From assembly GCA_964187785.1 (NCBI GenBank), contig OZ076415.1, positions 65,348,001 to 65,412,000 of the forward strand: a stretch of DNA of 64,000 nucleotides, read 5' to 3'. This document shows, piece by piece, positions 1-64,000 of this stretch. The DNA is from Amphiscolops sp. MND2022. Lineage: Eukaryota. The notes beneath the pieces are model-generated. The model had not been told where the DNA came from and did not search any database. It saw nothing but the letters and a program-made list of their open reading frames with translations. The position numbers were made by a program, and so were the translations under genes. Within the stretch, counting starts at the first letter, position 1, and each line of letters starts with the position of its first letter.

Positions 1-244
1 GCTCAATACCTACATGCAACAAAATTACAAGTTGCAAACCTCTCCGAACAACTTGAGCATGAAAAGAACCTAGGAAGACAACAGGACAGAAGTATTCAGT
101 AACTCCAAATTGTCGTTCAAACCTTCACACCATTAATCAAAAAAGGAAACAAGTATATCTACTGTTGAACAACCTGTAAATACTCCCCTTCTTACCTTTT
201 CAGCTGAACCGGAATCAACAGGCACACAAAGACGACTTGCTGAA

Positions 245-817
245 TTGAAGCCACTCAAACGCCTAACAATGGATCTTCATGATCGTATTCACAGCATTGA
301 TTGCGGAAGAGACAAAAAGCTAATCTGGAGAATTAGCTCCTTCAGCGTTACGTTCGAAAACGCAAAGGCTGCTGAACTAGAAAGGCAAAAAGGCGTCGAC
401 CCTCACCCGAAAAAACCGTGTAATTTTCACAGCCCTTCGTTCTACACATCAAATCACGGCTACCGTTTCGATATGAAAATACATCCCTACGGATGCCCTC
501 CTGCTACTGGAGAAAGCCCTTCATTAGTTATCAACATTCTTCCTGGTGAATTCGACCCAATTCTTTCTTGGCCTTTCAATCTGATTTTCCGAATCAATGT
601 AATTAATTTGAGCGAACCTGGTGACACCTGGACAAAAAAGATAACCCCAAAAGACAATCCAAACTCAGCCTGTTTTATAGGACCCAGCAAATGTTATGGT
701 AACCCGAGCATATGTTTCCCCTTTCTGATCCCACACAGCCAACTCTTCAAAAGCAACTCCCCATTCAGTCTGAATGATACAATGTTCATCCAAGTCAATC
801 TGGAACAATCAAAATGA
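245..817 (+). CDS. TRAF-C/MATH domain protein (3' part; upstream coiled-coil-like part appears frameshifted or spliced)
   Basis: Contains TRAF-family motifs LIWRISSF, FHSPSFYTS..GYRF, SWPF and terminal NDTMFIQVNL. The frame is open upstream only to position 137; frame +1 at 1-99 reads as a coiled-coil-like peptide. Confidence 0.8.
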   Translation: MKPLKRLTMDLHDRIHSIDCGRDKKLIWRISSFSVTFENAKAAELERQKGVDPHPKKPCNFHSPSFYTSNHGYRFDMKIHPYGCPPATGESPSLVINILPGEFDPILSWPFNLIFRINVINLSEPGDTWTKKITPKDNPNSACFIGPSKCYGNPSICFPFLIPHSQLFKSNSPFSLNDTMFIQVNLEQSK

Positions 818-1093
818 TTGTCAACAACCTGTGTACCACCGTTACAATTTCTTCAATCTTGAAACCCGGGTGAGATAACGTGCGCGACATATGGCAAATA
901 AAAAGAAAACAAACTAGCTGAGAAAAACTGAAAAAGTATCTTGTATATGTTTATTATAAACTCCATGTGAAATGAATTTTGCAACAAGCGCAGTTCTATT
1001 TTATGTTGTTTTTTCTCTCCTGTATCTCTGAATTCTTTACACGCTCGAACGTGTCCACGCGTTTGCTCTGCGATGCTATATTCTTTATTCAGT

Positions 1094-1254
1094 CATGACG
1101 TCATGTTGTCGTGGACGCTACGCCTGCGACTAACACATATAAAGCGTTTTCGCTGTACGATCTAATGACTTGTCATATTGCGTCATGCTCGTCAGCCAAT
1201 CACGATTGTGGTTGAATTATTTTGGCTGACGAAGCGGTCAAATTTAGTATAAAA
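1094..1254 (+). promoter_or_regulatory. Candidate Pol II promoter: CRE palindrome, CCAAT box, TATA box
   Basis: CATGACGTCATG at 1094-1105; AGCCAATCA at 1194-1202, overlapping the left arm of a 9-bp inverted repeat (1191-1199/1222-1230); TATAAAA at 1248-1254. Confidence 0.4.
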
Positions 1255-3110
1255 GCAGACCAAACTTTCAACTCTCAGAGCTCTTCCTTTGGCGAAATAC
1301 AAAATTGATAAATCATTCATCTTCAACTCCACAATCTTCATTCACTGGTTCAATCTCCGTCATCAGTGCGGCGCAGTATTTGTTAGTTAAGCCTTTTTCT
1401 ATTTTTTTGGAACTTTCTTTTTCTAAGACCTTTCCTTTAACTTAATTTTTCTCAGTTTTCGCCTTGAAAAATATTTTCGCTCGACTCTGCTTTCACACTA
1501 AAGCAAATCTTAAGCTGTTTCCAATTCTGCTTTCAAGCAAAAGCAATTCAAGTCTTAGACTATTATCAACTCTGCTTTCAAGCTAAAGCAAATCTTACAC
1601 TATTTTCATTTCTGCTTTCATGTAAAAACAATTCAAGTCAGACTAATTTCAACTCTGCTTTCAAGCTAGAGCAAATCTTGACTATTTGACTTTTGCTTCA
1701 AATAGACGCTATCATACCGTCTTTGTTTAACAAAAGTTTGAAGTCTTTGCTGTAGAGTGGACTCCAAACAAAAGTCTGGTGATACTCACTGACTCTAAAC
1801 TAAGAATCACAGCTTCAGCTGGGTTGTGAGATACTCAAATAACATAGCTTTCTTCGACTCTTCAAGTCGAACAGTTCTCAACTTGAGACAAAGAGTAACC
1901 GTATAGCACTCCGTAAAACCAGTACAACAAACTGTTGTCCTTTAACCAAAAAGTAGCGATTCGCTATCTTTTCCAGTCCGTGACAATCGGTGAACTATAA
2001 ACACCGTGCTAGCGAATAGCTTGACCTCTTGATTTGGTGAAACACAAAAATAACTTAATCCGTTTTGCTAGTTCGTTGCGGCATATGTATGGTAATGAGT
2101 ATAAAAGCAGACCAAATTTTCAACTCTCAGAGCTCTTCCTTTGGCGAAATACAAAATTGATAAATCATTCATCTTCAACTCCACAATCTTCATTCACTGG
2201 TTCAATCTCCGTCATCAGTGCGGCGCAACATTCGCTAGTTAAACTTTTTCAGTTTTCTTTTGGAGCTTTCATTTTTCCAAGATCTTTTCTCAACTTTAAC
2301 TTATTTTGTCTTGGTGCTTTTTGTCTTTCATTTTTCTAAGTCTTTTTCTTAACTTAAACTTTAATCAGAAATCTTAAATCACTACAAGTTTTGGCTAAAT
2401 TTTATCTTAGACGATTTTCAACCTGCTTTCAAAGTAAAGCAATTTTATCTTAGATTATTTGTCAAGTCTGCTTTTTTGTTAAAGCAAGTTTATCTTAGAC
2501 GATTTTCAACATGTTTTCAAGTAAAGCAATTTTATCTTAGAATATTTCTCGAGCCAAAACAAATAAGGTCTCAAGATTTTCAACTCTGCTTTCATATTGA
2601 AGCAGCTAAAGTCTTGAACTATCTTCAACTCTGCCTTCAAGTAAAGGCAAGCTAAGTCTTAGATTATTTTCAATTTAAAACAAAAAAATCTGCTTTCATC
2701 GTTAAAGCAACTCTTCTCTTAATCAGAGTTTCAAATAACTATTGCTTTGAGCCAAAGCTATCATACCGTCTTTGCTTTGCGAAGATTTGAATAGTCTCTG
2801 CTTTATAGTAGACTCTAAACCAAAGTCTGATAGATAAACTGACTTTAAACCAAACCCACAGCTTCAGCTGGGTTATAGGTGACTTAATTAGCTAAGCTTT
2901 GTTTGTCTCTTCAAGTCGAACTGTTCTACCTTGAGACAAAGAGTAGCTGTATAGCACTCTAAAAAACCGGTACAACAATCTGTTTTTCTTTTGTCAAGAG
3001 AAGCAAGCAGCCAGCTCTCTTTTCAGTCTGTGACCATCAGTGGACTATAAACACCTTGCAAGCTATCGTTGCATCTTAACCGCTTGATCTGGTAAAACAA
3101 AAAACAACTC
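1246..3110 (+). repeat. Two diverged tandem copies of a non-coding unit (1246-2056 and 2098-3110), each starting at a TATA box
   Basis: The first ~130 nt are nearly identical (1246-1375 vs 2098-2227). The remainder is colinear but diverged, with internal ~40-bp sub-repeats of the AACTCTGCTTTCAAG..AAAGCAA type. Confidence 0.85.
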
Positions 3111-4210
3111 AATAACTCACTTTCTTCCTTACAACTTAACTCGTATTATTCAAAGATAGATCTTGAGTTTGATTTAAATATCTTCTTTTTATTCATGCGG
3201 ATTTGTGCACTTTGCTTTTGTATGAGTGACATTTATTACAACTTTAATATAAATAAAGAAAGGTTCAATTTACATATTTCTGGACCAAAACATACTTTTC
3301 TCCCGGGCCGCAGAAATAAAGTCCTTCCATTCGAACTCACACGTGAGACGACCTTTGTTGAAGTGTAGGAAGGCACAGTCGCAAAAATTTTAAGTACGAG
3401 ACTACTTTGAGATTTCAAGTTATAAAAAAGAAGAAAAGTGAACTAAGAGTTCACGAATTAGACCATAATTGAGACTTATAATTATTCTTGATCGACCTCG
3501 CATAATTACCGCATAAAGTAAATCGAAAGTAAATTGAGACTTATATTTCTTTTCTTGATTAAACTCATACATAAAAATCACCAGCGCATAGCGCATGCAT
3601 CAAAATCTTAATAAATAAACCAGTAGAGCACTTCACAAAACGTTGGGAAGGCTCTCAAACCACTGGCCACTATTGATAATGAATCTGACACGTTATCAAT
3701 TGCTGGAAACTATCCGTTCACAACAGAACTTGAACGAAGTCCAAAGCCCTTAACAGAAGTTCTATCAGAAAGCTCTCTTCCTCTAACTGTCATTGAAACA
3801 AGCGTCTCAAAAAGCCCAAATACTTCCAGCTTAAAGAATTTCGAGTCGCAGTTGGTTGTAACGAACACTCATTCCGACAAAATTGTTGATCCAGTTGACA
3901 ATCCATCAAGTATCAATAGAACTTCCGGCAGAAGTTTGTGGGTGTGTGGATTCTGCTTCCTGGCAGAGTTTCAAGATAGTGAAAAAACTGGACTATTCCA
4001 ATTCTGTGAGAAATTGAAGAAAACAAACAAACTGTCTTCTAAACACTGAAAACAACATTGGGCAGAGAAATCACACTGAGTTGACGTTGACAAACTTGAG
4101 GTTGAAGTTTCAAAGTTGAGTCGTTAAAAAGCAACTGCTTGTAGAACTGTGGCATCATTTCTCAGTAAAAACCAGGGCTGCCAAAGGACAGGAGAACGCA
4201 AACTCGAGTT

Positions 4211-4943
4211 GTGTCATTTCTCGAACTTGAAACATGGTCAATAGAATTCACAACTGATCTTATACTTTTTGCCGACAGCACTTTGATTGATCGAAGGGGA
4301 TTTTTACAAGAACCGAGCCTTGAAAATTGCTTTCCCCAAGTAGGAAGGGAACTCATTGTCACTTTCAAGACTTCCTTGAAGATTGGCGCCGACAATACAG
4401 TCAGGAAACTAGCCGACCAATATCTAGATTGTGCAAGCATTCACAAAATGAACACTTTCGGAAATCTACGAAGTCAATGTGCAACTGAGCTAGACACGTT
4501 AGCAGATTGTGACTTTATCAACGATGTCAACCTCTTTGTCTGTCGTAAACTGAACGAAGTTCTAAAAAAAGAGAAATCAGTCAACGTTCTCACTGGAAGA
4601 AATCATAACCATTATCAAACAAAATGGCGAAAGAATTGGAAGTTTCGACTACAACACAAACTACACAAAGAAACTGTCATTCATGAAAATTCAACAGTAC
4701 AGACATCTCCAATCGGAAGTCAGTCCTCAGATCTCGACTGAAAACAAATATAATTGGAACGTTTACACAGTGAAAGGAAGAAAGCGGGAACTCGGTTTGT
4801 ATTCGATACAATTAAAGAGTAACCTTTACAATGATTTTCTTGAGTACAGAAAAAGTAAAATCCAAGCAATAGATGCATTGCCTCAATATACAGGGAACCG
4901 AAGAAAACAGATAGATGAAACGGGACGAACACGAGTTTTTTAG
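4211..4943 (+). pseudogene. Fragmented ORFs of unknown function, possibly the N-terminal part of the downstream recombinase gene
   Basis: Overlapping ORFs 4211-4741 and 4683-4943 on the same strand as the recombinase; no motif recognised. Confidence 0.3.
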
Positions 4944-5154
4944 TGACACAAGCAATTCAATAACAGTAATGACAAACTTCATTCGGTACTAGAAGCAGAA
5001 ACAGAAGACGCTTGGCTGCCTTTTTATCTAAAAAATTCAGAAAATTCACCACGCTTACTATCTAGCCTTGCGTAGTTGTGGATTGGCATCCAAGACAATG
5101 ATTAAACATGTCAGCACTATTGAGGAGTTCATGAATTTCTTATGACTCCAAGTT

Positions 5155-6135
5155 TTGGTTATCAAAGATGAAGAGGGACGAAGATATGAGAAAAAAAGAT
5201 CAACTATTCAATTAAAACATCAAGTATATCGCTACAAAACTGCAAGAAACTGGCCACTTGAAAAAGTGCGAAGTTTTGAGAATCAATACCCAAAAGAAAT
5301 TGTTTCTCAATGGTCTCAACTCATGAATCTGTTTTCTCAACTTCAGTTCGGCAACGGGGAGTTCATTGGGGTGGATAAGATTTTTTAAAAAAAAGAAAAA
5401 CCAACAATTGGAGACGCTCTTAATTTTCAAACTTTTTGGATTGCATATTGTCTGTGTATTAGACCCCACAGACGAGGCATTTTGTCCGTCTTTACAGATT
5501 TCCATTATAAAAGGGCGCTCCAAACAAACGGATTTTGCTTTGTTCCGATAACCGACAACAAAAACTTGCCAAAAGGAAAGTGTGAATACCTTTTTATTAA
5601 AAAAATGAAAGTCTATTTTGATCACTTCCACACTAAACTAAAGAATCTACTCTGCAATTATAGATACTGCCAAAATGGCCAAAATGCCTTCACATGGCCC
5701 AAAGACAAAGAAAAAACAACAGAAGAGTTTTTTTAAAGTGGTGATGACGTTCTGGGGCAGCAATCAGGGGCTGAAAACAGATTGCTAAGTACAAAAAATC
5801 TGCAAAGTCTCGTAAGTACTTTGTTCTTTGTAAATTCGCAAGGGAACGCCATTTTAAATGGCAGTGAATTCCTCAAAAGGGGTGTTTCAAAATTGTTCGG
5901 CAGCAACACAAAACTGTTCACATCCACTGATGTCCGTGAAGTGTACTAAAGTATGGCTGAACGACTAAAACAAGAAAAGTATTTGTCAATAAAAGATTTG
6001 AAGACTTACAAGGACGCACTTCATCACTCAACAGGAATAGCTGAGATATATGAATCCCGGTCAAAAACTACATCGACTGATAAAAACTGTTGGAAAATTC
6101 ACGGACAGCACGCGAAAAATGGAACAACAAATTGA
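5155..6135 (+). pseudogene. Tyrosine recombinase pseudogene 1 (Crypton-like)
   Basis: Frame +1 is continuous apart from three TAA stops (5386, 5734, 5947). YR motifs occur in order: IRPHRRGIL (R, 5461), VPITDNKN (K region), LFFVNSQG, FTSTDVR and LHHSTGIAEIY (Tyr at 6049-6051). Confidence 0.65.
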
Positions 6136-6345
6136 CGACGAAGCTGAGTGCTTGCTCATAGAATCGTTACCGGAAAAAATAAACACCGAAACAGAACATC
6201 CAGAAGCGAGGAAAAACTAGTGAAATCAATCAAATAATGGAGAAGAGACGGTCTGGGCGAAGTGAGAAGGCTTCCACAACTGACGACTCGACAAGTGAAA
6301 CATCTAGCCTGATAACTCAAGAGGAGAAAAACGATGACATAGAAA

Positions 6346-6997
6346 ATGATCAAGTTCATTGAAAAAAACCTTGCAGAAAACAAAATTATGGAGCCAATTT
6401 TAGAGCAAAGATTCGAAAAGTACTCTACGAGCAGTCATGCGATGAAGCTCAAAACGAAATGGAGCACGAAATGTAATGCGGAGACTCTTTTTCAGCCGCT
6501 TGAAAAACCGAAGCTTCCAATGTTCGAAGAGATGTTAAGCGAAAACGAGAAAAGCAATGATTATACATACAACTCTATCCGTGGCAGATTATTTCGAAGA
6601 TTCAAGAATTCACGTTCCGCTGATCTGACGCGAAAAAAAGCAGATCAACATTCTCTGTTGATTTTGGAAGGGGCAAAACGATGCCGTAGTGAAAAAACGA
6701 GTGATTGGTCAACCAAGAATCGATACTCTGTTGAAAATTGAAGCACACACTACTTTTCAAGCAAAAATGGTGAAATGTTTTTGGAACATAACCTCATTAA
6801 CAGTAGACAAAGATTCATCCGAACAAAGAGATTTATCCGAATTGGGAAACGAGTTTGATTCATTCGAAATGGCCGACTTGCCTTTCTCAATAGATGACGT
6901 CGATGTGAACGAAATGAATTTAAATGCTTCTAACAGCACATCAATTCAAGAGCAGCCTAGTGCAACCAGAGCATTCCATGATTCCTCGAAAAGGTGA
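6346..6997 (+). pseudogene. Degenerate ORF fragments, possibly the C-terminal tail of recombinase gene 1
   Basis: Overlapping ORFs 6346-6741 and 6689-6997, charged and low-complexity; no firm motif. Confidence 0.25.
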
Positions 6998-7356
6998 ATT
7001 TCGAAATTCACACTCTATTGCTACAGCCAATCCTTTAAATGACAATGGTGAATAAAGCGAAAGATGCCCATTTTGTGATTCTGAAACGAAGGTTTTTGTT
7101 AAAACCACGTAGTATCTTTAGAACTTAGTGTAGAATATAATGACAAATTAGCTTTGACTTTTCAGTCTAAATATCGATTTATATATTGCTTGAAACAAAT
7201 GATCATGAATTAAGATTTTCCATTGCATAGGATGTTTATACTCCATAATTTGAAAGTGCACCTTGCACCATGAGAAGGAAAAATGAATAAGTTGGGCATC
7301 TTTCGTAATTATCAGATTCTGTCACTGCATTACCAAGTGCACCCGTTGATCGCTGC

Positions 7357-7628
7357 ATGGATTCCGATGATGCCTCCGAAGGAGAAAGTTCAGAAGCAGG
7401 TTTAGATGTCAAGAGCCGCAATCGTTCACGTCGTGAGGACTTGGAACAATGCATTTTGTGTTTCCAAACTGTTGCGAAAATGCGAGACCACATCACAAAC
7501 AAGCACAAGCTGAATGATCGTCCGATACTCAAGAAATTTTTGTCTTATTTTTCTACACTTTCAACAAAGAAGTGTTTCCAATGTATCCAATGCAAAAAAG
7601 AATGGGTTTTCGATACGGGCACCCTGAG
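7357..7628 (+). CDS. C2H2 zinc-finger exon, probable 5' part of the recombinase gene interrupted by the LTR element
   Basis: CILCFQTVAKMRDHITNKH (C-x2-C-x9-H-x4-H); ends at a GAG|GTATTG donor-like site at 7628/7629. Confidence 0.5.
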
Positions 7629-7642
7629 GTATTGCTGACCAT

Positions 7643-9222
7643 TGTCGCACGCATGGGTAAAATTTGTTTATTAGTTTTAATCTGTCAAGTCCTTGTTTGC
7701 ATTTTACAAGGTACTATCTCGCGACGGTTCTGTTATTGATTTAACAAGTATAAGTCCCAACAAATAAATTTGCAACTTACTAATAAAGGGGGTGCCTTGC
7801 GCTTACGTGCGGACAAAAGAAATTGCGTGAGTCGTGCAAGGCAGTGGTTGTAAATGAGCTTCCTGTTTACTGAAAATGTATGGTGAATAAATATGTTTAA
7901 TTACGAATGAGTTGAGAATATTGAAAGTGGACAATTTCTGGACATAGCCATATCTCTTGCAATTGTTACAAATCTCAGATTAATAAAGATTACAACTTCA
8001 TTTTACAAGAAGAAGTAATATAACTTTTACAATTTATCATTTAAGAAAATGAAACTATTTACAAATAATGAGAATTTCCCTTTTTCTTCGGAAATCTTTT
8101 TCTCAAACAAAATTTACAAATCCGTACTATTTTAAACGGAAGAGTTTTGATTTAGATGTCTCTATTCAGTAGAAAGTTGAATAGCATTAAGACTTTTTCA
8201 TAATATAGCACTTTAAAATTTCAATCATCCCTTTTCTTATGTGAGTTTAAGTAACGTCAACCTTATAGAACTATTTAGTTCTAGTGAAAATAATCAAAGT
8301 TAAAGTTTTGTCAACCGCAGAATTGAAATCAGCGGAAAATAGCTAAATTTGAAGTTTTGTCAACCGCAGAATTGATATCGGCGGAAAATAGTTAAAGTCA
8401 AAGTTTTGTCAACCGCAGAATTGAAATCAGCGGAAAATAGCTAAAGTTGAAGTTTCAGAGAGAGTGAAATCTCTACTGAAAGGTCTAAATAGTCAGACTC
8501 ACCAAACCGGAGACGAAATTGAAGAGAAATTTCTAAGTTAGAAATTTCTTGTAAGGGAAGATTGGTTCTGGAAGTTGAAGTTAAATCAAGGATGAGTGGA
8601 GAAATTTTCTAAGATGCAAGGGTAGGATTAAAAGAGAATCATTGGATCTGAGTTATAAAGCAAGAAGTTTTGTTGAGTTAAATAGGAATCTGAATTGAAA
8701 TGTGAAGGCGAGAAATAGACTTTCTAAGTCTGAAGGGGAAGATAATAGTAAAGGGAGAGGAAAGGGGGTAAAGTAAGAAAGAAGTGCAGGGGTGAGGGGA
8801 GAGAAGTGGAAGAGAAGTGAAGAGAAACGAGAGCTTTTAAGTTTAAGCTCTGTCCGTTTCAATAAGTGTATGAATCTCCTCGCCTGCGTTGGCCGTATAT
8901 ATACAGCCAAGCATTTCTTATCGTGCGCTGCGTAGCAGGCATGGCTTATCTTTCACCAATCATAGTTGGTTTCATATTTCAAATATACGCGGTATAATAT
9001 AGAATTCTTCACTTGTGCAATTCCTTTCTCGTCACAGTACTTCATCATCATTATTACCATCGTTATGGCCGCCGCCTTATGGCCGCCATCTTCATCTACA
9101 ACTTTCTCCCCCATAAACAAACGTTAGTTCTAGTTCATGTTTGTTTCTTTATTTGTTAATTAAATATAAACTGCACTTTAGCACCTAATTATGTTTGTTA
9201 AAGCGTTAGTCATAACGCGACA
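7643..9222 (-). repeat. 3' LTR (1580 bp)
   Basis: Direct repeat of 23951-25530 with three substitutions spotted by eye; TG...CA termini. Confidence 0.97.
8303..8449. repeat. Three tandem 49-bp repeats inside the LTR (also 24611-24757)
   Basis: AAGTTTTGTCAACCGCAGAATTGA... starts at 8303, 8352 and 8401; each unit has a CCGC...GCGG inverted pair. Confidence 0.9.
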
Positions 9223-9234
9223 GCTCACCCCCCC
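9223..9234 (-). promoter_or_regulatory. Polypurine tract
   Basis: Minus strand GGGGGGGTGAGC immediately precedes the 3' LTR. Confidence 0.75.
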
Positions 9235-9259
9235 GGCAGGATGAAAGAAAATAAATGAG

Positions 9260-10197
9260 TTATGGGTCAGACTGAAAGAAGGGGGAGTTATGTAGCGCGA
9301 GTGACTGAGGGGAAGGTTCCTTAAATTTGATTCTAAATATTATAGAGTCATTGTTTAGGAATGCTTCTCTGAAGTTGCAAGTAACTTCGTATGAGGGATG
9401 AAGTCTTCTTTGAGGAGGTTCGGGTGCGTGTAGAGATTGTGAAGGGTATCTTCGTGGTTGTGGGGGTTGATTGGGAAAAGTGTGGACCACTTGTTGCCTT
9501 CGTCCTTCTGATCAAGTATTTCGACTTCTACTGTTTTATCAAAGGGCCATGTTTGTGGGTGAGTGAAGTCGCTATAATGAAGTTCACAGCTAATAGAAGA
9601 GTGGGTCCCACGGAAGATGTTTATCCCGTAAGGGAATATTCTGAAGGAAATTTTGCAGCCTGATAGGTATGTTGGGTAAATAGGGCTCGCGAAGCTGTTT
9701 TTGATGTTGTGAAAGGGATCGTCTGGAGAGGTCCTTGCTTTTCGGTAAAGTGTGGAGAAGGCGGAAACTTGCCAAGTGATAAAATCTTTACCGTTCGCTT
9801 CAATCTGGCTCGCTCTGCTAAGGAGGGAGCTTTGGTGTTTGATTGTCGCTCGCAAATCGAAGATAGTGACTTCCAATTGTTGACGTTTATCTCGTGCCTC
9901 TTCGATTGAGGTACATAGCAGTTTGATTCGGTTTTCTAACTTCTTTTGGGGTTGATTAATGTCCGTTAAAGGGAAGGACTTTCGAAGCGGTGTGCTTTTT
10001 GTTCCCTGGTTATAGGTACTAGTTGATTTCTCCCATTCACTAATCCACATATTTAGTCTTTCCACTCCTTCGAGGTTTGCATGTTCTTCTTGATCGTTTT
10101 CTTCAGGCATAGGTGGCCAGTCGGGGTTAGGGATCGGTAGGTAGGGTTTGTGTTTTGGGATGAAGGGGGTGGCATTTGGGTTTAATTTTTGGCTCAT
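9260..10197 (-). CDS. Accessory protein: PAM2 motif + coiled coil + TRAF-C/MATH domain (one frameshift near 9370-9390)
   Basis: N-terminus QKLNPNATPFIP. TRAF motifs ITWQVSAF, FASPIYPT, IFPYG and TWPF lie in ORF 9355-10197. The last TRAF strand FLNNDSIIFRIKF lies in the overlapping frame 9260-9490. Confidence 0.8.
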
Positions 10198-10775
10198 TGT
10201 GCAGATATGGATCTTAAGGGAACTGTCAGCCGCTGTCCCTTCAGTGCAGGGTTCTCAATAGTGTATTCTTGTCTTTTGTTGTCCCAAAAGACGATTTTCC
10301 AGGTTGAAAACTGTGGGAGTAGAGAATACTTTAGGTTTGCGTTAAACCTAGGTTTTTTAACGTATCTGGCTTTTCTAGTGAAGTATTCCCTTTTATGTTG
10401 CTTATGTAAGGGTGCTTCATCGGCTATCTCGTTGTTCCATTCATGATAGTGTTTTTGTGGTGTGGTTCTTCTGATGTCCTTTCCACCAAATCTAGGAGGA
10501 TGTTGTGTTGACGGGATTGGTGGTATGTCTCCTGTGAATGACAAAGGAAAGGGGAGTTGGTCGGATGGCGTTGGTGTGAAGGTTGGAGTTGGAGATTTTG
10601 AGGGTGATGATGGGACCGTTGAGTCAGGGGGGTCGGGAAGGAAGGTAATTGTTGTAGACGAGTCTGGTGTCAAAAAGTCTGAAGGAGATAGGGGTTCGAT
10701 TTCTAGGTCACTTTCTGGGATAGGATCCAGGGTATCGTCGTCCAGGCTTGGTAGGTCGAATAGTGGTTCTAGATT
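10194..10775 (-). CDS. Accessory protein exon (acidic/Pro-rich N-terminus, basic C-terminus), probably spliced
   Basis: The frame is open from 10775, directly after a TTAGTTTACTTTTAG acceptor-like site, with no ATG. The stop overlaps the next ATG (ATGA at 10197-10194). Confidence 0.6.
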   Translation of the reverse strand, partial: NLEPLFDLPSLDDDTLDPIPESDLEIEPLSPSDFLTPDSSTTITFLPDPPDSTVPSSPSKSPTPTFTPTPSDQLPFPLSFTGDIPPIPSTQHPPRFGGKDIRRTTPQKHYHEWNNEIADEAPLHKQHKREYFTRKARYVKKPRFNANLKYSLLPQFSTWKIVFWDNKRQEYTIENPALKGQRLTVPLRSISAQ

Positions 10776-10821
10776 CTAAAAGTAAACTAATGAATGAATG
10801 AACTTGAAAATGTTTTTGGCT

Positions 10822-12969
10822 TTATATTGGAGCTACGAAGCTCTGTACTGAGGGATAAAGTGATTCTTCCTTATTCTTCAGTGCTTGGAGTTCTACTTCT
10901 TTTCCATTATCTTCAGTTTTCGCGTTTTTATCTTCAACGCTATCCTCGTAAGGGGCCCGCGGGGTGAATACAGAAGTTAAAACTGAAGTAAAGAAAAGAT
11001 TGTACGAAGCACTGAGCAATGTTTTAGTGAAGCTCAGTGTATTACCTGTGAGGTGACGAAGTTCAAAGTATCGGAAGACGAGTACCGTGATATCTATTAC
11101 GAACTTAATGAAAAGAAAGGCGCCAAAATACGCGCCGCAGAGTTCTAGTACGTAAGATATACTTCCAAATGTTTCAAGGAACTGATTTTTGAAGTAATCG
11201 GGTGAGATCATGCCGTCAACATAAAAATCTGTACGGGGTGCATAATACGCGAAAGATTCAGGTCCACTATGGGCCATTGAGGGTGTGATGAGCTCTCGTG
11301 AGAACTTCTGGAGGGCGTTGCGAGACGCTGCGCTGATGAGGATGTTGTCCCAAAATTCTGAGAGTTGTTTAGGCGTATACATTCCCGCGTCTTGTGAACC
11401 AGGGAAGGATCTAGTAATCATTGGTTGTATGTCTTTGGGTCCGAAGATAGCAGGTCGGTCGCGATGTTCGGGTGAAGGAGTGAGGGTAAACCAGGAGTCT
11501 TTGTCTTCCATATCCAATTGAAAGAGGTTCTTAATGCGATCGCTGCAATTTTGGGCGTTCGCGTTAGGATAGGTCTGTCGGGTGATTGGGTCCACGAAGG
11601 CAACCACTCCTTTGTAGAAGATGGGTATGCGGTCGTAGCATCGGTTCATCGTGTGAAGAGGTGAGTGGGATTCCGGACAGTGGTAGAGCCAAGCGAGGCT
11701 GCCATCTGTGTTCAGGAACATTGAGCGATTTCCCGTGAGCATGTATCCGGCGAGGCGAGGATTTTCCATTGATAGCATCAAAATAGTAAGGATTTGAGTT
11801 CTTTCTTGTTCGCATTGTGCTTTGAGGAGCTGGATTTCTGAAGCTTCGAGGAGACGAGTGCTCTCAAAGAAGAGATAATCAAGCTTTGTCCCTTGGTGTA
11901 ACTCGTAATCCATGTTGAGGTAATGAGGTGTATTAGGGTTGGGGTCGCTCGGGCCTCGAAAGAGGTGGAGTCGGCCATTACCAGAACCATCTTCGGGTGA
12001 ATAATATTGTAGTTTAGATGTCTCTCCCATGGAGATGCCGAGTCGTCTGCCGGACGTCATGTCGAAGCCACCAAGTTGGATTGAAACGTACAGGGATTCG
12101 TAGTTGGTCGGGTATACATCGTCTGGTTTGTTGCAATACTTTTGTGGTCTGTTGTAGACTTCGAATAAAAATTTGGTAGTGGAGTCGTTGCCGCTTACAA
12201 TATAGTAGTTAGATCCGTGTTTGATCATGTTCACGATTTCTTTCCTATGTACTGCAAGCACGCAATTATCGGGCTCCGCCCATGTGTAGGCGTATGGGTC
12301 CAGTGACGTCGTTTCGCAACCTAGTTGTTCTAAGGGGCAGGGAAGGACCATCTGAAACGGAGTCAGGACTTTTCCATCTCGAGTTTTTACTGATAATTCA
12401 GCATCTTGGATGTGAGATTCGAATGTTTCTCTTTTGATCCAGCCACCTGTCTTGCATTCATTTCGGGTATCTGGGTCGCGTACACCGTCCCAACTCTTTC
12501 CGTATTTGGCGTTTCTCGTCTGTACTTGTTTCACTCCTTTCTTAAATTTGAGGGGTTGTCCATGGATTATGACTTCTTTGCCTTCACCCATTGCCTTGCA
12601 GGTTTCGGGTGACAGGGAAAGATCGCTGGTGATTCCGTCGTGTAGGATTGACATACTGGAGTGGTCGTGATAACCACAATGCCATTCTTCACTCTGATGT
12701 TTCACACGGCACATAGTGGCGTTGATAGTGCGGCGGAAATGTTTAGTGTATAACGTTACGCTCGCACGACTTACCTCTAAGTTTTCAGGTGCCACATTGC
12801 ATTGTTCAACTTGATTCAATGCGTAGAGTTTATTTTGGGTCATTTCGCCGCAGTCGAAATGAGTTACTCGCAGTTTTTTAGCAACGCTAGCGAGGTTTGG
12901 CGTTGGACGTTGTAATATCACAACGGGCGCGTAATGGGCGCATAAAAAGAGTAAGTAAAATAATTTCAT
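10822..12969 (-). CDS. env: Envelope glycoprotein, chuvirus-G-like (class III fusogen-like)
   Basis: N-terminal signal peptide; Cys pattern HFDCG...C...MCRV......HCGYHDHS; N-glycosylation sequons; C-terminal hydrophobic TM segment; TTTCAG acceptor-like site 2 nt before the ATG. Confidence 0.8.
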   Translation of the reverse strand: MKLFYLLFLCAHYAPVVILQRPTPNLASVAKKLRVTHFDCGEMTQNKLYALNQVEQCNVAPENLEVSRASVTLYTKHFRRTINATMCRVKHQSEEWHCGYHDHSSMSILHDGITSDLSLSPETCKAMGEGKEVIIHGQPLKFKKGVKQVQTRNAKYGKSWDGVRDPDTRNECKTGGWIKRETFESHIQDAELSVKTRDGKVLTPFQMVLPCPLEQLGCETTSLDPYAYTWAEPDNCVLAVHRKEIVNMIKHGSNYYIVSGNDSTTKFLFEVYNRPQKYCNKPDDVYPTNYESLYVSIQLGGFDMTSGRRLGISMGETSKLQYYSPEDGSGNGRLHLFRGPSDPNPNTPHYLNMDYELHQGTKLDYLFFESTRLLEASEIQLLKAQCEQERTQILTILMLSMENPRLAGYMLTGNRSMFLNTDGSLAWLYHCPESHSPLHTMNRCYDRIPIFYKGVVAFVDPITRQTYPNANAQNCSDRIKNLFQLDMEDKDSWFTLTPSPEHRDRPAIFGPKDIQPMITRSFPGSQDAGMYTPKQLSEFWDNILISAASRNALQKFSRELITPSMAHSGPESFAYYAPRTDFYVDGMISPDYFKNQFLETFGSISYVLELCGAYFGAFLFIKFVIDITVLVFRYFELRHLTGNTLSFTKTLLSASYNLFFTSVLTSVFTPRAPYEDSVEDKNAKTEDNGKEVELQALKNKEESLYPSVQSFVAPI

Positions 12970-13037
12970 TTCTGAAATTCTTCAGTCTTTGACAATCAAT
13001 CAGGAAAAATGTTTTTTATAGATATGTGGATCCACGG

Positions 13038-13457
13038 TAAGGCCGTAAAAAGGCAAGCCGTAATATCAAACCGGCAGCTTAGCTGGCACGACACTAAGCG
13101 GAGGTTAAAATTTTATAGTAGTAACCTCACTACTATTGGAAAGTGCCTTATAGAAAGATTGTTTTTTTTTGTTTAAAGTATAGGTTTCGGAGTAAGGCCG
13201 TAAAAAGGCAAGCCGTAATATCAAACCGGCAGCTTAGCTGGTACAACACTAAGCGGAGGTTAAAATTTTATAGTAGTAACCTCACTACTGTTCACACGTA
13301 CCTAAGAGAAGGAGTAGTTTATTTGTCTTTTAGTTTAGTTTAATGTTATGGATCCTGAAATAAGGCCGTAAAAAGGCAAGCCGTAATATCAAACCGGCAG
13401 CTTAGCTGGCACGACACTAAGCGGAGGTTAAAATTTTATAGTAGTAACCTCACTACT
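13038..13457 (-). repeat. Three 97-bp structured direct repeats separated by 58- and 71-nt unique spacers
   Basis: Copies at 13038-13134, 13193-13289 and 13361-13457. They differ only at two positions in copy 2, both in a predicted loop. Confidence 0.95.
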
Positions 13458-13517
13458 ATTCAAAGAGTGCCCGAAGAAAAATAGTAAAAGAAACTAACTT
13501 CAACCATCTGTGAAGGT

Positions 13518-13862
13518 TCAGCTGTAGTTATCACTGATTGATTTTAGACTGGGAGAGTGTTTGTTACGTCTCTGAGCGTCGAGGAAATCGATTAACTTGC
13601 TGAGGAGATGAAGGGTCAGAGGGTGAACGTGATCTAAGTAAGCGATCTCCCTGTAGTCGGTTAGCGCCTTCGCAAGATCTGCTGCTTCTGTCGAGTCTGT
13701 GGCGACAGGGATGAGCCAATGTCCCGTTTGATGTGGTCGGAGGCTGTGGAGTTCAATCTGAAGTGCGGGGGCGCTCTCTTTCCAGGCTATAGAGAGGATC
13801 TCAAGAAGTGTGTTTGTTTCCGGGTGACGCCAGAGGAATTTGAGTTGTATTTTAAACATCAT
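13518..13862 (-). CDS. Small accessory ORF (paralog family), likely ATG at 13862
   Basis: Overlaps the stop of the upstream ORF by 11 nt; shares an S-x-x-x-A-x-L-x3-L-x2-Y pattern with its neighbours. Confidence 0.6.
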   Translation of the reverse strand: MMFKIQLKFLWRHPETNTLLEILSIAWKESAPALQIELHSLRPHQTGHWLIPVATDSTEAADLAKALTDYREIAYLDHVHPLTLHLLSKLIDFLDAQRRNKHSPSLKSISDNYS

Positions 13863-14247
13863 AGGTCTCAACTAGGGTGTGAAGATATTTGATTCTAACC
13901 TCTTCTTCAAAGGGGTTAGTTACTAGGGTGATATCCATAAAATAAACCAAGTCGTCGAAAGCCTTGTCTTTAAGGACGGCGGGGTGTTGGAGTATGTATT
14001 GTTGGAACGATAGGAATAGGTAGGCGTATTCCTTGGACCCGAAGTGAATAGGGAAGAGGACTAGTGCTTCTTTGTCTTCTGGTGTGAGTATACGGACTTG
14101 TATCGCCGAGGTAGTGATCTCGTAAAAGATTGACTGTATTTCGTATTCACCCGTGAGTTGTATGGGTTTCCAAGGAACCGGAGGTTGAAATTGAGTGTGG
14201 AAGTAGTACTTATTTCCTCGAAATACGGCAACTGCGGGAGAGGACAT
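13852..14247 (-). CDS. Small accessory ORF, 131 aa (paralog family)
   Basis: Its ATG overlaps the upstream TAA (TAATG at 14249-14245). Confidence 0.65.
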   Translation of the reverse strand: MSSPAVAVFRGNKYYFHTQFQPPVPWKPIQLTGEYEIQSIFYEITTSAIQVRILTPEDKEALVLFPIHFGSKEYAYLFLSFQQYILQHPAVLKDKAFDDLVYFMDITLVTNPFEEEVRIKYLHTLVETYDV

Positions 14248-14468
14248 TAAAGGACTGACTTGGCTCTTGTGAAGACTTCGGTAGGTGTGTTATTATATAG
14301 TAGACTCTCCAGTAGTGGGTAGATAGGTGATGCTGGCACACACGTGTAGGTTTCACTCTCTTCTTCTGCGATTGCGTAGGCTTGTATGATTATGTTCTGT
14401 GTTGAGGGTTCCTTCTGAATATCAGTTATCTGGGAAAGTCGGTTGTCAATTTTGAATATTATGATCAT
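14247..14468 (-). CDS. Small accessory ORF, 73 aa
   Basis: TGATG overlap at its start and TAATG overlap at its end. Confidence 0.55.
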   Translation of the reverse strand: MIIIFKIDNRLSQITDIQKEPSTQNIIIQAYAIAEEESETYTCVPASPIYPLLESLLYNNTPTEVFTRAKSVL

Positions 14469-14635
14469 CAGTGAGCTGTTATGCCTTGTGGCGTGTGTGC
14501 ATCAAACATAGCAAATCTGAGAATGGAATCATCAGTTATTTCATTGCGTTTTTGGGGGTATTTGTAGAGGAGAGAGGATTACGACTTCATGAGTCGTCGT
14601 AGTAAACTAGACAAATGTCCGGGTAGGATATTATA

Positions 14636-14727
14636 TTTTATATCTGATGACTAAGTTGAATAGTGATACATATATGGTTGACTTCAATCAATAATTATAA
14701 ACACTTTGCATGACTTTAAATAAATCA
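14636..14727. promoter_or_regulatory. Candidate internal bidirectional promoter
   Basis: TATAAAA on minus at 14642-14636, TATAAA on plus at 14696-14701 and Inr-like TCA at 14725-14727; divergent ORFs on both sides. Confidence 0.35.
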
Positions 14728-14742
14728 AATTTGTATTTAGGG

Positions 14743-15405
14743 ATGAGCAACAACAACAACAACAACTATAGCGACTATTACGAAGAATCCTCGACCGATG
14801 AGGAGACTACTGCTCCAGGGTCTGTGTCGGGCACTGCCGCTACCTCTTTGCCGCCACAATCGTCGTCGTCAGCTGGGCCGTCCTCGTCGAGCGGAGCGCG
14901 CACCAGTTCTTCTGCTCCCGCGTCATCAGGTTCTCAGGCAGGGACCTCTGGGGGTGGGTCTTTTGTGGCGTTTGTGGCCCCGAGGACTAGTGGCCCTTTT
15001 CCGCAAGCTCCCTCTACCATCTCGCAGGGTGTTTTGGAGAGCCCGGGGGATCAAAGTTTTATGGGTTTATTTACCCATAGGGATATCGACCGCCTAGAAA
15101 ACTGGGCTTCATTAACTAGTTCCCTTCAGGGTACCCCCGGGTTTTCTGTTTCTGGGCCTCCCGGTCCAAATGCTCTAACTAGTTTCTTGCGGGCTAACTG
15201 GGGGGCCCGTTGGGAGCAGACTCTCCTGTCCTCTCTCGGCGAAATAGTCGTCTTCCAGCTGCGAGCCTACATAAGTGGCTACTCGCAGCTGACTAGTTTT
15301 GAGAGGGGTCAGTGGACCCGCCTCTATTCATTGTGGACAATGGGGGAGCGGGCGGCTCAGCTGCGGCGACTTGCAGAGAAGGGAGGTTTCCTGGAGATTG
15401 AGTAG
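14743..15405 (+). CDS. Antisense accessory gene (Ser/Gly-rich N-terminus, helical C-terminus)
   Basis: Long ORF opposite the element strand in a region with no minus-strand ORF; TATA upstream and AATAAA at 15532-15537. An alternative ATG is at 14710. Confidence 0.65.
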   Translation: MSNNNNNNYSDYYEESSTDEETTAPGSVSGTAATSLPPQSSSSAGPSSSSGARTSSSAPASSGSQAGTSGGGSFVAFVAPRTSGPFPQAPSTISQGVLESPGDQSFMGLFTHRDIDRLENWASLTSSLQGTPGFSVSGPPGPNALTSFLRANWGARWEQTLLSSLGEIVVFQLRAYISGYSQLTSFERGQWTRLYSLWTMGERAAQLRRLAEKGGFLEIE

Positions 15406-15572
15406 GCATTATTGCCTCTCATCTCCAGGAAATACTTTATTTTTCTACGCTTTTGTGTTTGCTGCTTTTCGTAAGTTCCTTCTCGGGGTTGCACAAATTG
15501 TATAGATAAAAAGTCTAATAATAATAATAATAATAAAGATAATATTTTTTTCGAATAAGCGGTAATATCCGG

Positions 15573-15998
15573 CTAGGAGCTAGGCGAGGAGATAGTAGAA
15601 CAGCAGAATAAGTCTTTTTGTGTGTTAGGTAATGAAGGTTGTAGGTCAGGTATCAGGGTAGGCATGTAGGATAGTAGTTCCTCTAGGATAGGGTCATGGT
15701 GGGTGACGGCATAATAGGCTAAGTGTTGATATAAGCGGGCGAAAGTAGGTGATTCTGGGTGTATATGAAGGTTAGATTTTCTAGGCGTAGGTTGTTTATG
15801 TGGGCTAGGATCTGGGTCGTTGGAGTAGAAACAAATTCTAACTATTTTGTTTTTGTAGGTCCAGTAGATTTTAGTAATCGTAACCTGCAGAATTCCTAAG
15901 GACTGGAGTTCTCGCGGGACTTGCCAAGGCAAGTTTAGATAGACTTTATGGCACGGCATAGTAAGGTTATTCTTTGTAACCAATTCTAGTCCTTTCAC
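15573..15998 (-). CDS. Small accessory ORF after pol, 141 aa (paralog family)
   Basis: Overlaps the pol stop by 32 nt; LHIHPESPTFARLYQHLAYY resembles FPIHFGSKEYAYLFLSFQQY of ORF 13852-14247. Confidence 0.6.
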   Translation of the reverse strand: MKGLELVTKNNLTMPCHKVYLNLPWQVPRELQSLGILQVTITKIYWTYKNKIVRICFYSNDPDPSPHKQPTPRKSNLHIHPESPTFARLYQHLAYYAVTHHDPILEELLSYMPTLIPDLQPSLPNTQKDLFCCSTISSPSS

Positions 15999-18900
15999 GA
16001 AGTATGGACTGTCGTGCTGGTTGATTGGGTTGTGCTCGCTGATAACGTGGATTTCTCTCTATTTGGCGGGCAACAGCCTTTCGTAACTCTTGCAAGGGAG
16101 TCGTTGACTTGGTAGACGATGCCGGGGTGTTAGTTGGGGGTGCTGGAGTTGGTTGACGTTGAGTTAACGTCAGGATAGGGGTTGCTGCGTTTTGAGGATG
16201 TGATGTCGAAGGCTGATCGGGAGTCTTGGGAGTTGACAACAACTGATTTTCTGGAGAGATGATACCAGAGTCTGTGCTCTGGGGGGTTTGCGTTCTTTTG
16301 CGGGCAAGTATTTGGTTTTGTTGATTCCGTACTGGCAATATGGAGAGGTCTCCGAGTTTTTGTGGTTCTGAAACATTAAGTTGTTCAATTCTTCCTTTGA
16401 CAAGATTGTTATAAAAATCCGTGTCTCCACGGTGGGGAGTAGTGTATTCTTCGATAAGAGGGGGGAGTGTTTCTTCTTTAGGAAAGTATTCTATTAGATG
16501 GTTCCTATGTACAGTTCGGAGATTCTCGGGGTTTTGATCTTCCATTATTTGGTAAGTTGTATTTGTAATTCGTTTGGTAACCGTAAAGGGTCCTAGTCGC
16601 AGTTGTTGGAGTTTTTGGCTTTTGGAGAGGTCTTTTCGATGGTTCTCTAGCAGAACCTTTTGTCCAATGTTGAGGTGGTTCCCAAGTTTAAATCTGTTCC
16701 TGTAGGCGTGTGATTGAGCTGTTTGTTTTCTGCACTTTTCATATGTGGATGAGTAGACCTTTTTGAAGGCTGTTTCTCGTTCCAATAAGCTTTGTGATAG
16801 TTGTGGTCGTAATAGTCCATTTAGTAGTTCGTTTTTGACTTGGTTTTCGCTATGGCAATGAGGAGGTAATCCTTGACAGAATTGTGATTTGCAGTTCTTG
16901 TTTTTGTTCCTGTAGAGTCCCAGCTTCAGACTCATAGGTATCTGTGGTTTATTGCAAAACACTATCTCGTAGGGGGTCTTTCCAGTCGTGTAGTTGACGC
17001 TTGTGTTGTGGGCGAATGCAAATTTGGCAGCTAGTTGGGCCCAGTTGTTTCCTGATTCGTTTAGGAAGTTTCTCCAGTATCTTGCAATGTGTTGATTTTG
17101 AGTTTCTACTTTGCCATTTGTCCAGGGTGAGTGTGCGGTTCTTGGTCGAAGTGTAATGCCAAACTCTTTAGTCCAATTGACGAATTCAGTGTTCACGAAA
17201 GCTGTTCCTCTATCATGTACGATAGATTGAGGGATGCCATAGTGCATAATCCATTTTTCCATCGCATTGATTGTAGATTGTGCTCCTGTGTCTCTGACTG
17301 GGTATGCCATCAGGTAACGTGAGAAGGCGTCGATGATCAGAAGGCAATGTGAATTTCCACGACTGGGAGGATTGAGTGGTCCTTTGTGATCAATGTGGAT
17401 GGTTCTGAATACTTGAGTTTCGGTTTCGCAGTCTTCCAGTGGGACTTCGTTGTTTCTCCGTTGTTTGGATTTGTTAGATTGGCAGCTAACACAATCTTGT
17501 GTGAGGGCACAGATCCAGTTGTGCATCCCTGGCCAGTAGTAAAATCTCTTAGCATTGAGGAAGGTCTTTTCTGCTCCCATGTGGCCGCCGAGGTCGTTGT
17601 AATGTCCCATACGAAAGCAAGCTAAAAATAGAGAGAGAGGTAGACAGATTCTCAGATTCTCGTCTGTTGGGTCATCAGTTGGCTCGTTATAACAAAGGAG
17701 GTTTCCTTGGCCTTCTATAGATAATCTGTCGAATTCCTGAAAGTAACGCATGAGGCCTTTTGAGTGTTGTAACTCTGGTGATTTTGGTTCGGGTTTGTTT
17801 CCTGTTCTTACCCATTGTCGGACCACGCTGAGTACCGGGTCATTTATTTGTTCTTGTAAGATCGTTGTAACGTTTAGTTCTACTTCTTTGGATAGTTTAT
17901 CAAGTTGTCTGACAAGTTCCTGTGTTGGTGTCTTTTGTTTTTCAGTTGAATTTGTAGGTAGATCGAGGTGTTCTATTGCCTTCGCGTTTTTGGGAAGACT
18001 TGGGTTACGTGCGATGGGATCTTCTGTGTTGAGCTCGTAGTTGGTCTCGTTTATTTCTTGACTCTGATTGTCTGTGAGGGCTTCGTCATCCGTATCACTG
18101 TTGATGGAGCTGTAAGTGTTTTGTGATAAATCCGAAGTGCTATCCCGTGTTCCTGACCTGATTCTTAGTTCTTCGAATTTTCCAAGTTCTCTTCCAGCGT
18201 CGAGGCAACTCTGTGCTGACTCTACTTTCGGCAGGTTAGGTTCTTCGTAGATAGAGTTAACTGTGAAGTTATTCCCATCATTTTGGAGATGAAGTACTTT
18301 CCGTTCTTTTCCCTTCTCGTACAAGATGGGGTAAAAGTCGTTCTTGGATGTCTCTTCATTTTCTTCGTGTTTGATTTTGTAGTGTACTTGGGTTCCATGT
18401 TCGTCGAAAAAGTGTATGTCAGTTGGGATGACTTTGTGACTGAGTTGATGTTTCTTGTGTTCCTCGATGGAGACGTTTCGACTGAGTATGTCAGGGAAGG
18501 CTAGGTTGCTTCCTGGAGTCCAAATTATCTTGAGATTCGGGAATTTAGATATAATTACTTGGTACCTGAAAAAACGGGGTGAAATTTGTCCCTTTCTTCC
18601 CCAGAGATAAAGAATCGGCTTGTGATCGCAGTATAGGTAGATGGGGAAGGGAGATCCGATGATGTAGTGTTCATACGTCTGAAGAGCTGAGACTATGCCA
18701 CATAATTCTCTGTGTAGTGTGGACATCTTTTGTTCTTCCTTTGCGAAAACTCTTGAGTTGAAGGAAATGATCCGTTTCCCTTCTGGGAATTGTTGGATGA
18801 GGATACATCCTGTCCCAACGTTTGACGAGTCGACGTGTATGTGAAAGGGGTATTTTGTCGAGGGTATTGCGAGCACTGTGTCTTCGGTAATTCTTTTCTT

Positions 18901-21477
18901 TATTTCCTGGAAAAGGTCTTCGTGTTCTTGGTTCCAGCAAAAATTTGTATCTTTCTTGGTGAGTTCGTAAAAAGGTCGACTATCGACATGAAGATTCTTG
19001 ATGTAGCAGCTATAGAAGCCCAAAGCTCCTAAGAAGCTTTTCACTTCGGTTTTGGTCTTTGGTGATTTGAGATTGTGTAGGTCTTTTACTCGTTTTGCGA
19101 CAGGTTGTATTCCTTCGGCTGCTATCACGTGTCCCAAAAACTTGACTTTCCTTAAGAAGAAGAGTGTCTTATCTGGTGCTGCCTTGAGTCCGGCTTTCCG
19201 CAGTAAGTTATGGTATTCTTGAATTACCGTGAACATTTCTTGTTTGTTTTTGGCTTGCATCAACGTGTCGTCGATGTATGTAATTGCCTGTTTCCTTTTG
19301 ATGAGGGGTTCGAAGTGGATAGTCATCATTCTGCTAAAGAAGCTTGGTAATCCCTTGAGTCCATAGAATCCCCTGGTGAAGGTGTATTGTTTTCCGCCAA
19401 TGATGAAGCTGGTGAGTTTTTGCGTGGGCTCGTCTAATGGGACTTGGTGAAATGCACAGGAGAGATCACTTACTGAGAAGATGTTTCCATTTATTAGTGT
19501 CATTATGGTTTGGATCGGTTCTAAGGGCCAGGAATAATTTGTTAGATCTGTCACCGAGTTTAGATATCTCGCATCTATGATCAGCTTGACATAGTCATGT
19601 TTTGGTTGTAGTATAATAGGATTCACAAATAAGGATCCCATTTCTTCATCGTCGCCCATTTCTCTGATGATATCAGCGTCTTTGAGTTGTGTGAGTAGCT
19701 TCTCTAGCTTTTCTCGTAGGTGAAGTGGTACTTTGCTGGGTCTCTGTCTCTTTAGAATTGCTCCAGGTTCTAGTTTAATGTTAAATTTTTGTCTGGTTTT
19801 CCCTACGTCAAATTTGTGTTGGGAGTATACATCTCTTGCGTCCATTAGTAAGTCTATTAGGAGAACCAGTTCTTCGTCTGTGAGGTCTGAGTAGCGAAAG
19901 TCGAATTCTTTAATGTATCGCACTGCTTCCTTATTTTGATACTGAAGGTAGTACTCGATCAGTCGTTCGTTGTCTTCTTTTGGCCTGAAGATTTTAAATT
20001 GCTCATCGCAGGGTGGTTGACAGGACTTTGCGTCGCTTGTGAAGTCTGTCTCCAGCTCTCTATGTTTGAGATGAAATTGCTCGGAAAATTGTTGTATCTC
20101 ATCTTCTAGTACGTATTCGGGGTCTCCTCTTGTAGTCATGGCATAGACATCTAGTTCGTTTCTTGTATAAATTCGGAGTTGTATTTCTGAGTATGCAAAT
20201 ACGTCTTGAATGAGTTGAGTGACGTCTTGCCATTGGAAGTCTTCTAGCTCTGAGGCTTCCCGTAGCATGGATATAGTTTTGATGCCGCTCATTTTGGCGT
20301 GTGCTTTTAGAGTTTCGAGAGATTGAACTAGTAATTGTGGGTCAATCTTGTCTTTTGATTTTGCTTTCGTAATCAGAACATATATAAATCGTTTCAGAGT
20401 TTCGTCCCAGTAGGGTATGGTTTCTCCTTTCTGTGGTTTCTGTTTTGCGCATGTATCCTTAAGTGAAGGTATTTTCGTTAGGATTTCTTTTGAGAAGCCT
20501 TTGGCTGGCTTTAGGTCGGCCGGGACGAAGATGATGATAGGGTCTGGTCTGCTGAGTATTGTTTTCGAGTTTCCTCCTTCTATTCTGAGGCAATCGTTCA
20601 TATCTTGTGAAGGAATGGTAGAGTGTAATAGGAAACAGTCGTTGTATTCTTCGTTTTCGTTTAGGATAGCATATGCGAGTTCTGTCGGGTTTCTAATTTG
20701 GTATTTCGGAATTTCTTGGTCTAATACGTCAAGCATTGAGTATCCGATAGTTCCTTTTACTAAGGTGATTGTATGGTTTTTGTTGTTTTCCATGACGATT
20801 GGTAAAGTCTTCTCAAATCGTGTGCAGAGGACATTTATGAAGTTAAGTCCAGTAGAAACTGCCTTCCTGTTCGGTAGGAACGTAGATCCAGGAGGAAATG
20901 AGTTATTAGTGTTTTCTGGTGCGAATTTGTAACATCTTGTCGTCTTTGGTTCGATATACATTGAGTGAGGAATTCTGACTGAGAGAATTTGTGATATATA
21001 GGGGTAACATTTGTTGAGTTGTAGGCTACCATAGCAGAAAGTATTTATAAGTCTTTTGAGTTCTATGCCAGGAAGATCAAAGTGTATTTTGTTAACTTGT
21101 TCTTGGCAGAAATTCATTCCAAGGAGGTTTTGGGTTTTCATCTCTGTTATCCAGACTGTTAATGGGAAGTTATGTTGTCCATCGGAATCGTAGTAGAGTT
21201 TGAGGGTGATGTATCCCATCATAGGGATGATCTGCCCAGAGTAGTTCCGTGTTGTGTTATTGCTTCTACTAAGTTCTAGGTCTTGTTGAAACTGGCAAAG
21301 TTCTCTAAAGGTCCTGTAGTTGATGATTGAAGATGTTGCCCCAGTGTCTAGTAGAAATTCGATTTCTAAGCCACTATCTTTTTGTGAGTCTCCGGCAGCA
21401 AAATAATAAAGATTAAGACTAAATTTTAGAGGGGCACTGCTGCTATTTCTATTTTTCGGAGACCTTAGTAGTTTAAA
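15967..21477 (-). CDS. pol: Pol polyprotein: protease, macrodomain, reverse transcriptase, RNase H, integrase
   Basis: The frame is open upstream of the track ATG (21222) and includes LLDTGA at 21348-21337. It has RT YIDD, RNase H VDSS/DHKP, integrase HHCC (H.....GH...CVSC), the D,D(35)E-type core IHID/HDRG/KVETQN and a GPF motif. Confidence 0.97.
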   Translation of the reverse strand, partial: FKLLRSPKNRNSSSAPLKFSLNLYYFAAGDSQKDSGLEIEFLLDTGATSSIINYRTFRELCQFQQDLELSRSNNTTRNYSGQIIPMMGYITLKLYYDSDGQHNFPLTVWITEMKTQNLLGMNFCQEQVNKIHFDLPGIELKRLINTFCYGSLQLNKCYPYISQILSVRIPHSMYIEPKTTRCYKFAPENTNNSFPPGSTFLPNRKAVSTGLNFINVLCTRFEKTLPIVMENNKNHTITLVKGTIGYSMLDVLDQEIPKYQIRNPTELAYAILNENEEYNDCFLLHSTIPSQDMNDCLRIEGGNSKTILSRPDPIIIFVPADLKPAKGFSKEILTKIPSLKDTCAKQKPQKGETIPYWDETLKRFIYVLITKAKSKDKIDPQLLVQSLETLKAHAKMSGIKTISMLREASELEDFQWQDVTQLIQDVFAYSEIQLRIYTRNELDVYAMTTRGDPEYVLEDEIQQFSEQFHLKHRELETDFTSDAKSCQPPCDEQFKIFRPKEDNERLIEYYLQYQNKEAVRYIKEFDFRYSDLTDEELVLLIDLLMDARDVYSQHKFDVGKTRQKFNIKLEPGAILKRQRPSKVPLHLREKLEKLLTQLKDADIIREMGDDEEMGSLFVNPIILQPKHDYVKLIIDARYLNSVTDLTNYSWPLEPIQTIMTLINGNIFSVSDLSCAFHQVPLDEPTQKLTSFIIGGKQYTFTRGFYGLKGLPSFFSRMMTIHFEPLIKRKQAITYIDDTLMQAKNKQEMFTVIQEYHNLLRKAGLKAAPDKTLFFLRKVKFLGHVIAAEGIQPVAKRVKDLHNLKSPKTKTEVKSFLGALGFYSCYIKNLHVDSRPFYELTKKDTNFCWNQEHEDLFQEIKKRITEDTVLAIPSTKYPFHIHVDSSNVGTGCILIQQFPEGKRIISFNSRVFAKEEQKMSTLHRELCGIVSALQTYEHYIIGSPFPIYLYCDHKPILYLWGRKGQISPRFFRYQVIISKFPNLKIIWTPGSNLAFPDILSRNVSIEEHKKHQLSHKVIPTDIHFFDEHGTQVHYKIKHEENEETSKNDFYPILYEKGKERKVLHLQNDGNNFTVNSIYEEPNLPKVESAQSCLDAGRELGKFEELRIRSGTRDSTSDLSQNTYSSINSDTDDEALTDNQSQEINETNYELNTEDPIARNPSLPKNAKAIEHLDLPTNSTEKQKTPTQELVRQLDKLSKEVELNVTTILQEQINDPVLSVVRQWVRTGNKPEPKSPELQHSKGLMRYFQEFDRLSIEGQGNLLCYNEPTDDPTDENLRICLPLSLFLACFRMGHYNDLGGHMGAEKTFLNAKRFYYWPGMHNWICALTQDCVSCQSNKSKQRRNNEVPLEDCETETQVFRTIHIDHKGPLNPPSRGNSHCLLIIDAFSRYLMAYPVRDTGAQSTINAMEKWIMHYGIPQSIVHDRGTAFVNTEFVNWTKEFGITLRPRTAHSPWTNGKVETQNQHIARYWRNFLNESGNNWAQLAAKFAFAHNTSVNYTTGKTPYEIVFCNKPQIPMSLKLGLYRNKNKNCKSQFCQGLPPHCHSENQVKNELLNGLLRPQLSQSLLERETAFKKVYSSTYEKCRKQTAQSHAYRNRFKLGNHLNIGQKVLLENHRKDLSKSQKLQQLRLGPFTVTKRITNTTYQIMEDQNPENLRTVHRNHLIEYFPKEETLPPLIEEYTTPHRGDTDFYNNLVKGRIEQLNVSEPQKLGDLSILPVRNQQNQILARKRTQTPQSTDSGIISPENQLLSTPKTPDQPSTSHPQNAATPILTLTQRQPTPAPPTNTPASSTKSTTPLQELRKAVARQIERNPRYQRAQPNQPARQSILRERTRIGYKE
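21387..21477 (-). promoter_or_regulatory. -1 ribosomal frameshift signal (UUUAAAC + downstream stem)
   Basis: The slippery heptamer T TTA AAC lies in the gag frame at 21477-21471 and pol is in the -1 frame. A 6-nt spacer is followed by GGTCTCCG pairing with CGGAGACT and GCAGCA pairing with TGCTGC. Confidence 0.8.
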
Positions 21478-22919
21478 GGGCGGAAATCGGCAATAGAGTT
21501 CACCGAGTAGTCGGTTTCTAAGAACTGTACTGTGTTGGATCTTCCTATGTCATTAGTTTTTGGGAATCTTTGCTCGTAAGATTGAGTTGGAGTGTTGGGT
21601 CTTTCGTTTCTGTCTAGTGGTCTTTGAAAAACTGAGTTATTTCTTGGTGGAAGAAGTTGTATGTTGCGATTAAAGGAGCTAGACTGGTCTCTGTTGAAGT
21701 TGAACGGAGATCTTGCTCTTTGGGGTCCGGGGGAAACACTTCTGGAGTTGTTAGAATTGTTTAGGAAGGGTTTTCTCCCTTCTTGTGAAAATCTTTGGTT
21801 ACCAGGATTGACTCTTGTATTCGTAGGTCGGCGTTCTGGGTTGAAATTTTTTCTTTGTGGTCTATCGTATTGATTCCAGGCAGGGTTTGACTGCATAGCT
21901 CCAGCCAGTGCTAGTTGATGTGCCACAGCCATATGTTTTCTGATTTCTGAATCTGGTAATCTTGGTTGAAATCTAGAGCCATGTTCAGGTCCAGTTCTTT
22001 TGTTGTAGTCGTTGGTGAATGTTATTCTTCTTTCTGGGTTAGCTTCGTTTTGAACCTTCTTCACTTCTTCATCTCTCATCTTCTTTCTGCACCAGTTAGG
22101 TGTGTGCCCATTTGTTCGGCAGTAGCCACAGAATCGTGTGGCCATTCTTCGACCTGTAGCATTAGGGTCTACAGTTTTCTCTACTGCGTTGATTGTGTTA
22201 TTCATCTGTTCTTTGATTTGTAGTTTGATTCCCTTCAAGTCGTCTCGCATTTCTTGTATGAGTGGGTCTGAATGTGATTCTCCGCCAGTTAGGGCGGTAG
22301 TTACCGTGTAGGAGAGGTCTTTGTTTATTACAGCTTGGGAGAATTGTTCCCAGGTTGCATTCGGGTGATCCATTAAATATTCGTGTGCCTTTTCTCTTAG
22401 TTTTGGAGGTCTTAGGCCTCTCAGTGAGTAGTCGATGCACCTTTGTCTTCTTTGTCGGTCTTGTGCTGCTCTTTCTGCGTTTCTGTCGTTTTGTGCGACG
22501 CCGGCAAGATCATCTGGCCAGCCTTTCCCCACAACAATTTTGATTCTGTGTAGAAAATTCTTTATCTCTTCTCCATCTCTTCTGGTGACATGTTCTGCTT
22601 CCATTCTGTGTCTGAATTTATTTCGGCCATCTGCGAATCTTGTGATGAACCTTTCTCTGATTTCTTGCCAGGTGTTAGCGTCTGTGATACTTGTCTCGAA
22701 CCACTCCGCTGCTGGTCCTCTTAGTAGTGTAGCAAAGTAGGATTTTCTCCTGAAGTTGTAGTCGTCAAGTGCTGCTCCGTTTGCTGGGGTATCACCATGA
22801 GAGAAACGGAACTTCTTTTCAATTAGCTGTATAAATTGTTCAGGATCTTGATCTGGGTCTGTTCCCGTGAATTGGTCTCTGCCGAGGTCTGGATAAGCCA
22901 AGTAATTTTGCGCAGCCAT
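21465..22919 (-). CDS. gag: Gag (capsid + CCHC zinc knuckle)
   Basis: Ty3-like LRGPAAEWF capsid motif; CGYCRTNGHTPNWC = CX2CX4HX4C. Confidence 0.95.
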   Translation of the reverse strand: MAAQNYLAYPDLGRDQFTGTDPDQDPEQFIQLIEKKFRFSHGDTPANGAALDDYNFRRKSYFATLLRGPAAEWFETSITDANTWQEIRERFITRFADGRNKFRHRMEAEHVTRRDGEEIKNFLHRIKIVVGKGWPDDLAGVAQNDRNAERAAQDRQRRQRCIDYSLRGLRPPKLREKAHEYLMDHPNATWEQFSQAVINKDLSYTVTTALTGGESHSDPLIQEMRDDLKGIKLQIKEQMNNTINAVEKTVDPNATGRRMATRFCGYCRTNGHTPNWCRKKMRDEEVKKVQNEANPERRITFTNDYNKRTGPEHGSRFQPRLPDSEIRKHMAVAHQLALAGAMQSNPAWNQYDRPQRKNFNPERRPTNTRVNPGNQRFSQEGRKPFLNNSNNSRSVSPGPQRARSPFNFNRDQSSSFNRNIQLLPPRNNSVFQRPLDRNERPNTPTQSYEQRFPKTNDIGRSNTVQFLETDYSVNSIADFRPLNY

Positions 22920-23929
22920 TGTGAGCTATTGAGATTATAAAGGATAGAAGATGAAGCAAAGAACAATAAGCCAAAGACTCTATGAGGTATGATACTCTTG
23001 GCTTTTGAGAATAACAGCAAAGAGTTAAAGTAAAAATTGTTTGTACTATGATTCTAATAGTGATAATTATTAGACAGGTCTGACAAATCATAAAATCCTT
23101 AATACGCTGCTAGCAAAAATGAAAATAACACTTCTCGGTCGAAGTTAGGCTCATTTCCTATATTTCGTACTCTGATTCCACAGTTTAGGGGATACTTACA
23201 AATCCCAGTAGTGTTGAGATTATCGTAAAAAGGGTAGTTCGGGGTATACCAATCCTCCGAGTTAACCCAAAGAAAACCTATGAAGAGTACAGTCAGTCCA
23301 CTAGGTCTTTCATCCGCTCGTTGAACCTTTCTTTAACTTTAGGAAAATAACTAGTTCACAGAGGGAGTTACTCTCGTCTTTAGGATTAAGTGCGTGGGGC
23401 CCAGATCACTATCATGCAATCACTTGGGTACTATCACTAGGATACTAGGTTTCCCACTCGGAATGCTACATAGGTTCCAAGATACCCACTGGGCTCACGG
23501 CCTTCAAACAGCCTCCGAGGAGACCTAGGCGGGCTTTTACTTAATTTGTGTCCGTCCGGACTAGAGTGAATTTCCCAACTGTGCCTTTAAATAAAGCGTA
23601 TAGAGTCAGTTTCATTCTTGTTTAGGACTGATGGTAATCTCATAGTATTTTCGTAAAGGTAAATCATTTCTAACAAATGGTTTTGGGGATTGAAAGAAAG
23701 AGAGTAGTGCATAAACTCTTCCCAAAGCTGTTAGGCTGGAGAGATTCTGTTAGAGTATTTACTAGCAGTTTTACGATTTATATAGATTAGAGAAGCCACA
23801 TATTGAGGCAGTAGGAGAAAGAAGAAAATTAGAAGTAATGTTAAGAGAAATAAGTAAGTAACCCTTACTTCTGAGAGTAGGGATTCTAACAGATAGCTCA
23901 TTTACTTCTCTATTACAAGAGAAAAAGTA

Positions 23930-23947
23930 GCCTCACTGGTCGCACCA
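23930..23947 (-). promoter_or_regulatory. Primer-binding site (18 nt)
   Basis: TGGTGCGACCAGTGAGGC begins after a 3-nt spacer following the 5' LTR; its complement ends in CCA like a tRNA 3' end. Confidence 0.85.
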
Positions 23948-23950
23948 GTT

Positions 23951-25530
23951 TGTCGCACGCATGGGTAAAATTTGTTTATTAGTTTTAATCTGTCAAGTCC
24001 TTGTTTGCATTTTACAAGGTACTATCTCGCGACGGTTCTGTTATTGATTTAACAAGTATAAGTCCCAACAAATAAATTTGCAACTTACTGATAAAGGGGG
24101 TGCCTTGCGCTTACGTGCGGACAAAAGAAATTGCGTGAGTCGTGCAAGGCAGTGGTTGTAAATGAGCTTCCTGTTTACTGAAAATGTATGGTGAATAAAT
24201 ATGTTTAATTACGAATGAGTTGAGAATATTGAAAGTGGACAATTTCTGGACATAGCCATATCTCTTGCAATTGTTACAAATCTCAGATTAATAAATATTA
24301 CAACTTCATTTTACAAGAAGAAGTAATATAACTTTTACAATTTATCATTTAAGAAAATGAAACTATTTACAAATAATGAGAATTTCCCTTTTTCTTCGGA
24401 AATCTTTTTCTCAAACAAAATTTACAAATCCGTACTATTTTAAACGGAAGAGTTTTGATTTAGATGTCTCTATTCAGTAGAAAGTTGAATAGCATTAAGA
24501 CTTTTTCATAATATAGCACTTTAAAATTTCAATCATCCCTTTTCTTATGTGAGTTTAAGTAACGTCAACCTTATAGAACTATTTAGTTCTAGTGAAAATA
24601 ATCAAAGTTAAAGTTTTGTCAACCGCAGAATTGAAATCAGCGGAAAATAGCTAAATTTGAAGTTTTGTCAACCGCAGAATTGATATCGGCGGAAAATAGT
24701 TAAAGTCAAAGTTTTGTCAACCGCAGAATTGAAATCAGCGGAAAATAGCTAAAGTTGAAGTTTCAGAGAGAGTGAAATCTCTACTGAAAGGTCTAAATAG
24801 TCAGACTCACCAAACCGGAGACGAAATTGAAGAGAAATTTCTAAGTTAGAAATTTCTTGTAAGGGAAGATTGGTTCTGGAAGTTGAAGTTAAATCAAGGA
24901 TGAGTGGAGAAATTTTTTAAGATGCAAGGGTAGGATTAAAAGAGAATCATTGGATCTGAGTTATAAAGCAAGAAGTTTTGTTGAGTTAAATAGGAATCTG
25001 AATTGAAATGTGAAGGCGAGAAATAGACTTTCTAAGTCTGAAGGGGAAGATAATAGTAAAGGGAGAGGAAAGGGGGTAAAGTAAGAAAGAAGTGCAGGGG
25101 TGAGGGGAGAGAAGTGGAAGAGAAGTGAAGAGAAACGAGAGCTTTTAAGTTTAAGCTCTGTCCGTTTCAATAAGTGTATGAATCTCCTCGCCTGCGTTGG
25201 CCGTATATATACAGCCAAGCATTTCTTATCGTGCGCTGCGTAGCAGGCATGGCTTATCTTTCACCAATCATAGTTGGTTTCATATTTCAAATATACGCGG
25301 TATAATATAGAATTCTTCACTTGTGCAATTCCTTTCTCGTCACAGTACTTCATCATCATTATTACCATCGTTATGGCCGCCGCCTTATGGCCGCCATCTT
25401 CATCTACAACTTTCTCCCCCATAAACAAACGTTAGTTCTAGTTCATGTTTGTTTCTTTATTTGTTAATTAAATATAAACTGCACTTTAGCACCTAATTAT
25501 GTTTGTTAAAGCGTTAGTCATAACGCGACA
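23951..25530 (-). repeat. 5' LTR (1580 bp)
   Basis: Copy of 7643-9222; candidate TATATATA at about 25205-25212. Confidence 0.97.
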
Positions 25531-25923
25531 CCATTTAATAATGTAACAAAAACTTCTCTTTGTTTAACCGTTAGACTATGACGTTATACATGGCGTTATT
25601 TTAAGTACGTAATTACAAATTATAACCATAAACAGTTATTATCCAGCTTGGACTTATATTTACCAGGTCACGACGTGCCCTGTGGAACCTGGGGGGTATA
25701 CACAATCATGCAATTTGTTCCAACACTACAGACATTTTCGAATAGGTTTTATAATGATCAGTAATCCTGATATGAAATTATTACAAAGTCAAAAGAACGA
25801 AAATGGTCAGCACTACATTTACAGTCACATGAGGTAGTGAAAATCACTGATCGAGAAAATATTGACCTATTTCCTGAAGAATTACGAGTTCAAATTCTGG
25901 TCTTTCGAGAGGCCTAGCAGCCG

Positions 25924-26880
25924 GTGAGTATGGGGGTAGTAAAGAAATTTGCCGAATATCGCGAGGGCTTGGTTGAAGATGCCGAAAGTGTAACAGCTAT
26001 TCGATACTCCAATTCGGTTAAAATTTTCCTCGCACAGTCTTTACAAGCAACTGATGATTTCAGAGAGTCGACCAAACTTGCCAGCTTCGTTCGAAAATAT
26101 GTTCAGGAAAGAGGTCTTTCCAAAGCTAGTGTCATCAGTTATTCATCCACTCTCTCAACATTTTTGGACTTTTTGGATGTCCACGGTCGGAAGACCTTCC
26201 CACATACTAACGATGTCTCTTGGCAGAAAGTCCTCAAGGAAATTCGGATTCTTTTTTAGAAGTCAGCACAAAGAGAAAAGAAAGATGCAAAAGCAGAAAT
26301 TTTCAAAAGTTCCCTCCTTCCAGGAAGTTCAGTTGTTATACAAACTTGTCATGGAGAAGTTAAACGAAGACAGTGAACTTAAAAACTTGACTTATAAAGA
26401 CCTCATGGTTTTTAATATGTTCATTTTGACAGTAAGGATTAATTGTCGTTCAGGACCTCTACTTTCCTTGTCTTGGGACGACGTTTACAAAATCAAAGAA
26501 CTCAGTTTCATTGAATTCGACCGGCACAAAACCAGTGTCGCATACGACGTAAGCATCATCATAGAACCAGAGCAGTTTTCGTGGCTAGATCGGTTAAAGG
26601 AACAGCATTTTGAAGAGTTTGGAGTCAACTCGTCCATGGTGTTTCCATCTTCCACCAATGGGATGGAGCATAGTTATGCGAGGTTTTTGCGTCAAGTTGT
26701 CCTTCAACGTTTTCCTGATGTTTCCCACGAAAAGATTCTCACTCACACTCACTTCGAAAAATGTGGGACACCTATTTGGATAAGAACCGGGACCTAATTC
26801 CCTATTCCTTACGGCGGATGCATTTGAAGCAAACCGGACATAGTGAAAGCACGAGTAGTCATAAAACTATTTCTTGTGAT
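25924..26880 (+). pseudogene. Tyrosine recombinase pseudogene 2 (Crypton-like), frameshifts near 26255 and 26745
   Basis: Core-binding-like segment (SYSSTLSTFLDFL), NCRSGPL (R at 26447), HKT (26525) and VFPS, then in a shifted frame HSLR (26746-26757) and TGHS (26833-26844). The catalytic Tyr was not located. Confidence 0.75.
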
Positions 26881-28451
26881 TCTAATAATCGTTTTACCTT
26901 GAGATTCTTAGGCGTCTTCACAAGAAATTAGTCTTCAGGCGAGCGTAGTGAAGCAAAGCGGCAGCGTTTCTAACATTTTCAAGACTGAAGGCAACAAAAC
27001 CGATCACATATATCTATCAACCTTCCAACAGAGTTTTCCAAAAGTCGATTACAGTTCAAGTAAACAATATAGTTTTGATAAACTAAATAATTGACAATGT
27101 GGCTTTATATCCAATAAACGGTTGCAAAAAATTTCAAAACATTATTTGTCCCAAATTTTGACCTTTTTGTGATTATAGACACACCTGGTTATAGACCTCT
27201 TCCTTCAACCCCACACATGTCATGTTTTTCTCTTCAATCCGTGTATATGCCATAGTTTTGAAGTTAAACAGGTTTGATTGCTGACTAAAAGCTGAGTAAT
27301 TTTCAGATTCTGTTCAAAATGGTTTCCACGAGGAAAAAACTCTGTATCAGGCATGAGACCTGTAATGACCACCCTGTTAGTGATCCTTTCGATTTTCTGG
27401 AATCAGATCCCCCATTTTTTGATGTTCAAGATGTGGAGAAAGCCGGAAGAGGAATATCTGAATATCTGAATACAGAATATATATTGCACCGAATACAGAA
27501 AATCTGCGTGTTTTCAATTTTGTTGATATAGATATTTTATGTTTAGGTTGCCACCAGTACCTCTGCTACCAGTTCTTCCAGCTGTGCACCCGTTCTTCCA
27601 CCCATGCAATCAGTTGCTGACGAGGAATTTGCTTGGGGGGTGAATCTGTGGAAGGCACTAATCCTTCAGAAAAGTCCGGACAAGAGGACTTGCAAACTAC
27701 CCCTTGCACGGGATTTGTTGGCAGAGCTCTTACAGCTGGTCGGGGAGGGAGACCACATCGAAGGATTCAATATGTAAGTGACAAATCACATAATTTACCC
27801 GATTCTGACAGTTCCAAAGTGTTTTTATTAATGAAGCGCAGTTTATGGGTCATCATTTGCTGTTTTCTATTTAGTTCACAATCGCGGCAACTGAAGAAGA
27901 AACCTGTGTACCAAATTCAGTTCGCCAGATTTTCGCGGCTGCAACAACTTCGCGAGTCACAGCAGTCTTCAAACTTTAAACGATGATGCTGAAAAAGCCA
28001 CTTTGAAAGGCTTATTCTTGCAAGCTTTCGCGATCGAAAACGAGCGAAAGTTTTCAGTGGATGCAATGGTCATTGCATGGTTCATGGTCCGGAGCGTGTA
28101 AGTAACGTTCGCGTCTAACTTTCTGTCGAAAATTACAACGAAATGCGCTTTTTATTTCAAAAACAATATTTTGCTCCCGTATATATTTAATCTGAAGTTT
28201 TTCAGAAATGCATCAAAATGTTTCAAAAATGTATTTTAAGTGGCATATAGCGATCGGATATTAACAAAACGTCAATTTTATGTTTAGGATCATTCATGTC
28301 TACCGACCACTGGATGCCGCCAAACGAGCCTCAATAATGGACTCGCTTCCATCGCTTCCTCATTTATGAATCTTTTATGAATATTCCAAATGTCTCTTTG
28401 CAGTAATATCTTCCTCCAAAGTGATGTTGGTAGTAACATTGATACCCGCAG

Positions 28452-29114
28452 AATGAAAAACAGGGAATACAATCAATGTTTATTCTGAGCGCTTTCGCAC
28501 AATATGTGCATCACCAGAGAATCATATAACCTGAAATGGTCGTCATCATTGAAATGATTACTAACACTTGAGGCCCTGTAAAGAAACTGTAAATTCGATT
28601 GGTTAATACAGTTCGTAACAAGAAGAAAGGGAGTAGTCAATAATACAATCAACAATGTATATATCAGGTTTCAAGATAGCAAACCCTTTTTTGTATTGTT
28701 TGGCCGAAAAATCCATTCACCAATTCTCAGTTTGCGGGAACAATTTTAAAAAGCAACCTTTGTTTGTTTTACTACATCAAAAAACTGACTCATGCTTTTC
28801 ATTCAGATTTTATTTGTTACGCAACACCCTGTATATCGCAAGAAGACAACCGAAGTTGAACCAACGCGAAGAATACAGGCAGCGGCAGCTCACCCTGAAG
28901 TTGTGATCGACACTTTTCTCTGTTCCGGTTTAAATCGGCGAGATTAGTACATAGCCATGTTCTATTTCTGTTGCTTTTTTATGTTGTTTGTTTATTTATG
29001 TTTTAACTGGTTTGCAATGATGACGACCATTTCAGGTTATATGATTCTCTGATGATGCACATATTGTGCGAAAGCGCTCAGAATAAACATTGATTGTATT
29101 CCCTGTTTTTCATT
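28452..29114. repeat. Fold-back element: 100-bp inverted repeats around 463 bp
   Basis: 28452-28551 is the reverse complement of 29015-29114 with one mismatch; no TSD seen. Confidence 0.9.
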
Positions 29115-30163
29115 TTATGAATATAATGAATATTTTTTTCATGAATCAATTATGAATATTTTGGTACTATTGTATATAGTATTTTGTCGTAGTATGAGTC
29201 GTAGTGTAATACGTGTAATAAAAGTATTGCACATGACGAAGTTTTGTTTTCCTGTGAGGTATTGACCGATGCCCTTCTTGTAAAGTACCGCAGGCTGCAA
29301 CAAACCTCCGAAGACATCTCAGGAGCTGTGGACAACAGATGGGAACCCCGTCGGGTTGACTACCATAAGAAGAAGAAGTATTGACCGCTGTAGAAGAACT
29401 GCTTAGTTTGAAAGCTTAGTTGTCAAACGGTGAGGTATTGACCGCTGTAGAAGAACTGCTTAGATTCAAACCTTTTTAAAAATTGCAGAAAAGCAATAGT
29501 TAGTAATATAATTGTCTTCGGAAACAAATTGGCCATCCCAGTTAACAGTCACTAAACTTCCTTGTGGCTTCACAAGATTGAGGAACATCAAGTTATCTAA
29601 AAGAGATTCCCACTTTAGCAAGAGTTTAGATATCTATTTCAAAATAAACTACTGAAAATCCATCCGAGTTTAATTTTGCACATGCATATTCCGCGAAAAG
29701 TGTCGACAAATGAAAAACGAACAAGAATGCTCAGCTGAGCTGAAATGTGGTAGTGACTAACCTAACTCATACTGCTACTACTCTATTAACTCTATCTCTT
29801 GAGTTGATGATCAGAACTGTGTTGTGGCGTGTTGTGTTGTGATATGTATGTGAACATTAGATCACCACCCCATTGCCCTAGTTCGAACCAACTAACACTG
29901 ATTCAACTCAGTTGTGAAGTTGTGTGCGTAAGGTGTATGTGTGGTTTGAATCGATGTTGTGTATTTAGTTTTGTTAGACGGAGTGCGATATCGCTTGTAC
30001 CTGTTAAACGCGAAATTTCGTCGGATTATGCTTTTCTTTAGATCTTTGTCAAACCAAGGTTTATTTGATTTTGTAAGTTTTATTTTTTCTTTGAAAGTAA
30101 AAACGTTGACGGCTGTTGTGAGTGCATCAGCCAGACTTTCAGTTGATGTGTATGTCTTTTAGA

Positions 30164-31467
30164 GTTTGACAGGTCACCAAAAAAACTACACTTTTAATAC
30201 CAAAATTCGCTATGTTTGAGTAAGTTTTTCACTCGGGAAGCTTGAAATTGCCTAAAACACTACTGTTGGGCCTATTTATACTCGGCTATAGCCAAAAATT
30301 TGATCCCTATACGTTTTAAATGTGATGTGTACGTCTTTTTACACTTGCGATAAGCAAGTGTTATGGGAAAGTGCAAGTTTTTTTCCGCGCGACAACTCTC
30401 TCATTTCAGACCGCATGTCACATAATTCAGACTTTTTTGGTCTAGCGGTAAGATGCTTGCTTTTCAACCCAGAGGGTCCGGGTTCGAACCCGTGCCTATG
30501 CGCTAATTTTTTAACATTTTTTTAAGCAGAAGATTCTCACTTTTTTCGACAAAAAGACTGGGGAGTCTCCCCCCCTTTTCGGCTTTTTGAGACTTATTTT
30601 CGAAAATTTTTAAATGTCCCCAGAGGTTCCTCCCTTCAATTTTTTTGTTTATGTGCAACAGAACGATGATGTTAAAAATTTTCAATTTTTTGTTTTTTTG
30701 AAAATTTTTCAAAGTCTCCAAAGGGTCCCCCTTTAATTTTTTTTTCAAATTTCGCAAAAGAATGGATGTTTAAAAATCTCAAAGAGCCCCCTTTTACAGT
30801 TTTCGGCATTGTGAGATTTTTGAAAATGAATAACTTTTGTCTTAAATGTAGGTTTTCTCAGGCCCAGCACTCTATATCCGATTTTTGTTTTTTGTAAAGA
30901 CCGGTGTTTTTTCTTTTTGTCTAATTTGTTTCCATCAAAGTTCCCCTCAATTTTTACTAGAAACGAAACGTTTTGCGAGCATAAAGGACTGTTCAAGGTT
31001 TTCGGCACTATGCGACTTACCGGAGACCAAAAATTTTTTTCGAAAAATTTCGAAAAAAATTTCCTCAATTTTCTAATTTTTGAAAGGTATTCGGTTGAAA
31101 ATGATGGGTTTTTTGCTGTTTCCAGTTGGGGAGGAATGGTTTTCGAGATTTATGCGTATCCCCGTGGTTTTTTTGGCGCTGTAAAATTGTAACAATGTCC
31201 TTTTACCCTTGGTTCTCCGTATGATATTGCTTATTTGGTTTTCTTCAAAAGTTCCCAACTTTTTTGCAAGTGTTTGCGAAGCACGGCTTCGCCTCTGTGT
31301 CGAGTTTGACAGATTACCAAAAAAACTACTTTTAGTACTCGCTATGTTTGAGTTAGTTTTTCACTCGGAAAGCTTGAAAATGCCTACAACGTTACTGTTG
31401 GGTCTAGTCATACTCCGTTTTAGCCAAAAATTTGAGCCCTATACGTTTTTAAGATGATGTGTACGTA
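30164..31467. repeat. Diverged ~165-bp direct repeats (30164-30334 and 31304-31467) flanking an AT-rich interspersed repeat
   Basis: Shared blocks GTTTGAC, CGCTATGTTTGAG, AGCCAAAAATTTGA and GATGTGTACGT. Confidence 0.75.
30438..30500 (+). pseudogene. tRNA-Glu(TTC)-derived sequence (SINE head or tRNA pseudogene)
   Basis: A-box TGGTCTAGCGG, TT-TTC-AA anticodon loop and B-box GGTTCGAACC. The anticodon and acceptor stems do not pair. Confidence 0.6.
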
Positions 31468-31511
31468 TTTTCGTGTTTGACGGATTACCAAATTTGCACT
31501 TTTAGTACACA

Positions 31512-31816
31512 GATGTGCCATATGTACCGTTTTCAACCATATAACGACTTTCGGTCCGTTGATCTCAGTATTTCAGAAATGGTACCCAAAAAACAGGTTT
31601 TGTAGGTATATTTCAGTTTTGATCGTTTTCTCGTCGTCGAAATGTTGTGCATTTAGTCTCACTGGGCCACACAAGTCCCGTGATGTGCCATATGTACCCT
31701 TTTCAAGCATATAAGTACTTTCGGTCCGATGATTTTAGTTGTAAAGGAATGGTTCTAAAAAAACAGTTTTTTTAGTCAATTTTCAGTTTAGATCGTCTTC
31801 TCATCGTCGAAATGTT
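31512..31816. repeat. Diverged tandem duplication, 170-bp period
   Basis: GATGTGCCATATGTACC...CGTCGAAATGTT at 31512-31646 and 31682-31816. Confidence 0.8.
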
Positions 31817-32066
31817 TAACGTTTCTGTACCTCCTTTCTCACATGCACTTTCAGCTTTCTCTCGGTTTGTATGTTCTGTTCATTCAGTTGCAATTGGTGG
31901 TCCGCTGATTGTGGGCAGTCTTCCATTGTGATGCATCTTCATTGGTTGTTCTTGACTGTTCCTGATTCTTTCGGCAAATCGGGACCTATAATGTCTTGCG
32001 TCAGCTTGACTCAACTGGTCCCAAGATCAAATTCTAGACTACTTGACTTGAATTACTTGCCAATCT

Positions 32067-32294
32067 NNNNNNNNNNNNNNNNNNNNNNNNNNNNNNNNNN
32101 NNNNNNNNNNNNNNNNNNNNNNNNNNNNNNNNNNNNNNNNNNNNNNNNNNNNNNNNNNNNNNNNNNNNNNNNNNNNNNNNNNNNNNNNNNNNNNNNNNNN
32201 NNNNNNNNNNNNNNNNNNNNNNNNNNNNNNNNNNNNNNNNNNNNNNNNNNNNNNNNNNNNNNNNNNNNNNNNNNNNNNNNNNNNNNNNNNNNNN
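32067..32294. other. Assembly gap (228 N)
   Basis: Run of N. Confidence 1.
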
Positions 32295-32295
32295 T

Positions 32296-32619
32296 CCAGG
32301 TAACATCCAGCATTCAGACTCAGAGTCGTCTTACGAACCAAGCTCCGACGAAGAAGAGCCTGAACGATTAATTTCAACTTCATGTAAAGATCACAAGAAG
32401 TACCTCAAAACTCTGAACACTTGGCGAGACGGGAACCCAAGCAAAGCTGTTTTGGATGCAATCAAAGTTTTTGAAAACATTCAGTTCAGATTGACCAAGA
32501 AAGAAGTTGAACGCGAATTAGCGAAGACCAAAGTCAAGTTGACCCACGCAGAGCTAACGAGAGTGCTCAATAAAGTGAAATGGGCAGGGAATCAACACCT
32601 GCCCAAAAAAGACCTATGA
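32296..32619 (+). CDS. 3' end of an unknown ORF cut by the gap (107 aa, not in the ORF track)
   Basis: Open frame PGNIQHSDSESSYEPSSDEEEP...NKVKWAGNQHLPKKDL* runs from the gap edge. Confidence 0.5.
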   Translation, partial: PGNIQHSDSESSYEPSSDEEEPERLISTSCKDHKKYLKTLNTWRDGNPSKAVLDAIKVFENIQFRLTKKEVERELAKTKVKLTHAELTRVLNKVKWAGNQHLPKKDL

Positions 32620-35198
32620 TTATCACCCAAGGTATCTCGAACAAATGTGAATCATTCTGCTTGAAACAGTTGATTTCTTTTTTCTGTTCTGATGAAAGTA
32701 GTTCTCGCTATACTCCGTCTTCCAGAATTCGCAGTGGAAACGTATCTGTCAACTAATGAGGACGATAACATGGAGTGACTTCCAACAACCCCAGGATCTT
32801 CAAGCGGGTCCTATTGAACTACACCACACCATTGGTGCAAAAACTACTGGATACCCCACCATCCGTAGCTCCTCTACTAACGTCTATCTCGCCGATCAAG
32901 TTAGTTCTAATCGCCAATCAGTTTTCATCTTTGTGTTGTGATCTTTTTCCCAAAATGGATATTTATCGAAGTCCAATAACTCAGTGGCTTCTTTATATCT
33001 GATCAAGATTTTCAGAATATTCCATTGAGTGCTGTTTTAGCATTTGAACCACTACAACTCTTTCTGCTCACCCTGTGTGATGGGAGGTCAGTTTCGAGGT
33101 GCATCCTCATGCCCGCTCACCCAGTATGTTGCAATCAGCCCGCTCACCATTTGATCTGCGAGGTCACCCTGTATACTGGGAGGTCAGTTTTGTGGGGCCT
33201 GCAGAGGCGGCAAACTTGGATCTTTCCGCCATGAACGTGTCACCAACCCCAGCGAGCAGATCAATATCTGCTACGACAACCCCCACTGGTTCCACGCCGC
33301 TCCGCAACATCATGCTGCTTCAGATCGCGTTCGCTCATCAATGCAGTCATTCAAACAAAAATATCTGTTGGTGAAAAATGAAACTGTCGAAGTTTGGTGT
33401 TCATTGATTGCTCTTGTTAAATTGAAAGTCGCATCTTTGCGTTGTAATTTTGCTGACTGTTTTGCTTCATATTTGTTTTTCTGCTTGCCTTATTATCATT
33501 TGTCACTTCATCTTTTAAAGATGGTTCCTTTGCTGCTCCTTTGTTGCTCTTGTTCATCAACTGCTTTTCCATCCAGCCAACTTTGATTTTGACTGCCCTT
33601 CATTTTCAGTCATTGGCTGGCCTGAGCTTGTTTTATTTTCATTCGCAAACTGTTTTGCTTAGCCTTAGATAATGATTGCTATTAATCTTTTTGCCATCAC
33701 CTCAACTGGTGCATTTAACTAACAGGAGAAAAAACTTTTGCAACGATCAGTTCTTTTTACTGTAGTAAACTTGTTTCAATCATGGGAATTGAGGCTCTTT
33801 TCTGTTTTTCTCCACCACCGATTTTTTCTGATAATAATTAAAGTGGTGTACAGTTTATAATCGATACAACACTCTTGTTTTGAGTCTCAATCATCAGTGA
33901 ATACGAACATGATATCAGTCAAAATGAGAGAATGTTGTTTCGTTTAAATAGAAAAAATATTCTAATAAACGTTACCCCTCATGAAAGGTTTCACTTTTAA
34001 TAGGCTAGTCTGGAAGTTCCAAACGTTAGAAAAGTCTTGTGGTGCGAAGAAAAAACAGAAAAGGGCCGCGATTGATTGCATAACATAGCGTTAATATTAG
34101 AGAAAAGTGTTTGCCAGTAAAACGCCAGAAGTGCTTTCTGCCCCAGCATAGCGCCAGTTGTAGTTGTAGTCATTTTCGTTTTAAAACTTAGTTGAAAATT
34201 GTCAGCAATGCTGTTTTTGTGTTCCAAAGAACATTCATTGGATGATCCCCGGAGAACCGTATTTTGATTTTCCGCGTTGTTTTTGATGTAAAACTTGTTG
34301 ATTTGAAAAAAACGGTATAACGCCAGATTTGGCATCCAGCAAAACGCCAGTAAGTAGTTGTAGTAGTAGTAGTAGTAGTATTGTTTGGTATAGTTTGTGT
34401 AGTTTGTATGAATTGTTTTAGGGAACTTTTTTCAAATTTTTTATCTTGTATATAGTATTTGTATATAGTGTTTGTGTATAGTAGTTTTATTAATTATTTC
34501 AAATGTATAAAGTGCAGATTAACTGTAATATGTTGTGTATAGTGTAAAATTTGTAATTTTTAAAAGGGCCGTTTCAAGTTGTTAATTTATTTGATGTCTT
34601 CCCCATGTTGGTTACGTTTTCGTCCGCACAATTTGGCCCCCCTCCTCCACTTTGATGGCTGCTCGACCAGGAAAGGCATTGCTTTTGCAATGTTTCATTC
34701 ATCTCTGTCTTTTGACTCAGGTTTTTTTGGGTTCTTCAAGGCGAGGAAGTTACCTGTCTACTCCAGAAGTACGTTGAGTTTGAATTCAGTGCTGACCAGT
34801 TTTACTTAACATTTATATACTGAAATTTGTTATATGCTCTTTGAAAATGTAACACTTGGAAATGTAAACGTTTTTGTTCTGTTATGTTACTTTTTATTCT
34901 TTATGTTAGGTTATTTTCTGTTCCAATCCTATAAACCCTAATAATTCATTTTACTTTAATTTAAAAACCTTAAACTGTATCTTAATTTTTTAAATCAGAA
35001 ATGGAAAATGTCTAGTGAAACTGTGATTGGCAGGTCATATTGTTAAGCCAGTGTTCCATCCCAGCTCAGGTAATTTGTTTTCAACCAGAGCATAAGTTTA
35101 GTGCATTGTTACAGATGGACGTCATTTCACGGAAATTCACATCGAGGAAGGTTAGAACTTTTTCAAAAAAATAAGTTGAACCCCGCGCACTGTGGCAG

Positions 35199-35845
35199 CT
35201 GAACGAACAGATCACTTCATTGATGAACCAACCCAGTGGTTTCTGGACCGCTGCCCAGGCGAGGTGGACAACATCACTCCTTGGTTTCAGTCACAGATTT
35301 CTTCGCAGAGGTGGCCGAACTTGGTGGTTAAAGTACGACTTCAAAAACGGTCTTTTTAAATTTTCGAACTGATGAAAAACTTCAATCATTCAAAACATCG
35401 AGATTGTTGATCGTTCTTTTTTCGCTCGAAAATGTCTGATTCTACCTAGTCAAGTTTGCTTACAGGCTTCTACAATTCCCAATGTCGGTGCTGGGCTCTT
35501 CGTCAGATGGCAGGCGTACAAGAAGAACAGTGCAGTCATAGATTACCATGGCAAGTACGTCCGCCAGAGCTCAGTCCGTCCGAGAAGCGGTGCGGACGAA
35601 ACGTACCACATGGAGCTACCCCCTACGTGCAGTATTGTTTTATGTAGATGCGAGCAATAAATGTTATCGTCCGTCATCAAATATTACCTAAAGGTCGTTA
35701 TATAAACCACTCGCACACACTAATCTATTTCCTGTTTCCTGTCTTCTTTCCCTGTAATTGTCATTTTTGCCTCTCGATATGTAAAAAAAGGGGGAAGGAA
35801 CTCTTCTTTCCGTACTCCTCCCACCACGATTTTGGTGCTACTTGA
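35199..35845 (+). pseudogene. SET-domain gene exons (first unit)
   Basis: Exon 35199-35332 (..WPNLVVK), a GT..AG phase-0 intron, then an exon from 35466: ASTIPNVGAGLFV, VIDYHG, YVDAS, GRYINHS and ELFFPY; frameshifted. Confidence 0.8.
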
Positions 35846-38800
35846 TTGTTTGTAAATATTAGAAAAGCAAAGAATAATAACAGCGTAAAAAAATGTATAG
35901 TATAGTAGTAGTAGTAGTAAAGCATTGGTAGAAAGTAATTGCGCTAAACAATGTATAGTATAGTAGAGTATAGTTTAGTAGTAGCAGTAGTATTGTTTGG
36001 TATAGTTTGTGTAGTTTGTATAAATTGTTTTAGGGAACTTTTTTCAAAGTTGTTTTCAATTTGTATATAGTATTTGTATATAGTGTTTGTGTATAGTAGT
36101 TTTATTAATTATTTCAAATGTATAAAGTGCAGATTAACTGTAATATGTTCTGTATAGTGTAAAGATTTAATTTCTTCAAAGGGCCGTTTCAAGTTGTTAA
36201 TTTATTTGATGTCTTCCCCATGTTGGTTACGTTTTCGTCCGCCCAATTTGGCCCCCCTCCTCCACTTTGATGGCTGCTCGACAAGGAAAGGCATTGCTTT
36301 TGCATTGTTTCATTCATCTCTGTCTTTTGACTCAGGTTTTTTTGGGTTCTTCAAGGCGAGGAAGTTACCTGTCTACTCCAGAAGTACTTCGAGTTTCAAT
36401 TCAGTGCTGACCAGTTTTACTTAACATTTATGTACTGAAATTTGTTATATGCTCTTTGGAAATGTAACACTTGGAAATGTAAACGTTTTTGTTCTGTTAT
36501 GTTACTTTTTATTCTTTATGTTAGGTTATTTTCTGTTCCAATCCTATAAACCCTAATAAATCATTTCACTTCAATTTAAAAACCTTAAACTGAATCTTAA
36601 TTTTTAAAAATCAGAAATGGAAAATGTCTAGAAAAACTGTGATTGGCAGGTCATATTGGTAAGCCAGTGTACCATCCCAGCTCAGATAATTTGTTTTCAA
36701 TCAGTGCATCAGTTTAGTGCATTATTACTGATGGACGTCATTTCACGGAAATTCACATCGAGGAATTTTAGAACTTTTTCAGGCGAGGTGGGCAAAATCA
36801 CTCCTTGGTTTCAGTCACAGATTTCTTCGCACAGGTGGCCGAACTTGGTGGTTAAAGTACGACTTCTCCAAAAACGGTCTTTTTATATTTTCGAACTGAT
36901 GAAAAACTTCAATCAATCAAAACACCGAGATTGTTAATCGTTCTTTTTTCGCTCGAAAATGTCTGAGTTTACCTAGTCAAGTTTGCTTACAGGCTTCTAC
37001 AATTCCCAATGTCGGTGCTGGGCTCTTCGTCAGATGGCAGGCGTACAAGAAGAACATTCCGGTCATAGATTACCATGGCAAGTACGTCCGCCAGAGCTCA
37101 GCCCGTCCGAGAAGCGATGTGGACGAAACGTACCACATGGAGTTACCCCCTACGTGCAGTATTTTTTTATGTAGATGCGAGCAATAAATGTTATAGCCCG
37201 TCATCAAATATTACCTAAAGGTCGTTATATAAACCACTCGCACACACTAGCTAATCTATTTCCTGTCTTCTTTCCTCTTCTTCTTTCCCTGTAGATGTCT
37301 TTTTTGCCTCTCGATCTATAAAAAAGGGGACGGAACTCTTCTTTCCGTACTCCTCCCATCAAAATTTTGGTGTTACTTGATTGTTTGTAAATATTAGAAT
37401 AGTAAAGAATGATAACAGCGTAATAATCATATGTATAGTATTGTACAGTATAGTAGTAGTAGCAAAGTATGGGTAGTAAGTAATTGCTTTAAGCATTGTA
37501 TAGAATAGTAGAGTATAGTTTAGTAGTAATATTGTTTTGTATAGTTTTTGTAGTTTGTATAAATTGTTTTAGGAAACTTTTTCAATTTTTTTAAAATTTG
37601 TATATAGTGTTTGTGTAAAGTAGTTTTAGTTATTGTTTCAAATGTATAAAGTGCAGATTAACTGTAATATGTTCTGTATAGTGTAAAAATTGTAATTTTA
37701 TTGAAGGGCCGTTTCAAGTTGTTAATTTATTTGATGTCTTTCCCATGTTGGTTACGTTTTCGTCCGCCCAATTCGGCCTCCTCATCCACTTTGATGGCTG
37801 CTCGACCAGGAAAGCCCTTGCTTTTGCAATGTTTCATTCACCTCTGTCTTTTGCCTCAAGTTTTTTTGGTCCCTTCAAGGCGAGGAAGTTACCTGTCTAC
37901 TCCAGAAGTACGTTGAGTATCAATTCAGTGCTGACCAGTTTTACTATACATTTATATAATAACATTTGTTATATGCTCTTTAGAAATGTAACACTTGGAA
38001 ATGTAAACGTTTTTGTTGTTGTAATTTTTTATTCTTTATGTTAGGTTATTTTCTGTTCCAATGTTGTTAAACCTAGTTATTCATTTTACTTTAATTCAAA
38101 AACCTTAAACTGAATCTTAATTTTTTAAAATCAGAAATGGAAAATGTCTAGGAAAACTGTGATTGGCAGGTCATATTGGTAAGCCATTGTTCCACCCCAG
38201 CTCAGATAATTTGTTTTCAACCAGTGCATCAGTTTAGTGCATTGTTACTGATGGACGTCATTTCACGGAAGTTCACATCGAGGAAGATTAGAACTTTTTC
38301 AAAAAACAAGTTGAACCCCTCGCACTGTGGCAGCTGAACGAACAGATCACTTCATTGATGAACCAACCCAGTGGTTTCTGAACCGCTGCCCAGGCGAGGT
38401 GAACAACATCACTCCTCGGTTTCAGTCACAGATTTCTTCGCAGAGGTGGCCGAACTTGGTGGTTAAAGTACGACTTCTTCAAAAACGGTCTTTTCAAATT
38501 TTCGAACTGATGAAAAACTTCAATCAATCAAAACATCGAGATTGTTGATCGTTCTTTTTTCGCTCGAAAATGTCTGATTTTACCTAGTCAAGTTTGCTTA
38601 CAGGCTTCTACAATTCCCAATGTCGGTGCTGGGCTCTTCGTCAGACGGCAGGCGTACAAGAAGAACAGTGCAGTCATAAATTACCACGGTAAGTACGTCC
38701 GCCAAAGCTCAGCCCGTCCGAGAAGCGGTGCGGACGAAACGTACCACATGGAGCTACCCCCTACGTGCAGTAATTGTTTTATATAGATGCGAGCAATAAA

Positions 38801-41800
38801 TGTTATCGTCATCAAATATTACCCAAAGGTCGTTATATAAACCACTCCCACACACTAGCTAATCTATTTCCTGTTTCCTGTCTTCTTTCCCTGAATCGTC
38901 TTTCTTGCCTCTCGATCTATAAAAAAGGGGAAGGACCTCTTCTTTCCGTACTCCTCCCATCACAATTTTGGTGCTACTTGATTGTTTGTAAATATTAGAA
39001 TAGTATAGAATGATAACAGCGTATTAATATGTATAGTATTGTATAGTATAGTAGTAGTAGCAAAGTATGGGTAGTAAGAAATTGCGTTAAGCAATGTATA
39101 GAACAGTATAGTTTAGGAGTAATATTGTTTTGTATAGTTTTGTAGTTTGTATAAATTGTTTGAGGAAACTTTTTCAGTTTTTTAAAATTTGTATATAGTG
39201 TTTGTGTATAGTAGTTTTAGTTATTGTTTCAAATGTATGAAGTGTAGATAAACTGTAATACTGTAATATGTTGTGTATAGTGTAAAATTTGTAAATTTTT
39301 GAGGGCAGTTTTAAGTTGTAAATTTATTTGATGTCTTTCCCATGTTGGTTACGTTTTCGTCCGCCCAATTCGGCCCCCTCCTCCACTTTGATGGCTACTC
39401 CACCAGGAAAGGCCTTGCTTTTGCAATGTTTCATTCACCTCTGTCTTTCGCCTCAAGTTTTTTTGGTACCTTCAAGGCGAGGAAGTTACCTGTCTACTCC
39501 AGAAGTACGTTGAGTATCAATTCAGTGCTGACCAGTTTTACTATAAATTTATATAATAACATTTGTTATATGCTCTTTGGAAATGTAACACTTGGAAATG
39601 TAAACGTTTTTGTTGTTGTTATTTTTTATTCTTTATGTTAGGTTATTTTCTGTTCCAATCTTGTTAAACCTAGTAATTCATTTTACTTTAATTCAAAAAC
39701 CTTAAACTGAATCCTAATTTTTTAAAATCAGAAATGGAAAATGTCTAGGAAAACTGTGATTGGCAGGTCATATTGGTAAGCCATTGTTCCACCCCAGCTC
39801 AGATAATTTGTTTTCAACCAGTGCATCAGTTTAGTGCATTGTTACTGATGGACGTCATTTTACGGAAGTTCACATCGAGGAAGGTTAGAACTTTTTCAAA
39901 AAACAAGTTGAACCCCTCGCACTGTGGCAGCTGAACGAACAGATCACTTCATTGATGAACCAACCCAGTGGTTTCTGGACCGCTGCCCAGGCGAGGTGAA
40001 CAACATCACTCCTCGTTTTCAGTCACAGATTTCTTCGCAGAGGTGGCCGAACTTGGTGGTTAAAGTACGTTTTCTTCAAAAACGGTCTTTTCAAATTTTC
40101 GAACTGATGAAAAACTTCAATCAATCAAAACATCGAGATTGTTGATCGTCCTTTTTTCGCTCGAAAATGTCTGATTTTACCTAGTCAAGTTTGCTGACAG
40201 GCTTCTACAATTCCCAATGTCGGTGCTGGGCTCTTCGTCAGACGGCAGGCGTACAAGAAGAACAGTGCAGTCATAAATTACCACGGTAAGTACGTCCGCC
40301 AAAGCTCAGCCCGTCCGAGAAGCGGTGCGGACGAAACGTACCACATGGAGCTACCCCCTACGTGCAGTAATTGTTTTATATAGATGCGAGCAATAAATGT
40401 TATCGTCATCAAATATTACCCAAAGGTCGTTATATAAACCACTCCCACACACTAGCTAATCTATTTCCTGTTTCCTGTCTTCTTTCCCTGAATTGTCTTT
40501 CTTGCCTCTCGATCTATAAAAAAGGGGAAGGACCTCTTCCTTCCGTACTCCTCCCATCACAATTTTGGTGCTACTTGATTGTTTACCTAGTCAAGTTTGC
40601 TTACAGGCTTCTACAATTCCCAATGTCGGTGCTGGACTCTTCGTCAGATGGCAGGCGTACAAGAAGAACAGTGCAGTCATAAATTACCATGGTAAGTATG
40701 TCCGCCAGAGCTCAGCCCGTCCGAGAAGCGGGCGAACGAAACGTACCACATGGAGCTACCCCCTACGTGCAGTAATTGTTTTATGTTGATGCGAGCAATA
40801 AATGTTATGGTCATCAAATATTACCTAAAGGTCGTTATATAAACCACTCCCACACACTAGCTAATCTATTTCCTGTTTCCTGTCTTCTTTCCCTGAATTG
40901 TCTTTCTTGCCTCTCGATCTATAAAAAAGGGGAAGGACCTCTTCTTTCCGTACTCCTCCCATCACAATTTTGGTGCTACTTGATTGTTTGTAAAGATTAG
41001 AATAGTATAGAATGATAACAGCGTATTAATAATATGTATAGTATAGTAGTAGTAGCAAAGTATGGGTAGTAAGTAATTGCGTTAAGCAATATATAGAATA
41101 GTAGAGTATAGTTTAGTAGTAATATTATTTAGTATAGTTTTTGTAGTTTGTATAAATTGTTTTAGGAAACTTTTTCAATTTTTTTAAAATTTGTATATAG
41201 TGTTTGTGTAAAGTAGTTTTAGTTTTTGTTTCAAATGTATAAAGTGCAGATTAACTGTAATATGTTCTGTATAGTGTAAAAATTGTAATTTTTTGAAGGG
41301 CCGTTTCAAGTTGTTAATTTATTTGATGTCCTTCCCATGTTGGTTACGTTTTCGTCCGCCCAATTCGGCCTCCTCATCCACTTTGATGGCTGCTCGACCA
41401 GGAAAGCCCTTGCTTTTGCAATGTTTCATTCACCTCTGTCTTTTGCCTCAAGTTTTTTTGGTCCCTTCAAGGCGAGGAAGTTACCTGTCTACTCCAGAAG
41501 TACGTTGAGTATCAATTCAGTGCTGACCAGTTTTACTATACATTTATATAATAACATTTGTTATATGCTCTTTAGAAATGTAACACTTGGAAATGTAAAC
41601 GTTTTTGTTGTTGTAATTTTTTATTCTTTATGTTAGGTTATTTTCTGTTCCAATGTTGTTAAACCTAGTAATTCATTTTACTTTAATTTAAAAACCTTAA
41701 ACTGAATCTTACTTTTTTTATCAGAAATGGAAAATGTTTAGGAAAACTGTGATTGGCAGGTCATATTGGTAAGCCAGTGTTCCATCCCAGCTCAGATAAT

Positions 41801-42169
41801 TTGTTTCCAATCAGTGCATCAGTTTAGTGCATGGTTACTGATGGACGTCATTTTACGGAAGTTCACATCGAGGAAGGTTAAAACTTTTTCAAAAAAATAA
41901 GTTGAACCCCTCGCACTGTGGCAGCTGAACGAACAGATCACTTCATTGATGAACCAACCCAGTGGTTTCTGGACCGCTGCCCAGGCGAGGTGGACAACAT
42001 CACTACTTGGTTTCAGTCACAGATTTCTTCGCAGAGGTGGCCGAACTTGGTGGTTAAATTACGACTTCAAAAACGGTCTTTTCAAATTTTCGAACTGATG
42101 AAAAACTTCAATCAATCAAAACATCGAGATTGTTGATCGTTCTTTTTTCGCTCGAAAATGTCTGATTTT

Positions 42170-45100
42170 ACCTAGTCAAGTTTGCTTACAGGCTTCTACA
42201 ATTCCCAATGTCGGTGCTGGGCTCTTCGTCAGATGGCAGGCGTACAAAAAGAACAGTGCAGTCATAGATTACCATGGCAAGTACGTCCGCCAGAGCTCAG
42301 TCCGTCCGAGAAGCGGTGCGGACGAAACGTACCACATGGAGCTACCCCCTACGTGCAGTATTTTTTAAATGTAGATGCGAGCAATAAATGTTATCGTCCG
42401 TCATCAAATATTACATAAAGGTCGTTGTATAAACCACTCGCACACACTAGCTAATCTATTTCCTGTTTCCTGTCTTCTTTCCTCTTCTTCTTTCCCTGTA
42501 ATTGTCTTTTTTGCCTCTCGATCTATAAAAAAAGGGGAAGGACCTCTTCCTTCCGTACTCCTCCCATCACAATTTTGGTGCTACTCGATTGTTTACCTTG
42601 TCAAGTTTGCTTACAGGCTTCTACAATTCCCAATGTCGGTGCTGGGCTCTTCGTCAGATGGCAGGCGTACAAGAAGAACAGTGCAGTCATAGATTACCAT
42701 GGTAAGTACGTCCGCCAGAGCTTGGCCCGTCCGAGAAGCAGTGCGGACGAAACGTACCACATGGAGCTACCCCCTACGTGCAGTAATTGTTTTATGTAGA
42801 TGCGAGCAAATGTTATCGTCATCAAATGTTACCTAAAGGTCGTTGTATAAACCACTCGCACACACTAGCTAATCTAGTTCCTGTTCCCTGTCTTCTTTCC
42901 TCTTCTTCTTTCCCTGTAATTGTCTTTTTTGCCTCTCGATCTATAAAAAGGGGAAGGACCTCTTCTTTCCGTACTCCTCCCATCACAATTTTGGTGCTAC
43001 TTGATTGTTAACCTTTTTTGCCTCTCGATCTATAAAAAAAGGGGAAGGACCTCTTCCTTCCGTACTCCTCCCATCACAATTTTGGTGCTACTCGATTGTT
43101 TACCTTGTCAAGTTTGCTTACAGGCTTCTACAATTCCCAATGTCGGTGCTGGGCTCTTCGTCAGATGGCAGGCGTACAAGAAGAACAGTGCAGTCATAGA
43201 TTACCATGGTAAGTACGTCCGCCAGAGCTCGGCCCGTCCGAGAAGCAGTGCGGACGAAACGTACCACATGGAGCTACCCCCTACGTGCAGTAATTGTTTT
43301 ATGTAGATGCGAGCAAATGTTATCGTCATCAAATGTTACCTAAAGGTCGTTGTATAAACCACTCGCACACACTAGCTAATCTAGTTCCTGTTCCCTGTCT
43401 TCTTTCCTCTTCTTCTTTCCCTGTAATTGTCTTTTTTGCCTCTCGATCTATAAAAAAGGGGAAGGACCTCTTCTTTCCGTACTTCTCCCATCACAATTTT
43501 GGTGCTACTTGATTGTTTACCTAGTCAAGTTTGCTTACAGGCTTCTACAATTCCCAATGTCGGTGCTGGGCTCTTCGTCAGATGGCAGGCGTACAAAAAG
43601 AACAGTGCAGTCATAGATTACCATGGCAAGTACGTCCGCCAGAGCTCAGTCCGTCCGAGAAGCGGTGCGGACGAAACGTACCACATGGAGCTACCCCCTA
43701 CGTGCAGTATTTTTTAAATGTAGATGCGAGCAATAAATGTTATCGTCCGTCATCAAATATTACATAAAGGTCGTTGTATAAACCACTCGCACACACTAGC
43801 TAATCTATTTCCTGTTTCCTGTCTTCTTTCCTCTTCTTCTTTCCCTGTAATTGTCTTTTTTGCCTCTCGATCTATAAAAAAAGGGGAAGGACCTCTTCCT
43901 TCCGTACTCCTCCCATCACAATTTTGGTGCTACTCGATTGTTTACCTTGTCAAGTTTGCTTACAGGCTTCAATTCCCAATGTCGGTGCTGGGCTCTTCGT
44001 CAGATGGCAGGCGTACAAGAAGAACAGTGCAGTCATAGATTACCATGGTAAGTACGTCCGCCAGAGCTTGGCCCGTCCGAGAAGCAGTGCGGACGAAACG
44101 TACCACATGGAGCTACCCCCTACGTGCAGTAATTGTTTTATGTAGATGCGAGCAAATGTTATCGTCATCAAATGTTACCTAAAGGTCGTTGTATTAACCA
44201 CTCGCACACACTAGCTAATCTAGTTCCTGTTCCCTGTCTTCTTTCCTCTTCTTCTTTCCCTGTAATTGTCTTTTTTGCCTCTCGATCTATAAAAAGGGGA
44301 AGGACCTCTTCTTTCCGTACTCCTCCCATCACAATTTTGGTGCTACTTGATTGTTTACCTTTTTTGCCTCTCGATCTATAAAAAAAGGGGAAGGACCTCT
44401 TCCTTCCGTACTCCTCCCATCACAATTTTGGTGCTACTCGATTGTTTACCTTGTCAAGTTTGCTTACAGGCTTCTACAATTCCCAATGTCGGTGCTGGGC
44501 TCTTCGTCAGATGGCAGGCGTACAAGAAGAACAGTGCAGTCATAGATTACCATGGTAAGTACGTCCGCCAGAGCTCGGCCCGTCCGAGAAGCAGTGCGGA
44601 CGAAACGTACCACATGGAGCTACCCCCTACGTGCAGTAATTGTTTTATGTAGATGCGAGCAAATGTTATCGTCATCAAATGTTACCTAAAGGTCGTTGTA
44701 TAAACCACTCGCACACACTAGCTAATCTAGTTCCTGTTCCCTGTCTTCTTTCCTCTTCTTCTTTCCCTGTAATTGTCTTTTTTGCCTCTCGATCTATAAA
44801 AAAGGGGAAGGACCTCTTCTTTCCGTACTTCTCCCATCACAATTTTGGTGCTACTTGATTGTTTACCTAGTCAAGTTTGCTTACAGGCTTCTACAATTCC
44901 CAATGTCGGTGCTGGGCTCTTCGTCAGATGGCAGGCGTACAAGAAGAACAGTGCAGTCATAGATTACCATGGCAAGTACCTCCGCCAGAGCTCAGTCCGT
45001 CCGAGAAGCGGTGCGGACGAAACGTACCACATGGAGCTACCCCCTACGTGCAGTATGTTTTTAATGTAGATGCGAGCAATAAATGTTATCGTCATCAAAT

Positions 45101-48100
45101 GTTACCTAAAGGTCGTTGTATAAACCACTCGCACATACTAGCTAATCTATTTCCTGTTCCCTGTCTTCTTTCCTCTTCTTCTTTCACTGTAATTGTCTTT
45201 TTTGCCTCTCGATCTATAAAAAAGGGGAAGGACCTCTTCTTTCCGTATTCCTTTCATCACAATTTTGGTGCTACTTGATTGTTTACCTAGTCAAGTTTGC
45301 TTACAGGCTTCTACAATTCCCAATGTCGGTGCTGGGCTCTTCGTCAGATGGCAGGCGTACAAGAAGAACAGTGCAGTCATAGATTACCATGGTAAGTACG
45401 TCCGCCAGAGCTCAGCCCGTCCGAGAAGCACTGCGGACGAAACGTACCACATGGAGCTACCCCCTACGTTCAGTAATTGTTTTATGTAGATGCGAGCAAT
45501 AAATGTTATCGTCATCAAATGTTACCTAAAGGTCGTTGTATAAACAACTCGCACACACTAGCTAATCTATTTCCTGTTCCCTGTCTTCTTTCCTCTTCTT
45601 CTTTCCCTGTAATTGTCTTTTTTGCCTCTCGATCTATAAAAAAGGGGAAGGACCTCTTCTTTCCGTACTCCTCCCATCACAATTTTGGTGCTACTTGATT
45701 GTTTACCTTGTCAAGTTTGCTTACAGGCTTCTACAATTCCCAATGTCGGTGCTGGGCTTTTCGTCAGATGGCAGGCGTACAAGAAGAACAGTGCAGGCAT
45801 AGATTACCATGGTAAGTACGTCCGCCAGAGCTCAGCCCGTCCGAGAAGCAGTGCGGACGAAACGTACATGGAGCTACCCCCTACGTGCAGTAATTGTTTT
45901 ATGTAGATGCGAGCAAATGTTATCGTCATCAAATGTTACCTAAAGGTCGTTGTATAAACCACTCGCACACACTAGCTAATCTAGTTCCTGTTCCCTGTCT
46001 TCTTTCCTCTTCTTCTTTCCCTGTAATTGTCTTTTTTGCCTCTCGATCTATAAAAAGGGGAAGGACCTCTTCTTTCCGTACTCCTCCCATCACAATTTTG
46101 GTGCTACTTGATTGTTTACCTTTTTTGCCTCTCGATCTATAAAAAAAGGGGAAGGACCTCTTCCTTCCGTACTCCTCCCATCACAATTTTGGTGCTACTC
46201 GATTGTTTACCTTGTCAAGTTTGCTTCTAGGCTTCTACAATTCCCAATGTCGGTGCTGGGCTCTTCGTCAGATGGCAGGCGTACAAGAAGAACAGTGCAG
46301 TCATAGATTACCATGGTAAGTACGTCCGCCAGAGCTCGGCCCGTCCGAGAAGCAGTGCGGACGAAACGTACCACATGGAGCTACCCCCTACGTGCAGTAA
46401 TTGTTTTATGTAGATGCGAGCAAATGTTATCGTCATCAAATGTTACCTAAAGGTCGTTGTATAAACCACTCGCACACACTAGCTAATCTAGTTCCTGTTC
46501 CCTGTCTTCTTTCCTCTTCTTCTTTCCCTGTAATTGTCTTTTTTGCCTCTCGATCTATAAAAAAGGGGAAGGACCTCTTCTTTCCGTATTCCTTTCATCA
46601 CAATTTTGGTGCTACTTGATTGTTTACCTAGTCAAGTTTGCTTACAGGCTTCTACAATTCCCAATGTCGGTGCTGGGCTCTTCGTCAGATGGCATGCGTA
46701 CAAGAAGAACATTGCAGTCATAGATTACCATGGTAAGTACGTCCGCCAGAGCTCAGCCCGTCCGAGAAGCACTGCGGACGAAACGTACCACATGGAGCTA
46801 CCCCCTACGTTCAGTAATTGTTTTATGTAGATGCGAGCAATAAATGTTATCGTCATCAAATGTTACCTAAAGGTCGTTGTATAAACAACTCGCACACACT
46901 AGCTAATCTATTTCCTGTTCCCTGTCTTCTTTCCTCTTCTTCTTTCCCTGTAATTGTCTTTTTTGCCTCTCGATCTATAAAAAAGGGGAAGGACCTCTTC
47001 TTTCCGTACTCCTCCCATCACAATTTTGGTGCTACTTGATTGTTTACCTTGTCAAGTTTGCTTACAGGCTTCTACAATTCCCAATGTCGGTCCTGGGCTT
47101 TTCGTCAGATGGCAGGCGTACAAGAAGAACAGTGCAGTCATAGATTACCATGGTAAGTACGTCCGCCAGAGCTCAGCCCGTCCGAGAAGCAGTGCGGACG
47201 AAACGTACCACACGGAGCTACCCCCTACGTGCAGTAATTGATTTATGTAGATGCGAGCAATAAATGTTATCGTCATCAAATGTTACCTAAAGGTCGTTGT
47301 ATAAACCACTCGCACACACTAGCTAATCTATTTCCTGTTCGTGTCTTCTTTCCTCTTCTTCTTTCCCTGTAATTGTCTTTTTTGCCTCTCGATCTATAAA
47401 AAGGGAAGGACCTCTTCTTTCCGTACTCCTCCCATCACAATTTTGGTGCTACTTGATTGTTTACCTAGTCAAGTTTGCTTACAGGCTTCTACAATTCCCA
47501 ATGTCGGTGCTGGGCTCTTCGTCAGATGGCAGGCGTACAAGAAGAACAGTGCAGTCATAGATTACCATGGCAAGTACGTCCGCCAGAGCTCAGTCCGTCC
47601 GAGAAGCGGTGCGGACGAAACGTACCACATGGAGCTACCCCCTACGTGCAGTATTTTTTTAATGTAGATGCGAGCAATAAATGTTATCGTCCGTCATCAA
47701 ATATTACCTAAAGGTCGTTGTATAAACCACTCGCACACACTAGCTAATCTATTACCTGTTTCCTGTCTTCTTTCCTCTTCTTCTTTCCCTGTAATTGTCT
47801 TTTTTGCCTCTCGATCTATAAAAAAGGGGAAGGACCTCTTCTTTCCGTACTCCTCCCATCACAATTTTGGTGCTACTTGATTGTTTACCTTGTCAAGTTT
47901 GCTTACAGGCTTCTACAATTACTAATGTCGGTGCTGGGCTCTTCGTCAGATGGCAGGCGTACAAGAAGAACAGTGCAGTCATAAATTACCATGGTAAGTA
48001 CGTCCGCCAGAGCTCAGCCCGTCCGAGAAGCAGTGCGGACGAAACGTACCACATGGAGCTACCCCCTACGTGCAGTAATTGTTTTATGTAGATGCGAGCA

Positions 48101-49540
48101 ATAAATGTTATCGTCATCAAATGTTACCTAAAGGTCGTTGTATAAACCACTCGCACACACTAGCTAATCTAGTTCCTGTTCCCTGTCTTCTTTCCTCTTC
48201 TTCTTTCCCTGTAATTGTCTTTTTTGCCTCTCGATCTATAAAAAAGGGGAAGGACCTCTTCTTTCCGTACTCCTCCCATCACAATTTTGGTGCTACTTGA
48301 TTGTTTACCTAGTCAAGTTTGCTTACAGGCTTCTACAATTGTCAATGTCGGTGCTGGGCTCTTCGTCAGATGGCAGGCGTACAAGAAGAACAGTGCAGTC
48401 ATAGATTACCATGGTAAGTACGTCCGCCAGAGCTCAGCCCGTCCGAGAAGCAGTGCGGACGAAACGTACCACATGGAGCTACCCCCTACGTGCAGTAATT
48501 GTTTTATGTAGATGCGAGCAATAAAAGTTATCGTCATCAAATGTTACCTAAAGGTCGTTGTATAAACCACTCGCACACACTAGCTAATCTATTTCCTGTT
48601 CCCTGTCTTCTTTCCTCTTCTTCTTTCCCTGTAATTGTCTTTTTTGCCTCTCGATCTATAAAAAAGGGGAAGGACCTCTTCTTTCCGTACTCCTCCCATC
48701 ACAATTTTGGTGCTACTTGATTGTTTACCTTGTCAAGTTTGCTTACAGGCTTCTACAATTCCCAATGTCGGTGCTGGGCTTTTCGTCAGATGGCAGGCGT
48801 ACAAGAAGAACAGTGCAGTCAAAGATTACCATGGTAAGTACGTCCGCCAGAGCTCAGCCCGTCCGAGAAGCAGTGCGGACGAAACGTACCACATGGAGCT
48901 ACCCCCTACGTGCAGTAATTGATTTATGTAGATGCGAGCAATAAATGTTATCGTCATCAAATGTTACCTAAAGGTCGTTATATAAACCACTCGCACACAT
49001 TAGCTATTCTATTTCCTGTTTCCTGTCTTCTTTCCCTGAATTGTCTTTCTTGCCTCTCGATCTATAAAAAAGGGGAAGGACCTCTTCTTTCCGTACTCCT
49101 CCCATCACAATTTTGGTGCTACTTGATTGTTTACCTTGTCAAGTTTGCTTACAGGCTTCTACAATTCCCAATGTCGGTGCTGGGCTCTTCGTCAGATGGC
49201 AGGCGTACAAGAAGAACAGTGCAGTCATAGATTACCGTGGTAAGTACGTCCGCCAGAGCTCAGCCCGTCCGAGAAGCAGTGCGGACGAAACGTACCACAT
49301 GGAGCTACCCCCTAGGTGCAGTAATTGTTTTATGTAGATGCGAGCAATAAATGTTATCGTAATCAAATGTTACCTAAAGGTCGTTATATAAACCACTCGC
49401 ACACACTAGCTAATCTATTTCCTGTTTCCTGTCTTCTTTCCCTGAATTGTCTTTCTTGCCTCTCGATCTATAAAAAAGGGGATGGACCTCTTCTTTCCGT
49501 ACTCCTCTTATCACAATTTTCGTGCTACTTGATTGTTTGT
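42170..49540 (+). repeat. ~420-bp satellite (17 monomers) equal to the SET exon, with a ~1.34-kb trimeric higher-order structure
   Basis: Repeated ORF fragments in the track at ~420-bp spacing; ~500-bp long variants near 43000, 44350 and 46110; offsets of 1341-1349 bp between matching variants. Confidence 0.93.
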
Positions 49541-49693
49541 AAATATTAGAATACTATAGAATGATAACAGCGTAATAATAATATCTATAGTATTGTAGAG
49601 TATAGTAGTAGTTGCAAAGTATGGGTTGTAAGTAATTGCGTTAAGCAATGTATAGAATAACAGAGTATAGTTTAGTAGGTGTATTGTTTAGTA

Positions 49694-50080
49694 AGTATAT
49701 TTGATTTTGATTTTGATTGTCATATCTCCGACTTCGTAGAAATCAATCCTTCCAGTCGCGAGGGTCCCTTCATCTTACCAAGTATTAGATACGAGCTGCA
49801 ACGGTCCAATTACTGGTATCGTACATGCCATCGTGCGAATCTAATATGGAATAAAGTGTGTTTCTGGAAACCAGAAGGACTAAAAGGAAGAATTCTGAAC
49901 CTCATGTGGATTTATTTCAATAACTTTTTCAACGACCATTCAACCTGCACCTGGACTTTCATTTGTCTTTGTAACTTTTGTCGACTTCGAAACCCCATCT
50001 CTGAACTCTAGACTGTGTCATATTGGGAGAAATCCCTTCGCTTATGCGTAAATTCTTGAAAATAATAATAATAATAATAT
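49694..50080 (+). mobile_element. 5'-truncated CR1/L2-like LINE fragment
   Basis: Reading frame ends ...NLIWNKV...CTWTFICLCNFC, typical of CR1/L2 ORF2 C-termini; (AAT)n tail at 50061-50080; imperfect ~28-bp flanking duplication GAGTATAGTTTAGTA..TATTGTTTAGTA. Confidence 0.65.
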
Positions 50081-50335
50081 AGTTGAGTATAGTTTAGTAA
50101 TATTGTTTAGTATAGTTTTTGTAGTTTGTATAAATTGTTTTAGGAAACTTTTTCATTTTTTTATATTTGTATATAGTGTTTGTGTATAGAAGTTTTAACA
50201 ATTGTTCCAAATGTATAAAGTGTAGATAAACTGTAATACTGTAATATGTTGTGTATAGTGTAAAATTTGTGAATTTTTTTGAGGACAGTTTTAAGTTGTA
50301 AATTTATTTGATGTCTTCCCCATGTTGGTTACGTT

Positions 50336-50661
50336 AGTAGTTAAGATTTCAGCCGGCCTTTCAACGGGGGGGGGGGTCCTCGGTTTTCACGGGGTGGGTC
50401 CTTGCTCTGAAATTTTAGGACCTATCCCTAAAAGGAAGGGGTCCTTCCAAATTGGTGTTCGGAAATACTTCGGCTTTTGACTGCGAAAGTAAATTATTGG
50501 TCGGATTATTTTTGTATTCGTTTTTGGATTTTTGCGAAAGTACATGTAAAAGCGTAGACACTCTTGTTTATTCTTTGAATGCCTGAAAGTTTGGAAAGTA
50601 CTAACCTTGAAATTTTGTTGTAATTGAATTGTAAAGCTGGATTGACTAATACTGGTACAAC
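50336..50661. repeat. Left TIR (326 bp)
   Basis: Reverse complement of 62581-62933. Confidence 0.93.
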
Positions 50662-50888
50662 AACTAAGTCGGGTTGTAGTATTGTTGTGCCAAGCGATCG
50701 ATCGGCCAATAAAAAGTAATCTAGTTTGTCGTATAATTCACACCAAAGTTTAATAGGGTACGAGAGGGTGTGAAATTTATGTACAGTTTTGTTCGAATGC
50801 ATTATTCGTCTGATGTTACGAACGTGTTTTGATAAAAATTCATTATAAAGGAAATATCAGCAGCAGGAAGGAATGCTGAGAATCAAAA

Positions 50889-51305
50889 TTGGAAATGGAC
50901 CCCCAAAAAATAGACGTTGTAAAAGTGCAGCAAACTTTTCATAGACTTTCATTAGACAATTCGGACAAATTCGAAACTTATCAAAAGTATGTGCTAAGTT
51001 TTTGTTTGGTATATCTAAAAAATTGCAACTTCAACAACATTACTTTGGACCATTTGAAATATTTGCTGAAAGAAGAACCAGAAATCAAATGTGAAATTTT
51101 CTACAAGTATTGCAAAGTGTACAGATTATTTGTGATTGTTCGCGACTCGCAAGAGCTTATGGGGACGTTTAGTGACGTGTGTGACTGCTTGGATAGAAGA
51201 ACCAGATTGCAAAAGTTTTGGTCATGCTCAGTTCGCCCTCTCTGGAGCATTTTGAAACTCAAATATTCAGCACAAGCCCACTGGTTCCGTGAATTGGAAT
51301 GTTGA
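50889..51305 (+). CDS. Maverick hypothetical protein, 138 aa
   Basis: First ORF of a compact co-oriented gene run; its stop overlaps the next ATG. Confidence 0.55.
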   Translation: MEMDPQKIDVVKVQQTFHRLSLDNSDKFETYQKYVLSFCLVYLKNCNFNNITLDHLKYLLKEEPEIKCEIFYKYCKVYRLFVIVRDSQELMGTFSDVCDCLDRRTRLQKFWSCSVRPLWSILKLKYSAQAHWFRELEC

Positions 51306-51868
51306 ATGAGAACGAAATTCTTGTTATTGACTTTGAAGGGTTTGACTACAACGGTCTTATCGTTAAAGAGCTGAGCGTTCACAGTAAAAATTATCAAGAA
51401 ACCCTACTTTTTAAACCTCCTCAAGCCTTTTCCACAATTTCAACTATTAACCGCGACTCGATAATATTCTTAACAAAAAGAATACACGGTATTGACTGGG
51501 ACAGTGGCGTTTACCCTTACACTTCTATCCATAATTATTTGGCCAGTTTACGACTTTGTTTTCCCAACGCAATTGTTTTTGTCGACGGACATGTGAAGAG
51601 AGCATTTATCTCCAACTATTTTAAAAAAGTTTACATTTTGCAAAGACTTGGTTGTCCCCCAATTAAACATTTATGTGTTAATGCTGTGGTTTCTTGTGGG
51701 AACCACGCAAACTTTCTCCCATGGAATAGTCAACAAAAACATTTCTGGCATTGCAGCAAATTGAAAACTGCTGTTGCTTATCAGTGGTTAGAGAGTAGGC
51801 GCAATGCAAACCAATCAAAAGTTGACTCCAAACTTGAGCGTCTGTGTGTAGGCTGTTCCAAACAATAG
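51299..51868 (+). CDS. DEDD-like exonuclease-fold protein
   Basis: VIDFEGF...VKEL and HGIDWDSG pattern, as seen in animal Maverick accessory genes. Confidence 0.6.
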   Translation: MLNENEILVIDFEGFDYNGLIVKELSVHSKNYQETLLFKPPQAFSTISTINRDSIIFLTKRIHGIDWDSGVYPYTSIHNYLASLRLCFPNAIVFVDGHVKRAFISNYFKKVYILQRLGCPPIKHLCVNAVVSCGNHANFLPWNSQQKHFWHCSKLKTAVAYQWLESRRNANQSKVDSKLERLCVGCSKQ

Positions 51869-51872
51869 TGGT

Positions 51873-52217
51873 GTGGTGGAAGCAAGCAGGACTTTTGGAA
51901 AGAATATGTCAGTAGCTTCTAGTGCACGAGACTCAAAACTGTCCAGGATGAAAAAGAAACTACCTCCTTTAAACATGCACATTTCCAGGCCACCTCCTCC
52001 TGTCGAAATTGACAAAAATTGCCCGAATCTACCACAAGAAGTGAGGGACGTAGTCAAATCCAAAAGTGTCCTCAGAATTTGGTTCTATTACGGATCTGGG
52101 AAAACTGGCTCAAAATTCAAAATCGATTTGGAAACAAAAGATAAAGAATGGAATTCATTTATAATGCTGGAAACCCAAAGAATATTCGTCTTACCAAGGA
52201 GCAAAAGTTTGAACTGA
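51873..52217 (+). CDS. Maverick hypothetical protein, 114 aa
   Basis: Co-oriented ORF abutting the previous one; no motif. Confidence 0.4.
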   Translation: MVEASRTFGKNMSVASSARDSKLSRMKKKLPPLNMHISRPPPPVEIDKNCPNLPQEVRDVVKSKSVLRIWFYYGSGKTGSKFKIDLETKDKEWNSFIMLETQRIFVLPRSKSLN

Positions 52218-52552
52218 CTTTTTGTGTGATTTGATATAATGCTTTTTTTGTTTTGAAACTAACTCTCTCTGTAGTGTAGTCCTTCGGTGCCTCAATGGCA
52301 AGAAAAATCTTGTCTCTGCACCTTAACCTACCTCAACATTGACAGCCAACAAAAAACTTGTGTAAACGACACACAAGGTCCGGCACGTACTAAGGAAACA
52401 ATGCATGATGTTCCGCAGTACAATTCTTTTGTATCTTTTGTACTAACATTTTATTTAACAATTTTGAACCATTTCTGATATACAACGTGTGTGTAATAAT
52501 GTACAATTAATTGGAATTGAATTTAATAATTTCGTAGTACACTTTTTGAAAA

Positions 52553-52831
52553 ATGGGTTCAGAAACAGTTGATTTACCAGACGTATTATCATGTCAAGAA
52601 ATTGTGTTCGATAAAGAGAATAACGAGAGACCAGCCTGGAAATTTTGTTTTGCTACAAACATACCACGATCGCAAGTTATATTTTTTGTTCATGTATTCT
52701 CAGCTTTCTTTGTGATAACAATTTGTCTGGTGAAACTAATCTTTTTTGAAGTATCATGTGAAGACATGCCATTTTGGACATCACTTTTGGCTGGATCAGT
52801 TGGATATCTTTTACCTAGCCCAAAATTATGA
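52553..52831 (+). CDS. Small two-TM membrane protein typical of Polintons
   Basis: Two hydrophobic segments and C-terminal WTSLLAGSVGYLLPSP; ATGA overlap with the ATPase. Confidence 0.7.
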   Translation: MGSETVDLPDVLSCQEIVFDKENNERPAWKFCFATNIPRSQVIFFVHVFSAFFVITICLVKLIFFEVSCEDMPFWTSLLAGSVGYLLPSPKL

Positions 52832-53553
52832 ACAAAATCATTTTTACTACAGAAAGAGTTTTCATGTCAGTTGTTGGACCATCTGGATCTGGAAAAACCC
52901 GACTGATTTTTTCTATGCTCACATCCAAGACCTTTTATCCACGCTTTCAAAAAATTTACTACTTTTATCGCGAGTTCCAACAAATTTTCAAAGAAGTGGA
53001 AAAACGGATGAACATCGAGTTTATCAGTTGTCTAGATTTTGATTTGATAAAGACGCTTCAGGAGTGTTTGCTGATATTTGACGACTCTTGCGAAGAAATT
53101 TACCAAGATAAAAACTTTGCAAAAATTGCAGTCTCTGGCCGACACAGAGGAATTAACTGTATTTTTGTCAAACATAATTTGTATCATCAAAGTAAGTGGT
53201 CACGTACAATTGACCTCAACACAACCCACATTATTCTTTTTAATTCTCCTCGTGACACACAGCAAATTGAATATCTTGGAAGACAATTAAACAAAGCTGT
53301 ATTTCTAAAAGAGTGCTACACAGACGCTGTTGCAGAACCACATGGTCATTTACTCATTGATTTGGATCCAAAGACAAGTGAATGTCTACGCTTTTGTTCA
53401 AACATTGTAGGACCAGGACCAACAATATTTTATTTGCCTTCGTCACAAGCAAAAATTACAGAAATTAACAATGAGCGAGAAAAATTTGCATACACTCAGT
53501 CTCTTGGAAAAACTCACTTCAGTACAGCAACAAAAACTTCTACGACATTGTGA
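52828..53553 (+). CDS. DNA-packaging ATPase (A32/FtsK-HerA family)
   Basis: Walker A GPSGSGKT, Walker B LLIFDD, GRH and HNLY..SK.SRTI motifs. Confidence 0.92.
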   Translation: MNKIIFTTERVFMSVVGPSGSGKTRLIFSMLTSKTFYPRFQKIYYFYREFQQIFKEVEKRMNIEFISCLDFDLIKTLQECLLIFDDSCEEIYQDKNFAKIAVSGRHRGINCIFVKHNLYHQSKWSRTIDLNTTHIILFNSPRDTQQIEYLGRQLNKAVFLKECYTDAVAEPHGHLLIDLDPKTSECLRFCSNIVGPGPTIFYLPSSQAKITEINNEREKFAYTQSLGKTHFSTATKTSTTL

Positions 53554-53773
53554 CAAGGAATTTTTGAAATTTTGTTGCGAGTGTGCAATCAATGTTGTGA
53601 ATGGAACGGTTGGTATCAACGTGGACGAATTAAAACAGTACGAAATCCAACTCAGATTACTTTGTAAAAGGTCTACCTCCAATAAGGAACGCAGAAAAAT
53701 TTTAATGTCACCAAAAGGTCTCAAATTGTTAAACTTTATTATTCGGCCTTGTTTCTGTTACCTGACAGATTGA
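53471..53773 (+). CDS. Conserved Polinton hypothetical protein
   Basis: ECAINVVNG.V pattern; position after the ATPase. Confidence 0.6.
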   Translation: MSEKNLHTLSLLEKLTSVQQQKLLRHCDKEFLKFCCECAINVVNGTVGINVDELKQYEIQLRLLCKRSTSNKERRKILMSPKGLKLLNFIIRPCFCYLTD

Positions 53774-54366
53774 ATTCCGTTATGAACACCCAAGAATTTG
53801 TACTTATCCCAAAAAGTTTTTATACTCAACAGAAACACTCCACACTGCAAGTTTTGAGAGACCCAGAAGTTGAACAAAAGGCAAAGTCTCTCACTCTACT
53901 GCAAAGAAACAATACTTTTCCGGACCCCTCAACAGTAGAAAAGAAAGAAAAAACCAGTAAAGAAAATATTTTAAAGTCTTTGGATATGCTCACAGCGGCA
54001 CAAAAACAAAGAACGAGAGAAATTTTGAACAAAATTGAATCTTCCGAAACAATTGATTTTGATGAAACAGGCGATATTACAGTAAACAAAATTTCCACAA
54101 AAATTTCGCTCTCAACATTTCTTTATAATCTGCAGCAACCCAACAAAAACCTAACTGATCCTTCATACTCTATCATTCTTAAAGAATTGATGGTAAATCC
54201 TAATTTAGTGCCTAACCGGAACGCCAAAAACATTTTGAACCCTAGTACAACAAGAAAGAGAGCAGAACCCACTCGAGACGAATCAGATGCCAGCAACGAA
54301 GAATCTGAAGAAATTGCTAAAAGCAAAGCGTCTGGATCGAAAATATGGACATCTCTCGGAATCTGA
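53749..54366 (+). CDS. Polinton hypothetical protein, 205 aa
   Basis: FVLIPK N-terminal motif; W.SL C-terminus; precedes the integrase. Confidence 0.6.
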   Translation: MFLLPDRLNSVMNTQEFVLIPKSFYTQQKHSTLQVLRDPEVEQKAKSLTLLQRNNTFPDPSTVEKKEKTSKENILKSLDMLTAAQKQRTREILNKIESSETIDFDETGDITVNKISTKISLSTFLYNLQQPNKNLTDPSYSIILKELMVNPNLVPNRNAKNILNPSTTRKRAEPTRDESDASNEESEEIAKSKASGSKIWTSLGI

Positions 54367-55285
54367 AAGAAAAACCCTCGAGAAACTTTACACACAAGGT
54401 CCAGCTGCTTATGGTAGCGTTGAAAACTTGAAAAAAGCTAGTAAGCTTCCAAAAAGGAAAGTGGAAACATTTTTGGCTCAAACAGACGCTCATACAAAAT
54501 ATCACGCTCCCAGAAAAAAATTTCCACGATTGAAGGTTCAAGCTTACAGAATCAATGAGATTTGGTCGATAGATGTTGCTTATATGGACAAATTAGCAAA
54601 ATACAACAACGGTGTGAAATACTTGCTAGTTGCAGTTGATGTACTATCGAGATTCCTACGGGTTGAACCAATGAAAACAAAAAGTGCAGCAGATTCAACA
54701 AGAGCATTCAAAAGAATGATAACAAAGTCCATTCCCGAAAAAATCTGGTCAGACAAGGGATCAGAGTTTAAAGGGGAATTTAAGCAGTTCTGCGATTCCA
54801 AAAACATTGACATTTACAGCACTCATAGTGAGACAAAATCTGTTTTTGCAGAACGTAATATTCGTTCTCTAAAAAACATTATATATAAACATTTGGAAAA
54901 GAGATGGTCTTATCAATACATCAAAAAACTCCATGACTTTGTTGACATCATAAATTCACGAGTAAACCGAGTGACAGGATTGGCTCCAAAGAAGGTTTCA
55001 GATAAAGATGTACCTCATTTGATTTCTCTGGTTTCTTACAAGTCCACTAAACAGCTACGAGTGCCGAAATTCAGAGTCGGTGACTTTGTGAGAGTGTCAA
55101 AAGAAAACTTACCCTTCAAAAAAGGTTACAAACAGAATTTTACCGACGAAATTTTTCAAATTGAAAAAATCGCAACTCTCAATCCCCCAACTTACAACTT
55201 ACTGGACTCTGAGAAGGAAAAACTCTTGGGCAAGTTTTATCAGCCTGAATTGATTTTGGTGAAAAAGAAAAATGGACGAATTTGA
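54287..55285 (+). CDS. Retroviral-type (rve) integrase
   Basis: WSIDVAYM, IWSDKGSEF and AERNIRSLK give the D,D,E triad; C-terminal FTDEIF..GKFYQPEL. Confidence 0.95.
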   Translation: MPATKNLKKLLKAKRLDRKYGHLSESERKTLEKLYTQGPAAYGSVENLKKASKLPKRKVETFLAQTDAHTKYHAPRKKFPRLKVQAYRINEIWSIDVAYMDKLAKYNNGVKYLLVAVDVLSRFLRVEPMKTKSAADSTRAFKRMITKSIPEKIWSDKGSEFKGEFKQFCDSKNIDIYSTHSETKSVFAERNIRSLKNIIYKHLEKRWSYQYIKKLHDFVDIINSRVNRVTGLAPKKVSDKDVPHLISLVSYKSTKQLRVPKFRVGDFVRVSKENLPFKKGYKQNFTDEIFQIEKIATLNPPTYNLLDSEKEKLLGKFYQPELILVKKKNGRI

Positions 55286-56138
55286 AGTTCATTTATTATC
55301 CACAGCGTCATTAGAAATTTTTGGTGACAATACATTGGCAGCATTCAAAAATCAACTCCCACAAAATATTTCCCTGGAAGGCGACTGGCGTGTGGCTCTA
55401 TCAGAAATTATTTTTCCCTCGGAAATTAATAACGTTTACACAGACTTTTTTTATTACGTTCACACTACCAAAAAGAAAAAAGATGAAGAAAACCTTGACG
55501 AAATTGATGAAGAAAAAGCAGAGGAAATTGAAATTGACTCTGAACCAGTTGTTCCATATTATCAAAAACTAAAGATAAGACCTTCGCTGTACAGTCATAT
55601 CAACAACCTACTTTTTGAAATGCGTTCAAAAGTAAATTTACTCACGGAAGACGGTAAACATAGATCCACCGAAAATGGCCTAGAAATTAAATTTGATGCA
55701 TATGCTGGCTACACTTTTCCTAACAGAAACATTCCCAACCTACTTGGATTCAAGGGAAAAGAGACTGCTTTTGGTATTCATATAGGAAACGAAGACATCC
55801 TGAACAGTAGATGGGTTGTGAATGACTTTCCGGTGGATTTGATTTCTGGCATTAGTCTAATTCTTGTTTACACTGATTTGATTGAATATCAAAACACGGG
55901 CGACGTAAAAGCACCCGTTTTGAGAATCATTGATAGTGGGAAACGTGTTGAAAGTGGCAAGGTCGTGACAACCCAGAATTTGGAAACAAGATCATTTTTT
56001 GATTTACAATACAAGAAACTGTTGGTTCAAAATATTCAAACAATAAGCATTCAACTCAGAACAGAGACTGGGATCCTGGTACCCTTTTGTGGTAAAGGTC
56101 AAGTTGTTTTGACCCTAAAATTTAAAAAATTCGCCTAA
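55272..56138 (+). CDS. Minor capsid (penton) protein
   Basis: LPQNISLEGDWRVALSEI, VYTDLIE..TGDVKAPVLRII and terminal VPF...VVLTLKF. Confidence 0.85.
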   Translation: MDEFEVHLLSTASLEIFGDNTLAAFKNQLPQNISLEGDWRVALSEIIFPSEINNVYTDFFYYVHTTKKKKDEENLDEIDEEKAEEIEIDSEPVVPYYQKLKIRPSLYSHINNLLFEMRSKVNLLTEDGKHRSTENGLEIKFDAYAGYTFPNRNIPNLLGFKGKETAFGIHIGNEDILNSRWVVNDFPVDLISGISLILVYTDLIEYQNTGDVKAPVLRIIDSGKRVESGKVVTTQNLETRSFFDLQYKKLLVQNIQTISIQLRTETGILVPFCGKGQVVLTLKFKKFA

Positions 56139-56545
56139 TGGAAGACTATTACTCAAAGCAAGTGTATTTACCCCATTTCGCCAGTTACAACAGACAACGA
56201 GGTAGTGGAATTGGTGCACTGGCAGCCGGTATTGGCCGAGTGGCTTTACCCTTTGCAAAAAATTTTATTTTACCTGCTGCAAAAAAAATTGGCAAAGAAT
56301 TGCTCGTTCAAAGTGTCCCTGAGGTCTTTGATGTTATTGCAAAGCGAAAATCGCCACGTGAGGCTGCTAAAACAGCTATGAAAAAGACGATAAAGAAGCA
56401 GATTGGTGGAAAAAGCAAACGTTCTTCAAAGAAACGAAAAACCATTACGAAATCAAAACGCAAACAGAGAAGTCGGTCCGATTTCTTTTCAAAAGTCAAA
56501 AATGTCAAAAGTCAAAAGTCAAAACGAAAGATGGTGATGATCTAA
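56138..56545 (+). CDS. Basic core protein (adenovirus pVII/pX-like)
   Basis: QRGSGIG cleavage-like motif, amphipathic helix and Lys/Arg-rich tail; TAATG overlap with the penton gene. Confidence 0.75.
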   Translation: MEDYYSKQVYLPHFASYNRQRGSGIGALAAGIGRVALPFAKNFILPAAKKIGKELLVQSVPEVFDVIAKRKSPREAAKTAMKKTIKKQIGGKSKRSSKKRKTITKSKRKQRSRSDFFSKVKNVKSQKSKRKMVMI

Positions 56546-56784
56546 CAGTGAGTCCTCAAATTGTGACGCCTGATAGCACTCGAACTGCAGCGTTGGAGCC
56601 ACCACCAGTGAAGAAGGTAAAACAGCAGGAAAAGAAACTTTTGAAGCGATTCTAACCAATCTAACAAATACTGTCAAAAGCTTACTAACCAATCTAACCA
56701 AATACTGTCAAAAGCTTACTAACCACGTCGAAATTTGAAGACATTTTATGCAGAGTTCTGTTTAAAGTAGCCTAGGAAATCGTT

Positions 56785-57695
56785 TTTGAGAGTTGAGTTT
56801 GCGAAAAATTTACAAGACTTTTCCACAGGAGTAAATTTCAAAAGTCGCGTAGTTTACGAGATTTTGAACATTTTTTAAACTCAATTTTTGATCATTTTCG
56901 GTCAAAAAAACAAACATTTCTCAACATTGAAAAAAGTTTCGGAGCCAAAATTTGGCACACAACTAGAAAAGAGGACGCTGAAAACGCTGGTGAAAACCGC
57001 AGGGCGCTAGCTTTACCGAGTGTTGAGATTTTGACCAAAAAATGCATTTTTTTAAAAGGCCATTTTTTGACAAAAAATGCCAATTTTCTCAAAAACTGTT
57101 GGTCGGATCGGTCTGAAAATTTGCAGGTAGGTGCGCAAGACGATTTCGAAAAAATGAAATTTGAAAAAGGGGGGTGCATGGAAATTTTGATTTTTTTGAA
57201 AAAATGGAAAAATTCACTTTGCACTCCTCTATTATAGGCGAAATTTGATTGTTCAAGCAGTCAAAGTTGTTTAGAAACCAAATTTGAGAGTTGAGTTTGC
57301 GAAAAATTTACAAGACTTTTCCACAGGAGTAAATTTCAAAAGTCGCGTAGTTTACGAGATTTTGAACATTGTTTAAACTCAATTTTTGATCATTTTTGGT
57401 CAAAAAAACAAACATTTCTCAACATTGAAAAAAGTTTCGGAGCCAAAATTTGGCACACAACTAGAAAAGAGGACGCTGAAAACGCTGGTGAAAACCGCAG
57501 GGCGCTAGCTTTACCGAGTGTTGAGATTTTGACCAAAAAATGCATTTTTTTAAAATGCCATTTTTTGACAAAAAATGTCAATTTTCTCAAAAACTGTTGG
57601 TCGGATCGGTCTGAAAATTTGCAGGTAGGTGCGCAAGACGATTTTGAAAAAATGAAATTCGAAAAAGGGGGGTGCATGAAAATTTGACCTTTTTG
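56785..57695. repeat. Two near-identical tandem copies, 498-bp period, non-coding
   Basis: TTTGAGAGTTGAGTTTGCG starts at 56785 and 57283. Confidence 0.9.
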
Positions 57696-57769
57696 CAAAA
57701 ATGAAAAAAATTCCCGTTCCTCCCCCCCTATAATGCCCAGCAGTCAATACAAGGAAACAAAAAAAGTTA

Positions 57770-58010
57770 GTCGAACATGCATACAATTTTCCTGGAAAAA
57801 ACATGGCGCCTGGAATACCGTAAAAGGTGGTCGAATCAAAATTTAAAGAAATCCAGTCTCTCAGGATACCATAATTGGTTATCGCCTTGTTAAAAGTCGA
57901 ACATGCAAACAATTTTCTTGGTAAAAATGACACCTGGGATACCATAAATAGTGATCGAATCAGAATTCAAAGAATTCAGTCGCTCGGGATACCATAAATG
58001 GTAATCACCT
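57770..58010. repeat. Diverged ~126-bp tandem duplication upstream of pPolB
   Basis: GTCGAACATGCA at 57770 and 57896; recurring GATACCATAA. Confidence 0.75.
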
Positions 58011-58082
58011 CCTTAATTGATCGGAGCGAAGTGCAAAAACATTTTCTCAATCTCAACATTGAGGAACACTCGACTTTCCAAA

Positions 58083-61000
58083 ATGGGTGTGGAGTGTGAT
58101 CTTTGTCTAAAAACATATAGTTCTTTGAGAAATTTGCGTCGGCACAAGCAAAATATACACAACACACAACCCAAAGTTCAACCTTTTGCTTGCTCCGATT
58201 GTGATTTTCAAAACACTTCTCTGGTTACGATGAAACAACATTTTTTACAAAAACATGGACATATAATAGTAAATCATTGCCTTTATTGCAACATAGTTTA
58301 CGGTGAAGCTATGAAATACTCGTATCATCTTGAGCATGATCATGGTTTACCAACAATATTTACACCCCGCGAAAATGACAACATCGAAAGAATGACCGGT
58401 TATCAACAGGTGGAAAAAGCCTTTTGGGGATCATTGGAAACGTATCAACTCAAGCGAAGGATCACATCAATTGATTTATTCGAACTACTTTGTAAGGAAA
58501 AAAATCAAATACAAAACCTTATTAGAGAAAAATGTCGCAATGGACCCAAGAAATTTCAATTAACAACTGAATTGAAGTTAGTTAAACCGAAAGTTGATGA
58601 TGACTCTCAAGAGACAATCACAATTTATACCAACACAAAGTTGCAACCAGTTTACTTTTATGGGATCACAGACAACGACTATTATCAATTGATAGAACAA
58701 CTTACTTCAGCTTTATTTACTTTTGCATCCCAAGGAAGTGGGTGGATTTTGTCCGAAATTAAAAACCTTTTTGTTAAATTTACATCCTATTCTCCCATTC
58801 GGGGTAGCTCTTACATCGCACTTCCAAATAAACTTCAAGGTTGTAGGTCACTACTCAATATTCGGAACATTGAAGATGAGAATTGCTTTATATATTGTTA
58901 TACGGCCGCTTACCACTTGCACACAGACATACCATTGGTTGAAACAAGTTCGTGGCGCTGCAAAACAAACCCAGGCACTTATAATCCTACATATAATCCT
59001 CTGGCAAAAAAGCATGCAGGCAACTTTCGGATGCCAATGCCGTTTCATGAACTTGAACGATTCGAAAAACTCAACAAAGTCCAAGTCAATGTGTTTATAT
59101 TGGAGAAGAAAGATTTGTTACCTCTCAGAGTCTCTAAATTCCCCAGTGACTTTATCATGGATCTTTTATTGTTGTCAGAAGGAGGTTCTCATCACTACGT
59201 ACTGATTACTGATTTGAAACATTTTGTAAACTTTTTGAAAAATAAACAAAGTAGATCGAGGGATGAAATTTGCAGAAACTGTTTTCATATTTGTAATTCA
59301 ATCGGGAGTTTCGAAAGACACAAGCTCAACTGTTACGAAAACGAGGCCGCGGCGATCATATTACCCGATGAGCATAAAAACATACATCAATTCAAAAATA
59401 CAAGAGCAGTTTGGTTTGTTCCACTGGTTATTTACCTTGATAGTGAAGCGCTCCTAGTGCCTTTATCTACATGCGCTCCTTCACCCAGTATTAGCAGTCA
59501 AGTAAAGTTGGAAAAACATGTGCCTTGTGGTTATGCTTTTGTAATTGTAGAACATGGAAATGATAAAGTTTTGTCTTACAGAATCATGCGAGGTCCCGAT
59601 TGCTTGGACGATTTAATAAAAGAATTGGAAAAATTGGCAACAGACATTTATCATAGAAAACAAAGTCACCGAATTTACAAGGGCAAGCCTTCAACGCACA
59701 AAGACACTGTAAATGATTGTTGGATTTGTAAAAAACCTTTCACGAATGACGAGCAGAAAGTGTTGGACCATTGTCATTACAGTGGTACATTCCTAGGGTG
59801 GGCACATTCAGAATGTAATCTACAAAGGAAGTCAATAAACTTCACCCCCGTGATAGCACACAACATGGCTGGATATGATATACACCACATTTGTTCGGCA
59901 ATCAACAATTGTAATCCAAAGAACAAGTTTTCAGTTATTCCTACAACTGACGAAAAGTACATTTCCTTCACATTTTCTGTGTGGGTAAACTCATATACTG
60001 ACAAGAATGGAATGACAAAAAATGTATATGAAGACATGCGATTTTTGGACTCTTTCAAGTTCATGCCCCAGTCACTAGATAAACTGGCGGGTTTCTTACC
60101 ACAGGATAAATTCATTTATCTGGAGAGTCAATTCAATACATACAAAACACCGTCGCAAATTGACTTGCTGAAAAGGAAAGGTGTTTATCCCTATTCATAC
60201 ATGGACAGTTTCGATAAATTTGCCGAGGAAAAGCTTCCCCCAAAAGAGTTTTGGAAAAACACTCTCGCAGGGGGTGAAGTCACAATTAGTGATCAGGATT
60301 TACAACATGCTAGTCTTGTATACCAAGAGTTTGATTGCAAAACACTAGGTCACTATCACGATTTATATTTACACACCGATGTTTTGATTTTGGCCTCGGT
60401 ATTCGAAGAGTTTAGAAAAGTGTGTTATGCAACTTACGGACTGGATTGTGCTCATTTTTATACTGCGTCAAATTTGTCCGGTGAAGCCTTCCTTAAAGTG
60501 TGCAACGCAGATATCGAATTACTAACTAATCGAGAACACCTTGAAGTTGCTGAAAACCTAATCCGCGGAGGAATTTCTTCCGTGTTTGCAAAACGCAAAT
60601 TTGAAGCAAATAACAAATATCTACCAACATACAACTCTTCACAGAAGCAAACATTTGGGCTGTTTATTGATGCAAACAACTTGTATGGAGGAATCATGGA
60701 AAAGTTCCCCTTGCCTTTAAAAAACTTTGTATTGAAAAGAGAAGGCGAAGTTGACCTACAAGAAATACTAAATACTCCAAATGACTCACCAGTTGGATAT
60801 GTATTGGAAGTTGACTTGCATTATCCTGATCATTTGCACGATTTACACACTGATTTCCCTTTGGCTCCTACGAAGGAAACAATTAATTTTTTTTGGCTCG
60901 GTGAATATCAAACACGATTGCTGGAAATGAGTGGAACAAAGACCTTTTCAACAAAAAACAAAAAGTTGATCCAAACACTCTACGACAAAACCAATTATAC

Positions 61001-62252
61001 TATACATTACATGACATTGAAATTATACTGTGAACTGGGGTTACAAGTTACCAAAGTACATAGAGTGTTGCAATTTGAACAGTCAAAATGGCTCCAGCCA
61101 TATATACAGTTAAACACAATGAAACGAAAAGCGTCTACAAACAAGTTTGAAGAAAACTTTTTCAAACTAATGAGCAACTCTGCTTTTGGTAAAACCATGG
61201 AAAGTAAAAGAAAACGATTGTCCATTGAGATTGTCCGCACGCAAGATGAGTTGCAAAAGCAAACAAGCAAAATGTGGATGAAAACATTCAAGATTTTCAA
61301 CAACCAGTTGGCTGCCATAACGTTTGCACAGCGCAAAATTTACTGGGACAAGCCAACGATAGTCGGCGCTACCATCTTGGATTTATCTAAACGACATATG
61401 TACTGGTTTCATTACATGTACATGAAACCAAACTTCCGAACATTAGTGCTCTACTCCGATACAGATTCCCTAATTTATGAAATCGAATCGGAAGACATAT
61501 ACGCTGACCTCAAAGAAAACGAACAAGTGCACCCAGAGTTTGACTTTTCAAACTATAAAGAAGATAATCAACTATATTCCAAACATCAAAAGTTGGAAAC
61601 TTTGAAATTCAAAGACGAAGTTGGTGGTAAAATCATACACAGCATTGTTGCACTAAAATCAAAATTGTATTCAATCGCGATGGGTGATCAACAAAAAATT
61701 TCTGCCAAAGGAACCACCAAACATGCACAAAAGAACCTACAACACTCTGTATTTTATCGAATTCTCGAAAAAGAAACACTACTTAGAACATTAAACTACA
61801 CAATAAATAGTGAAAGACATAATCTGTTTACCTTGCAGACAACAAAAATTTCTCTAAGCTGTTTTGACGATAAAAGATATATAATGCCAAACGGCGTTGA
61901 TACCTTACCTTTTGGACATTATTCTTTGCGAGACGACGTAATATTCAGAGAAATTGGGGCGGATTGCGATTGGGGGGACGAGGAGGAGGAGGACTTTATT
62001 CAGTCACCGATACAGTCAAACTCCAACCAACCAGCTTTATTTTCCCCACCCGACCCTGGACTTTATCAAGATGCAATAGAAGAAAGTGAATTACCAGACG
62101 TTATTGACCTAACAGAGTTGTCTGATTTCGAAGAAGACTTACCCAATACCCAGCCAAATGTATTTTTAGACTGTGAAGCAGTGGAAGTTCCCACCCGTGG
62201 TCCCCCTCCTCAGAAAAAAGTCAAATTTTATATTGATAATGAATTACAGTAA
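58083..62252 (+). CDS. pPolB: Protein-primed family B DNA polymerase with N-terminal C2H2 fingers and endonuclease VII-like insert
   Basis: Exo I YLDSE, Exo II HNMAGYD, Exo III YLHTDV; Pol A DANNLYG, B KLMSNSAFGK, C YSDTDS; CWIC...DHCH...HSECN. The likely ATG is 58083 (the track starts at TTG 58017). Confidence 0.97.
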   Translation: MGVECDLCLKTYSSLRNLRRHKQNIHNTQPKVQPFACSDCDFQNTSLVTMKQHFLQKHGHIIVNHCLYCNIVYGEAMKYSYHLEHDHGLPTIFTPRENDNIERMTGYQQVEKAFWGSLETYQLKRRITSIDLFELLCKEKNQIQNLIREKCRNGPKKFQLTTELKLVKPKVDDDSQETITIYTNTKLQPVYFYGITDNDYYQLIEQLTSALFTFASQGSGWILSEIKNLFVKFTSYSPIRGSSYIALPNKLQGCRSLLNIRNIEDENCFIYCYTAAYHLHTDIPLVETSSWRCKTNPGTYNPTYNPLAKKHAGNFRMPMPFHELERFEKLNKVQVNVFILEKKDLLPLRVSKFPSDFIMDLLLLSEGGSHHYVLITDLKHFVNFLKNKQSRSRDEICRNCFHICNSIGSFERHKLNCYENEAAAIILPDEHKNIHQFKNTRAVWFVPLVIYLDSEALLVPLSTCAPSPSISSQVKLEKHVPCGYAFVIVEHGNDKVLSYRIMRGPDCLDDLIKELEKLATDIYHRKQSHRIYKGKPSTHKDTVNDCWICKKPFTNDEQKVLDHCHYSGTFLGWAHSECNLQRKSINFTPVIAHNMAGYDIHHICSAINNCNPKNKFSVIPTTDEKYISFTFSVWVNSYTDKNGMTKNVYEDMRFLDSFKFMPQSLDKLAGFLPQDKFIYLESQFNTYKTPSQIDLLKRKGVYPYSYMDSFDKFAEEKLPPKEFWKNTLAGGEVTISDQDLQHASLVYQEFDCKTLGHYHDLYLHTDVLILASVFEEFRKVCYATYGLDCAHFYTASNLSGEAFLKVCNADIELLTNREHLEVAENLIRGGISSVFAKRKFEANNKYLPTYNSSQKQTFGLFIDANNLYGGIMEKFPLPLKNFVLKREGEVDLQEILNTPNDSPVGYVLEVDLHYPDHLHDLHTDFPLAPTKETINFFWLGEYQTRLLEMSGTKTFSTKNKKLIQTLYDKTNYTIHYMTLKLYCELGLQVTKVHRVLQFEQSKWLQPYIQLNTMKRKASTNKFEENFFKLMSNSAFGKTMESKRKRLSIEIVRTQDELQKQTSKMWMKTFKIFNNQLAAITFAQRKIYWDKPTIVGATILDLSKRHMYWFHYMYMKPNFRTLVLYSDTDSLIYEIESEDIYADLKENEQVHPEFDFSNYKEDNQLYSKHQKLETLKFKDEVGGKIIHSIVALKSKLYSIAMGDQQKISAKGTTKHAQKNLQHSVFYRILEKETLLRTLNYTINSERHNLFTLQTTKISLSCFDDKRYIMPNGVDTLPFGHYSLRDDVIFREIGADCDWGDEEEEDFIQSPIQSNSNQPALFSPPDPGLYQDAIEESELPDVIDLTELSDFEEDLPNTQPNVFLDCEAVEVPTRGPPPQKKVKFYIDNELQ

Positions 62253-62580
62253 TATCATTCACTAATTTTTCTTTGTATAACGTTAACAGCATAATAAAGC
62301 TTGAATTTGTGAAATTCATTATGTTTTCAAACAAGAGTTTACTTCGAGAAACGAAGAATGGTGGTTTACAGTTATATTAAATTTAACTTGGGTAGGTCAG
62401 GGGTTGGCAACAACATGTAGATTCAAAACGAATTTGTTGGGAAGTTGAGATAATTTACAGGTAGAAATAAGAACACCGCTACCACTACATTTGGAGGAAC
62501 GCATATTACTATTCCTAATAATATTAAGCGTACATACAGATAAGAAAGTTGGAAATACCACTCCCTTTATTTACAAGAAA

Positions 62581-62933
62581 GTTGTACCAGTATTAGTCAA
62601 TCCAGCTTTACAATTCAATTACAACAAAATTTCAAGGTTAGTACTTTCCAAACTTTCAGGCATTTAAAGAATAAACAAGAGTGTCTACGCTTTTACATGT
62701 ACTTTCGCAAAAATCCGATTCCAGAAACGAATACAAAAAGAATCCAAAAAACGAATACAAAAAGAATCCGACCAATAATTTACTTTCGTAGTCAAAAGCC
62801 GAAGTATTTCCGAACACCAATTTGGAAGGACCCCTTCCTTTTAGGGATAGGTCCTAAAATTTCAGAGCAAGGACCCACCCCGTGAAAACCGAGGACCCCC
62901 CCCGTTGAAAGGCCGGCTGAAATCTTAACTACT
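62581..62933. repeat. Right TIR (353 bp)
   Basis: Matches the left TIR plus an internal ~30-bp duplication and a shorter G/C run. Confidence 0.93.
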
Positions 62934-64000
62934 TACGTTTTCGTCCGCCCAATTCGGCCCCCTCCTCCACTTTGATGGCTGCTCGACCAGGAAAGGTCTT
63001 GCTTTTGCAATGTTTCATTCACCTCTGTCTTTTGCCTCAAGTTTTTTTTGGTCCCTTCAAGGCGAGGAAGTTACCTGTCTACTCCAGAAGTACGTTGAGT
63101 ATCAAATCAGTGCTGACCAGTTTTACTATACATTTATATAACAACATTTGTTATATGCTCTTTGGAAATGTAACACTTGGAAATGTAAACGTTTTTGTTG
63201 TTGTTATTTTTTATTCTTTGTTAGGTTATTTTCTGTTCCAATGTTGTTAAACCTAGTAATTCATTTTACTTTAATTCAAAAACCTTAAACTGAATCTTAA
63301 TTTTTTAAAATCAGAAATGGAAAATGTCTAGGAAAACTGTGATTGGCAGGTCATATTGGTAAGCCATTGTTCCACCCCAGCTCAGATAATTTGTTTTCAA
63401 CCAGTGCATCAGTTTAGTGCATTGTTACTGATGGACGTCATTTCACGGAAGTTCACATCGAGGAAGGTTAGAACTTTTTCATAAAAACAATTTGATATTT
63501 TTTCATCTATCTTCATTGGGAGCGTACCGTAAATGATCACATAGTTGCAAACTCTATCTTCTGTCTTTATACATGCCTCCATTAATTTCACCACCTCTCG
63601 AGCAAGGAACAAGATTTCAAAATCCAAGTACTTCTTGGTAAGCTGTGAAGGTCCTTACTATTTGGACGATATGGTTGTACTCCAGATTTTTATAAATAGT
63701 GCTTTCAGGCCTTGAAGTATTCGTTGGCGACGCTGCTGGCTGGGAAGAAGCTGATTCTTTACTCAACCCGAAAATCGAAGAGCCAGCAGCTCGTCCGGAT
63801 GCTAACCTCGATGAAAGACTTTGAGCTTCCTGGAAAGACCAACAGTCGAGGTGTTCTTCCACTATATGCAGCCAGGCGAAATGATCTCCCAGCCGAGCAA
63901 TTTTGCCCATGTGGTTTTGACGCGGTCCCAAGGAAGATCTGCGATTGCGGACTGGCAGGGATGCGACAGGGGTGACCCACGCAGAGTAACAGACTGTCTC

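Follow-up and report, generated by a model that had tools for sequence, protein, structure and literature searches.

Accessory gene kits and regulated expression from several mRNAs are commonly seen as typical of the complex retroviruses of vertebrates. The stretch of Amphiscolops DNA analyzed here (64,000 nucleotides, referred to as the window) contains a 17.9 kb Ty3/Gypsy LTR retroelement (7643–25530, minus strand), described preliminarily as giant, young and virus-like. Are the additional open reading frames (ORFs) of this element genes with a programme of their own, or passengers of an ordinary errantivirus? We consider it probable that this young multicopy element, with its gB-type env and eight accessory genes, runs a programme similar to that of complex retroviruses, with several mRNAs, coupled cassettes and an RNA mark for export or packaging.

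Structure and age of the element

The element has the hallmarks of Ty3/Gypsy (Metaviridae): direct LTRs with TG...CA ends, a primer-binding site (PBS), a polypurine tract and a short target site duplication. All features below are on the minus strand unless stated otherwise. The 5′ LTR (23951..25530) and the 3′ LTR (7643..9222) are both 1580 bp long, have the ends TGTCGC...GCGACA and differ by three mismatches; a 4 bp CCAT duplication is present on both sides (7639–7642 and 25531–25534). The LTRs are thus near-identical, as had been claimed. The polypurine tract (9223..9236) adjoins the 3′ LTR. The PBS (23931..23948) is common to all six families examined and gave 337 matches in a genome search, versus one for the control; a tRNA search for its primer was negative. 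Within the 5′ LTR we found a TATA-like box at about 25211, which may serve as a promoter, a donor-like sequence G/GTGAGT at 24810 and a 49-nt tandem repeat (24604–24763). The leader ORFs (23091–22840, 83 aa; 23332–23099; and two shorter ones) were rejected as genes, as their third-position excess was insignificant (P 0.23–0.95) and they are missing in family E. The internal region of 14.7 kb falls below the 20-kb threshold for giant elements in PMC6431247, which qualifies the epithet "giant".

Multiple copies more than 98% identical are present. The 6.7 kb accessory block had 13 full-length matches with 99–100% identity among 23 scored of 495 candidates, and all nine sisters examined possessed 4-bp target duplications and LTRs with 99.0–100% identity, which confirms both that the element is young and that sister copies keep the block. 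Sister families are 17.8–19.6 kb long and have related accessory blocks.

Coding capacity of ORF0, gag, pol and env

Upstream of gag lies ORF0 (23731..23901), encoding 56 aa with a single predicted transmembrane helix and, after it, a basic tail, in an sORF2/SH-like layout; its match to the SH profile PF01445 (E=0.017) was below the cut-off. Its length is the same in four of four near-family copies compared, and the third-position excess (P=0.004 versus family E, 0.054 versus A and 0.095 versus B) suggests that it is probably kept by natural selection. sORF1/sORF2 of the Drosophila MDG1 group likewise combine a transmembrane helix and then a basic patch in one small ORF (PMC11952523), but ORF0, at 56 aa and without the MGxxxS/T motif, resembles them in layout only. 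Small membrane proteins of the sORF2/FAST-like type have a short ectodomain, a transmembrane helix, a basic patch and often N-myristoylation, and are fusogenic (PMC11952523).

The gag gene (21465..22919; 484 aa, PF03732, with a CCHC knuckle) and pol (15967..21546; 1859 aa, −1 frame) are both open. Their overlap contains the slippery heptamer T TTA AAC (21471..21477), found in all 12 gag/pol junctions examined, at which a predicted −1 frameshift would yield Gag-Pol. The domain order of pol is PR-RT-RH-IN, and DTG, YIDD and the acidic residues of RNase H and integrase are present. Among solved structures, Ty3 Gag-Pol was the best match of the reverse transcriptase (E 2e-55), ahead of foamy (2e-22) and MLV-type (2e-17) enzymes. 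Pol also includes a TARG1-like macrodomain (20164–20481), which the preliminary description had not listed. It may counter or bind ADP-ribose; catalysis is doubtful because the GCGLD motif reads ASELE, despite the retained LITK lysine.

The env gene (10822..12969; 715 aa) encodes a gB-type fusion glycoprotein of the Monjiviricetes/chuvirus kind (PF24664, E=4.5e-33), with a hydrophobic N-terminus, 16 cysteines, a transmembrane segment at about aa 603–637 and no furin site; its profile found no match among PDB sequences. Its frame is open, so that gag, pol and env are all intact, as first described. The terms "enveloped" and "infectious" derive only from this intact and selected env, which, possibly aided by ORF0, may bring particles from cell to cell and so into the germline.

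Accessory ORFs and selection

Five ORFs occupy the 3.0 kb between pol and env. ORF A (15573..15959, 128 aa) starts 7 nt past the pol stop. The antisense ORF (14710..15405, plus strand; 220–231 aa, with a conserved start at 14743) has an acidic/Ser-rich N-terminus and a conserved C-terminal domain. It is followed by ORF B (14247..14468, 73 aa), the most constrained of the accessory ORFs, ORF C (13852..14247, 131 aa) and ORF D (13518..13862, 114 aa). Downstream of env, ORF E (10194..10775, 193 codons) lacks its own ATG, and its phase-0 start is preceded by an acceptor-like TTTAG; its product combines a disordered acidic/Pro-rich N-terminus, a basic helix and a conserved three-stranded C-terminal domain, features that make it a candidate regulator. 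The last one, the TRAF-like ORF (9355..10197), encodes a PAM2-like N-terminus, a coiled coil and a TRAF-C/MATH domain. With ORF0 and env added to these seven ORFs, the earlier count of about nine genes beyond gag-pol holds. At least seven further ORFs had been reported as present; all seven are there and conserved, with the qualification that in the window copy a frameshift affects the 3′-terminal part of TRAF (280 aa from the ATG versus 312 aa in L002; an open frame of 299 codons versus 331 in nine of nine sisters).

No Pfam family was found for ORFs A, B, C, D, E or the antisense ORF. We noted that ORFs A, C and D, whose kinship had escaped the first description, are likely paralogues of one unnamed small beta-meander/helix domain, a family of 77 clusters at 50% identity, with A a likely and C a probable member (the HMM score of C is weak) and D assigned to the same family; profiles of the three gave no mutual alignment above 20% probability. 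The ORF D fold had no Foldseek match at E≤0.001, its weak PUR/Whirly-type rows (best Z 5.4) being uninformative, and an Atlas search returned no usable match for ORF D or the ORF E C-terminus.

The frames of env and the seven accessory ORFs were open in 71 of 72 cases in nine sisters. In families at 74–78% RT identity, env, E and TRAF persist, together with a B homologue and two to three small-domain ORFs. Against subfamily A, dN/dS was 0.07 for gag, 0.06 for pol, 0.04 for env, 0.07 for ORF A, 0.15 for the antisense ORF, 0.03 for B, 0.08 for C, 0.09 for D, 0.05 for E and 0.16 for TRAF, with upper bootstrap bounds ≤0.27. Comparisons with family E (saturated dS) and with the very close V subfamily (0.88 for D and 0.34 for TRAF, with intervals spanning 1 and few changes) were set aside. 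Third-position excess, calculated with no protein guidance, was significant for all eight ORFs in two comparisons (P≤8e-4) and not in three non-coding controls (P≥0.18). Judged by these substitution patterns, the seven accessory ORFs are clearly under purifying selection and do not evolve neutrally; the antisense gene noticed earlier, conserved like the others, is among them.

Could this be an ordinary gB-type errantivirus with captured DNA, the extra ORFs being passengers or chance frames? Capture of ORFs downstream of pol or env is frequent in LTR elements (PMC6431247), and two leader ORFs failed the coding test here. However, purifying selection tested against non-coding controls contradicts such an origin, as do gene order and junctions conserved across six families and the cassette-like swapping of ORFs with their frames staying open; we find it very improbable.

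The high divergence of TRAF comes with high dS (about 1.9 versus 0.66 for env), so positive selection was rejected; the pattern fits cassette exchange. A MATH ORF at 137–817 of the window, considered as a host donor gene, turned out to belong to a far sister family as its TRAF ORF. The TRAF protein has no RING and no zinc fingers; it may interfere with TRAF signalling as a dominant-negative or a decoy, and its PAM2-like motif would perhaps anchor it to poly(A)-binding protein (motif score 16.3 versus a 20-bit cut-off; motif absent from far families). The "host-modulating" reading would follow from the domain identity of TRAF-C and the TARG1-like macrodomain.

Stop/start junctions and splice-like sites

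Several ORFs are joined end to start, a putative translational coupling that adds to the preliminary description. The B stop overlaps the C start as TAATG in 10 of 12 copies and is adjacent to it (TAA-ATG) in the other two; ORF D shares 11 nt with the end of ORF C; and the E stop overlaps the TRAF ATG as ATGA in seven of eight near-family copies, an overlap not retained in far families (gaps of 7–37 nt). Termination-reinitiation of the TURBS type involves a stop and a start no more than about 20 nt apart and an upstream 18S-complementary motif, TGGGA. In six of seven near copies this motif stands 89–95 nt before the E-TRAF junction, but there it coincides with invariant Trp-Asp codons; the B-C junction of the window has no such motif before it. 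Stop/start overlaps of this kind are known from caliciviruses, influenza B and SART1 (PMC10275272), and C, D, TRAF and A may be translated through termination-reinitiation.

Conserved acceptor-like YAG sites precede gag, ORF E and the antisense ORF; the one directly before env is not conserved, which qualifies the splice-acceptor-like sites first noted. Subgenomic mRNAs, made by splicing from the LTR donor or from internal promoters, would make the cassettes B-C-D, env and E-TRAF accessible to translation; a unit of its own would serve the antisense ORF.

These observations also bear on a gene-rich but intracellular retrotransposon, in which the accessory genes are real and aid replication or host evasion within germ or stem cells, env is used for membrane targeting or for transfer from cell to cell with no free infectious virions, and internal promoters and reinitiation replace regulated splicing. 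A TATA-like box at 14696 and AATAAA at 15532 flank the antisense ORF, stop/start coupling makes most splicing unnecessary, MDG1 elements express sORFs without splicing (PMC11952523) and env has no furin site. Against this, ORF E of near families has no ATG, and its frame opens in phase 0 behind the conserved TTTAG, which calls for an upstream exon (spliced-leader trans-splicing was considered as a source of the ATG); the putative donor at 24810 is kept in three subfamilies, and env is as constrained as pol. We regard the intracellular alternative as rather unlikely, though it is the strongest competitor of the complex-retrovirus-like programme. Under that programme ORF E would act in the nucleus and regulate transcription or RNA export, in a CERV/Rev/Tas-like role.

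The RNA repeat and short derivatives

A structured RNA repeat (13031..13477) comprises three units of about 120 nt each (13031–13153, 13186–13308 and 13354–13477), predicted to fold into a double pseudoknot with hairpins. In the alignment from which the structure itself was drawn, 96% of cells are paired and 10 of 31 pairs vary at both positions, as against 0/500 shuffles scoring as high and 0–3 pairs in slid controls; G-U variants agree with the sense strand. Covariation thus backs the structured repeats reported initially. Rfam had no match at E≤1, and the far families C, D and F do not have the repeat.

Non-autonomous derivatives, not mentioned in the first description, also carry this repeat. 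Twelve of 12 short derivatives lack gag and nearly all of pol, yet have the PBS and one to four hairpin cores of the repeat; 10 of the 12 were chosen for holding it, and both of those chosen otherwise hold it as well. Their repeats are mostly 93–99% identical to the window units, and their env scraps 72–74%. Because it is kept in young derivatives devoid of gag and pol, the repeat is likely a cis mobilisation signal, and the double pseudoknot may mark the genome for export or packaging.

Pseudoknot-rich folds are also typical of IRES-like or exonuclease-blocking RNAs. The repeat, which sits 60–500 nt upstream of the env ATG (about 20 nt in family E), might instead serve env translation or RNA stability, with the rest of the programme unchanged. 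Since it is retained, expanded to four units and refreshed in sequence in derivatives where env is deleted and broken, we consider this role improbable and prefer a mark for export or packaging.

Comparison with known elements

The individual parts of the element have precedents: "ancient errantiviruses" with gB-type env, Burro (MATH and env), MDG1 sORFs and CERV of Cer1. An "undescribed system" was therefore an overstatement. The gB-type env is widespread in Ty3/gypsy (Chary and Hayashi, eLife 2026, PMC13524379), and Burro joins large size, a mononegavirus-like env and MATH_TRAF_C (PMC6431247). The HSV/gB-type "ancient errantiviruses" share with our element a Ty3/gypsy pol, the gag-pol-env order, a young multicopy state and a chuvirus/gB-like env with signal and transmembrane segments; they are also marked by their POL clade and a "mini" domain after RNase H (PMC13524379). 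They were sought with pol and env within 1 kb, in regions of ≤10 kb, a main prefilter that our element fails because of its 3.0 kb pol-env gap. Eight accessory ORFs, coupled cassettes and the macrodomain are added here; the text of PMC13524379 contains neither of the words "accessory" and "TRAF", and its element table lacks the PBS 10-mer.

Burro/GYPSM1 of planarians exceeds 30 kb, with an internal region of up to 25 kb versus 14.7 kb here, and keeps most domains in a polyprotein of about 4900 aa, with env between gag and pol; our element has separate small ORFs on either side of a free env located after pol. MATH_TRAF_C is a separate accessory ORF in the Burro of Dugesia tigrina, and an interference with apoptosis and ubiquitination of the host has been proposed (PMC6431247). 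Burro also has BIR, BCL2 and ankyrin domains (PMC6431247), which had no Pfam match in any ORF scanned here. MDG1 elements have two sORFs and no env (PMC11952523), and bdelloid LTR elements, which also carry extra ORFs downstream of pol, have a single ORF3 (env, GDSL esterase or DEDDy exonuclease) and no multi-gene block (PMC5408684). CERV of Caenorhabditis elegans Cer1, a spliced accessory protein required for genomic RNA export and the only accessory protein of that LTR retrotransposon, is a functional precedent for ORF E and the cis RNA element (PMC10309623).

Like complex retroviruses, the element has several accessory genes on both sides of env, a donor-like site in the LTR, an ORF that may encode a regulator, a structured RNA in cis and an ORF in antisense, and the "complex" organisation first proposed is upheld at the DNA level by the conserved block and the selection on its ORFs. 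Complex retroviruses, including foamy viruses and lentiviruses, have an RT of the retroviral lineage, a class I env, multiply spliced mRNAs, a trans-acting regulator that binds a cis element, and infectious enveloped particles; our element has an RT closest to Ty3 among solved structures, a class III-type env and, unlike them, stop/start coupling. The resemblance is probably convergent. Fish foamy-like ERVs reach 17 kb (PMC6431247). The whole organisation was not found in the literature searched, whose coverage excludes most subscription papers.

Implications

Tentatively, and with less assurance than the programme itself, we suggest a "complex errantivirus" lineage: infectious Ty3/Gypsy endogenous viruses with an independently evolved complex-retrovirus plan, which may combine a Rev/Tas-like regulator, a new packaging/export RNA with a double pseudoknot, parasitised by satellite-like defective elements, polycistronic stop-restart cassettes, an expanding new small-domain family and exchangeable genes against host defence, namely a TRAF decoy tethered to PABP and a protein that binds ADP-ribose. 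The unnamed domain family, an RNA motif outside Rfam and eukaryotic stop-restart cassettes are testable objects, and the derivatives form a natural deletion series mapping the role of the RNA motif. The fast-swapping TRAF and antisense cassettes point to host defences against retroelements in an invertebrate-type genome. If an active Gypsy lineage carries eight selected accessory genes, the complex-retrovirus plan evolved twice, and this would suggest that surveys with a 1-kb pol-env limit miss such elements.

Structure of the element and its relatives

The element proposed in the preliminary description is real. It is carried on the minus strand, spanning 25530 to 7643. Its LTRs, reported as near-identical, are 1580 bp each with three mismatches; they end in TGTCGC...GCGACA, with CCAT duplicated on both flanks. 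Downstream of the 5' LTR is a primer-binding site (PBS), and a G-run lies upstream of the 3' LTR. The gag gene (484 aa, CCHC) overlaps a pol frame of 1859 codons in the -1 phase, and the heptamer T TTA AAC, present at the gag/pol junction in all 12 copies from six families, stands immediately ahead of the gag stop. The pol domains follow the order PR-RT-RH-IN and contain catalytic motifs; among solved structures, Ty3 Gag-Pol is the nearest match (E = 2e-55). A TARG1/OARD1-like macrodomain (E = 1e-11), positioned between protease and RT, retains the LITK lysine and has ASELE in place of GCGLD. The env product matches PF24664, the Monjiviricetes fusion glycoprotein (E = 4.5e-33). Its N-terminus is hydrophobic, and it has 16 cysteines, four sequons and a transmembrane segment; no furin site was found in its sequence.

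The 6.7-kb accessory block was found at 99-100% identity in at least 13 full-length places, the window counted (23 scored among 495 candidates). All nine sisters examined have 4-bp TSDs and LTRs 99.0-100% identical (100% in two); of the 72 frames counted in them for env and seven accessory ORFs, 71 are open. The window TRAF ORF is frameshifted close to its end and is longer in each of these sisters. The RT search revealed a radiation spanning 74-100% identity (144 scored among 28,791 candidates), and the PBS was counted 337 times in the genome, versus once for a control. Six sister elements are 17.8-19.6 kb long. The preliminary description had named absence of the accessory block from sister copies as a refuting outcome; the block is retained in all families examined, as a related set in the far ones. 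All nine genes beyond gag-pol are present in family E (85% RT identity); the far families (74-78%) retain env, E, TRAF, a co-positioned B homologue and two or three small ORFs.

Several variants were observed among these copies. In the sister copy L037 (G000:C12:51149400-51159300) the pol end and the block of A, antisense, B, C and D are tandemly duplicated. In family E an additional ORF of 176 aa separates the antisense ORF from B (L031:2329-2856). The LTRs of several families contain tandem repeats of ~47-56 nt.

Selection on the accessory ORFs

Contrary to neutral evolution of the accessory ORFs, named earlier as a refuting outcome, purifying selection was found: relative to subfamily A (dS 0.5-2.9), A, antisense, B, C, D, E and TRAF have dN/dS values of 0.03-0.16, comparable with 0.04-0.07 for gag, pol and env. 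In a nucleotide-only control, all tested ORFs had a strong third-position excess in two comparisons, and three non-coding stretches had none. The accessory ORFs are thus genes. ORF0, which encodes 56 aa right after the PBS, has a transmembrane helix and a basic tail; its length is identical in the four near-family copies compared, with third-position P = 0.004 against family E and weaker values against subfamilies A and B. The same test was negative for other leader ORFs. Together with env, the eight accessory ORFs, ORF0 included, agree with the original count of about nine genes beyond gag-pol.

The dS values form a mosaic: TRAF reaches ~1.9 where env is at 0.66, and the antisense ORF 1.3 in a subfamily otherwise at 0.01-0.14. 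This pattern points to accessory cassettes having been swapped by recombination.

Accessory proteins

In a search of 142 ORFs with an HMM trained solely on far-family small ORFs, the next-ranked were window D (E = 1e-6), A (0.002) and, weakly, C, and every one of the first nine matches beyond the training family was an orthologue of A, C or D; profile-profile comparison of the small-domain ORFs gave no support for A/C/D kinship. The small-domain family comprises 77 clusters at 50% identity, and none of 53 clusters scanned against Pfam reaches the cut-off. The ORF D model (pLDDT 82) has four strands followed by helices, and a fold search with it gave no clear match. One large cluster has a best match in the host genome of only 47% identity, which suggests that the lineage may also exist elsewhere. 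A distant member, P0261, was observed in another abundant genome repeat with more than 100 matches (L113 and L114; G000:C1:47175987 and C9:3692319).

ORF E has 85 homologues; its N-terminus is acidic and disordered, it contains a basic helix, and its end is conserved and three-stranded. The TRAF-like ORF consists of a coiled coil and TRAF-C, with TRAF5 and TRAF4 as top PDB matches; RING and zinc fingers are absent from it. A PAM2-like motif at its N-terminus scores below the cut-off; all 24 pattern matches in the loci, which are redundant, lie at this position.

Putative expression signals

Of 12 copies, 10 have the B stop and C start overlapping as TAATG, and the other two have them adjacent. 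C and D overlap by 8-11 nt. E and TRAF overlap as ATGA in seven of eight near-family copies; the far families lack this overlap. In caliciviruses, influenza B and the SART1 retrotransposon, UAAUG and AUGA overlaps lead to reinitiation (PMC10275272). The candidate helper motif TGGGA is found 89-95 nt ahead of the E-TRAF junction in six of seven near copies, where it coincides with invariant Trp-Asp codons, and is missing at the B-C junction of the window. ORF A starts 7-11 nt downstream of pol. In near families ORF E lacks an ATG and begins in phase 0 after a conserved TTTAG. The splice-acceptor-like sites noted previously held up in part: this TTTAG and the YAG before gag and the antisense ORF are conserved, but the site adjoining the env ATG is not. 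Three subfamilies share donor-like sites at 24810 and 23199, and three of four have a phase-0 donor-like site at position 12774, env codon 65. From these signals we infer that the genes may be expressed through coupled translation and splicing.

RNA repeat and short derivatives

The RNA repeats noted as structured are three units of ~120 nt between D and env (13031-13477) and show covariation for a predicted structure. In family E the repeat matches that of the window at 90% identity, versus 65-70% for coding DNA. The predicted structure has two pseudoknots and three hairpins with 96% of cells paired; 10 of 31 pairs change on both sides, as against 0-3 in slid controls and a level not reached in any of 500 shuffles; the count comes from the same alignment that yielded the structure and is of a kind that related sequences inflate. 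G-U variants point to the sense strand. An Rfam search gave no match. The genome contains 268 occurrences of the hairpin core. The repeat is absent from the far families, which have a different tandem repeat of ~51 nt, placed upstream of the B homologue, instead (L032, ~3500-4030; L034, 3435-3800).

Twelve short loci, 10 picked for a repeat near a PBS and two for a TRAF scrap only, all proved to be LTR derivatives without gag and with pol reduced to a scrap, ~6-8 kb long where both ends are visible. Five have TSDs and LTRs 99.7-100% identical. Each contains one to four hairpin cores. The units with these cores mostly share 93-99% identity with those of the window, whereas the env scraps of the derivatives are 72-74% identical. 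An env translation element fits this difference less well than a cis-acting signal, which the repeat would then provide for mobilisation.

These derivatives (L081-L092; e.g., G000:C4:27591300-27600300) form a young non-autonomous family that shares its PBS and termini with the autonomous families and exchanges LTRs with them. Seven of the 12 carry an intact ORF of their own, 182 aa long and weakly matching MATH_2 (E = 0.008); the additional ORF of family E resembles it by eye.

Other features of the window

A MATH-domain ORF at 137-817 (plus strand) belongs to a far sister family as its TRAF-like gene and matches the TRAF of L033; the 3' end of another such element would thus lie at the left edge. 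A small-domain match was found just beyond this edge (G000:C7:65343600). The element inserted among ORF fragments (7357-7638 and 25930-26797), and a weak Phage_int_SAM_1 match at 25930-26259 (E = 2e-4) suggests that the target may be a tyrosine-recombinase-type element. A MITE-like pair of 103-nt inverted repeats, 98% complementary and spaced by 457 nt, lies at 28452-29114. Nested tandem arrays at 34400-49600 consist of ~1.5-2.0-kb units, then ~20 units of 405-507 bp, with identity up to 100%. A Maverick/Polinton-like element bounded by terminal inverted repeats (50331-62938) contains a Pox_A32 ATPase (52819-53553), an rve integrase (54239-55285) and a 1411-codon frame (58017-62252) that looks protein-primed polymerase-like by eye and has no Pfam match at E 0.001.

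Comparison with known systems

The gB-type env is already described and widespread in Ty3/gypsy elements; the main prefilter of that survey was a pol-env distance of at most 1 kb, and accessory or TRAF genes are not mentioned in its text (PMC13524379). Burro shares the large size, a mononegavirus-like env and MATH_TRAF_C, but combines them in a polyprotein; 'giant' elements are defined there by an internal region above 20 kb (PMC6431247). Functional precedents exist for ORF0 in MDG1 sORF2 (PMC11952523) and for ORF E in Cer1 CERV (PMC10309623). The whole gene organisation was not found in a search of the accessible papers.

The element represents a genuine, young, gene-rich, env-bearing Ty3/Gypsy lineage and belongs neither to the Retroviridae nor to Burro. 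That it is an infectious, regulated 'complex errantivirus' is a serious possibility, toward which we lean slightly less than against. Judged from its DNA, the element likely works like a complex retrovirus.

Follow-up and report, generated by a model that had tools for sequence, protein, structure and literature searches.

What does a retroelement gain from a gene that joins a PAM2-like motif to a TRAF domain devoid of a RING? The question is raised by an ORF in a 64,000-nt stretch of the 1.07-Gb genome of Amphiscolops sp. MND2022 (OZ076415.1, 65,348,001-65,412,000), referred to here as the window. The original prediction described the ORF as a retroelement gene for PAM2, a coiled coil, and a RING-less TRAF-C domain, carrying one frameshift in this copy. 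It proposed that the product is either an immune-signaling decoy or an adaptor coupling poly(A)-binding protein (PABP) or stress granules to TRAF partners.

The ORF begins with an ATG at 10197 on the minus strand, its N-terminus is the one originally given, and it is the final gene of a 17.9-kb Gypsy element with gag, pol, and a gB-type env (Table 1). By self-comparison, the two 1580-bp LTRs differ at only 3 positions (99.8% alike); their termini are TGTCGC...GCGACA, and a 4-bp target-site duplication is found at 7639-7642 and 25531-25534. The LTR pair with TG..CA ends, the target-site duplication, the PBS-like and PPT-like stretches, and the Pfam-defined order gag, PR-RT-RH-IN, env are all those of env-carrying Ty3/Gypsy elements, or errantiviruses in an operational sense. 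The element is therefore a young env-carrying Ty3/Gypsy, and the predicted retroelement context holds, as gag, pol, env, and paired LTRs enclose the ORF.

Table 1 Features of the env-carrying Ty3/Gypsy element, in window positions
Feature	Positions	Strand	Evidence
3′ LTR, 1580 bp	7643..9222	-	self-comparison, 3 mismatches to the 5′ LTR
Polypurine-tract-like G-rich stretch immediately ahead of the 3′ LTR	9223..9245	-	sequence
Accessory gene: PAM2, helix, coiled coil, RING-less TRAF-C	9260..10197	-	
TRAF-C/MATH beta-sandwich (~139-293 in sisters); final strand out of frame in the window copy	9320..9783	-	
Long helix with heptad repeat, residues 81-134 (coiled coil, TRAF-N like)	9796..9957	-	AlphaFold2 and sequence
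PAM2 core, residues 5-14, in predicted disordered N-terminus	10156..10185	-	
orfP, 193 codons, no in-frame ATG	10194..10775	-	
Predicted splice acceptor, TTTAG directly ahead of orfP	10776..10790	-	conservation in sister lineages
env, gB-like fusion glycoprotein	10822..12981	-	PF24664, E 4e-33
Two small overlapping ORFs, no known family; sister lineages 77-91% identical	13518..14289	-	
Antisense ORF, 234 codons; sister-lineage relatives 36-57%	14701..15405	+	
Small ORF after pol; sister lineages 55-89%	15573..16058	-	
pol, open: protease, RT, RNase H, integrase (Ty3/Gypsy order)	15967..21549	-	Pfam
gag, open: Retrotrans_gag, CCHC-like knuckle	21465..22925	-	Pfam
5′ LTR, then PBS-like stretch starting TGG	23951..25530	-	

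Several other features of the element and its surroundings were recorded. The antisense ORF, between pol and env, has counterparts at the corresponding position in lineages B and C (see below), with the C-terminal end best kept. Both LTRs contain 49-bp tandem repeats (8286-8455 and 24594-24763) whose copy number differs among sisters, and a further repeat block lies immediately upstream of env (13037-13471). Beside the 5′ LTR, overlapping plus-strand frames at 25918-26797 had no Pfam match; they may resemble a tyrosine recombinase. A large nested tandem array with units of ~420 bp and ~1.6 kb occupies 34400-50300, and a related, partly inverted stretch lies at 62600-63600. Inverted 300-bp arms (50331-50661 and 62581-62938) enclose a plus-strand ORF cluster (50880-62252) that ends in a 1411-codon frame (58017-62252) and is probably another mobile element.

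The predicted anatomy of the accessory protein was recovered consistently by Pfam, AlphaFold2, and Foldseek. The window protein matches TRAF-mep_MATH (PF21355) above cut-off at E 8e-7, and an unbroken sister matches both PF21355 and PF22486 above cut-off; no Pfam match to a RING or to a zinc finger of the TRAF2-6 type was obtained with either protein. The closest solved relatives by sequence are TRAF5 and TRAF4. The AlphaFold2 model of the unbroken sister, built on a 92-row alignment (mean pLDDT 75.5), consists of a disordered segment (residues 1-34), two helices (35-60 and 81-134), and a beta-sandwich (139-293). The pLDDT is 84-97 across residues 81-120 and 44-59 across residues 1-34, where no secondary structure is predicted, so that PAM2 sits in a predicted disordered and accessible segment. 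The second helix has a heptad pattern and forms a predicted coiled coil directly ahead of TRAF-C, as in TRAFs. With this model as query, Foldseek returned TRAF4, 5, and 1 (E 3e-11) together with TRAF3 and 2, over a range of 3e-11 to 1e-9 and with 14-22% identity; the top named viral fold matches were iridovirus TRAFs. A MATH fold is thus obtained both by profile and by structure prediction.

The single frameshift was also found. The window copy leaves the frame after about codon 273, near 9377, through a single gap relative to its closest sisters and reaches a stop at 9355, and its final TRAF strand lies in another frame that ends at 9260. The site is not a homopolymer, and two other copies break elsewhere. 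A search of the same genome with the accessory ORF returned at least 139 matches. Among the 25 closest copies (93-100% identical), 21 are unbroken, 3 are frameshifted at different places (the window copy included), and 1 has no in-frame N-terminus; unbroken sisters encode 310-312 aa, and many older copies contain stops.

The PAM2 assignment rests on a borderline profile score and a strong pattern of conservation. PF07145 matched residues 2-14 of the window protein with E 0.008 and 16.3 bits in hmmscan, for a cut-off of 20; in a genome-wide PF07145 search with the same cut-off, this motif scored 19.5 bits, or 20.3 with its neighbors, and some sisters reached 20.5-23.6. No PAM2 match was returned by hmmscan at E 0.05 for the one lineage B and one lineage C protein scanned. 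Of the 25 closest copies, 24 have the motif, and its L, N, P, A, F, and P are invariant in 10/10 aligned N-termini (L104, which holds a stop, was left out), in agreement with the consensus LxxxAxxFxP and its Leu and Phe pocket residues. When the protein was shuffled 200,000 times, L[NS]xxAxxFxP arose in 174 shuffles and fell within the first 10 residues in 7. The 10-residue core is 70-100% identical among lineages A, B, and C, compared with 29-59% for the next 56 residues, and its fixed codons show synonymous changes, so that third positions vary and residues stay. The PAM2 core is the best-kept block of the accessory gene. With a MATH fold predicted and the motif kept in sister copies, two findings that would have spoken against the original prediction did not arise. 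Genome-wide, PF07145 gave 46 matches at E 10 or better, 38 of which are starts of PAM2-TRAF ORFs, as found by checking against the coordinates of 45 of the 139 ORF matches; the best match outside the elements, L103, resembles an eRF3 N-terminus. The motif of one copy, L107, is a single residue off the Hendra virus P motif LNPAAVPFVP, and the window motif fits the same pattern.

Related elements in the genome fall into lineages whose accessory proteins are increasingly distant from that of the window (lineage A): ~57% identity for B, which has several sub-lineages, 28-35% for C and D, and 21-25% for E and F. The order env-orfP-TRAF is common to lineages B-F, and the place of the accessory gene is constant even where pol identity between lineages is 56%. 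In the A-B comparison, dN/dS (Nei-Gojobori, with silent sites near saturation) was 0.135-0.183 over the whole ORF and 0.10-0.16 over TRAF-C, values that indicate purifying selection on the accessory gene. All 6 lineages examined in the genome retain a RING-less coiled coil plus TRAF-C regardless of PAM2, which is absent from the TRAF ORFs examined in E and F. As these two lineages thrive in the same genome, elements can succeed without PABP binding, and TRAF-C must do something that does not depend on PAM2; purifying selection on TRAF-C likewise argues for some structural or binding role.

Two observations concern the history of the 3′ end. In an A-B comparison at fourfold-degenerate sites (window 9260-10775 and 10822-22925 against L026, L027, L049, and L136-L139), differences amount to 25-36% in gag, env, and one small ORF, 36-50% in pol, and 55-62% in orfP and the TRAF ORF. 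The 3′ module thus looks older than most of the element core, as if swapped by recombination. Internally deleted derivatives also exist: P0041-type ORFs, a 47-member cluster from another sample, fuse the first ~110 env residues to the second half of TRAF-C, and a deleted high-copy family in the host genome (L047, L048) retains only the last third of TRAF-C.

The accessory gene may be expressed together with orfP. The spacer between env and orfP is otherwise variable, and its TTTAG is invariant in 8/8 aligned rows (lineages A-E) and is also found in the metagenome contig L155. As orfP has no in-frame ATG in lineages A-D, an upstream exon is likely needed. In 10/11 rows of the PAM2 lineages, the stop of orfP and the start of TRAF share an ATGA, the exception being the decayed copy D, and 7-37 nt separate the orfP stop from the TRAF ATG in 4 rows of E and F. 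The conserved acceptor and the ATGA overlap suggest a spliced 3′ RNA with stop-start coupling. A calicivirus-like re-initiation signal, UGGGA 87 nt ahead of the stop-start site, was discounted, as an invariant Trp-Asp in orfP dictates this sequence. The idea that PAM2 is conserved merely through gene overlap was also rejected, as orfP ends at the TRAF ATG. With a dN/dS of 0.05-0.10, orfP comprises an acidic, Pro-rich front, a basic helix, and a conserved C-terminal region predicted to form a small beta-barrel, for which Foldseek gave weak SH3/KOW/Tudor-like rows (best E 0.16). It had no Pfam match at E 0.1, no PDB match by profile, and no relative among viral contigs; our guess is that it could be a regulatory, nucleic-acid-binding protein.

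The gene reaches well beyond the single copy of the window. Among the best 150 of 170 representatives, the pattern was found in 7, always at the N-terminus of TRAF-type ORFs or fragments thereof; six of these belong to lineages B and C (31-35% identity to the window protein in C), and the seventh is P0018, from another sample, which has no close match in the host genome (best 34% over most of its length). Contig L155 carries a broken relative of P0018 (85% identical) in the order env (60% to that of the window), TTTAG, orfP (47%), PAM2-TRAF. Judging by this gene order, the PAM2-bearing cassette is present in at least one further sample, with a TRAF-ORF identity of 25-28%. Two other loci, L156 and L157, show 44% identity over 43 residues.

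In a tree of 43 TRAF-C rows (LG+G4), the mobile RING-less domains stand apart from canonical TRAFs and from L088, the only canonical-type exon of the host (99.5/99), and a single clade holds the P0018 group together with A, B, and C (99.8/100). Another tree, computed under a mixture model from poorer domain cuts, retains the mobile/canonical split (99/99) and does not resolve the PAM2 clade. An unrooted env tree of 10 rows, subject to a long-branch warning, separates PAM2-positive from PAM2-negative lineages (98/96). Sister lineages without PAM2 keep TRAF, and these trees are most simply read as PAM2 having likely been gained once, by a mobile TRAF that already existed. Recent capture from a TRAF of this host was rejected, since L088 groups with canonical TRAFs.

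The host itself has a canonical intron-split TRAF, represented by a zf-TRAF match (L126, the one clear zf-TRAF locus in a genome-wide search) and the canonical-type TRAF-C exon L088. A genome search with PF21355 returned at least 150 matches, mostly repeated open frames of 257, 342-349, and 384 codons, and 5 of the 7 TRAF-C places inspected with wide flanks lie in env-linked elements or in a second repeat. Apparent host TRAF expansions may thus be element cargo; a planarian TRAF expansion has been reported with no mention of Burro, a TRAF-carrying Gypsy element discussed below, in the accessible part of the report (PMC6109357). The second repeated element (L037-L044, L090-L094, L098-L100) is a long palindrome with inverted arms of several kb, up to 99.6% alike, and a RING-less coiled-coil plus TRAF-C ORF without PAM2 in or near the central spacer. 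Two ORFs were noted in its arms, one with an HxH motif and a small one that presumably resembles PC4-type single-stranded DNA binders; the four arm ORFs scanned had no Pfam match, and no gag, pol, or env match was obtained. In the TRAF-C tree, the TRAF of the palindrome groups with the other mobile ones, a hint that different kinds of element share modules.

What might the PAM2 motif bind? The host encodes a PABP-type MLLE domain (L031, E 3e-19) and, as a second possible target, a UBR5-type MLLE (L032) adjoining HECT-like exons. The proposed multimer prediction with the host PABP MLLE gave a weak answer: L031 modeled with the first 40 residues of the sister scored 0.35, compared with 0.02 for the best control, possibly through memory of solved PAM2-MLLE complexes. 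The runs agreed in at least 77% of contacts, with a partner pLDDT of at least 53, which lends weak support and shows likeness only. The complex-score mark was reached by 51/78 solved and 2/108 mismatched pairs in a calibration that did not use peptides, and by 39/65 solved and 2/126 unrelated pairs from eukaryotes; passes at scores of 0.60 or under comprised 5/78 solved pairs and all 4 passing mismatches of 180. PABP is assumed to be far more abundant than UBR5 in this host, as it is in human data (10.64898/2026.01.10.698208). Published work carries more weight than the complex score. According to the accessible text of PMC10132805, MLLE ligands are characterized by Leu and Phe pocket positions, viral PAM2 motifs compete directly with host ligands, and the P motif of Hendra virus binds PABP about as well as that of PAIP1. 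Affinities of human PAM2 motifs span 1000-fold, from 0.3 to 300 uM, with avidity favoring binders (10.64898/2026.01.10.698208, accessible part), and a consensus match therefore does not set the strength of binding. The MLLE of UBR5 binds PAM2 peptides more weakly than that of PABP; UBR5 nevertheless binds PAM2 proteins and degrades Paip2, and such binding can lead to ubiquitylation (PMC11326040, in the part available). On balance, the PAM2 motif probably binds an MLLE domain and, if it does, PABP is probably its main target.

We propose that this is a selected 3′-end accessory gene whose PAM2, coiled-coil, and RING-less TRAF-C product is a predicted trimer that likely binds host PABP through its PAM2 tails, a reading to which we give an even chance of being right. 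The protein would be made from a spliced 3′ RNA, in which the conserved acceptor is followed by orfP, and would start by stop-start coupling at ATGA. The coiled coil and TRAF-C would trimerize as in TRAFs, and three PAM2 motifs per trimer could bind avidly to PABP arrays on poly(A) tails. The trimer might then displace host PAM2 proteins, namely eRF3, PAIP2, and the deadenylase recruiters Tob, PAN3, and GW182, and the TRAF head, with its remodeled groove, would act as a scaffold or engage a partner outside the canonical set. Element RNA would then likely become more stable or better translated, or post-transcriptional host defense would be blunted.

The other half of the original prediction, the immune-signaling decoy, loses ground here, and the PABP-adaptor half fits better. 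A RING-less protein could poison or compete with host TRAF signaling in cell death or immunity, and the sole use of PAM2 would then be to localize it to stress granules or other PABP-rich bodies, or to hold TRAF partners at these sites. In favor of a decoy, the RING-less architecture is kept in all six lineages regardless of PAM2, and the host does have a canonical TRAF. However, four motifs that line the receptor-peptide groove of canonical TRAFs (LNGDG, LFFV, F-x-x-P, and ASGxPxF) are replaced in the alignment of lineages A-C (E, F, and P0018 keep part of them), and the window protein is unlikely to read canonical receptor motifs. The mobile TRAFs also form a clade apart, with the host exon on the canonical side, and share only 14-22% identity with solved TRAFs. 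Precedents exist in a fish iridovirus TRAF that acts on TRADD and caspase 8 (PMC3352826, accessible part) and in Burro, where TRAF occurs alongside BIR and BCL2-like domains (PMC6431247, accessible part). Overall, we consider a decoy unlikely. Less likely still is a ligase adaptor, in which PAM2 would recruit the HECT ligase UBR5 through its MLLE in place of the lost RING and TRAF-C would select a host restriction factor for ubiquitylation. The architecture does swap a RING for a ligase-binding motif, the host has the UBR5-type MLLE beside HECT-like exons, and UBR5 does bind PAM2 proteins and degrade Paip2 (PMC11326040, in part). Against this stand the weaker binding by its MLLE reported in the same source, the far greater abundance of PABP, and the absence of the RING already in PAM2-less sister lineages.

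The N-terminal motif could also be kept for another reason, such as another partner or an RNA re-initiation signal, with the likeness to PAM2 coincidental. The borderline Pfam score and the location right behind the conserved stop-start overlap speak for this; variable third codon positions beneath constant residues, and fixed residues that include exactly the Leu and Phe pocket positions of MLLE ligands, speak against it, and we regard coincidence as improbable. Finally, the element might draw no benefit from the gene, which would then be inert cargo or a captured host gene in decay. Beside the window copy, 3 more of the close copies are indeed broken, as are many older ones by stops, but 21 of the 25 close copies are unbroken, the A-B dN/dS is low, and the position of the gene is constant across lineages with divergent pol. 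The selection signal largely refutes this reading, to which we give next to no credence.

The PABP-binding accessory protein can be placed in a broader, more tentative picture. It is possible, although we lean against it, that a complex-retrovirus-like Gypsy clade built a trivalent PABP trap by placing PAM2 on a captured TRAF trimer. Made from a spliced, stop-start-coupled 3′ RNA along with orfP as a regulatory partner, the trap would link control of the poly(A) tail to whatever TRAF binds and so counter RNA silencing and deadenylation. If so, this would be the first retroelement-encoded PABP antagonist or adaptor, and retroelements would have converged with RNA viruses on PABP hijacking and would have turned a TRAF trimer into a multivalent scaffold. 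Accessory proteins aimed at host pathways are known from few invertebrate LTR retroelements. Here, a 10-residue motif names the likely target, which makes the hypothesis testable with a peptide and a small domain, and sister lineages with and without the motif in one genome provide a natural comparison.

The claim that no such fusion is known in a retroelement holds in part. Neither a PAM2-TRAF or PAM2-MATH fusion nor PAM2 in an LTR retroelement was found in a literature search of mostly open papers. TRAF/MATH cargo in env-bearing Gypsy elements, however, is already published: the accessible text of PMC6431247 describes MATH_TRAF_C in the planarian elements Burro/GYPSM1, with a separate accessory ORF in Dugesia tigrina. 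Burro resembles the present element as an env-bearing Gypsy LTR element with this domain. It is ~30 kb long and has env inside a single gag-env-pol polyprotein, whereas the present element is 17.9 kb with a separate env after pol; its accessory TRAF ORF is upstream, whereas the TRAF gene is the last ORF here (PMC6431247). Burro also has BIR, BCL2-like, ankyrin, and ubiquitin-like domains, and PAM2 is not mentioned for it in the accessible text; no BIR, BCL2, or ankyrin domain was found among 10 ORFs scanned in the window element. The accessory protein is therefore TRAF-derived yet not a canonical TRAF, and its element is not Burro.

Extra genes between env and the 3′ LTR are a layout that complex retroviruses share, and TRAF1 and other RING-less host TRAFs have a coiled coil and TRAF-C with a canonical peptide groove and no PAM2. 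HSV/gB-type errantiviruses share the gag-pol-env order, the gB-like env, and many near-identical young copies; in the window family, env is followed by two additional genes before the 3′ LTR, and the main text of that report, the part available, contains neither "TRAF" nor "accessory" (PMC13524379). The megalocytivirus TRAF ISKNV ORF111L is likewise a virus-encoded coiled coil plus TRAF-C. It retains a RING, its identity to vertebrate TRAFs is 32-33%, and it binds TRADD, in contrast to the RING-less element protein with its PAM2 and remodeled groove (PMC3352826, accessible part). Viral PAM2 mimics (Hendra/Nipah P/V/C, HCoV-229E N, and Berne virus N) have the same LxxxAxxFxP and are measured PABP binders that compete with host ligands, and the motif of Berne virus N is also N-terminal; their carriers, however, are nucleocapsid or polymerase-cofactor proteins of RNA viruses, with neither a TRAF scaffold nor a retroelement involved (PMC10132805, accessible part). 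TRAF cargo in Gypsy elements and viral PAM2 mimics are thus both already known, and only the PAM2 fusion is new; by analogy, the accessory protein may act as the viral mimics do, with TRAF as the scaffold that carries its PAM2.

Follow-up and report, generated by a model that had tools for sequence, protein, structure and literature searches.

An intact Ty3/gypsy element from a probable acoel genome carries an envelope gene predicted to encode a class III, Monjiviricetes-type fusogen

The window analysed here, a stretch of 64,000 nucleotides from the assembly of Amphiscolops sp. MND2022, contains an intact Ty3/gypsy element of 17.9 kb (7643-25530) whose env gene (10822..12969, minus strand) encodes an intact type I membrane glycoprotein of 715 aa, predicted to be a class III fusogen related to the G proteins of Monjiviricetes and to herpes gB. 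As intact gag, gypsy pol and gB-like env are found together in one multi-copy LTR element, it corresponds operationally to an HSV/gB-type "errantivirus". This assignment is likely to be right, and env would then be a working class III fusogen carrying particles from cell to cell. The pairing of a gypsy pol with a chuvirus/gB-like env has already been published and is not new. What is new is the host phylum, unsampled by the published survey of such elements, and a complex accessory set that includes a TRAF-like ORF and a TARG1-like macrodomain.

The env reading frame runs from ATG to stop with no internal stop. Its N-terminus is hydrophobic (Kyte-Doolittle 1.5-1.8 in 19-residue windows starting at residues 1-3), a single C-terminal transmembrane segment is located at about 603-637 (window starts 603-619, peak 2.09) and is followed by a tail of about 70 aa, and four N-glycosylation sequons are present at positions 83, 261, 414 and 474; an R-x-x-R furin motif was looked for over the 715 aa and is absent. 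The ORF, its hydrophobicity and the motif positions (FDC38-40, C57, C87-R-V and HCG-Y-H-D-H-S 97-104) bear out the initial annotation, which had described an intact 715-aa type I membrane protein with a cysteine/histidine motif. Each of the 14 ectodomain cysteines, from C40 to C475, is present in 92% or more of the homolog rows covering it, as illustrated by C40 (48/50), C98 (52/56) and C386 (64/67). Since both histidines of the "H.H.S" part vary among homologs, the signature of the family is, at the sequence level, the cysteine frame without the histidine pair. Besides, env matches the Pfam family PF24664 (Monjiviricetes_fusion) with an E-value of 4.5e-33 and 114.6 bits against a cut-off of 27, and so do 68 of the 69 aligned homologs, none of which (0/69) matches an F-type Pfam family at E up to 0.1. 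Sequence searches of the PDB with env alone or with its profile returned no significant match, and a scan of viral contigs for env relatives gave 18 pattern matches, of which 0 were confirmed.

The AlphaFold2 model of env, built from the 69-row alignment, has a pLDDT of 78.9 and a pTM of only 0.52, and consists of an elongated beta domain, a central helix of 46 residues (355-400) and a C-terminal beta domain. The best nine matches of this model in BFVD are chu-, xinmo- and qin-like G proteins plus one unnamed protein (E 2e-34 to 2e-28), the identity being 13-18% over the best ten, and rhabdo-like G proteins and herpes gB come next. In a Foldseek search of the PDB, all 35 rows listed are herpes gB (best E 5.8e-14). 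The VIA structural search places gB first as well (Z 9.4), with domain IV of PRV gB at Z 8.7 and 3.5 A over 154 residues, and the G proteins of rabies and Chandipura viruses (Z 5.2-6.2) and the thogotovirus-genus GP of Bourbon and Thogoto viruses (Z 4.1-5.0) at lower ranks. In the language-model atlas, Monjiviricetes fusion clusters (0.96-0.97) rank ahead of gB and rhabdo G, the recognition value being low. The whole-chain TM-scores of these matches are low (0.27-0.43), probably reflecting domains of the monomer model that are not set in one native conformation; because of these scores and of the pTM of 0.52, it is the E-values and the domain matches that carry the fold assignment, and by these the predicted class III fold can be regarded as secure. 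The candidate fusion loops near C98 and C172 occupy the expected positions, but their tips are only moderately hydrophobic and vary, relatives having S, H, F or M in place of Y100 at the putative loop tip. A trimer prediction for residues 350-600, in which the alignment was not used and the fold of the partner is uncertain, scored 0.00 and speaks neither for nor against a trimer.

The initial annotation had called env a chuvirus-type class III glycoprotein. The class III part of this assignment is upheld by Pfam, Foldseek, BFVD and VIA, whereas the strict chuvirus label is not secure, since xinmo-, qin- and rhabdo-like G proteins score near chuvirus G, and "Monjiviricetes-type" is therefore the wording adopted here. 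A class I, F-type env is ruled out by the lack of an R-x-x-R motif, the lack of F-type Pfam matches and the positive matches to class III proteins; the best structural matches are chu-, xinmo- and qin-like G proteins and herpes gB, and no F protein occurs among the structural matches listed. Monjiviricetes G proteins, the comparators being those of dermapteran chu-related virus 142, Tacheng tick virus 4, xinmoviruses and a qin-related virus, have the Pfam family, the cysteine frame and the predicted fold in common with env, but they are encoded by negative-strand RNA viruses, their identity to env is low and no donor family stands out. Herpes gB, rhabdovirus G and thogotovirus GP resemble env in the order of their domains, with a crown domain, a PH-like domain, an elongated fusion domain and a long central helix, although their identity to it is 9-12%; herpes gB moreover needs gH/gL, and no such partner gene is evident beside env.

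Concerning the way env would work, the trimer, refolding and fusion steps are deduced from the class III fusogens VSV G, herpes gB and thogoto GP. Env would enter the secretory path and be displayed on budding particles, trimerising via its long helix 355-400 and requiring no furin cut. After uptake, a trigger that does not involve cleavage, probably low pH, would cause env to refold; the elongated beta domain (about 81-236) would insert its tip, with the loops near C98 and C172, in the target membrane, and env would then fold back and bring about membrane fusion. Drosophila gypsy moves from soma to germline, and by analogy a soma-to-germline transfer may be the likely purpose of env in this element.

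The element is bounded by two 1580-bp LTRs on the minus strand, the 5' LTR at 23951..25530, which begins and ends with TG...CA and bears a TGTCGC/GCGACA terminal inverted repeat, and the 3' LTR at 7643..9222, which is preceded by a G-rich polypurine-tract-like run. The two LTRs differ by 3 mismatches (99.8% identity), and a 4-bp target-site duplication, CCAT, flanks the element. The primer binding site (23930..23947, minus strand) is complementary to the 3' end of the host tRNA-Met(CAT): a pattern pairing it with a T-arm and acceptor stem has 6 genomic matches against 0 for the control, and ARAGORN recognises tRNA-Met(CAT) at one of the three PBS-matching loci scanned. The gag gene (21465..22916, minus strand; 483 aa; dN/dS 0.067) has Retrotrans_gag and weak Ty3_capsid matches and one CCHC-like knuckle. 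A TTTAAAC slippery heptamer lies immediately before its stop (21468..21477, minus strand) and is kept in all three relatives checked (L018, L021 and L025), so that pol is likely to be reached from gag by a -1 frameshift. The pol gene (15967..21549, minus strand; dN/dS 0.058) is an open frame of 1860 codons encoding, in this order, a protease (60-149), the TARG1-like macrodomain, RT (685-809), RNase H (872-1003), an H2C2 zinc finger (1308-1361), an integrase (rve, 1383-1475) and an SH3-like C-terminal domain, and these Pfam domains confirm the PR-RT-RH-IN order read initially.

The Pfam domains of pol form a gypsy-type set, and its best PDB match is Ty3 Gag-Pol (E 2.4e-55), ahead of foamy virus and MLV. 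Peptidase_A17 (PF05380) is absent from pol at E up to 1, whereas it has at least 150 strong matches elsewhere in the genome, and a BEL RT query matched 0 of 11 element loci. In an RT/RH tree of 69 rows, from which RT rows more than 88% identical had been thinned and which was rooted on two BEL/Pao rows (four of the six BEL/Pao loci, without usable RT, were dropped), the window pol belongs to a distinct 21-row clade (stem 0.66, SH-aLRT 100), far from BEL/Pao. The gypsy Pfam set, the Ty3 match, the RT tree and the absent Peptidase_A17 rule out a BEL/Pao identity, a grouping of the RT that had been considered at the outset, and on sequence grounds the element is a Ty3/gypsy (Metaviridae) one.

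With regard to the origin of env, its homologs amount to 1246 clusters at E 0.001 or better. In the genome, env adjoins a pol of the window clade in all eight other full families examined, and it adjoins a same-clade pol in two of seven metagenome loci (L025 and L029), no pol being seen in the other five (1.3-4.3 kb). The env and RT distances of 11 linked pairs are strongly correlated (Spearman 0.941, Mantel p 0.0001); as the pairs include three near duplicates and related rows, this value speaks of long joint descent and does not count independent events. The env and RT trees of the linked pairs, a comparison suggested at the outset, indicate co-divergence with no starred conflict, reaching down to about 44% RT identity. 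Since env and RT diverge together over these 11 pairs, the sequences point to an old association, in which env would have been inherited for long with the window pol lineage. Env is 28-44% identical to the env of the most distant linked elements, the farthest lying at 28-30%, against at most 18% to any named viral G, and this identity gap, together with env tracking RT, rules out a recent capture from a chuvirus.

The initial annotation had proposed a new and independent capture of the fusogen, which is not supported in the light of the published gB-type gypsy env genes and of the env-RT correlation. A related view, possible but on the whole unlikely, is that the pol lineage of the element acquired env from a Monjiviricetes virus in an event of its own, distinct from the origin of env in the other gB-type errantiviruses; such an event would be ancient, dating to the base of the 21-row RT clade or below it. 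The depth and distinctness of that clade, the gap in RT identity among homologs (41-100% on one side and at most 35% on the other) and the fact that the best structural matches of env are RNA-virus G proteins are in its favour, as is the derivation, in the accessible text of PMC13524379, of errantiviruses from several gypsy lineages, for which repeated acquisition is one explanation. Nevertheless, env is closer to its distant linked counterparts than to any named viral G and tracks RT, and gB-type env is widespread in gypsy elements of cnidarians, ctenophores and tunicates (PMC13524379). A bolder form of the same idea, which has to be considered quite speculative, would credit acoels with a deep lineage of infectious and complex retroviruses of their own, whose class III envelope protein would have come from an early Monjiviricetes virus independently of other errantiviruses. 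Their 18-kb genomes would feature accessory genes that are spliced or antisense, a small family of repeated proteins without an assigned fold, a TRAF decoy and an ADP-ribose eraser. If this were true, the acoel elements would be to invertebrates what complex retroviruses are to vertebrates, with an origin at the base of Bilateria and a spread that continues today.

The old association of env with its pol lineage is accompanied by recent amplification. A genome search for env, in which 62 of 8781 candidates were scored and whose counts are thus lower bounds, gave at least 64 matches; 48 are full length, 42 of these 48 are stop-free, and 24 are at least 98% identical over the full length. The copies are spread over most large contigs, at least 15 LTR pairs 16.1-16.6 kb apart were read by hand, and the element is a young, recently multiplied, multi-copy one. 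At least nine env-bearing families are present in the genome, and their RT identities span 45-98%. Taking the next family as reference (96% env identity, dS 0.66), the dN/dS of env is 0.039 over 715 codons, with 216 synonymous versus 42 non-synonymous differences.

These copies also bear on the view that env is maintained for a non-infectious function of benefit to the element or the host, such as adhesion, receptor blocking or the fusion of cells with each other, the element itself multiplying within germ cells. Internally deleted copies, such as the one at C5:29.77 Mb whose LTRs lie 7.3 kb apart, retain an intact env, ORF D and the TRAF-like ORF, no gag or RT having been found in them, and the residues of the fusion loops are variable, both of which would fit such a function. 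However, env resides in mobile multi-copy elements and not at one fixed locus, it is under selection as strong as that on pol (0.039 vs 0.058), and hardly any change relative to the next family affects its central helix, stem or TM, which makes this view improbable and leaves particle-borne fusion as the preferred role of env. Finally, the element or env could be an artefact of the assembly, a contamination, or a piece of an RNA virus that was integrated passively next to a retrotransposon; arthropod genomes commonly contain EVEs of Jingchuvirales glycoproteins alongside fragmentary gypsy copies (PMC10084718). This reading is refuted, with barely any probability left to it, by the position of env between two 99.8% identical LTRs with a target-site duplication, by the spread of the copies and their LTR pairs, and by the link of env to same-clade pol in eight other families and two metagenome contigs.

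The element encodes six accessory ORFs, four (one of them antisense) in the 3.0-kb gap between pol and env and two after env, with dN/dS values of 0.05-0.16, dS being near saturation for several of them. In the gap, ORF A (15573..15959, minus strand; 128 aa; dN/dS 0.068) is a possible paralog of ORF B (13852..14247, minus strand; 131 aa; dN/dS 0.076) and ORF C (13518..13862, minus strand; 114 aa; dN/dS 0.092). The paralogy of the three is only partly supported by their sequences: the A-B profile match (E 0.0014) is above 30 of 30 shuffles and a joint A/B/C profile finds an ORF of family F on which it was not trained (E 1.8e-4), whereas the A-C and B-C matches do not exceed all 30 shuffles. The model of ORF B (pLDDT 76.6) consists of a beta-sheet and helices; it has no match in the Atlas, none in BFVD at E 0.001 or better and no clear fold match in VIA, where the best Z is 4.1 and many PH-like rows are tied at about 3.5. 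The antisense ORF (14710..15405, plus strand; 231 aa; dN/dS 0.15) belongs to no family and has a homolog in families B and C. Just 5' of env, three tandem repeats of about 155 bp (13037..13509, minus strand) are kept in related families; their folding z relative to shuffles is only -0.7 to -1.9, and no Rfam match was obtained in the element at E up to 1.

On the other side of env, ORF D (10194..10775, minus strand; 193 codons; dN/dS 0.052) lacks an ATG, and its start coincides with a T-rich, TAG acceptor-like site. Because such a site follows the env stop in all six families examined, ORF D is likely to be a spliced exon; no splice donor inside env is common to the six families, and the acceptor-like TTTCAG that precedes the env ATG in the window is not kept in family B. 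The TRAF-like ORF (9355..10197, minus strand; 280 aa; dN/dS 0.16) displays a weak PAM2-like N-terminus, a putative coiled coil and a MATH/TRAF-C domain, with no RING; it matches PF21355 (E 8.4e-7) and TRAF5 (6ku5, E 4.1e-6), and its relatives score down to E 8e-23. It is present in families A-F and was not found in five more distant elements. The macrodomain (20140..20574, minus strand), which is TARG1/OARD1 (C6orf130)-like (E 2.8e-11 to PDB 4j5q) and sits between PR and RT, is likewise common to families A-F, and motif comparison indicates that its Gly-rich loop is replaced in the family of the window element. Both genes may have been added later, in one sub-clade, and the macrodomain and the RING-less TRAF-like protein probably counter host ADP-ribosylation and innate-immune or death signalling.

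Macro domains are known from fish ERVs (PMC4977317). The closest parallel for the TRAF-like ORF comes from the giant planarian gypsy elements Burro/GYPSM1, which are also large and env-bearing and possess MATH/TRAF-C, as a separate accessory ORF in one species; their env is described as homologous to the F-like Env of gypsy and lies in frame between gag and pol (available text of PMC6431247). In the window element, by contrast, env is class III by prediction and stand-alone, and the TRAF-like ORF is located 3' of it.

Several published elements are close to the one reported here. Anakin elements, mosquito BEL/Pao elements with a Chuviridae glycoprotein, were reportedly described by Dezordi in 2020. 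They are likewise LTR elements with a chuvirus-like class III glycoprotein, but have a BEL/Pao pol and an insect host (PMC10084718, PMC12440569, PMC13524379), whereas the window element has a gypsy pol and an env only 13-18% identical to the best viral G. No clear capture of such glycoproteins by gypsy elements in arthropods is reported in the available text of an earlier study (PMC10084718). More recently, Chary and Hayashi (eLife 2026, PMC13524379) gathered 1512 env-bearing gypsy elements across metazoans, among which gB-type env is about as common as F-type env, and 114 gypsy elements were found using Chuviridae-like BEL/Pao glycoproteins as bait. The initial annotation had opposed an F-like errantivirus env to a chuvirus G confined to BEL/Pao elements, a contrast that this survey contradicts and that is thus out of date. 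According to its accessible text, the "ancient" HSV/gB-type errantiviruses have, like the window element, a Ty3/gypsy pol, a gag-pol-env order, LTRs and a tRNA PBS, a gB-like class III env with signal, TM and conserved cysteines in which a furin site is not always kept, near-identical multiple copies, and an env co-diverging with pol. The same text argues for a Pre-Cambrian origin of the gB-type/errantivirus env genes, and states that the fusion trigger of gB-type env in the absence of gH/gL is unknown.

Xenacoelomorpha are not among the groups surveyed in the accessible text of PMC13524379, acoel names are absent from seven of its supplements, and its main text does not contain the words "macro" or "TRAF". 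In non-insect genomes the survey filter allowed at most 1 kb, the manual windows used in some phyla being wider, compared with the 3.0 kb that separate pol from env in the window element. No earlier description of env-bearing gypsy elements from acoels was found, nor any acoel report of macrodomains in gypsy pol or of TRAF in retrotransposons, most subscription journals and Repbase lying outside the search.

Judging from its COX1, the host is most likely an acoel, of a species other than the two with the nearest named COX1 given below. The place of these worms is close to the root of Bilateria, and the element fills a gap of the survey at the place where the claim of a Pre-Cambrian env origin is best tested. 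The presence of at least nine env-bearing families in one host makes it possible to study env-pol co-divergence there, and the intact, strongly conserved env offers a usable subject for the triggering of fusion without gH/gL. Besides, TRAF signalling and ADP-ribosylation are indicated, by the TRAF-like and TARG1-like genes, as host defences that acoels may use against retroelements. In the single COX1 of the assembly, conserved positions show AGR read as Ser and ATA read as Met, in agreement with the invertebrate mitochondrial code. Its nearest named sequences come from two acoels, Symsagittifera roscoffensis (79%) and Baltalimania ylvae (77%), while other named animals are at 69% or below.

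Two further ORFs follow env in the LTR element. The TRAF-like ORF (9355-10197, minus strand) comprises a putative coiled coil and a MATH domain, with a weak PAM2-like N-terminus, and a RING is absent from it. It is carried by the related env-bearing families A-F, and was not found in the more distant families G, H and I or in the metagenome loci L025 and L029. This ORF is a candidate dominant-negative TRAF decoy. Next to it, ORF D (10194-10775, minus strand) is devoid of an ATG and begins at an acceptor-like site; such a site, 3' of the env stop, is conserved in six families, and ORF D is a possible second exon, comparable to those of complex retroviruses.

The interval between pol and env contains three small ORFs, A, B and C, together with one antisense ORF (13518-15959). 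The layouts of ORFs A, B and C resemble one another, beta followed by alpha, and all four are under purifying selection (dN/dS 0.07-0.15); neither a family nor a fold was found for them. Closer to env, and upstream of it, lie three ~155-bp repeats with hairpin potential (13037-13509). Families B and C have retained them too, and they may be a signal for RNA export, packaging or translation.

Within pol, a TARG1-like macrodomain, seen only in families A-F, lies between PR and RT (~20140-20574, minus strand). The HCISAD and GCGLD-type motifs, which we take to have catalytic roles, are retained in the relatives P0309, P0311, P0313, P0314 and P0315. Since FVPAD and EASELED replace them in the window element's family, its macrodomain may have lost activity.

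Shortened copies with LTRs ~7.3 kb apart also keep env, namely L059 (G000:C5:29769000-29778999) and G000:C4:57541342-57550256. No gag or RT match was seen in L059, which still carries the TRAF-like ORF and ORF D as well as a second ORF with a weak resemblance to MATH (E 0.01). In the distant env-bearing relatives L052/L054, L051/L058 and L029, further large ORFs of 280-1032 aa without a family match in Pfam surround env, and gag-pol of L052 forms a single frame of 2640 codons.

Each LTR contains 49-bp tandem repeats (8237-8504 and 24545-24812), the region in which LTR length differs between copies. The insertion is flanked by plus-strand ORF fragments (25918-26797 and ~6346-7638) without a Pfam match. 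On visual inspection, the fragment at 25994-26797 resembles part of a Crypton-like tyrosine recombinase, so a different transposon may have been the insertion target of the LTR element. Elsewhere in the window, nested tandem repeats occupy ~15 kb (34350-49710), with a ~420-bp base unit and longer higher-order units, and a 103-nt inverted repeat pair spaced by 457 nt (28452-29114) is probably a MITE.

Follow-up and report, generated by a model that had tools for sequence, protein, structure and literature searches.

To elucidate whether three almost identical RNA modules located directly upstream of the env gene of an intact retrovirus-like element are a functional RNA, and which role such an RNA might play, a 64-kb stretch of DNA (64,000 nucleotides; referred to as the window) was analysed together with related elements. 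In the initial annotation, three spaced 97-nt modules had been described on the sense strand, which here is the minus strand. Each was said to comprise an H-type pseudoknot (AGTAGT pairing with ACTACT around a GAGGTT loop, which in turn pairs with AACCTC after an A/U-rich linker), followed by a GCTTAG/CTAAGC and a GCCG/CGGC hairpin. This observation was confirmed: all of these pairings are present at the positions given, with a linker of 10 nt. Copies 1 and 3 are identical, and copy 2 differs from them at two positions, both in the loop of the second hairpin. The last copy ends at 13038, 68 nt before the env ATG at 12969. The modules are 95–97/97 identical (98–100%), while the spacers of 71 and 58 nt are only 46–58% identical in global alignment. 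A tandem repeat search (TRF) returned a period of 155 with 2.6 copies, and two sub-patterns of 32–34 nt occurred only at these three places in the window, against 0 expected.

The modules belong to a full-length LTR retroelement of the Ty3/gypsy (Metaviridae) type, as judged by LTRs with TG..CA ends, a target duplication, gag, and a pol with the order RT, RNase H, integrase. Its gag, pol and env frames are all uninterrupted. The features of the element are as follows.

7643–25530, minus strand: full-length element of 17,888 bp; LTRs of 1580 bp, 99.8% identical, with TG..CA ends and a 4-bp target duplication CCAT.
23951–25530, minus strand: 5' LTR.
21465–22919, minus strand: gag (484 aa; Retrotrans_gag domain; one CCHC knuckle).
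15967–21222, minus strand: pol (1751 aa; RT, RNase H and integrase).
13518–14247, minus strand: two small overlapping ORFs (131 and 117 aa), the second of which is conserved in relatives.
13493–13507, minus strand: conserved ATG plus two codons, followed by a 5' splice-site-like GTNAGN; predicted exon/intron border between 13499 and 13498.
13361–13457, minus strand: module 1 (97 nt).
13193–13289, minus strand: module 2 (97 nt), with the two hairpin-2 loop substitutions.
13038–13134, minus strand: module 3 (97 nt); stem 1, 13129–13134 with 13117–13122; stem 2, 13123–13128 with 13101–13106; A/U linker, 13107–13116; hairpin 2, 13077–13099 (loop 13083–13093); hairpin 3, 13057–13075 (loop 13061–13071); tail, 13038–13056.
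13143–13147, minus strand: flank pentamer GGCAC (also at 13467–13471; GGTAC at 13298–13302), complementary to the hairpin-2 loop of the module that follows; a tentative second long-range pairing.
10822–12969, minus strand: env (715 aa; Pfam Monjiviricetes_fusion, E 4.5e-33).
10194–10777, minus strand: 3' splice-site-like pyrimidine run plus TAG (AG at 10776–10777), followed by a methionine-less accessory ORF (193 codons from 10775, stop at 10194–10196).
9355–10197, minus strand: MATH/TRAF-like ORF (280 aa), whose ATG overlaps the stop of the preceding ORF.
7643–9222, minus strand: 3' LTR, preceded by a G-rich purine tract.

Each LTR contains four tandem 49-nt repeats (8237–8504 and 24545–24812). 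The MATH/TRAF-like ORF (Pfam E about 1e-6) is shared by nearly all relatives retrieved and is probably a captured host-type domain. A 231-aa ORF (14710–15405, plus strand) lies antisense to the element between pol and the small ORFs, in a stretch without a sense ORF of 100 aa or more. It is 32–36% identical in three relatives (L004, L005 and L006, see below) and may be an antisense gene. Outside the element, the window contains a large satellite-like region (34300–49700) with units of about 1.6 kb and then about 420 nt (plus 507-nt variants) in more than 15 copies, and a run of 228 N (32067–32294; an assembly gap or masked stretch).

Comparison with known RNA families, which had been proposed at the outset as a way of checking the modules, gave no match. 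Covariance models of Rfam were run at E≤1 on 14 kb and at E≤10 on the 571-nt stretch, and neither run returned an xrRNA, pistol or other ribozyme, IRES, RRE, export-element or other viral cis-element family; the only matches were noise (a baculovirus element at E=9 and a CRISPR repeat at E=6.7). ARAGORN detected no tRNA or tmRNA in 7000–26000, and a Pol III unit was discarded because the box-like strings lie in hairpin 2, whose sequence is not conserved. A stimulator of −1 frameshifting or readthrough was likewise rejected: no ORF runs through the modules, no conserved slippery heptamer was seen, and a stop lies 2 nt upstream only in the case of module 1 of the window. Folding energies of single sequences were unremarkable (z between −0.8 and −2.3, similar on both strands). 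What lifts the finding above chance is the comparative evidence, not thermodynamics.

To obtain this evidence, related elements were collected. The env protein has 280 homologues, all unnamed and all from assemblies. DNA around eleven of them was retrieved, and one further locus was found by a pattern scan of JGI metagenomes, whereas pattern scans of IMG/VR and of GTDB genomes gave nothing. A second copy of the element, 99.3% identical, is present in ENA assembly ERZ25074608 (locus L001). Locus L002 (env 75% identical) has three modules almost back to back, and loci L004 and L009 have one module each. L003, L005, L006 and L010 (env about 55% identical) carry one module of a second type (type B) with the same layout, one base fewer in the 3' strand of stem 1, and a different linker and hairpin-3 loop. 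L009 comes from a metagenome of the stony coral Cyphastrea (bioRxiv 10.1101/391565), which makes this a coral element family; the host of the window's element is probably a stony coral. L008 has only part of a module, and L013, a close relative, lacks the module because its sequence upstream of env is unrelated. A covariance model of the module found no further or more diverged copies in 185 kb of loci. L004 (contig ctg60967, 17,516 bp) was flagged circular by the assembler at about element length, which could be an assembly effect of the LTRs or an extrachromosomal circle. In L002 (2520–6080) gag is followed directly by a 385-aa ORF, the small ORF, three modules and env, with no pol in between; it looks like a pol-less derivative.

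The absence of compensatory changes among homologues had been named in advance as an outcome that would speak against a functional RNA; the opposite was observed. Eleven distinct modules from eight loci were aligned with MAFFT without reference to structure. Stem 2, formed by the six bases enclosed by AGTAGT/ACTACT and six bases after the linker, is paired in 98.5% of cells, against 74.0 ± 3.8 in shuffled alignments; none of 500 shuffles reached the paired fraction or the covariation score. Five of its six pairs change on both sides, in 18 cells, while sliding the partner by 1–3 columns gave 26–53% pairing and 0–2 doubly changed cells. Six different stem-2 sequences were found, a small sample of about six independent helix variants from two ENA assemblies plus one metagenome contig, and in L002 each of the three adjacent modules carries its own matching pair. 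RNAalifold predicted the same helix independently. Hairpin 2 folds as a terminal hairpin in all 12 modules with at least six different stem sequences; its register shifts by one base in three modules, which lowers the column-wise count to 79%. Hairpin 3 shows one G-C to A-U exchange. The minimum-energy structure given by RNAfold for the window copies, which merges hairpins 2 and 3, is not shared by relatives. In stem 2, G·U pairs outnumber A·C by 6 cells to 1 (about 3 events to 1), which points to the sense strand.

The H-type pseudoknot is thus only half supported. Loop-to-downstream pairing (stem 2) is borne out by covariation, but all six pairs of stem 1 are invariant, type-B modules lack one base of its 3' strand, and the RNAalifold consensus extends stem 2 by four nested pairs that would exclude stem 1, a nested alternative that is equally compatible with the data. 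With no bases between the two stems, the junction is also inferred to be sterically tight. These data speak neither for nor against the simultaneous formation of both stems, and the pseudoknot is plausible but not proven. A further contact is possible between the pentamer located 13–14 nt upstream of each window module and the hairpin-2 loop. It has the same position in all three copies, and the one loop change in copy 2 is matched by the complementary flank change. However, this is a single event, complementarity is not significant per sequence, and the contact is absent from two L002 modules.

These features bear on three alternative readings. In shape, the nearest known RNAs are loop-to-downstream pseudoknots such as xrRNAs or pistol. 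An exoribonuclease-resistant RNA (xrRNA), which would stall 5'-3' decay and leave an env-containing fragment, would agree with a compact fold in which a hairpin loop pairs with downstream sequence, with tandem duplication, and with the possible 5'-flank-to-loop contact. It is nevertheless very unlikely, given the missing Rfam match and the weak flank contact, and the decay product would be uncapped; exonuclease resistance was not assayed. The xrRNAs of flaviviruses and plant viruses are likewise compact folds with a loop-to-downstream pairing and are often duplicated in tandem, but in the modules no three-way junction is present, and the context is a retroelement intron rather than a 3' UTR. 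A new self-cleaving ribozyme, or an otherwise unrecognised catalytic or ligand-binding RNA, could explain fixed junction and loop bases between covarying helices with pseudoknot topology. This is highly improbable, as no ribozyme family matches, cleavage would cut the genomic RNA, and no conserved candidate cleavage site exists. The pistol ribozyme shares a hairpin whose loop pairs with a downstream strand, but its further helices are missing, as the initial annotation had already recognised. A DNA-level promoter or enhancer for env, with the A/T linker serving as a TATA box, was also considered. The linker reads as a TATA-like string, and a separate TATA-like run lies at 13012–13020, 51 nt before the env ATG. 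Relatives have a similar run plus an 8-bp palindrome about 26 nt upstream of their module, and this palindrome changes by two complementary bases between lineages. Oikopleura Tor elements have been described (PMC4402516); their env is reported to be transcribed from an internal promoter. However, selection keeps complementarity rather than sequence in two helices, with strand-specific G·U pairs, and the TATA-like string is altered in three of four type-B modules, so that this reading is very unlikely.

A non-functional tandem duplication that is merely young or homogenised was examined next, decay of the repeats in other copies having been put forward beforehand as evidence against function. 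The window copies are nearly identical and could be recent. However, a neutral repeat should diverge uniformly, whereas the spacers of the same repeat units differ strongly, and the module is kept with compensatory changes in relatives whose env is only 55–75% identical. Between two genomic copies of the element there are 0 differences in 291 module bases and 8 in 260 neighbouring bases. Neutral duplication is therefore contradicted and was considered highly improbable. A 22-nt stretch within the first 60 nt of env (12912–12933, minus strand) resembles hairpin 3 (17/22 identical), can form its own 6-bp hairpin and lies one repeat period downstream of module 3; it may be a decayed fourth unit.

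Inspection of the flanking sequences revealed a context that had not been recognised in the initial annotation, namely that the modules lie inside a predicted intron which also holds env. Just after the stop of the upstream ORF, ATG plus six bases plus GTNAGN occurs exactly once within 900 nt upstream of env in all seven module-bearing lineages and in none of three module-less loci. In six lineages the ORF behind env contains no methionine and opens at the first base after a pyrimidine run ending in TAG. The encoded protein is conserved and has 341 unnamed homologues; of 120 of these, 106 have no internal Met. Seven listed database proteins begin with the two or three residues of the mini-exon fused to the first residue of that ORF. 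Six (P0124, P0253, P0254, P0154, P0162 and P0219) belong to the L004 lineage, P0124 aligning to the L004 ORF from residue 4 at 91% identity; the seventh, P0255, is 69% identical to the window's ORF. Gene calls in these assemblies are plain ORFs, and these proteins most likely come from env-less genomic copies that lack the interval from donor to acceptor, i.e., from reverse-transcribed spliced RNA, although this is inferred from the gene calls and the underlying DNA was not inspected. Hence, an intron of 2723 nt (13498 to 10776) holds the modules and env, and module 1 starts 40 nt inside it. The stop of the methionine-less ORF overlaps the ATG of the MATH/TRAF-like ORF by four bases (10194–10197), and an overlap of 1–4 bases is seen in L004, L005, L006 and L010, a layout that suggests coupled translation.

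In terms of position, three further readings compete. Translation control of env, by an IRES-like or a shunt/reinitiation platform on an RNA with an upstream AUG (that of the mini-exon) and long upstream ORFs, would fit the location of the modules directly upstream of the env AUG in every lineage. In the window the short ORF starting at the conserved ATG stops 2 nt before module 1, and structured leaders with short ORFs are the known shunt layout (PMC5902531). However, the distance from the last module to the AUG varies from 19 to about 115 nt, copy number varies from 1 to 3, the short-ORF stop is not at a fixed distance from structure in relatives, and no IRES family of Rfam matches; this reading is unlikely. 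Equally unlikely is splicing control, in which the modules would regulate the adjacent donor or be a cluster of structured alternative 3' splice sites for env mRNA. In its favour, every module is preceded by a pyrimidine-rich run ending in YAG, whose AG is the first two bases of stem 1, and in most relatives hairpin 3 is followed by another pyrimidine run plus YAG. On the other hand, the donor is not part of any conserved helix, the distance from donor to module varies from 33 to about 180 nt with other hairpins in between, and an elaborate fold with fixed loops is more than a splice site needs. The intervening hairpins are a second family of 1–4 repeated units (L004 4745–4775; L005 4693–4822; L006 4790–4850; L010 2729–2839), each with two 4-bp stems, a 2–3-nt bulge and a fixed 7-nt loop; the stems covary between lineages, and the window has no such hairpins. 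Finally, a packaging or dimerisation signal marking unspliced genomic RNA would agree with the intronic position, the repeated hairpins with fixed, U/G-rich loops and the CCHC knuckle of Gag. It is unlikely, because the junction-bearing proteins imply that module-less spliced RNA was reverse-transcribed and integrated several times, a 1-kb 5' leader is available for a conventional signal, and the loops are not palindromic. No complement of the fixed loops exists elsewhere in the element.

Taken together, the interpretation as a repeated functional RNA on the sense strand is supported and is held with high confidence, but none of the specific functions offered in the initial annotation could be confirmed, so that its interpretation is supported in part only. 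What the analysis demonstrates is the stem-2 helix, the two further hairpins, and the position within an intron that genomic RNA must retain; that stem 2 forms a pseudoknot with stem 1, that a protein is recruited, and that export is affected are inferences. Helix sequences drift and are compensated, while the linker, stem 1 and the hairpin-3 loop stay fixed, which is the pattern of a scaffold presenting fixed bases to a partner. The modules are therefore present on genomic RNA and probably on env mRNA, but are removed from the accessory mRNA. The env mRNA acceptor was not located, and if it lies downstream of the modules, env mRNA lacks them. In the preferred but tentative explanation, each module recruits a host export or stability factor or an element-encoded protein that lets intron-retaining RNAs escape nuclear retention or splicing and be expressed, and one to three copies would give graded avidity. 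The export role rests only on position and analogy, as no expression, binding or localisation data exist. Moreover, the sister lineages L007 (4735–4886), L011 (2396–2610) and L012 (2311–2669) lack the module and carry other repeated hairpin units before env, together with many pyrimidine-run-plus-CAG motifs. L011, for example, has five hairpins with one fixed 5-nt loop and two versions of covarying stems, which also gives some support to a packaging role. The function is thus either replaceable or lineage-specific.

A possible partner is the methionine-less post-env protein itself. Structure prediction, using the window's protein and database proteins, gave a disordered N-terminus, a basic helix and a small β-barrel with pLDDT above 90. 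Its only matches were SH3-like, KOW, Tudor and integrase C-terminal folds, all weak and not significant (E 0.1–0.5), and a PDB sequence search with the protein profile gave nothing meaningful. A more far-reaching possibility, considered unlikely, is a Rev/RRE-like circuit that evolved independently in a cnidarian Ty3/gypsy element. In this view the protein, made only from the spliced mRNA that borrows the ATG mini-exon, would bind the modules through its basic helix and β-barrel and thereby switch expression from spliced to intron-retaining (gag-pol and env) RNAs.

In function, the nearest systems are the Rev-responsive-type elements of complex retroviruses (RRE, RxRE, RcRE, RmRE), which are, like the modules, structured cis RNAs inside the env-containing intron; they are present on genomic and env RNAs and removed from the fully spliced accessory mRNA whose coding exons flank env. 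Here, 1–3 separate modules of 80–97 nt occupy the non-coding stretch before env instead of one large multi-stem structure inside env, there is no evidence of binding by the element's protein, and the host element is of the Ty3/gypsy type, probably of a cnidarian. Constitutive transport elements and the direct repeats flanking src in Rous sarcoma virus are also short structured RNAs occurring as repeated units, and in those host-factor-dependent systems the effect grows with copy number. They lie 3' of env near the LTR, are not pseudoknotted, and show no sequence or model match to the modules. The need for export of intron-containing genomic RNA is also documented for the LTR retrotransposon Cer1 (PMC10309623). 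The env-carrying Ty3/gypsy elements of metazoans ('errantiviruses', PMC13524379) share LTR-gag-pol-env organisation, multiple near-identical copies and a cnidarian host range. That survey describes F-type and gB-type env, and the terms 'splice', 'subgenomic' and 'MATH' do not occur in its text, whereas the present element has a Monjiviricetes-type fusion protein, at least four extra ORFs and an internal intron.

Cis-acting retroelement RNAs as such are known; the present one is new in sequence, fold and modular layout, and occurs in a new host group. As the module is short, repeated and naturally variable, it is a tractable object for RNA structure work and a marker for annotating this element family in coral genomes. 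Post-transcriptional control by dedicated structured RNAs inside the env intron is regarded as a hallmark of retroviruses. Finding a covariation-supported, modular RNA at the equivalent place in an invertebrate Ty3/gypsy element, together with an internal intron and accessory genes, would mean that such 'complex' regulation arose outside the Retroviridae.

Follow-up and report, generated by a model that had tools for sequence, protein, structure and literature searches.

Genomic Context of the Locus

The analyzed window is a 64,000-nucleotide stretch of the Amphiscolops sp. MND2022 genome (contig OZ076415.1, positions 65,348,001 to 65,412,000), and all coordinates below are numbered from its first letter. 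We found that the locus belongs to an env-bearing Ty3/gypsy long terminal repeat (LTR) element of 17.9 kb on the minus strand (7642-25530). This assignment is based on the paired LTRs with TG...CA ends, the target-site duplication, and a gag gene followed by the order RT-RNase H-integrase in Pfam matches. The 5′ LTR (23950..25530, minus strand) and the 3′ LTR (7642..9222, minus strand) are each 1581 nt long and differ by three mismatches. The 4-nt target duplication CCAT bounds the element at both ends, and a PBS-like TGG stretch is located just inside the 5′ LTR. The gag gene (21465..22919, minus strand, 484 aa) matches PF03732 above the cut-off, and its end is overlapped by the pol frame with RT, RNase H, and integrase (15967..21549, minus strand). 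Similarity between residues 233-351 of the ATG-started pol ORF and the macrodomain of a distant element, L112, was found by tblastn (E 6e-9); the corresponding L112 region matches PF01661 just below the cut-off.

As in errantiviruses, an ORF for a fusion glycoprotein is found downstream of pol. This env gene (10822..12969, minus strand, 715 aa) is of the Monjiviricetes type (PF24664, 114.6 bits against a cut-off of 27); searched against PDB sequences for an F-type or gB-type assignment, it gave no match below E 0.3. The ORF nearest the 3′ LTR, hereafter MATH (9355..10197, minus strand, 280 aa), combines a PAM2-like N-terminus (PF07145, below the cut-off) with a TRAF/MATH domain (PF21355, above the cut-off). 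The complete order is gag, pol, A, the antisense ORF AS, a short upstream ORF (uORF), B, C, D, a threefold repeat, env, E, and MATH. The interval between pol and env thus spans 3.0 kb and accommodates a structured RNA array as well as five more ORFs, and two ORFs follow env; the element carries seven conserved extra ORFs in total. The initial annotation, which dealt with the small ORFs, had missed the env-bearing Ty3/gypsy context, a three-codon AUG exon after D, and the triplicated, covarying pseudoknot RNA.

When positions 13000-16000 were searched against the genome as DNA, the 40 scored candidates yielded 58 matches, including 14 copies that are near full length at ≥99% identity, and ORF C as the query gave 104 matches. 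An 18S gene of eukaryotic type and genes with introns are present in the host genome. The element is young, recently amplified, and present in multiple copies in an animal genome.

Conservation of the Accessory ORFs and Their Overlaps

ORF A (15573..15959, minus strand, 128 aa) starts 7 nt after the pol stop. ORF AS lies on the plus strand (14743..15405; first ATG at 14710, aligned start at 14743) and combines a Ser-rich or acidic N-terminal part with a conserved C-terminal domain of ~120 aa; an AG stands 0-3 nt ahead of its ATG in most families, and Pfam and PDB sequence searches gave no match. ORF B (14247..14468, minus strand, 73 aa) has a weak start and no internal ATG. ORF C (13852..14247, minus strand, 131 aa) starts in TAATG, also in a weak context. 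ORF D (13518..13862 or 13859, minus strand, 114 or 113 aa) has its second ATG in a strong context, and its overlap with C is 11 or 8 nt (ATGATGTTTAA). The initial annotation had described B as ending in TAATG on C and C as overlapping D, and had listed four related peptides; the junctions are as described, and the peptides are present in A, C, D, and B. Its inclusion of A in a coupled cassette did not hold, because A lies 1.1 kb upstream, just behind pol, and a conserved antisense ORF separates it from the B-C-D chain.

Conservation of the overlaps in sister copies had been set beforehand as a test of the cassette, and the B/C and C/D overlaps are conserved beyond what chance would give. Among 50 loci examined, 46 have a recognizable B-D region and four do not; the B/C junction T(A/G)ATG is kept in 45 of the 46 and the C/D junction ATGTTTAA in 43, and about 25 of the loci are near-identical to this element copy, such that the copies are not independent and the informative number is approximately six families. 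The most divergent family that keeps the overlaps has amino acid identities of 68% for B, 48% for C, and 57% for D. In the relative L139, the junction geometry is flexible (TAAATG, TAGATG), and ORF B is duplicated.

In pairwise comparisons of this copy with other families, limited to the pairs for which dS could be estimated, the dN/dS values of A, AS, B, C, and D fall within 0.02-0.23, and those of AS alone within 0.09-0.21. Judged by these substitution ratios, all five are genes under purifying selection. That these small ORFs are untranslated or selectively neutral cargo is highly improbable. Their homologues are all unnamed gene calls, which fits such a reading, but dN/dS is far below 1 in all five ORFs, and reading frames and lengths persist where identity is 48-68% and, among relatives, where it is about 30-40%. 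At the sequence level, this selection signal already largely refutes neutrality.

Paralogy of A, C, and D

Profile alignments connect three of the small proteins. With deepened profiles, hhalign linked C with D (P 7e-8, probability score 94.5), D with A (P 5.5e-5), and C with A (P 4.7e-5), in each case over 90-93 columns that cover the whole domain in one consistent register. The deepened profiles include homologues picked by a joint profile, which may favor these P values somewhat; a comparison of HMMs against shuffled sequences is free of that effect and had already linked A, C, and D, but not B. Single-sequence scores among the three proteins are mostly weak, and comparisons with shallow profiles gave P values of 0.003-0.2 before deepening. 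Predicted structures agree with the relationship for C and D, the two proteins compared: AlphaFold2 gave four core strands followed by three helices in C (pLDDT 72) and four strands followed by three helices in D (pLDDT 81), a likeness that concerns the order of the elements and not superposed models.

For ORF B, no significant match to A, C, or D was found by pairwise, HMM, or profile tests (P 0.07-0.8 with the deepened profile), even after two homologues from L139 were added to its profile, which is shallow. The expanded family of paralogous accessory proteins proposed in the initial annotation thus holds for three of the four, and B as a fourth paralogue is unsupported. Based on sequence profiles, A, C, and D are paralogues, old duplicates of one uncharacterized protein family.

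The joint profile found 49 clusters at 50% identity among 1.84 billion representatives, and the ten clusters that were looked up are all unnamed. For two clusters, the best match in this genome is at most 41% and 35% identical, which indicates that the family extends to other genomes. Two sequences that could be taken as two-domain fusions (P0029 and P0033) were judged to be C-D copies with a frameshift. A distant Gypsy family in the same genome has a single family member in all four loci scanned, and the 734-aa ORF that adjoins this member has no similarity to the env described here. The domain is therefore old in these elements and not tied to this env, and a role of A, C, and D as partners of this env was down-weighted on the same ground.

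Sequences Flanking the B-C-D Chain

Upstream of B, the initial annotation had noted an ATG at 14590 that opens a 41-codon frame, broken by a TAA at codon 4 and ending in TGATG on B. These letters are present, and the reading of the frame as a broken gene was rejected, since an ATG-started frame of at least 35 codons ending at B exists in none of the 46 copies. The ORF found here is a uORF of 13 codons (14468..14509, minus strand) that ends in TGATG on B. In other families its length is 3-14 codons; the TGATG geometry is found in only 20 of the 46 copies, and an ATG that opens a uORF after the conserved motif described next is found in 38. This motif, TTCTCAG/ATTTGC, ends a conserved non-coding block (14510..14545, minus strand) and is found in 40 of the 46 copies, with the AG intact in 39, and also in L139. 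The block may act as a 3′ splice acceptor, with an exon from 14516, or as an internal start site; conservation at 14516 extends 10 nt beyond the AG, which is more than an acceptor requires.

Downstream of D, an ATG followed by two codons and GTTAGT (13493..13507, minus strand; GT at 13498) is a candidate start exon with a phase-0 donor for ORF E and is found in 45 of the 46 copies. Its ATG stands ten nucleotides after the D stop and is the only ATG between that stop and env; in the most distant family the codons differ and the spacing is the same. ORF E (10194..10775, minus strand, 193 codons) has no Met, opens in phase 0 right behind a conserved U-rich, acceptor-like TTTAG, contains several out-of-frame AUGs, and ends in ATGA on MATH. 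Among ten loci examined, E is open, Met-free, and ATGA-ending in eight and short in two. Another acceptor-like site, TTTCAG, stands 2 nt before the env ATG. The candidate donor and acceptors resemble host splice sites inferred from three CCT genes.

These positions suggest that the three-codon exon would be spliced across the pseudoknot array and env, such that a 2.7-kb intron containing both is removed and the AUG-less E receives its start. Because E holds out-of-frame AUGs, translation of MATH would take true termination-reinitiation at the ATGA or else a separate mRNA. The predicted product is one spliced mRNA with five cistrons. D is free of AUGs although it is apparently the last ORF of its chain, which probably extends beyond env.

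Probable Translation of B, C, and D

The B-C-D region is depleted in ATG. Out-of-frame ATGs in B+C+D number 0 against 4.0 expected in this copy (P 0.008), 2 against 6.1 in family L061 (P 0.015), and 1 against 3.6 in L069 (P 0.07); these families are related, and the three tests are therefore not independent. B+C+D has one internal Met in about 305 codons, and none of the 72 windows of 600 nt from gag, pol, and env is as AUG-poor as B+C; ATG counts of gag, pol, and env agree with expectation, and no gene taken singly is significantly AUG-poor (P 0.09-0.46). At position -3, all six families have a pyrimidine ahead of B and C and an A ahead of D; in L139, as an exception, the D start is weak. Upstream ORFs cleared of AUGs (significant in two of three families) and suboptimal starts (six of six) are the features of leaky scanning of the RTBV and badnavirus type. 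The lack of internal AUGs in B to D, together with the weak starts of B and C, makes leaky scanning likelier than reinitiation of the calicivirus type.

In the mechanism that we propose, a subgenomic mRNA would begin at the conserved motif at 14516, by splicing or by an internal start. Ribosomes would then bypass the short uORF or resume scanning behind it, and would be shared out among three starts, weak in B and C and stronger in D. Other transcripts would serve A and the antisense gene. Translation of several cistrons from one mRNA in a eukaryote, as the initial annotation had proposed, appears to be the likeliest reading for this host.

The same annotation had compared the overlaps to termination-reinitiation in RNA viruses. 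The canonical TURBS motif is UGGGA. We found it in none of the 18 regions upstream of the overlaps in six families, and the 18S loop of the host that we presume to be h26/ES9 has no UCCCA; for B/C and C/D, the comparison is thus unsupported, and AUG depletion and a weak-weak-strong series of starts point to leaky scanning. A broader form of this idea deserves attention and is unlikely; in it, a non-canonical element that tethers the ribosome would allow coupled termination-reinitiation, as in SART1 or caliciviruses, to produce B, C, D, and MATH. Stops and starts lie at most 11 nt apart at B/C, C/D, and E/MATH in nearly all copies, within the distance of about 20 nt that TURBS requires, and strict conservation of overlaps is what coupling predicts. 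The ATGA at E/MATH suggests that the element can use reinitiation. Scanning to MATH is blocked by the out-of-frame AUGs in E. In addition, AT-rich 6-mers that could pair with the presumed 18S loop of the host are found 31-35 nt before D in four of six families, but no such 6-mer is found before C in any of the six. Coupling at UAAUG is known from the retrotransposon SART1, as far as the available text describes it (PMC10275272).

It is also unlikely that each accessory gene has a separate mRNA, whether cis-spliced alternatively from a shared leader or trans-spliced to a spliced leader, and that the overlaps are no more than genome compaction. Acceptor-like AG sites stand ahead of uORF/B, env, E, and AS, and most families have an AG 6-12 nt ahead of C and of D, which makes separately spliced mRNAs possible for these two genes as well. 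However, the AG before C follows a purine-rich rather than U-rich tract and is lost in L070, and the AG nearest D is lost in L069. Compaction also leaves the AUG depletion unexplained, and the element has long non-coding spacers. Taken together, we see about an even chance for the combined reading: in this conserved accessory region of an env-bearing, recently amplified Ty3/gypsy element, a single subgenomic mRNA would serve B, C, and D, chiefly through leaky scanning, and the products would probably be small, soluble adaptors that face the host.

A Tandem Pseudoknot RNA Between D and env

Three copies of a structured RNA of ~93 nt (13365-13457, 13197-13289, and 13042-13134; span 13042..13457, minus strand) follow the candidate start exon, each with an H-type pseudoknot and three hairpins. 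The number of units per family is 1-3. In an alignment of 20 units to this structure, 97% of cells pair. Eight of the 25 pairs change on both sides, and none of the 500 shuffles or of the slid controls reaches this level. Because this copy served as the template for the structure and the units are related, the covariation supports the structure and is not a probability. Rfam covariance models (xrRNA, IRES, and ribozymes) gave no match at 13030-13510 with E up to 5, and viral contigs gave no exact match to the repeat motif.

A spliced-leader RNA gene was rejected by eye against the consensus, since the GT of the would-be donor covaries as part of a stem. Hammerhead, pistol, and HDV ribozymes and a Pol III gene were likewise rejected by eye against consensus features, in agreement with the lack of Rfam matches. 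Its place within the predicted intron is what one would expect of an export or packaging signal; a decay-blocking role or an IRES role is equally possible.

Possible Functions of the Small Proteins

For A, B, C, D, E, and AS, Pfam gave nothing above the cut-off. Fold searches with C and D against PDB representatives and BFVD gave nothing above background; the best Z scores are 5.4 (D) and 5.5 (C), and the candidates include Tudor-like PipX, PH, and SH3b folds. PipX (3n5b) aligned with D and C over 75 residues with Z scores of 4.8 and 4.4 and rmsd values of 4.2 and 3.8, respectively. PDB sequence searches with the joint, AS, and env queries were empty or gave noise, and a C-D complex predicted without alignments scored 0.00, a value that speaks neither for nor against an interaction. 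By eye, A, C, and D are small proteins with no obvious membrane segment or catalytic motif. They are accompanied by host-facing cargo, namely MATH/PAM2 and a macrodomain, and JmjC in a distant family. From this company, A, C, and D may counter host silencing as adaptors or regulate element RNA. We consider this last step, taken by itself, possible and somewhat short of an even chance; in the proposed mechanism the proteins would act against host silencing or on the RNA of the element.

Comparison With Known Systems

Complex retroviruses such as HIV, HTLV-1, and foamy viruses have several accessory genes around env, an antisense gene, and multiple splicing. The element described here is similar in its accessory genes around env, its antisense gene, its predicted multiple splicing, and its structured RNA in a predicted intron, but differs in its Ty3/gypsy-type domains and Monjiviricetes-type env. 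Cases of uORFs and leaky scanning are found among complex retroviruses, according to the available text of a review (PMC5902531). The same text describes leaky scanning through AUG-free ORFs with fused stops and starts in RTBV and badnaviruses (PMC5902531). Their ORFs I, II, and III share with B, C, and D the consecutive small ORFs, the fused stop/start, the lack of internal AUGs, the weak upstream starts, and a reverse-transcribing element as the carrier. In contrast, RTBV and badnaviruses are plant pararetroviruses in which, as far as that text goes, the accessory ORFs lie upstream of the polyprotein on the pregenomic RNA, whereas the present ORFs belong to an animal LTR element, follow pol, precede env, and are predicted to be read from a subgenomic RNA; we saw no protein homology. 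SART1 and the TURBS of caliciviruses and influenza B share TAATG, TGATG, or ATGA junctions and 8-nt overlaps with this element (PMC10275272). In the portion of that source considered here, those systems join two ORFs and need defined RNA structures, whereas our element has a chain of three or more ORFs and no canonical rRNA-pairing motif.

Among LTR elements, a close likeness is to the env-carrying Ty3/gypsy "ancient errantiviruses" (PMC13524379), which share, in the main text, the LTR-gag-pol-env order, many near-identical copies, an animal host, and an env of a viral fusion family. Within that comparison, only the present element has a 3.0-kb pol-env interval with five ORFs and an RNA array, and two ORFs after env. 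This metazoan survey allowed a POL-ENV gap of at most 500-1000 nt and 10 kb in all, and by these limits, as given in its main text, such elements would have been filtered out. The words "accessory" and "antisense" are absent from that main text, and the supplements may bear on this point (PMC13524379). A 2012 review states, in its available part, that accessory genes were not shown for errantiviruses (PMC3383448).

Conserved extra ORFs between pol and the 3′ LTR, some of them antisense, are described in the plant elements Retand, Grande, and RIRE2 (PMC7264820) and as ORF3s in bdelloid rotifers (PMC5408684). These encode other proteins, and the available parts of both papers do not mention a paralogous, stop/start-coupled cassette. 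The Tor elements of Oikopleura (PMC4402516) are also invertebrate env-bearing LTR elements; their available description gives a three-gene layout, mentions no accessory cassette, and reports an internal promoter in some Tor elements, which is a precedent for an internal start at 14516. The literature listings and abstract openings covered here hold no description of seven conserved extra ORFs with a paralogous coupled cassette. Env-bearing Ty3/gypsy elements as a type, and extra and antisense ORFs in plants and rotifers, are already known.

Implications

Possession of accessory genes together with elaborate subgenomic expression counts as a hallmark of complex retroviruses. We tentatively suggest that an invertebrate Ty3/gypsy lineage independently evolved a comparable program, a proposal that is possible but less likely than not. 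At its center would be a multiply spliced five-cistron mRNA (uORF-B-C-D-E-MATH) whose translation combines leaky scanning, a start exon of three codons, and reinitiation at AUGA. The program would further include an antisense gene, three copies of a new protein family, and tandem pseudoknot RNAs of a new class in the env intron, which may mark unspliced RNA, similar to RRE or CTE, or block 5′ decay.

That a young animal element present in multiple copies has seven conserved extra ORFs suggests an overlooked class. It brings to light a protein family that has no name as yet (49 clusters at 50% identity) and a structured RNA of no assigned class. If the proposal is true, an animal mRNA that is transcribed in the nucleus and carries up to five cistrons would provide a testable model of polycistronic translation without TURBS.

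A distant relative and the accessory genes

The pol gene of the retrotransposon has a macrodomain-like insert (pol aa 233-351; about 20170-20526, reverse strand) located upstream of the reverse transcriptase and possibly of TARG1 type. This insert resembles a macrodomain that lies 3' of the integrase in a distant Gypsy family (L112-L118; e.g., L112:4931-5266 and L115:6022-6888), whose integrase is ~25% identical to that of the window element. In this family, the domain shared by the paralogous accessory ORFs A, C, and D is present as a single copy, an antisense ORF is JmjC-like (PF02373, E = 6e-4, under the cut-off), and a 734-aa ORF showed no relation to the env of the window element. In the window element, the conserved antisense gene AS (14710/14743-15405, forward strand) encodes an unnamed domain of ~120 aa; it has 16 homologues, all unnamed, and has diverged faster than the adjacent genes.

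Repeat RNA, host rRNA, and flanking features

Between D and env, a triplicated RNA with a unit of ~93 nt (13042-13457, reverse strand) contains a pseudoknot and hairpins, one of which bears a T-loop-like sequence. Among 20 related units, 97% of cells are paired and 8 of the 25 pairs have double changes; the copy number varies from one to three, depending on family. Canonical TURBS elements, the motifs of calicivirus-type termination-reinitiation, pair with UCCCA of 18S rRNA. This motif is absent from the loop of the host 18S rRNA (L122) that we presume to be h26/ES9. Both LTRs contain 49-nt tandem repeats (8237-8504 and 24545-24812). Elsewhere in the window, a 1411-codon open frame (58017-62252, forward strand) has weak C2H2 zinc-finger and endonuclease VII matches, all under the cut-off.

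Variants of the cassette

An additional ORF of ~176 aa, which looks MATH-like by eye and has no Pfam match, lies between AS and B both in the family that diverges most and in short non-autonomous derivatives (L062, oriented 4459-4989; L063; L089). Internally deleted derivatives (L081 and L084-L092) retain the candidate start exon, the repeat, and parts of env and D. Furthermore, L139, a relative from a different sample, has two tandem 73-aa homologues of B (119-562) joined by TAAATG, and B thus has a duplication of its own.

Follow-up and report, generated by a model that had tools for sequence, protein, structure and literature searches.

A TARG1-type macrodomain with a remodelled, probably inactive pocket in the Pol polyprotein of a young Ty3/gypsy element from Amphiscolops sp.

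Introduction

Macrodomains of coronaviruses and alphaviruses counter PARPs, and their activity has been tested. In ray-finned fish, epsilon-like endogenous retroviruses are described as carrying macro domains in the form of additional ORFs (PMC4977317). Capture of another type of enzyme has been reported for orchid Ty3/gypsy elements, which acquired an AlkB m6A demethylase that is encoded by a separate ORF and was shown to be active (PMC9289625). A search of the openly accessible literature gave no account of a TARG1-type domain within the Pol of a Ty3/gypsy element.

In human TARG1 (OARD1, C6orf130; PDB 4J5S, 4J5R and 2L8R), a protein of the ALC1-like class, Lys84 forms a covalent intermediate that Asp125 then resolves (bioRxiv 10.64898/2026.03.31.715305); a review writes Glu125 for the latter residue, where the TARG1 sequence in the PDB has Asp (PMC7050489). 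According to the same review, ALC1-like hydrolases vary in these residues, DarG being without the acid and SCO6735 without both. The TARG1-G123E mutant is reported to be folded and stable, not to be stabilised by ADP-ribose and to be inactive on modified ARTD10 (PMC5928194). RNA binding by TARG1 lies outside the pocket and is still observed with G123E (PMC5928194); Lys50, Arg86 and Arg126 have been tied to it, and a mutant with a reversal at Arg126 binds less RNA (bioRxiv 10.64898/2026.03.31.715305).

Here we describe a domain of this type from a stretch of 64,000 nucleotides of Amphiscolops sp. MND2022 (assembly GCA_964187785.1, contig OZ076415.1, positions 65,348,001 to 65,412,000), which is called the window and within which all positions below are counted. 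The domain resembles human TARG1 in its predicted fold, in Lys84 and Gly43 and in its core. Unlike TARG1, it is embedded in a retroelement Pol, and HCxS, Met40, Pro118 and IGCGLD are replaced; it thus naturally carries G123E, the very change used to kill the human enzyme. With the coronavirus and alphavirus domains it shares a macro fold within a viral-type polyprotein, but these rank far below TARG1 in Foldseek, and the window domain is of the TARG1 type and predicted to be inactive. As in the fish retroviruses, a macrodomain appears to have been captured by an animal LTR retroelement; the fish cases, as described, are extra ORFs of Retroviridae, whereas the window domain lies in frame within the Pol of a Ty3/gypsy element and has a remodelled pocket. 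The orchid case is similar in that a retrotransposon fixed a host enzyme erasing a chemical mark (PMC9289625), and differs from the present one in that here the domain is inside Pol and the pocket seems to have been lost in one branch. Finally, the element shares with the "ancient errantiviruses" (PMC13524379) a gag-pol-env organisation, multicopy young families and a viral-type fusion glycoprotein; a term search of the main text of that article finds neither "macro" nor "ADP".

The element carrying the domain

The macrodomain is part of a pol ORF of 1860 aa on the minus strand (15967..21549), which encodes in this order a protease, a conserved spacer, the macrodomain, reverse transcriptase (RT), RNase H and integrase. 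Pfam places the protease at aa 60-149, RVT_1 at 685-809, RNase H at 872-1003 and the integrase from 1308 onwards. A sequence-only reading of the window had proposed a TARG1/OARD1-like macrodomain in Pol between protease and RT; the residues it quoted are present in this ORF, and the Pfam protease before and RVT_1 after the domain bear out the placement.

All other parts of the element are likewise read from the minus strand. The gag ORF (21465..22925; Retrotrans_gag above the Pfam cut-off) overlaps pol in the -1 frame, which suggests a frameshift. For the gypsy-type integrase C-terminus, Integrase_p58_C and SH3_Tf2-1 were matched below the cut-off. Downstream lie an env-like ORF of 719 aa (10822..12981), recognised by Pfam as Monjiviricetes_fusion (PF24664) with an E value of 4e-33, and an accessory ORF with a TRAF-type MATH domain (9355..10254). 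Several short ORFs are also found between the LTRs. The two LTRs, of 1580 bp each and with TG...CA ends, occupy 23951..25530 (5' LTR) and 7643..9222 (3' LTR). They differ by 3 mismatches (99.8 % alike) and are flanked by CCAT at 25531-25534 and at 7639-7642, a 4-bp target-site duplication. A stretch resembling a primer-binding site (23931..23947), which starts with TGG, follows 3 bases after the 5' LTR. By gene order, Pfam matches and LTR features, the element is a young gag-pol-env retroelement of the Ty3/gypsy type (Metaviridae). An assignment to the Troyka LTR retrotransposons, which have CG...CG ends and a 3-bp duplication, was rejected on the grounds of the TG...CA ends and the 4-bp duplication.

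The spacer between protease and macrodomain (175 aa, 20575..21099, minus strand) is conserved, with a dN/dS of 0.03-0.04 in codon comparisons. Its pattern looks dUTPase-like, but it gave 0 matches to PDB sequences at E <= 10, and in the Atlas it falls into unnamed clusters only, under 0.9.

Homology and fold of the domain

The macrodomain comprises Pol aa 326-463 (20161..20574, minus strand). The earlier span of 20164-20550 was thus in the right place, and the domain extends slightly further at its N-terminus. When a 147-aa segment was compared by phmmer with PDB sequences, five of the nine matches were human TARG1/C6orf130 chains with E values of about 1e-11; the other four had E values of 0.55 or worse. 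Identity to human TARG1 is 26 %, and Lys84, Gly43 and core residues are kept.

A model built from an 80-row alignment rich in TARG1-like sequences has a pLDDT of 89. The Foldseek check suggested for the macro fold was run with this model and agrees with the prediction: TARG1 chains hold ranks 1-8 (best E 3e-11, TM 0.83, rmsd 2.1 A), followed by DarG, Poa1p and viral macrodomains. The fold match carries some circularity, since the confident model was built on a TARG1-like alignment; folding of the sequence alone gave a pLDDT of only 51, and the resulting model was left out of the fold searches. On the combined basis of sequence matches and model, the domain is assigned to the TARG1/ALC1-like fold class. 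A Pfam search of the macrodomain gave no match at E <= 1. The altered domain is therefore invisible to Pfam, and similar cases are easily missed.

Two families with different pockets

A search of the genome with the window domain yielded 944 candidates, of which 150 were scored, and the following counts are among the matches listed (150 of 152). They comprise 77 window-like domains (family A, 48-100 % alike) and 73 of a second family, B (35-38 % alike). Open frames of at least 1800 aa contain 25 of the 77 listed family-A matches, and the best 30 loci match the window domain across all 147 residues. The youth of family A is apparent from LTRs that are 99.8 % alike and from these long open frames. 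A family-B query of the genome gave at least 150 matches at 74-100 %. Family B has the same layout as family A, including the env and MATH ORFs (env-like ORF 57 % alike), and in one copy the LTR stretches are identical over 1873 bases. AHCISAD, NLVTK and PKIGCGLD are all retained in its domain, whose match to TARG1 has an E value of 5e-24. Four further Pols (P0158-P0161) have a macrodomain in the corresponding position, and in these HCxSAD and GCGLD are present.

Residues are numbered here as in human TARG1 from the PDB alignment, in agreement with the peptide 119-134 printed in PMC5928194. For comparison, 150 matches were reduced to 140 aligned over at least 100 aa and, after removal of 12 fragments of the same lineage, to 128 outside homologues. 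Ten pocket positions are changed in family A. The former diphosphate-binding and catalytic loop, IGCGLD in the human protein (120-125), reads EASELE (20242..20259, minus strand), with Glu at Gly123 (20248-20250). In the first pocket segment (20506..20532, minus strand), His32, Cys33, Ser35 and Met40 are replaced by Ile, Phe, Pro and Pro; the HCxSxD site, conserved in the alignment and presumably an ADP-ribose pocket motif, thus reads IFVPAD and retains the Asp alone. At His32, Cys33, Ser35, Met40, Pro91, Pro118, Ile120 and Gly123 the family-A residue occurs in 0/128 outside homologues, at Cys122 in 8 and at Gly121 in 6. At Asp125, where the window has Glu, 125/128 homologues have Asp and a single one Glu. 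Residues of the fold are retained, i.e. Gly43 (126/128 of the homologues), Lys84 (127/128) and the Trp (126/128). The kept lysine, at the catalytic Lys84 position, is encoded by 20365..20367 (minus strand). The earlier observations that Lys is kept, that Asp appears as Glu and that IGCG has become EASE are all seen in the alignment; the losses at HCxS, Met40, Pro91 and Pro118 come in addition.

These changes are a property of the family. Among 40 family-A loci examined, 10 of them older and diverged, all 39 that cover position 123 have Glu there, and Lys84 is kept in 38 of the 40. Intermediate states were sought in the 10 older loci, and none of the 9 that cover the site has Gly at 123. The family-A loop is acidic, with Glu108, Glu111, Glu113 and Asp114 (domain numbering). 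A clean GDLF motif is missing from both families, and each has Phe in place of Ile44. Because three features that define a TARG1-type hydrolase, namely Asp125, the diphosphate loop with Gly123 and HCxSxD, were looked for and are absent (Lys84 is present), the window domain is not classed as such a hydrolase.

Descent and selection

A tree of 51 domain rows groups families A and B with the four related Pols and with three fragments in a single clade (98/92). Since A nests within this clade of intact sister domains, we rejected the idea that it had captured its domain independently. The family-A stem, with 1.43 changes per site, is the longest inner branch of the tree. It measures about 1.4 in the domain vs 0.14 in the flanking Pol; the corresponding values for B are 0.91 and 0.29. 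In the flanks, A is the closer relative of the four related Pols (60-65 % vs 47-58 % for B), whereas in the macrodomain it is the more distant one (36-39 % vs 43-49 %). Therefore, the intact pocket is taken as ancestral, and A as having changed in a burst. Of the folded parts of Pol, the macrodomain shows the lowest conservation between A and B (37 %, compared with 54-85 % for the others).

Selection within family A was estimated as dN/dS by the method of Nei and Gojobori, with bootstrap intervals, from three pairs of subfamilies with dS of 1.0-1.2; the pair of the window and L044 (dS 3.4) is saturated, as are the comparisons with L041 and with family B, and all of these were kept out of the ratio. 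For the macrodomain, the three pairs gave 0.054 [0.02-0.10], 0.064 [0.03-0.10] and 0.074 [0.03-0.14]. In the same Pol, RT has 0.011-0.021 and the linker between RNase H and integrase 0.09-0.16, and the intervals of the macrodomain overlap those of this linker. The family-B macrodomain has 0.085 and 0.21, with wide intervals. Moreover, the macrodomain is whole in a family-A subfamily that is 70 % alike and has saturated dS. Six family-A rows agree in 84 of the 138 columns of the macrodomain and in 107 of the 241 columns of the RNase H-integrase linker. Within the macrodomain, invariance at the remodelled positions (12/16) does not significantly exceed that of the rest (72/122, p = 0.17). The altered domain is clearly under purifying selection and not drifting. 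These constraint data are compatible both with a need for the fold and with a new binding surface.

What the remodelled domain may do

We consider it probable that family A carries a TARG1-type domain whose pocket is likely dead and which persists in Pol as a folded module for structure or protein contact. The loss of activity is likely by transfer from human TARG1 mutants, notably G123E. The ancestral domain would have been intact and would likely have removed ADP-ribose from viral protein or nucleic acid. Family A would then have lost ADP-ribose binding and catalysis, and its loop would have turned acidic, at a time when the fold was needed for Pol folding, processing or particle contact. 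We propose that the domain was kept and not deleted because its fold had become needed. If the element requires eraser activity, this might, speculatively, be supplied by intact families in the same genome or by a gene of the host. A caveat to the dead pocket is Lys84, retained in 38/40 loci.

That lysine is the basis for the view that the domain continues to hydrolyse or bind ADP-ribose, but by a different mechanism or on a different substrate. Gly43 is retained too, the change of Asp125 to Glu is conservative, DarG and SCO6735 may serve as precedents for function without the full dyad (PMC7050489), and selection on family A is as strong as on the intact family B. However, Glu at Gly123 and at Ile120 and the loss of His32, Cys33, Ser35 and Met40 have no counterpart in the 128 homologues, G123E alone is reported to end binding and catalysis in TARG1 (PMC5928194), and Lys84, found in 127/128 homologues, may persist for its position in the fold. 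We thus regard retained activity as unlikely. For the same reasons, the earlier suggestion that the domain may bind only is improbable, with Glu at Gly123 (no binding and no hydrolysis in TARG1-G123E) and nine further pocket changes. The suggestion of an anti-ADP-ribosylation module with altered activity was right as to the fold and the suspected change, and doubtful as an eraser or binder for the window copy. The anti-ADP-ribosylation idea fits the motif-keeping sister families; there, predicted activity is tempered by the unclean GDLF and by Phe at Ile44.

The domain could also bind nucleic acid and aid packaging or reverse transcription, a role compatible with the RNA binding that TARG1-G123E keeps outside its pocket (PMC5928194) and with the net charge of the domain, +4 to +6 in family A vs -1 to +1 in family B. 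Basic residues at 11, 31, 51, 76 and 96 are invariant in A and absent from most sister rows. Yet the intact related Pols are likewise at +3 to +6, and at the positions of Lys50, Arg86 and Arg126 one residue is kept in the window (Lys), a second is replaced by Thr, and Asp stands for Arg126, which is the reversal present in the TARG1 mutant reported to bind less RNA; we find this role improbable. A catalytically dead decoy, which would work against host defence by engaging a host factor directed at macrodomains, or basic readers of ADP-ribose, might explain a burst of change followed by constraint with a fixed acidic loop, and the TRAF-type MATH ORF is a possible signalling decoy in the same element. 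Positive selection leaves no sign within family A, where every dN/dS is far below 1, and we judge such a decoy very unlikely. Low conservation between A and B (37 % vs 54-85 %) is what a functionless relic that merely has to stay in frame would display. This extremely improbable reading is largely refuted by dN/dS intervals that end at 0.14 or lower, and the domain is whole in the 70 %-alike subfamily and matches over all 147 residues in the best 30 loci. Among these explanations, the structural or protein-contact module is the one we prefer.

Wider pattern and meaning

A query of the cellular type retrieved other TARG1-type domains from the same genome. In the seven loci examined, the domain lies in the RNase H-integrase interval (3), at the Pol C-terminus (1) or after gag-protease (2); the seventh is a 315-aa ORF and may be a host gene. 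All seven have Gly at 123. In other records (52 of 150 matches scanned), TARG1-type domains are found in gypsy Pols, in one of them together with NADAR and OTU, and a TARG1-like domain is also present in an RNA-virus-like polyprotein, with TARG1-like folds in invertebrate RNA viruses. A retroelement-captured macrodomain is of a known kind, and the new part would be a conserved, predicted pseudoenzyme branch beside intact sisters.

The occurrence of TARG1-type domains at several sites in unrelated polyproteins of one genome hints that ADP-ribosylation matters to retroelements. Family A indicates that the pocket can go while the element multiplies and the fold stays selected. Either the element can do without eraser activity of its own or shares that of others, or the domain serves a further function. 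At 140 aa, the intact and the altered form are natural variants open to side-by-side assay. A broader scenario, possible and rather doubtful, is that animal Ty3/gypsy elements repeatedly captured TARG1-type erasers against host defence by ADP-ribosylation and that in family A the eraser became a pseudoenzyme with a different, newly acquired binding function, the element drawing on the erasers of co-resident families. If this were true, one genome would hold a natural active/dead pair for testing ADP-ribosylation as a restriction of retrotransposons.

Accessory reading frames and surroundings of the window element

Besides its macrodomain, the young gag-pol-env Ty3/gypsy element encodes a MATH-domain ORF (window 9355-10254) that diverges fast, being only 54% alike between subfamilies whereas env is 96% alike. 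The Pfam match of this ORF is weak (1e-6) in family A, to which the window element belongs, but strong (9e-23) in family B, the sister family with canonical TARG1 motifs. The MATH domain is possibly a second remodelled accessory domain. Four short ORFs lying between pol and env or 3' of env (13518-14289, 14701-15405, 15573-16058 and 10194-10775), of which 14701-15405 is antisense (plus strand), are kept across family-A subfamilies, and only 10194-10775 was matched in the two family-B loci examined.

Outside the element, a second MATH-domain ORF on the plus strand (window 137-817; E 3e-19) may be part of an adjoining related element. Directly beyond the 5' LTR, two overlapping ORFs (25918-26797) resemble, on visual inspection, a tyrosine recombinase interrupted by a frameshift; a Pfam search with the longer of them gave no match. 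Further along, 34400-49700 is occupied by a repeat array whose unit lengths are about 420, 507 and 1600 bases. Long inverted repeats flank the region at 50331-62938, which encodes an integrase (ORF 54239-55285) and, in an ORF of 1411 aa, has a match resembling endonuclease VII; the region resembles a Polinton/Maverick-type element.

TARG1-type domains elsewhere in the genome and in other Pol proteins

Further gypsy families of the same genome (loci L089, L090, L091 and L092) carry a TARG1-type domain, located either in the RNase H-integrase interval or at the Pol C-terminus. L090 also encodes a Baculo_F-like ORF, and L091 has a weak dUTPase match upstream of RT. The top match of the cellular-type query in this genome, 52% alike to a cellular-type homologue, is the canonical TARG1-type domain of a 315-aa ORF (L094:4757-5701), which is a candidate host gene.

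In another family, an ORF of about 834 aa (L093:4413-6917, G000 C8; L095:3010-5580, G000 C7) joins an N-terminal part that we read as gag-like to a protease and a TARG1-type domain. This family has many copies in the genome, and its TARG1-type domain is intact in sequence and clusters with the domains located between RNase H and integrase. No RT-sized ORF occurs in the 9.9 kb examined of L093, and the family is possibly a non-autonomous element retaining a predicted eraser.

Finally, a Pol protein from another record (P0167, 2056 aa) combines OTU, TARG1-type and NADAR domains. It is a case of one retroelement with two predicted kinds of ADP-ribose eraser, TARG1-type and NADAR.
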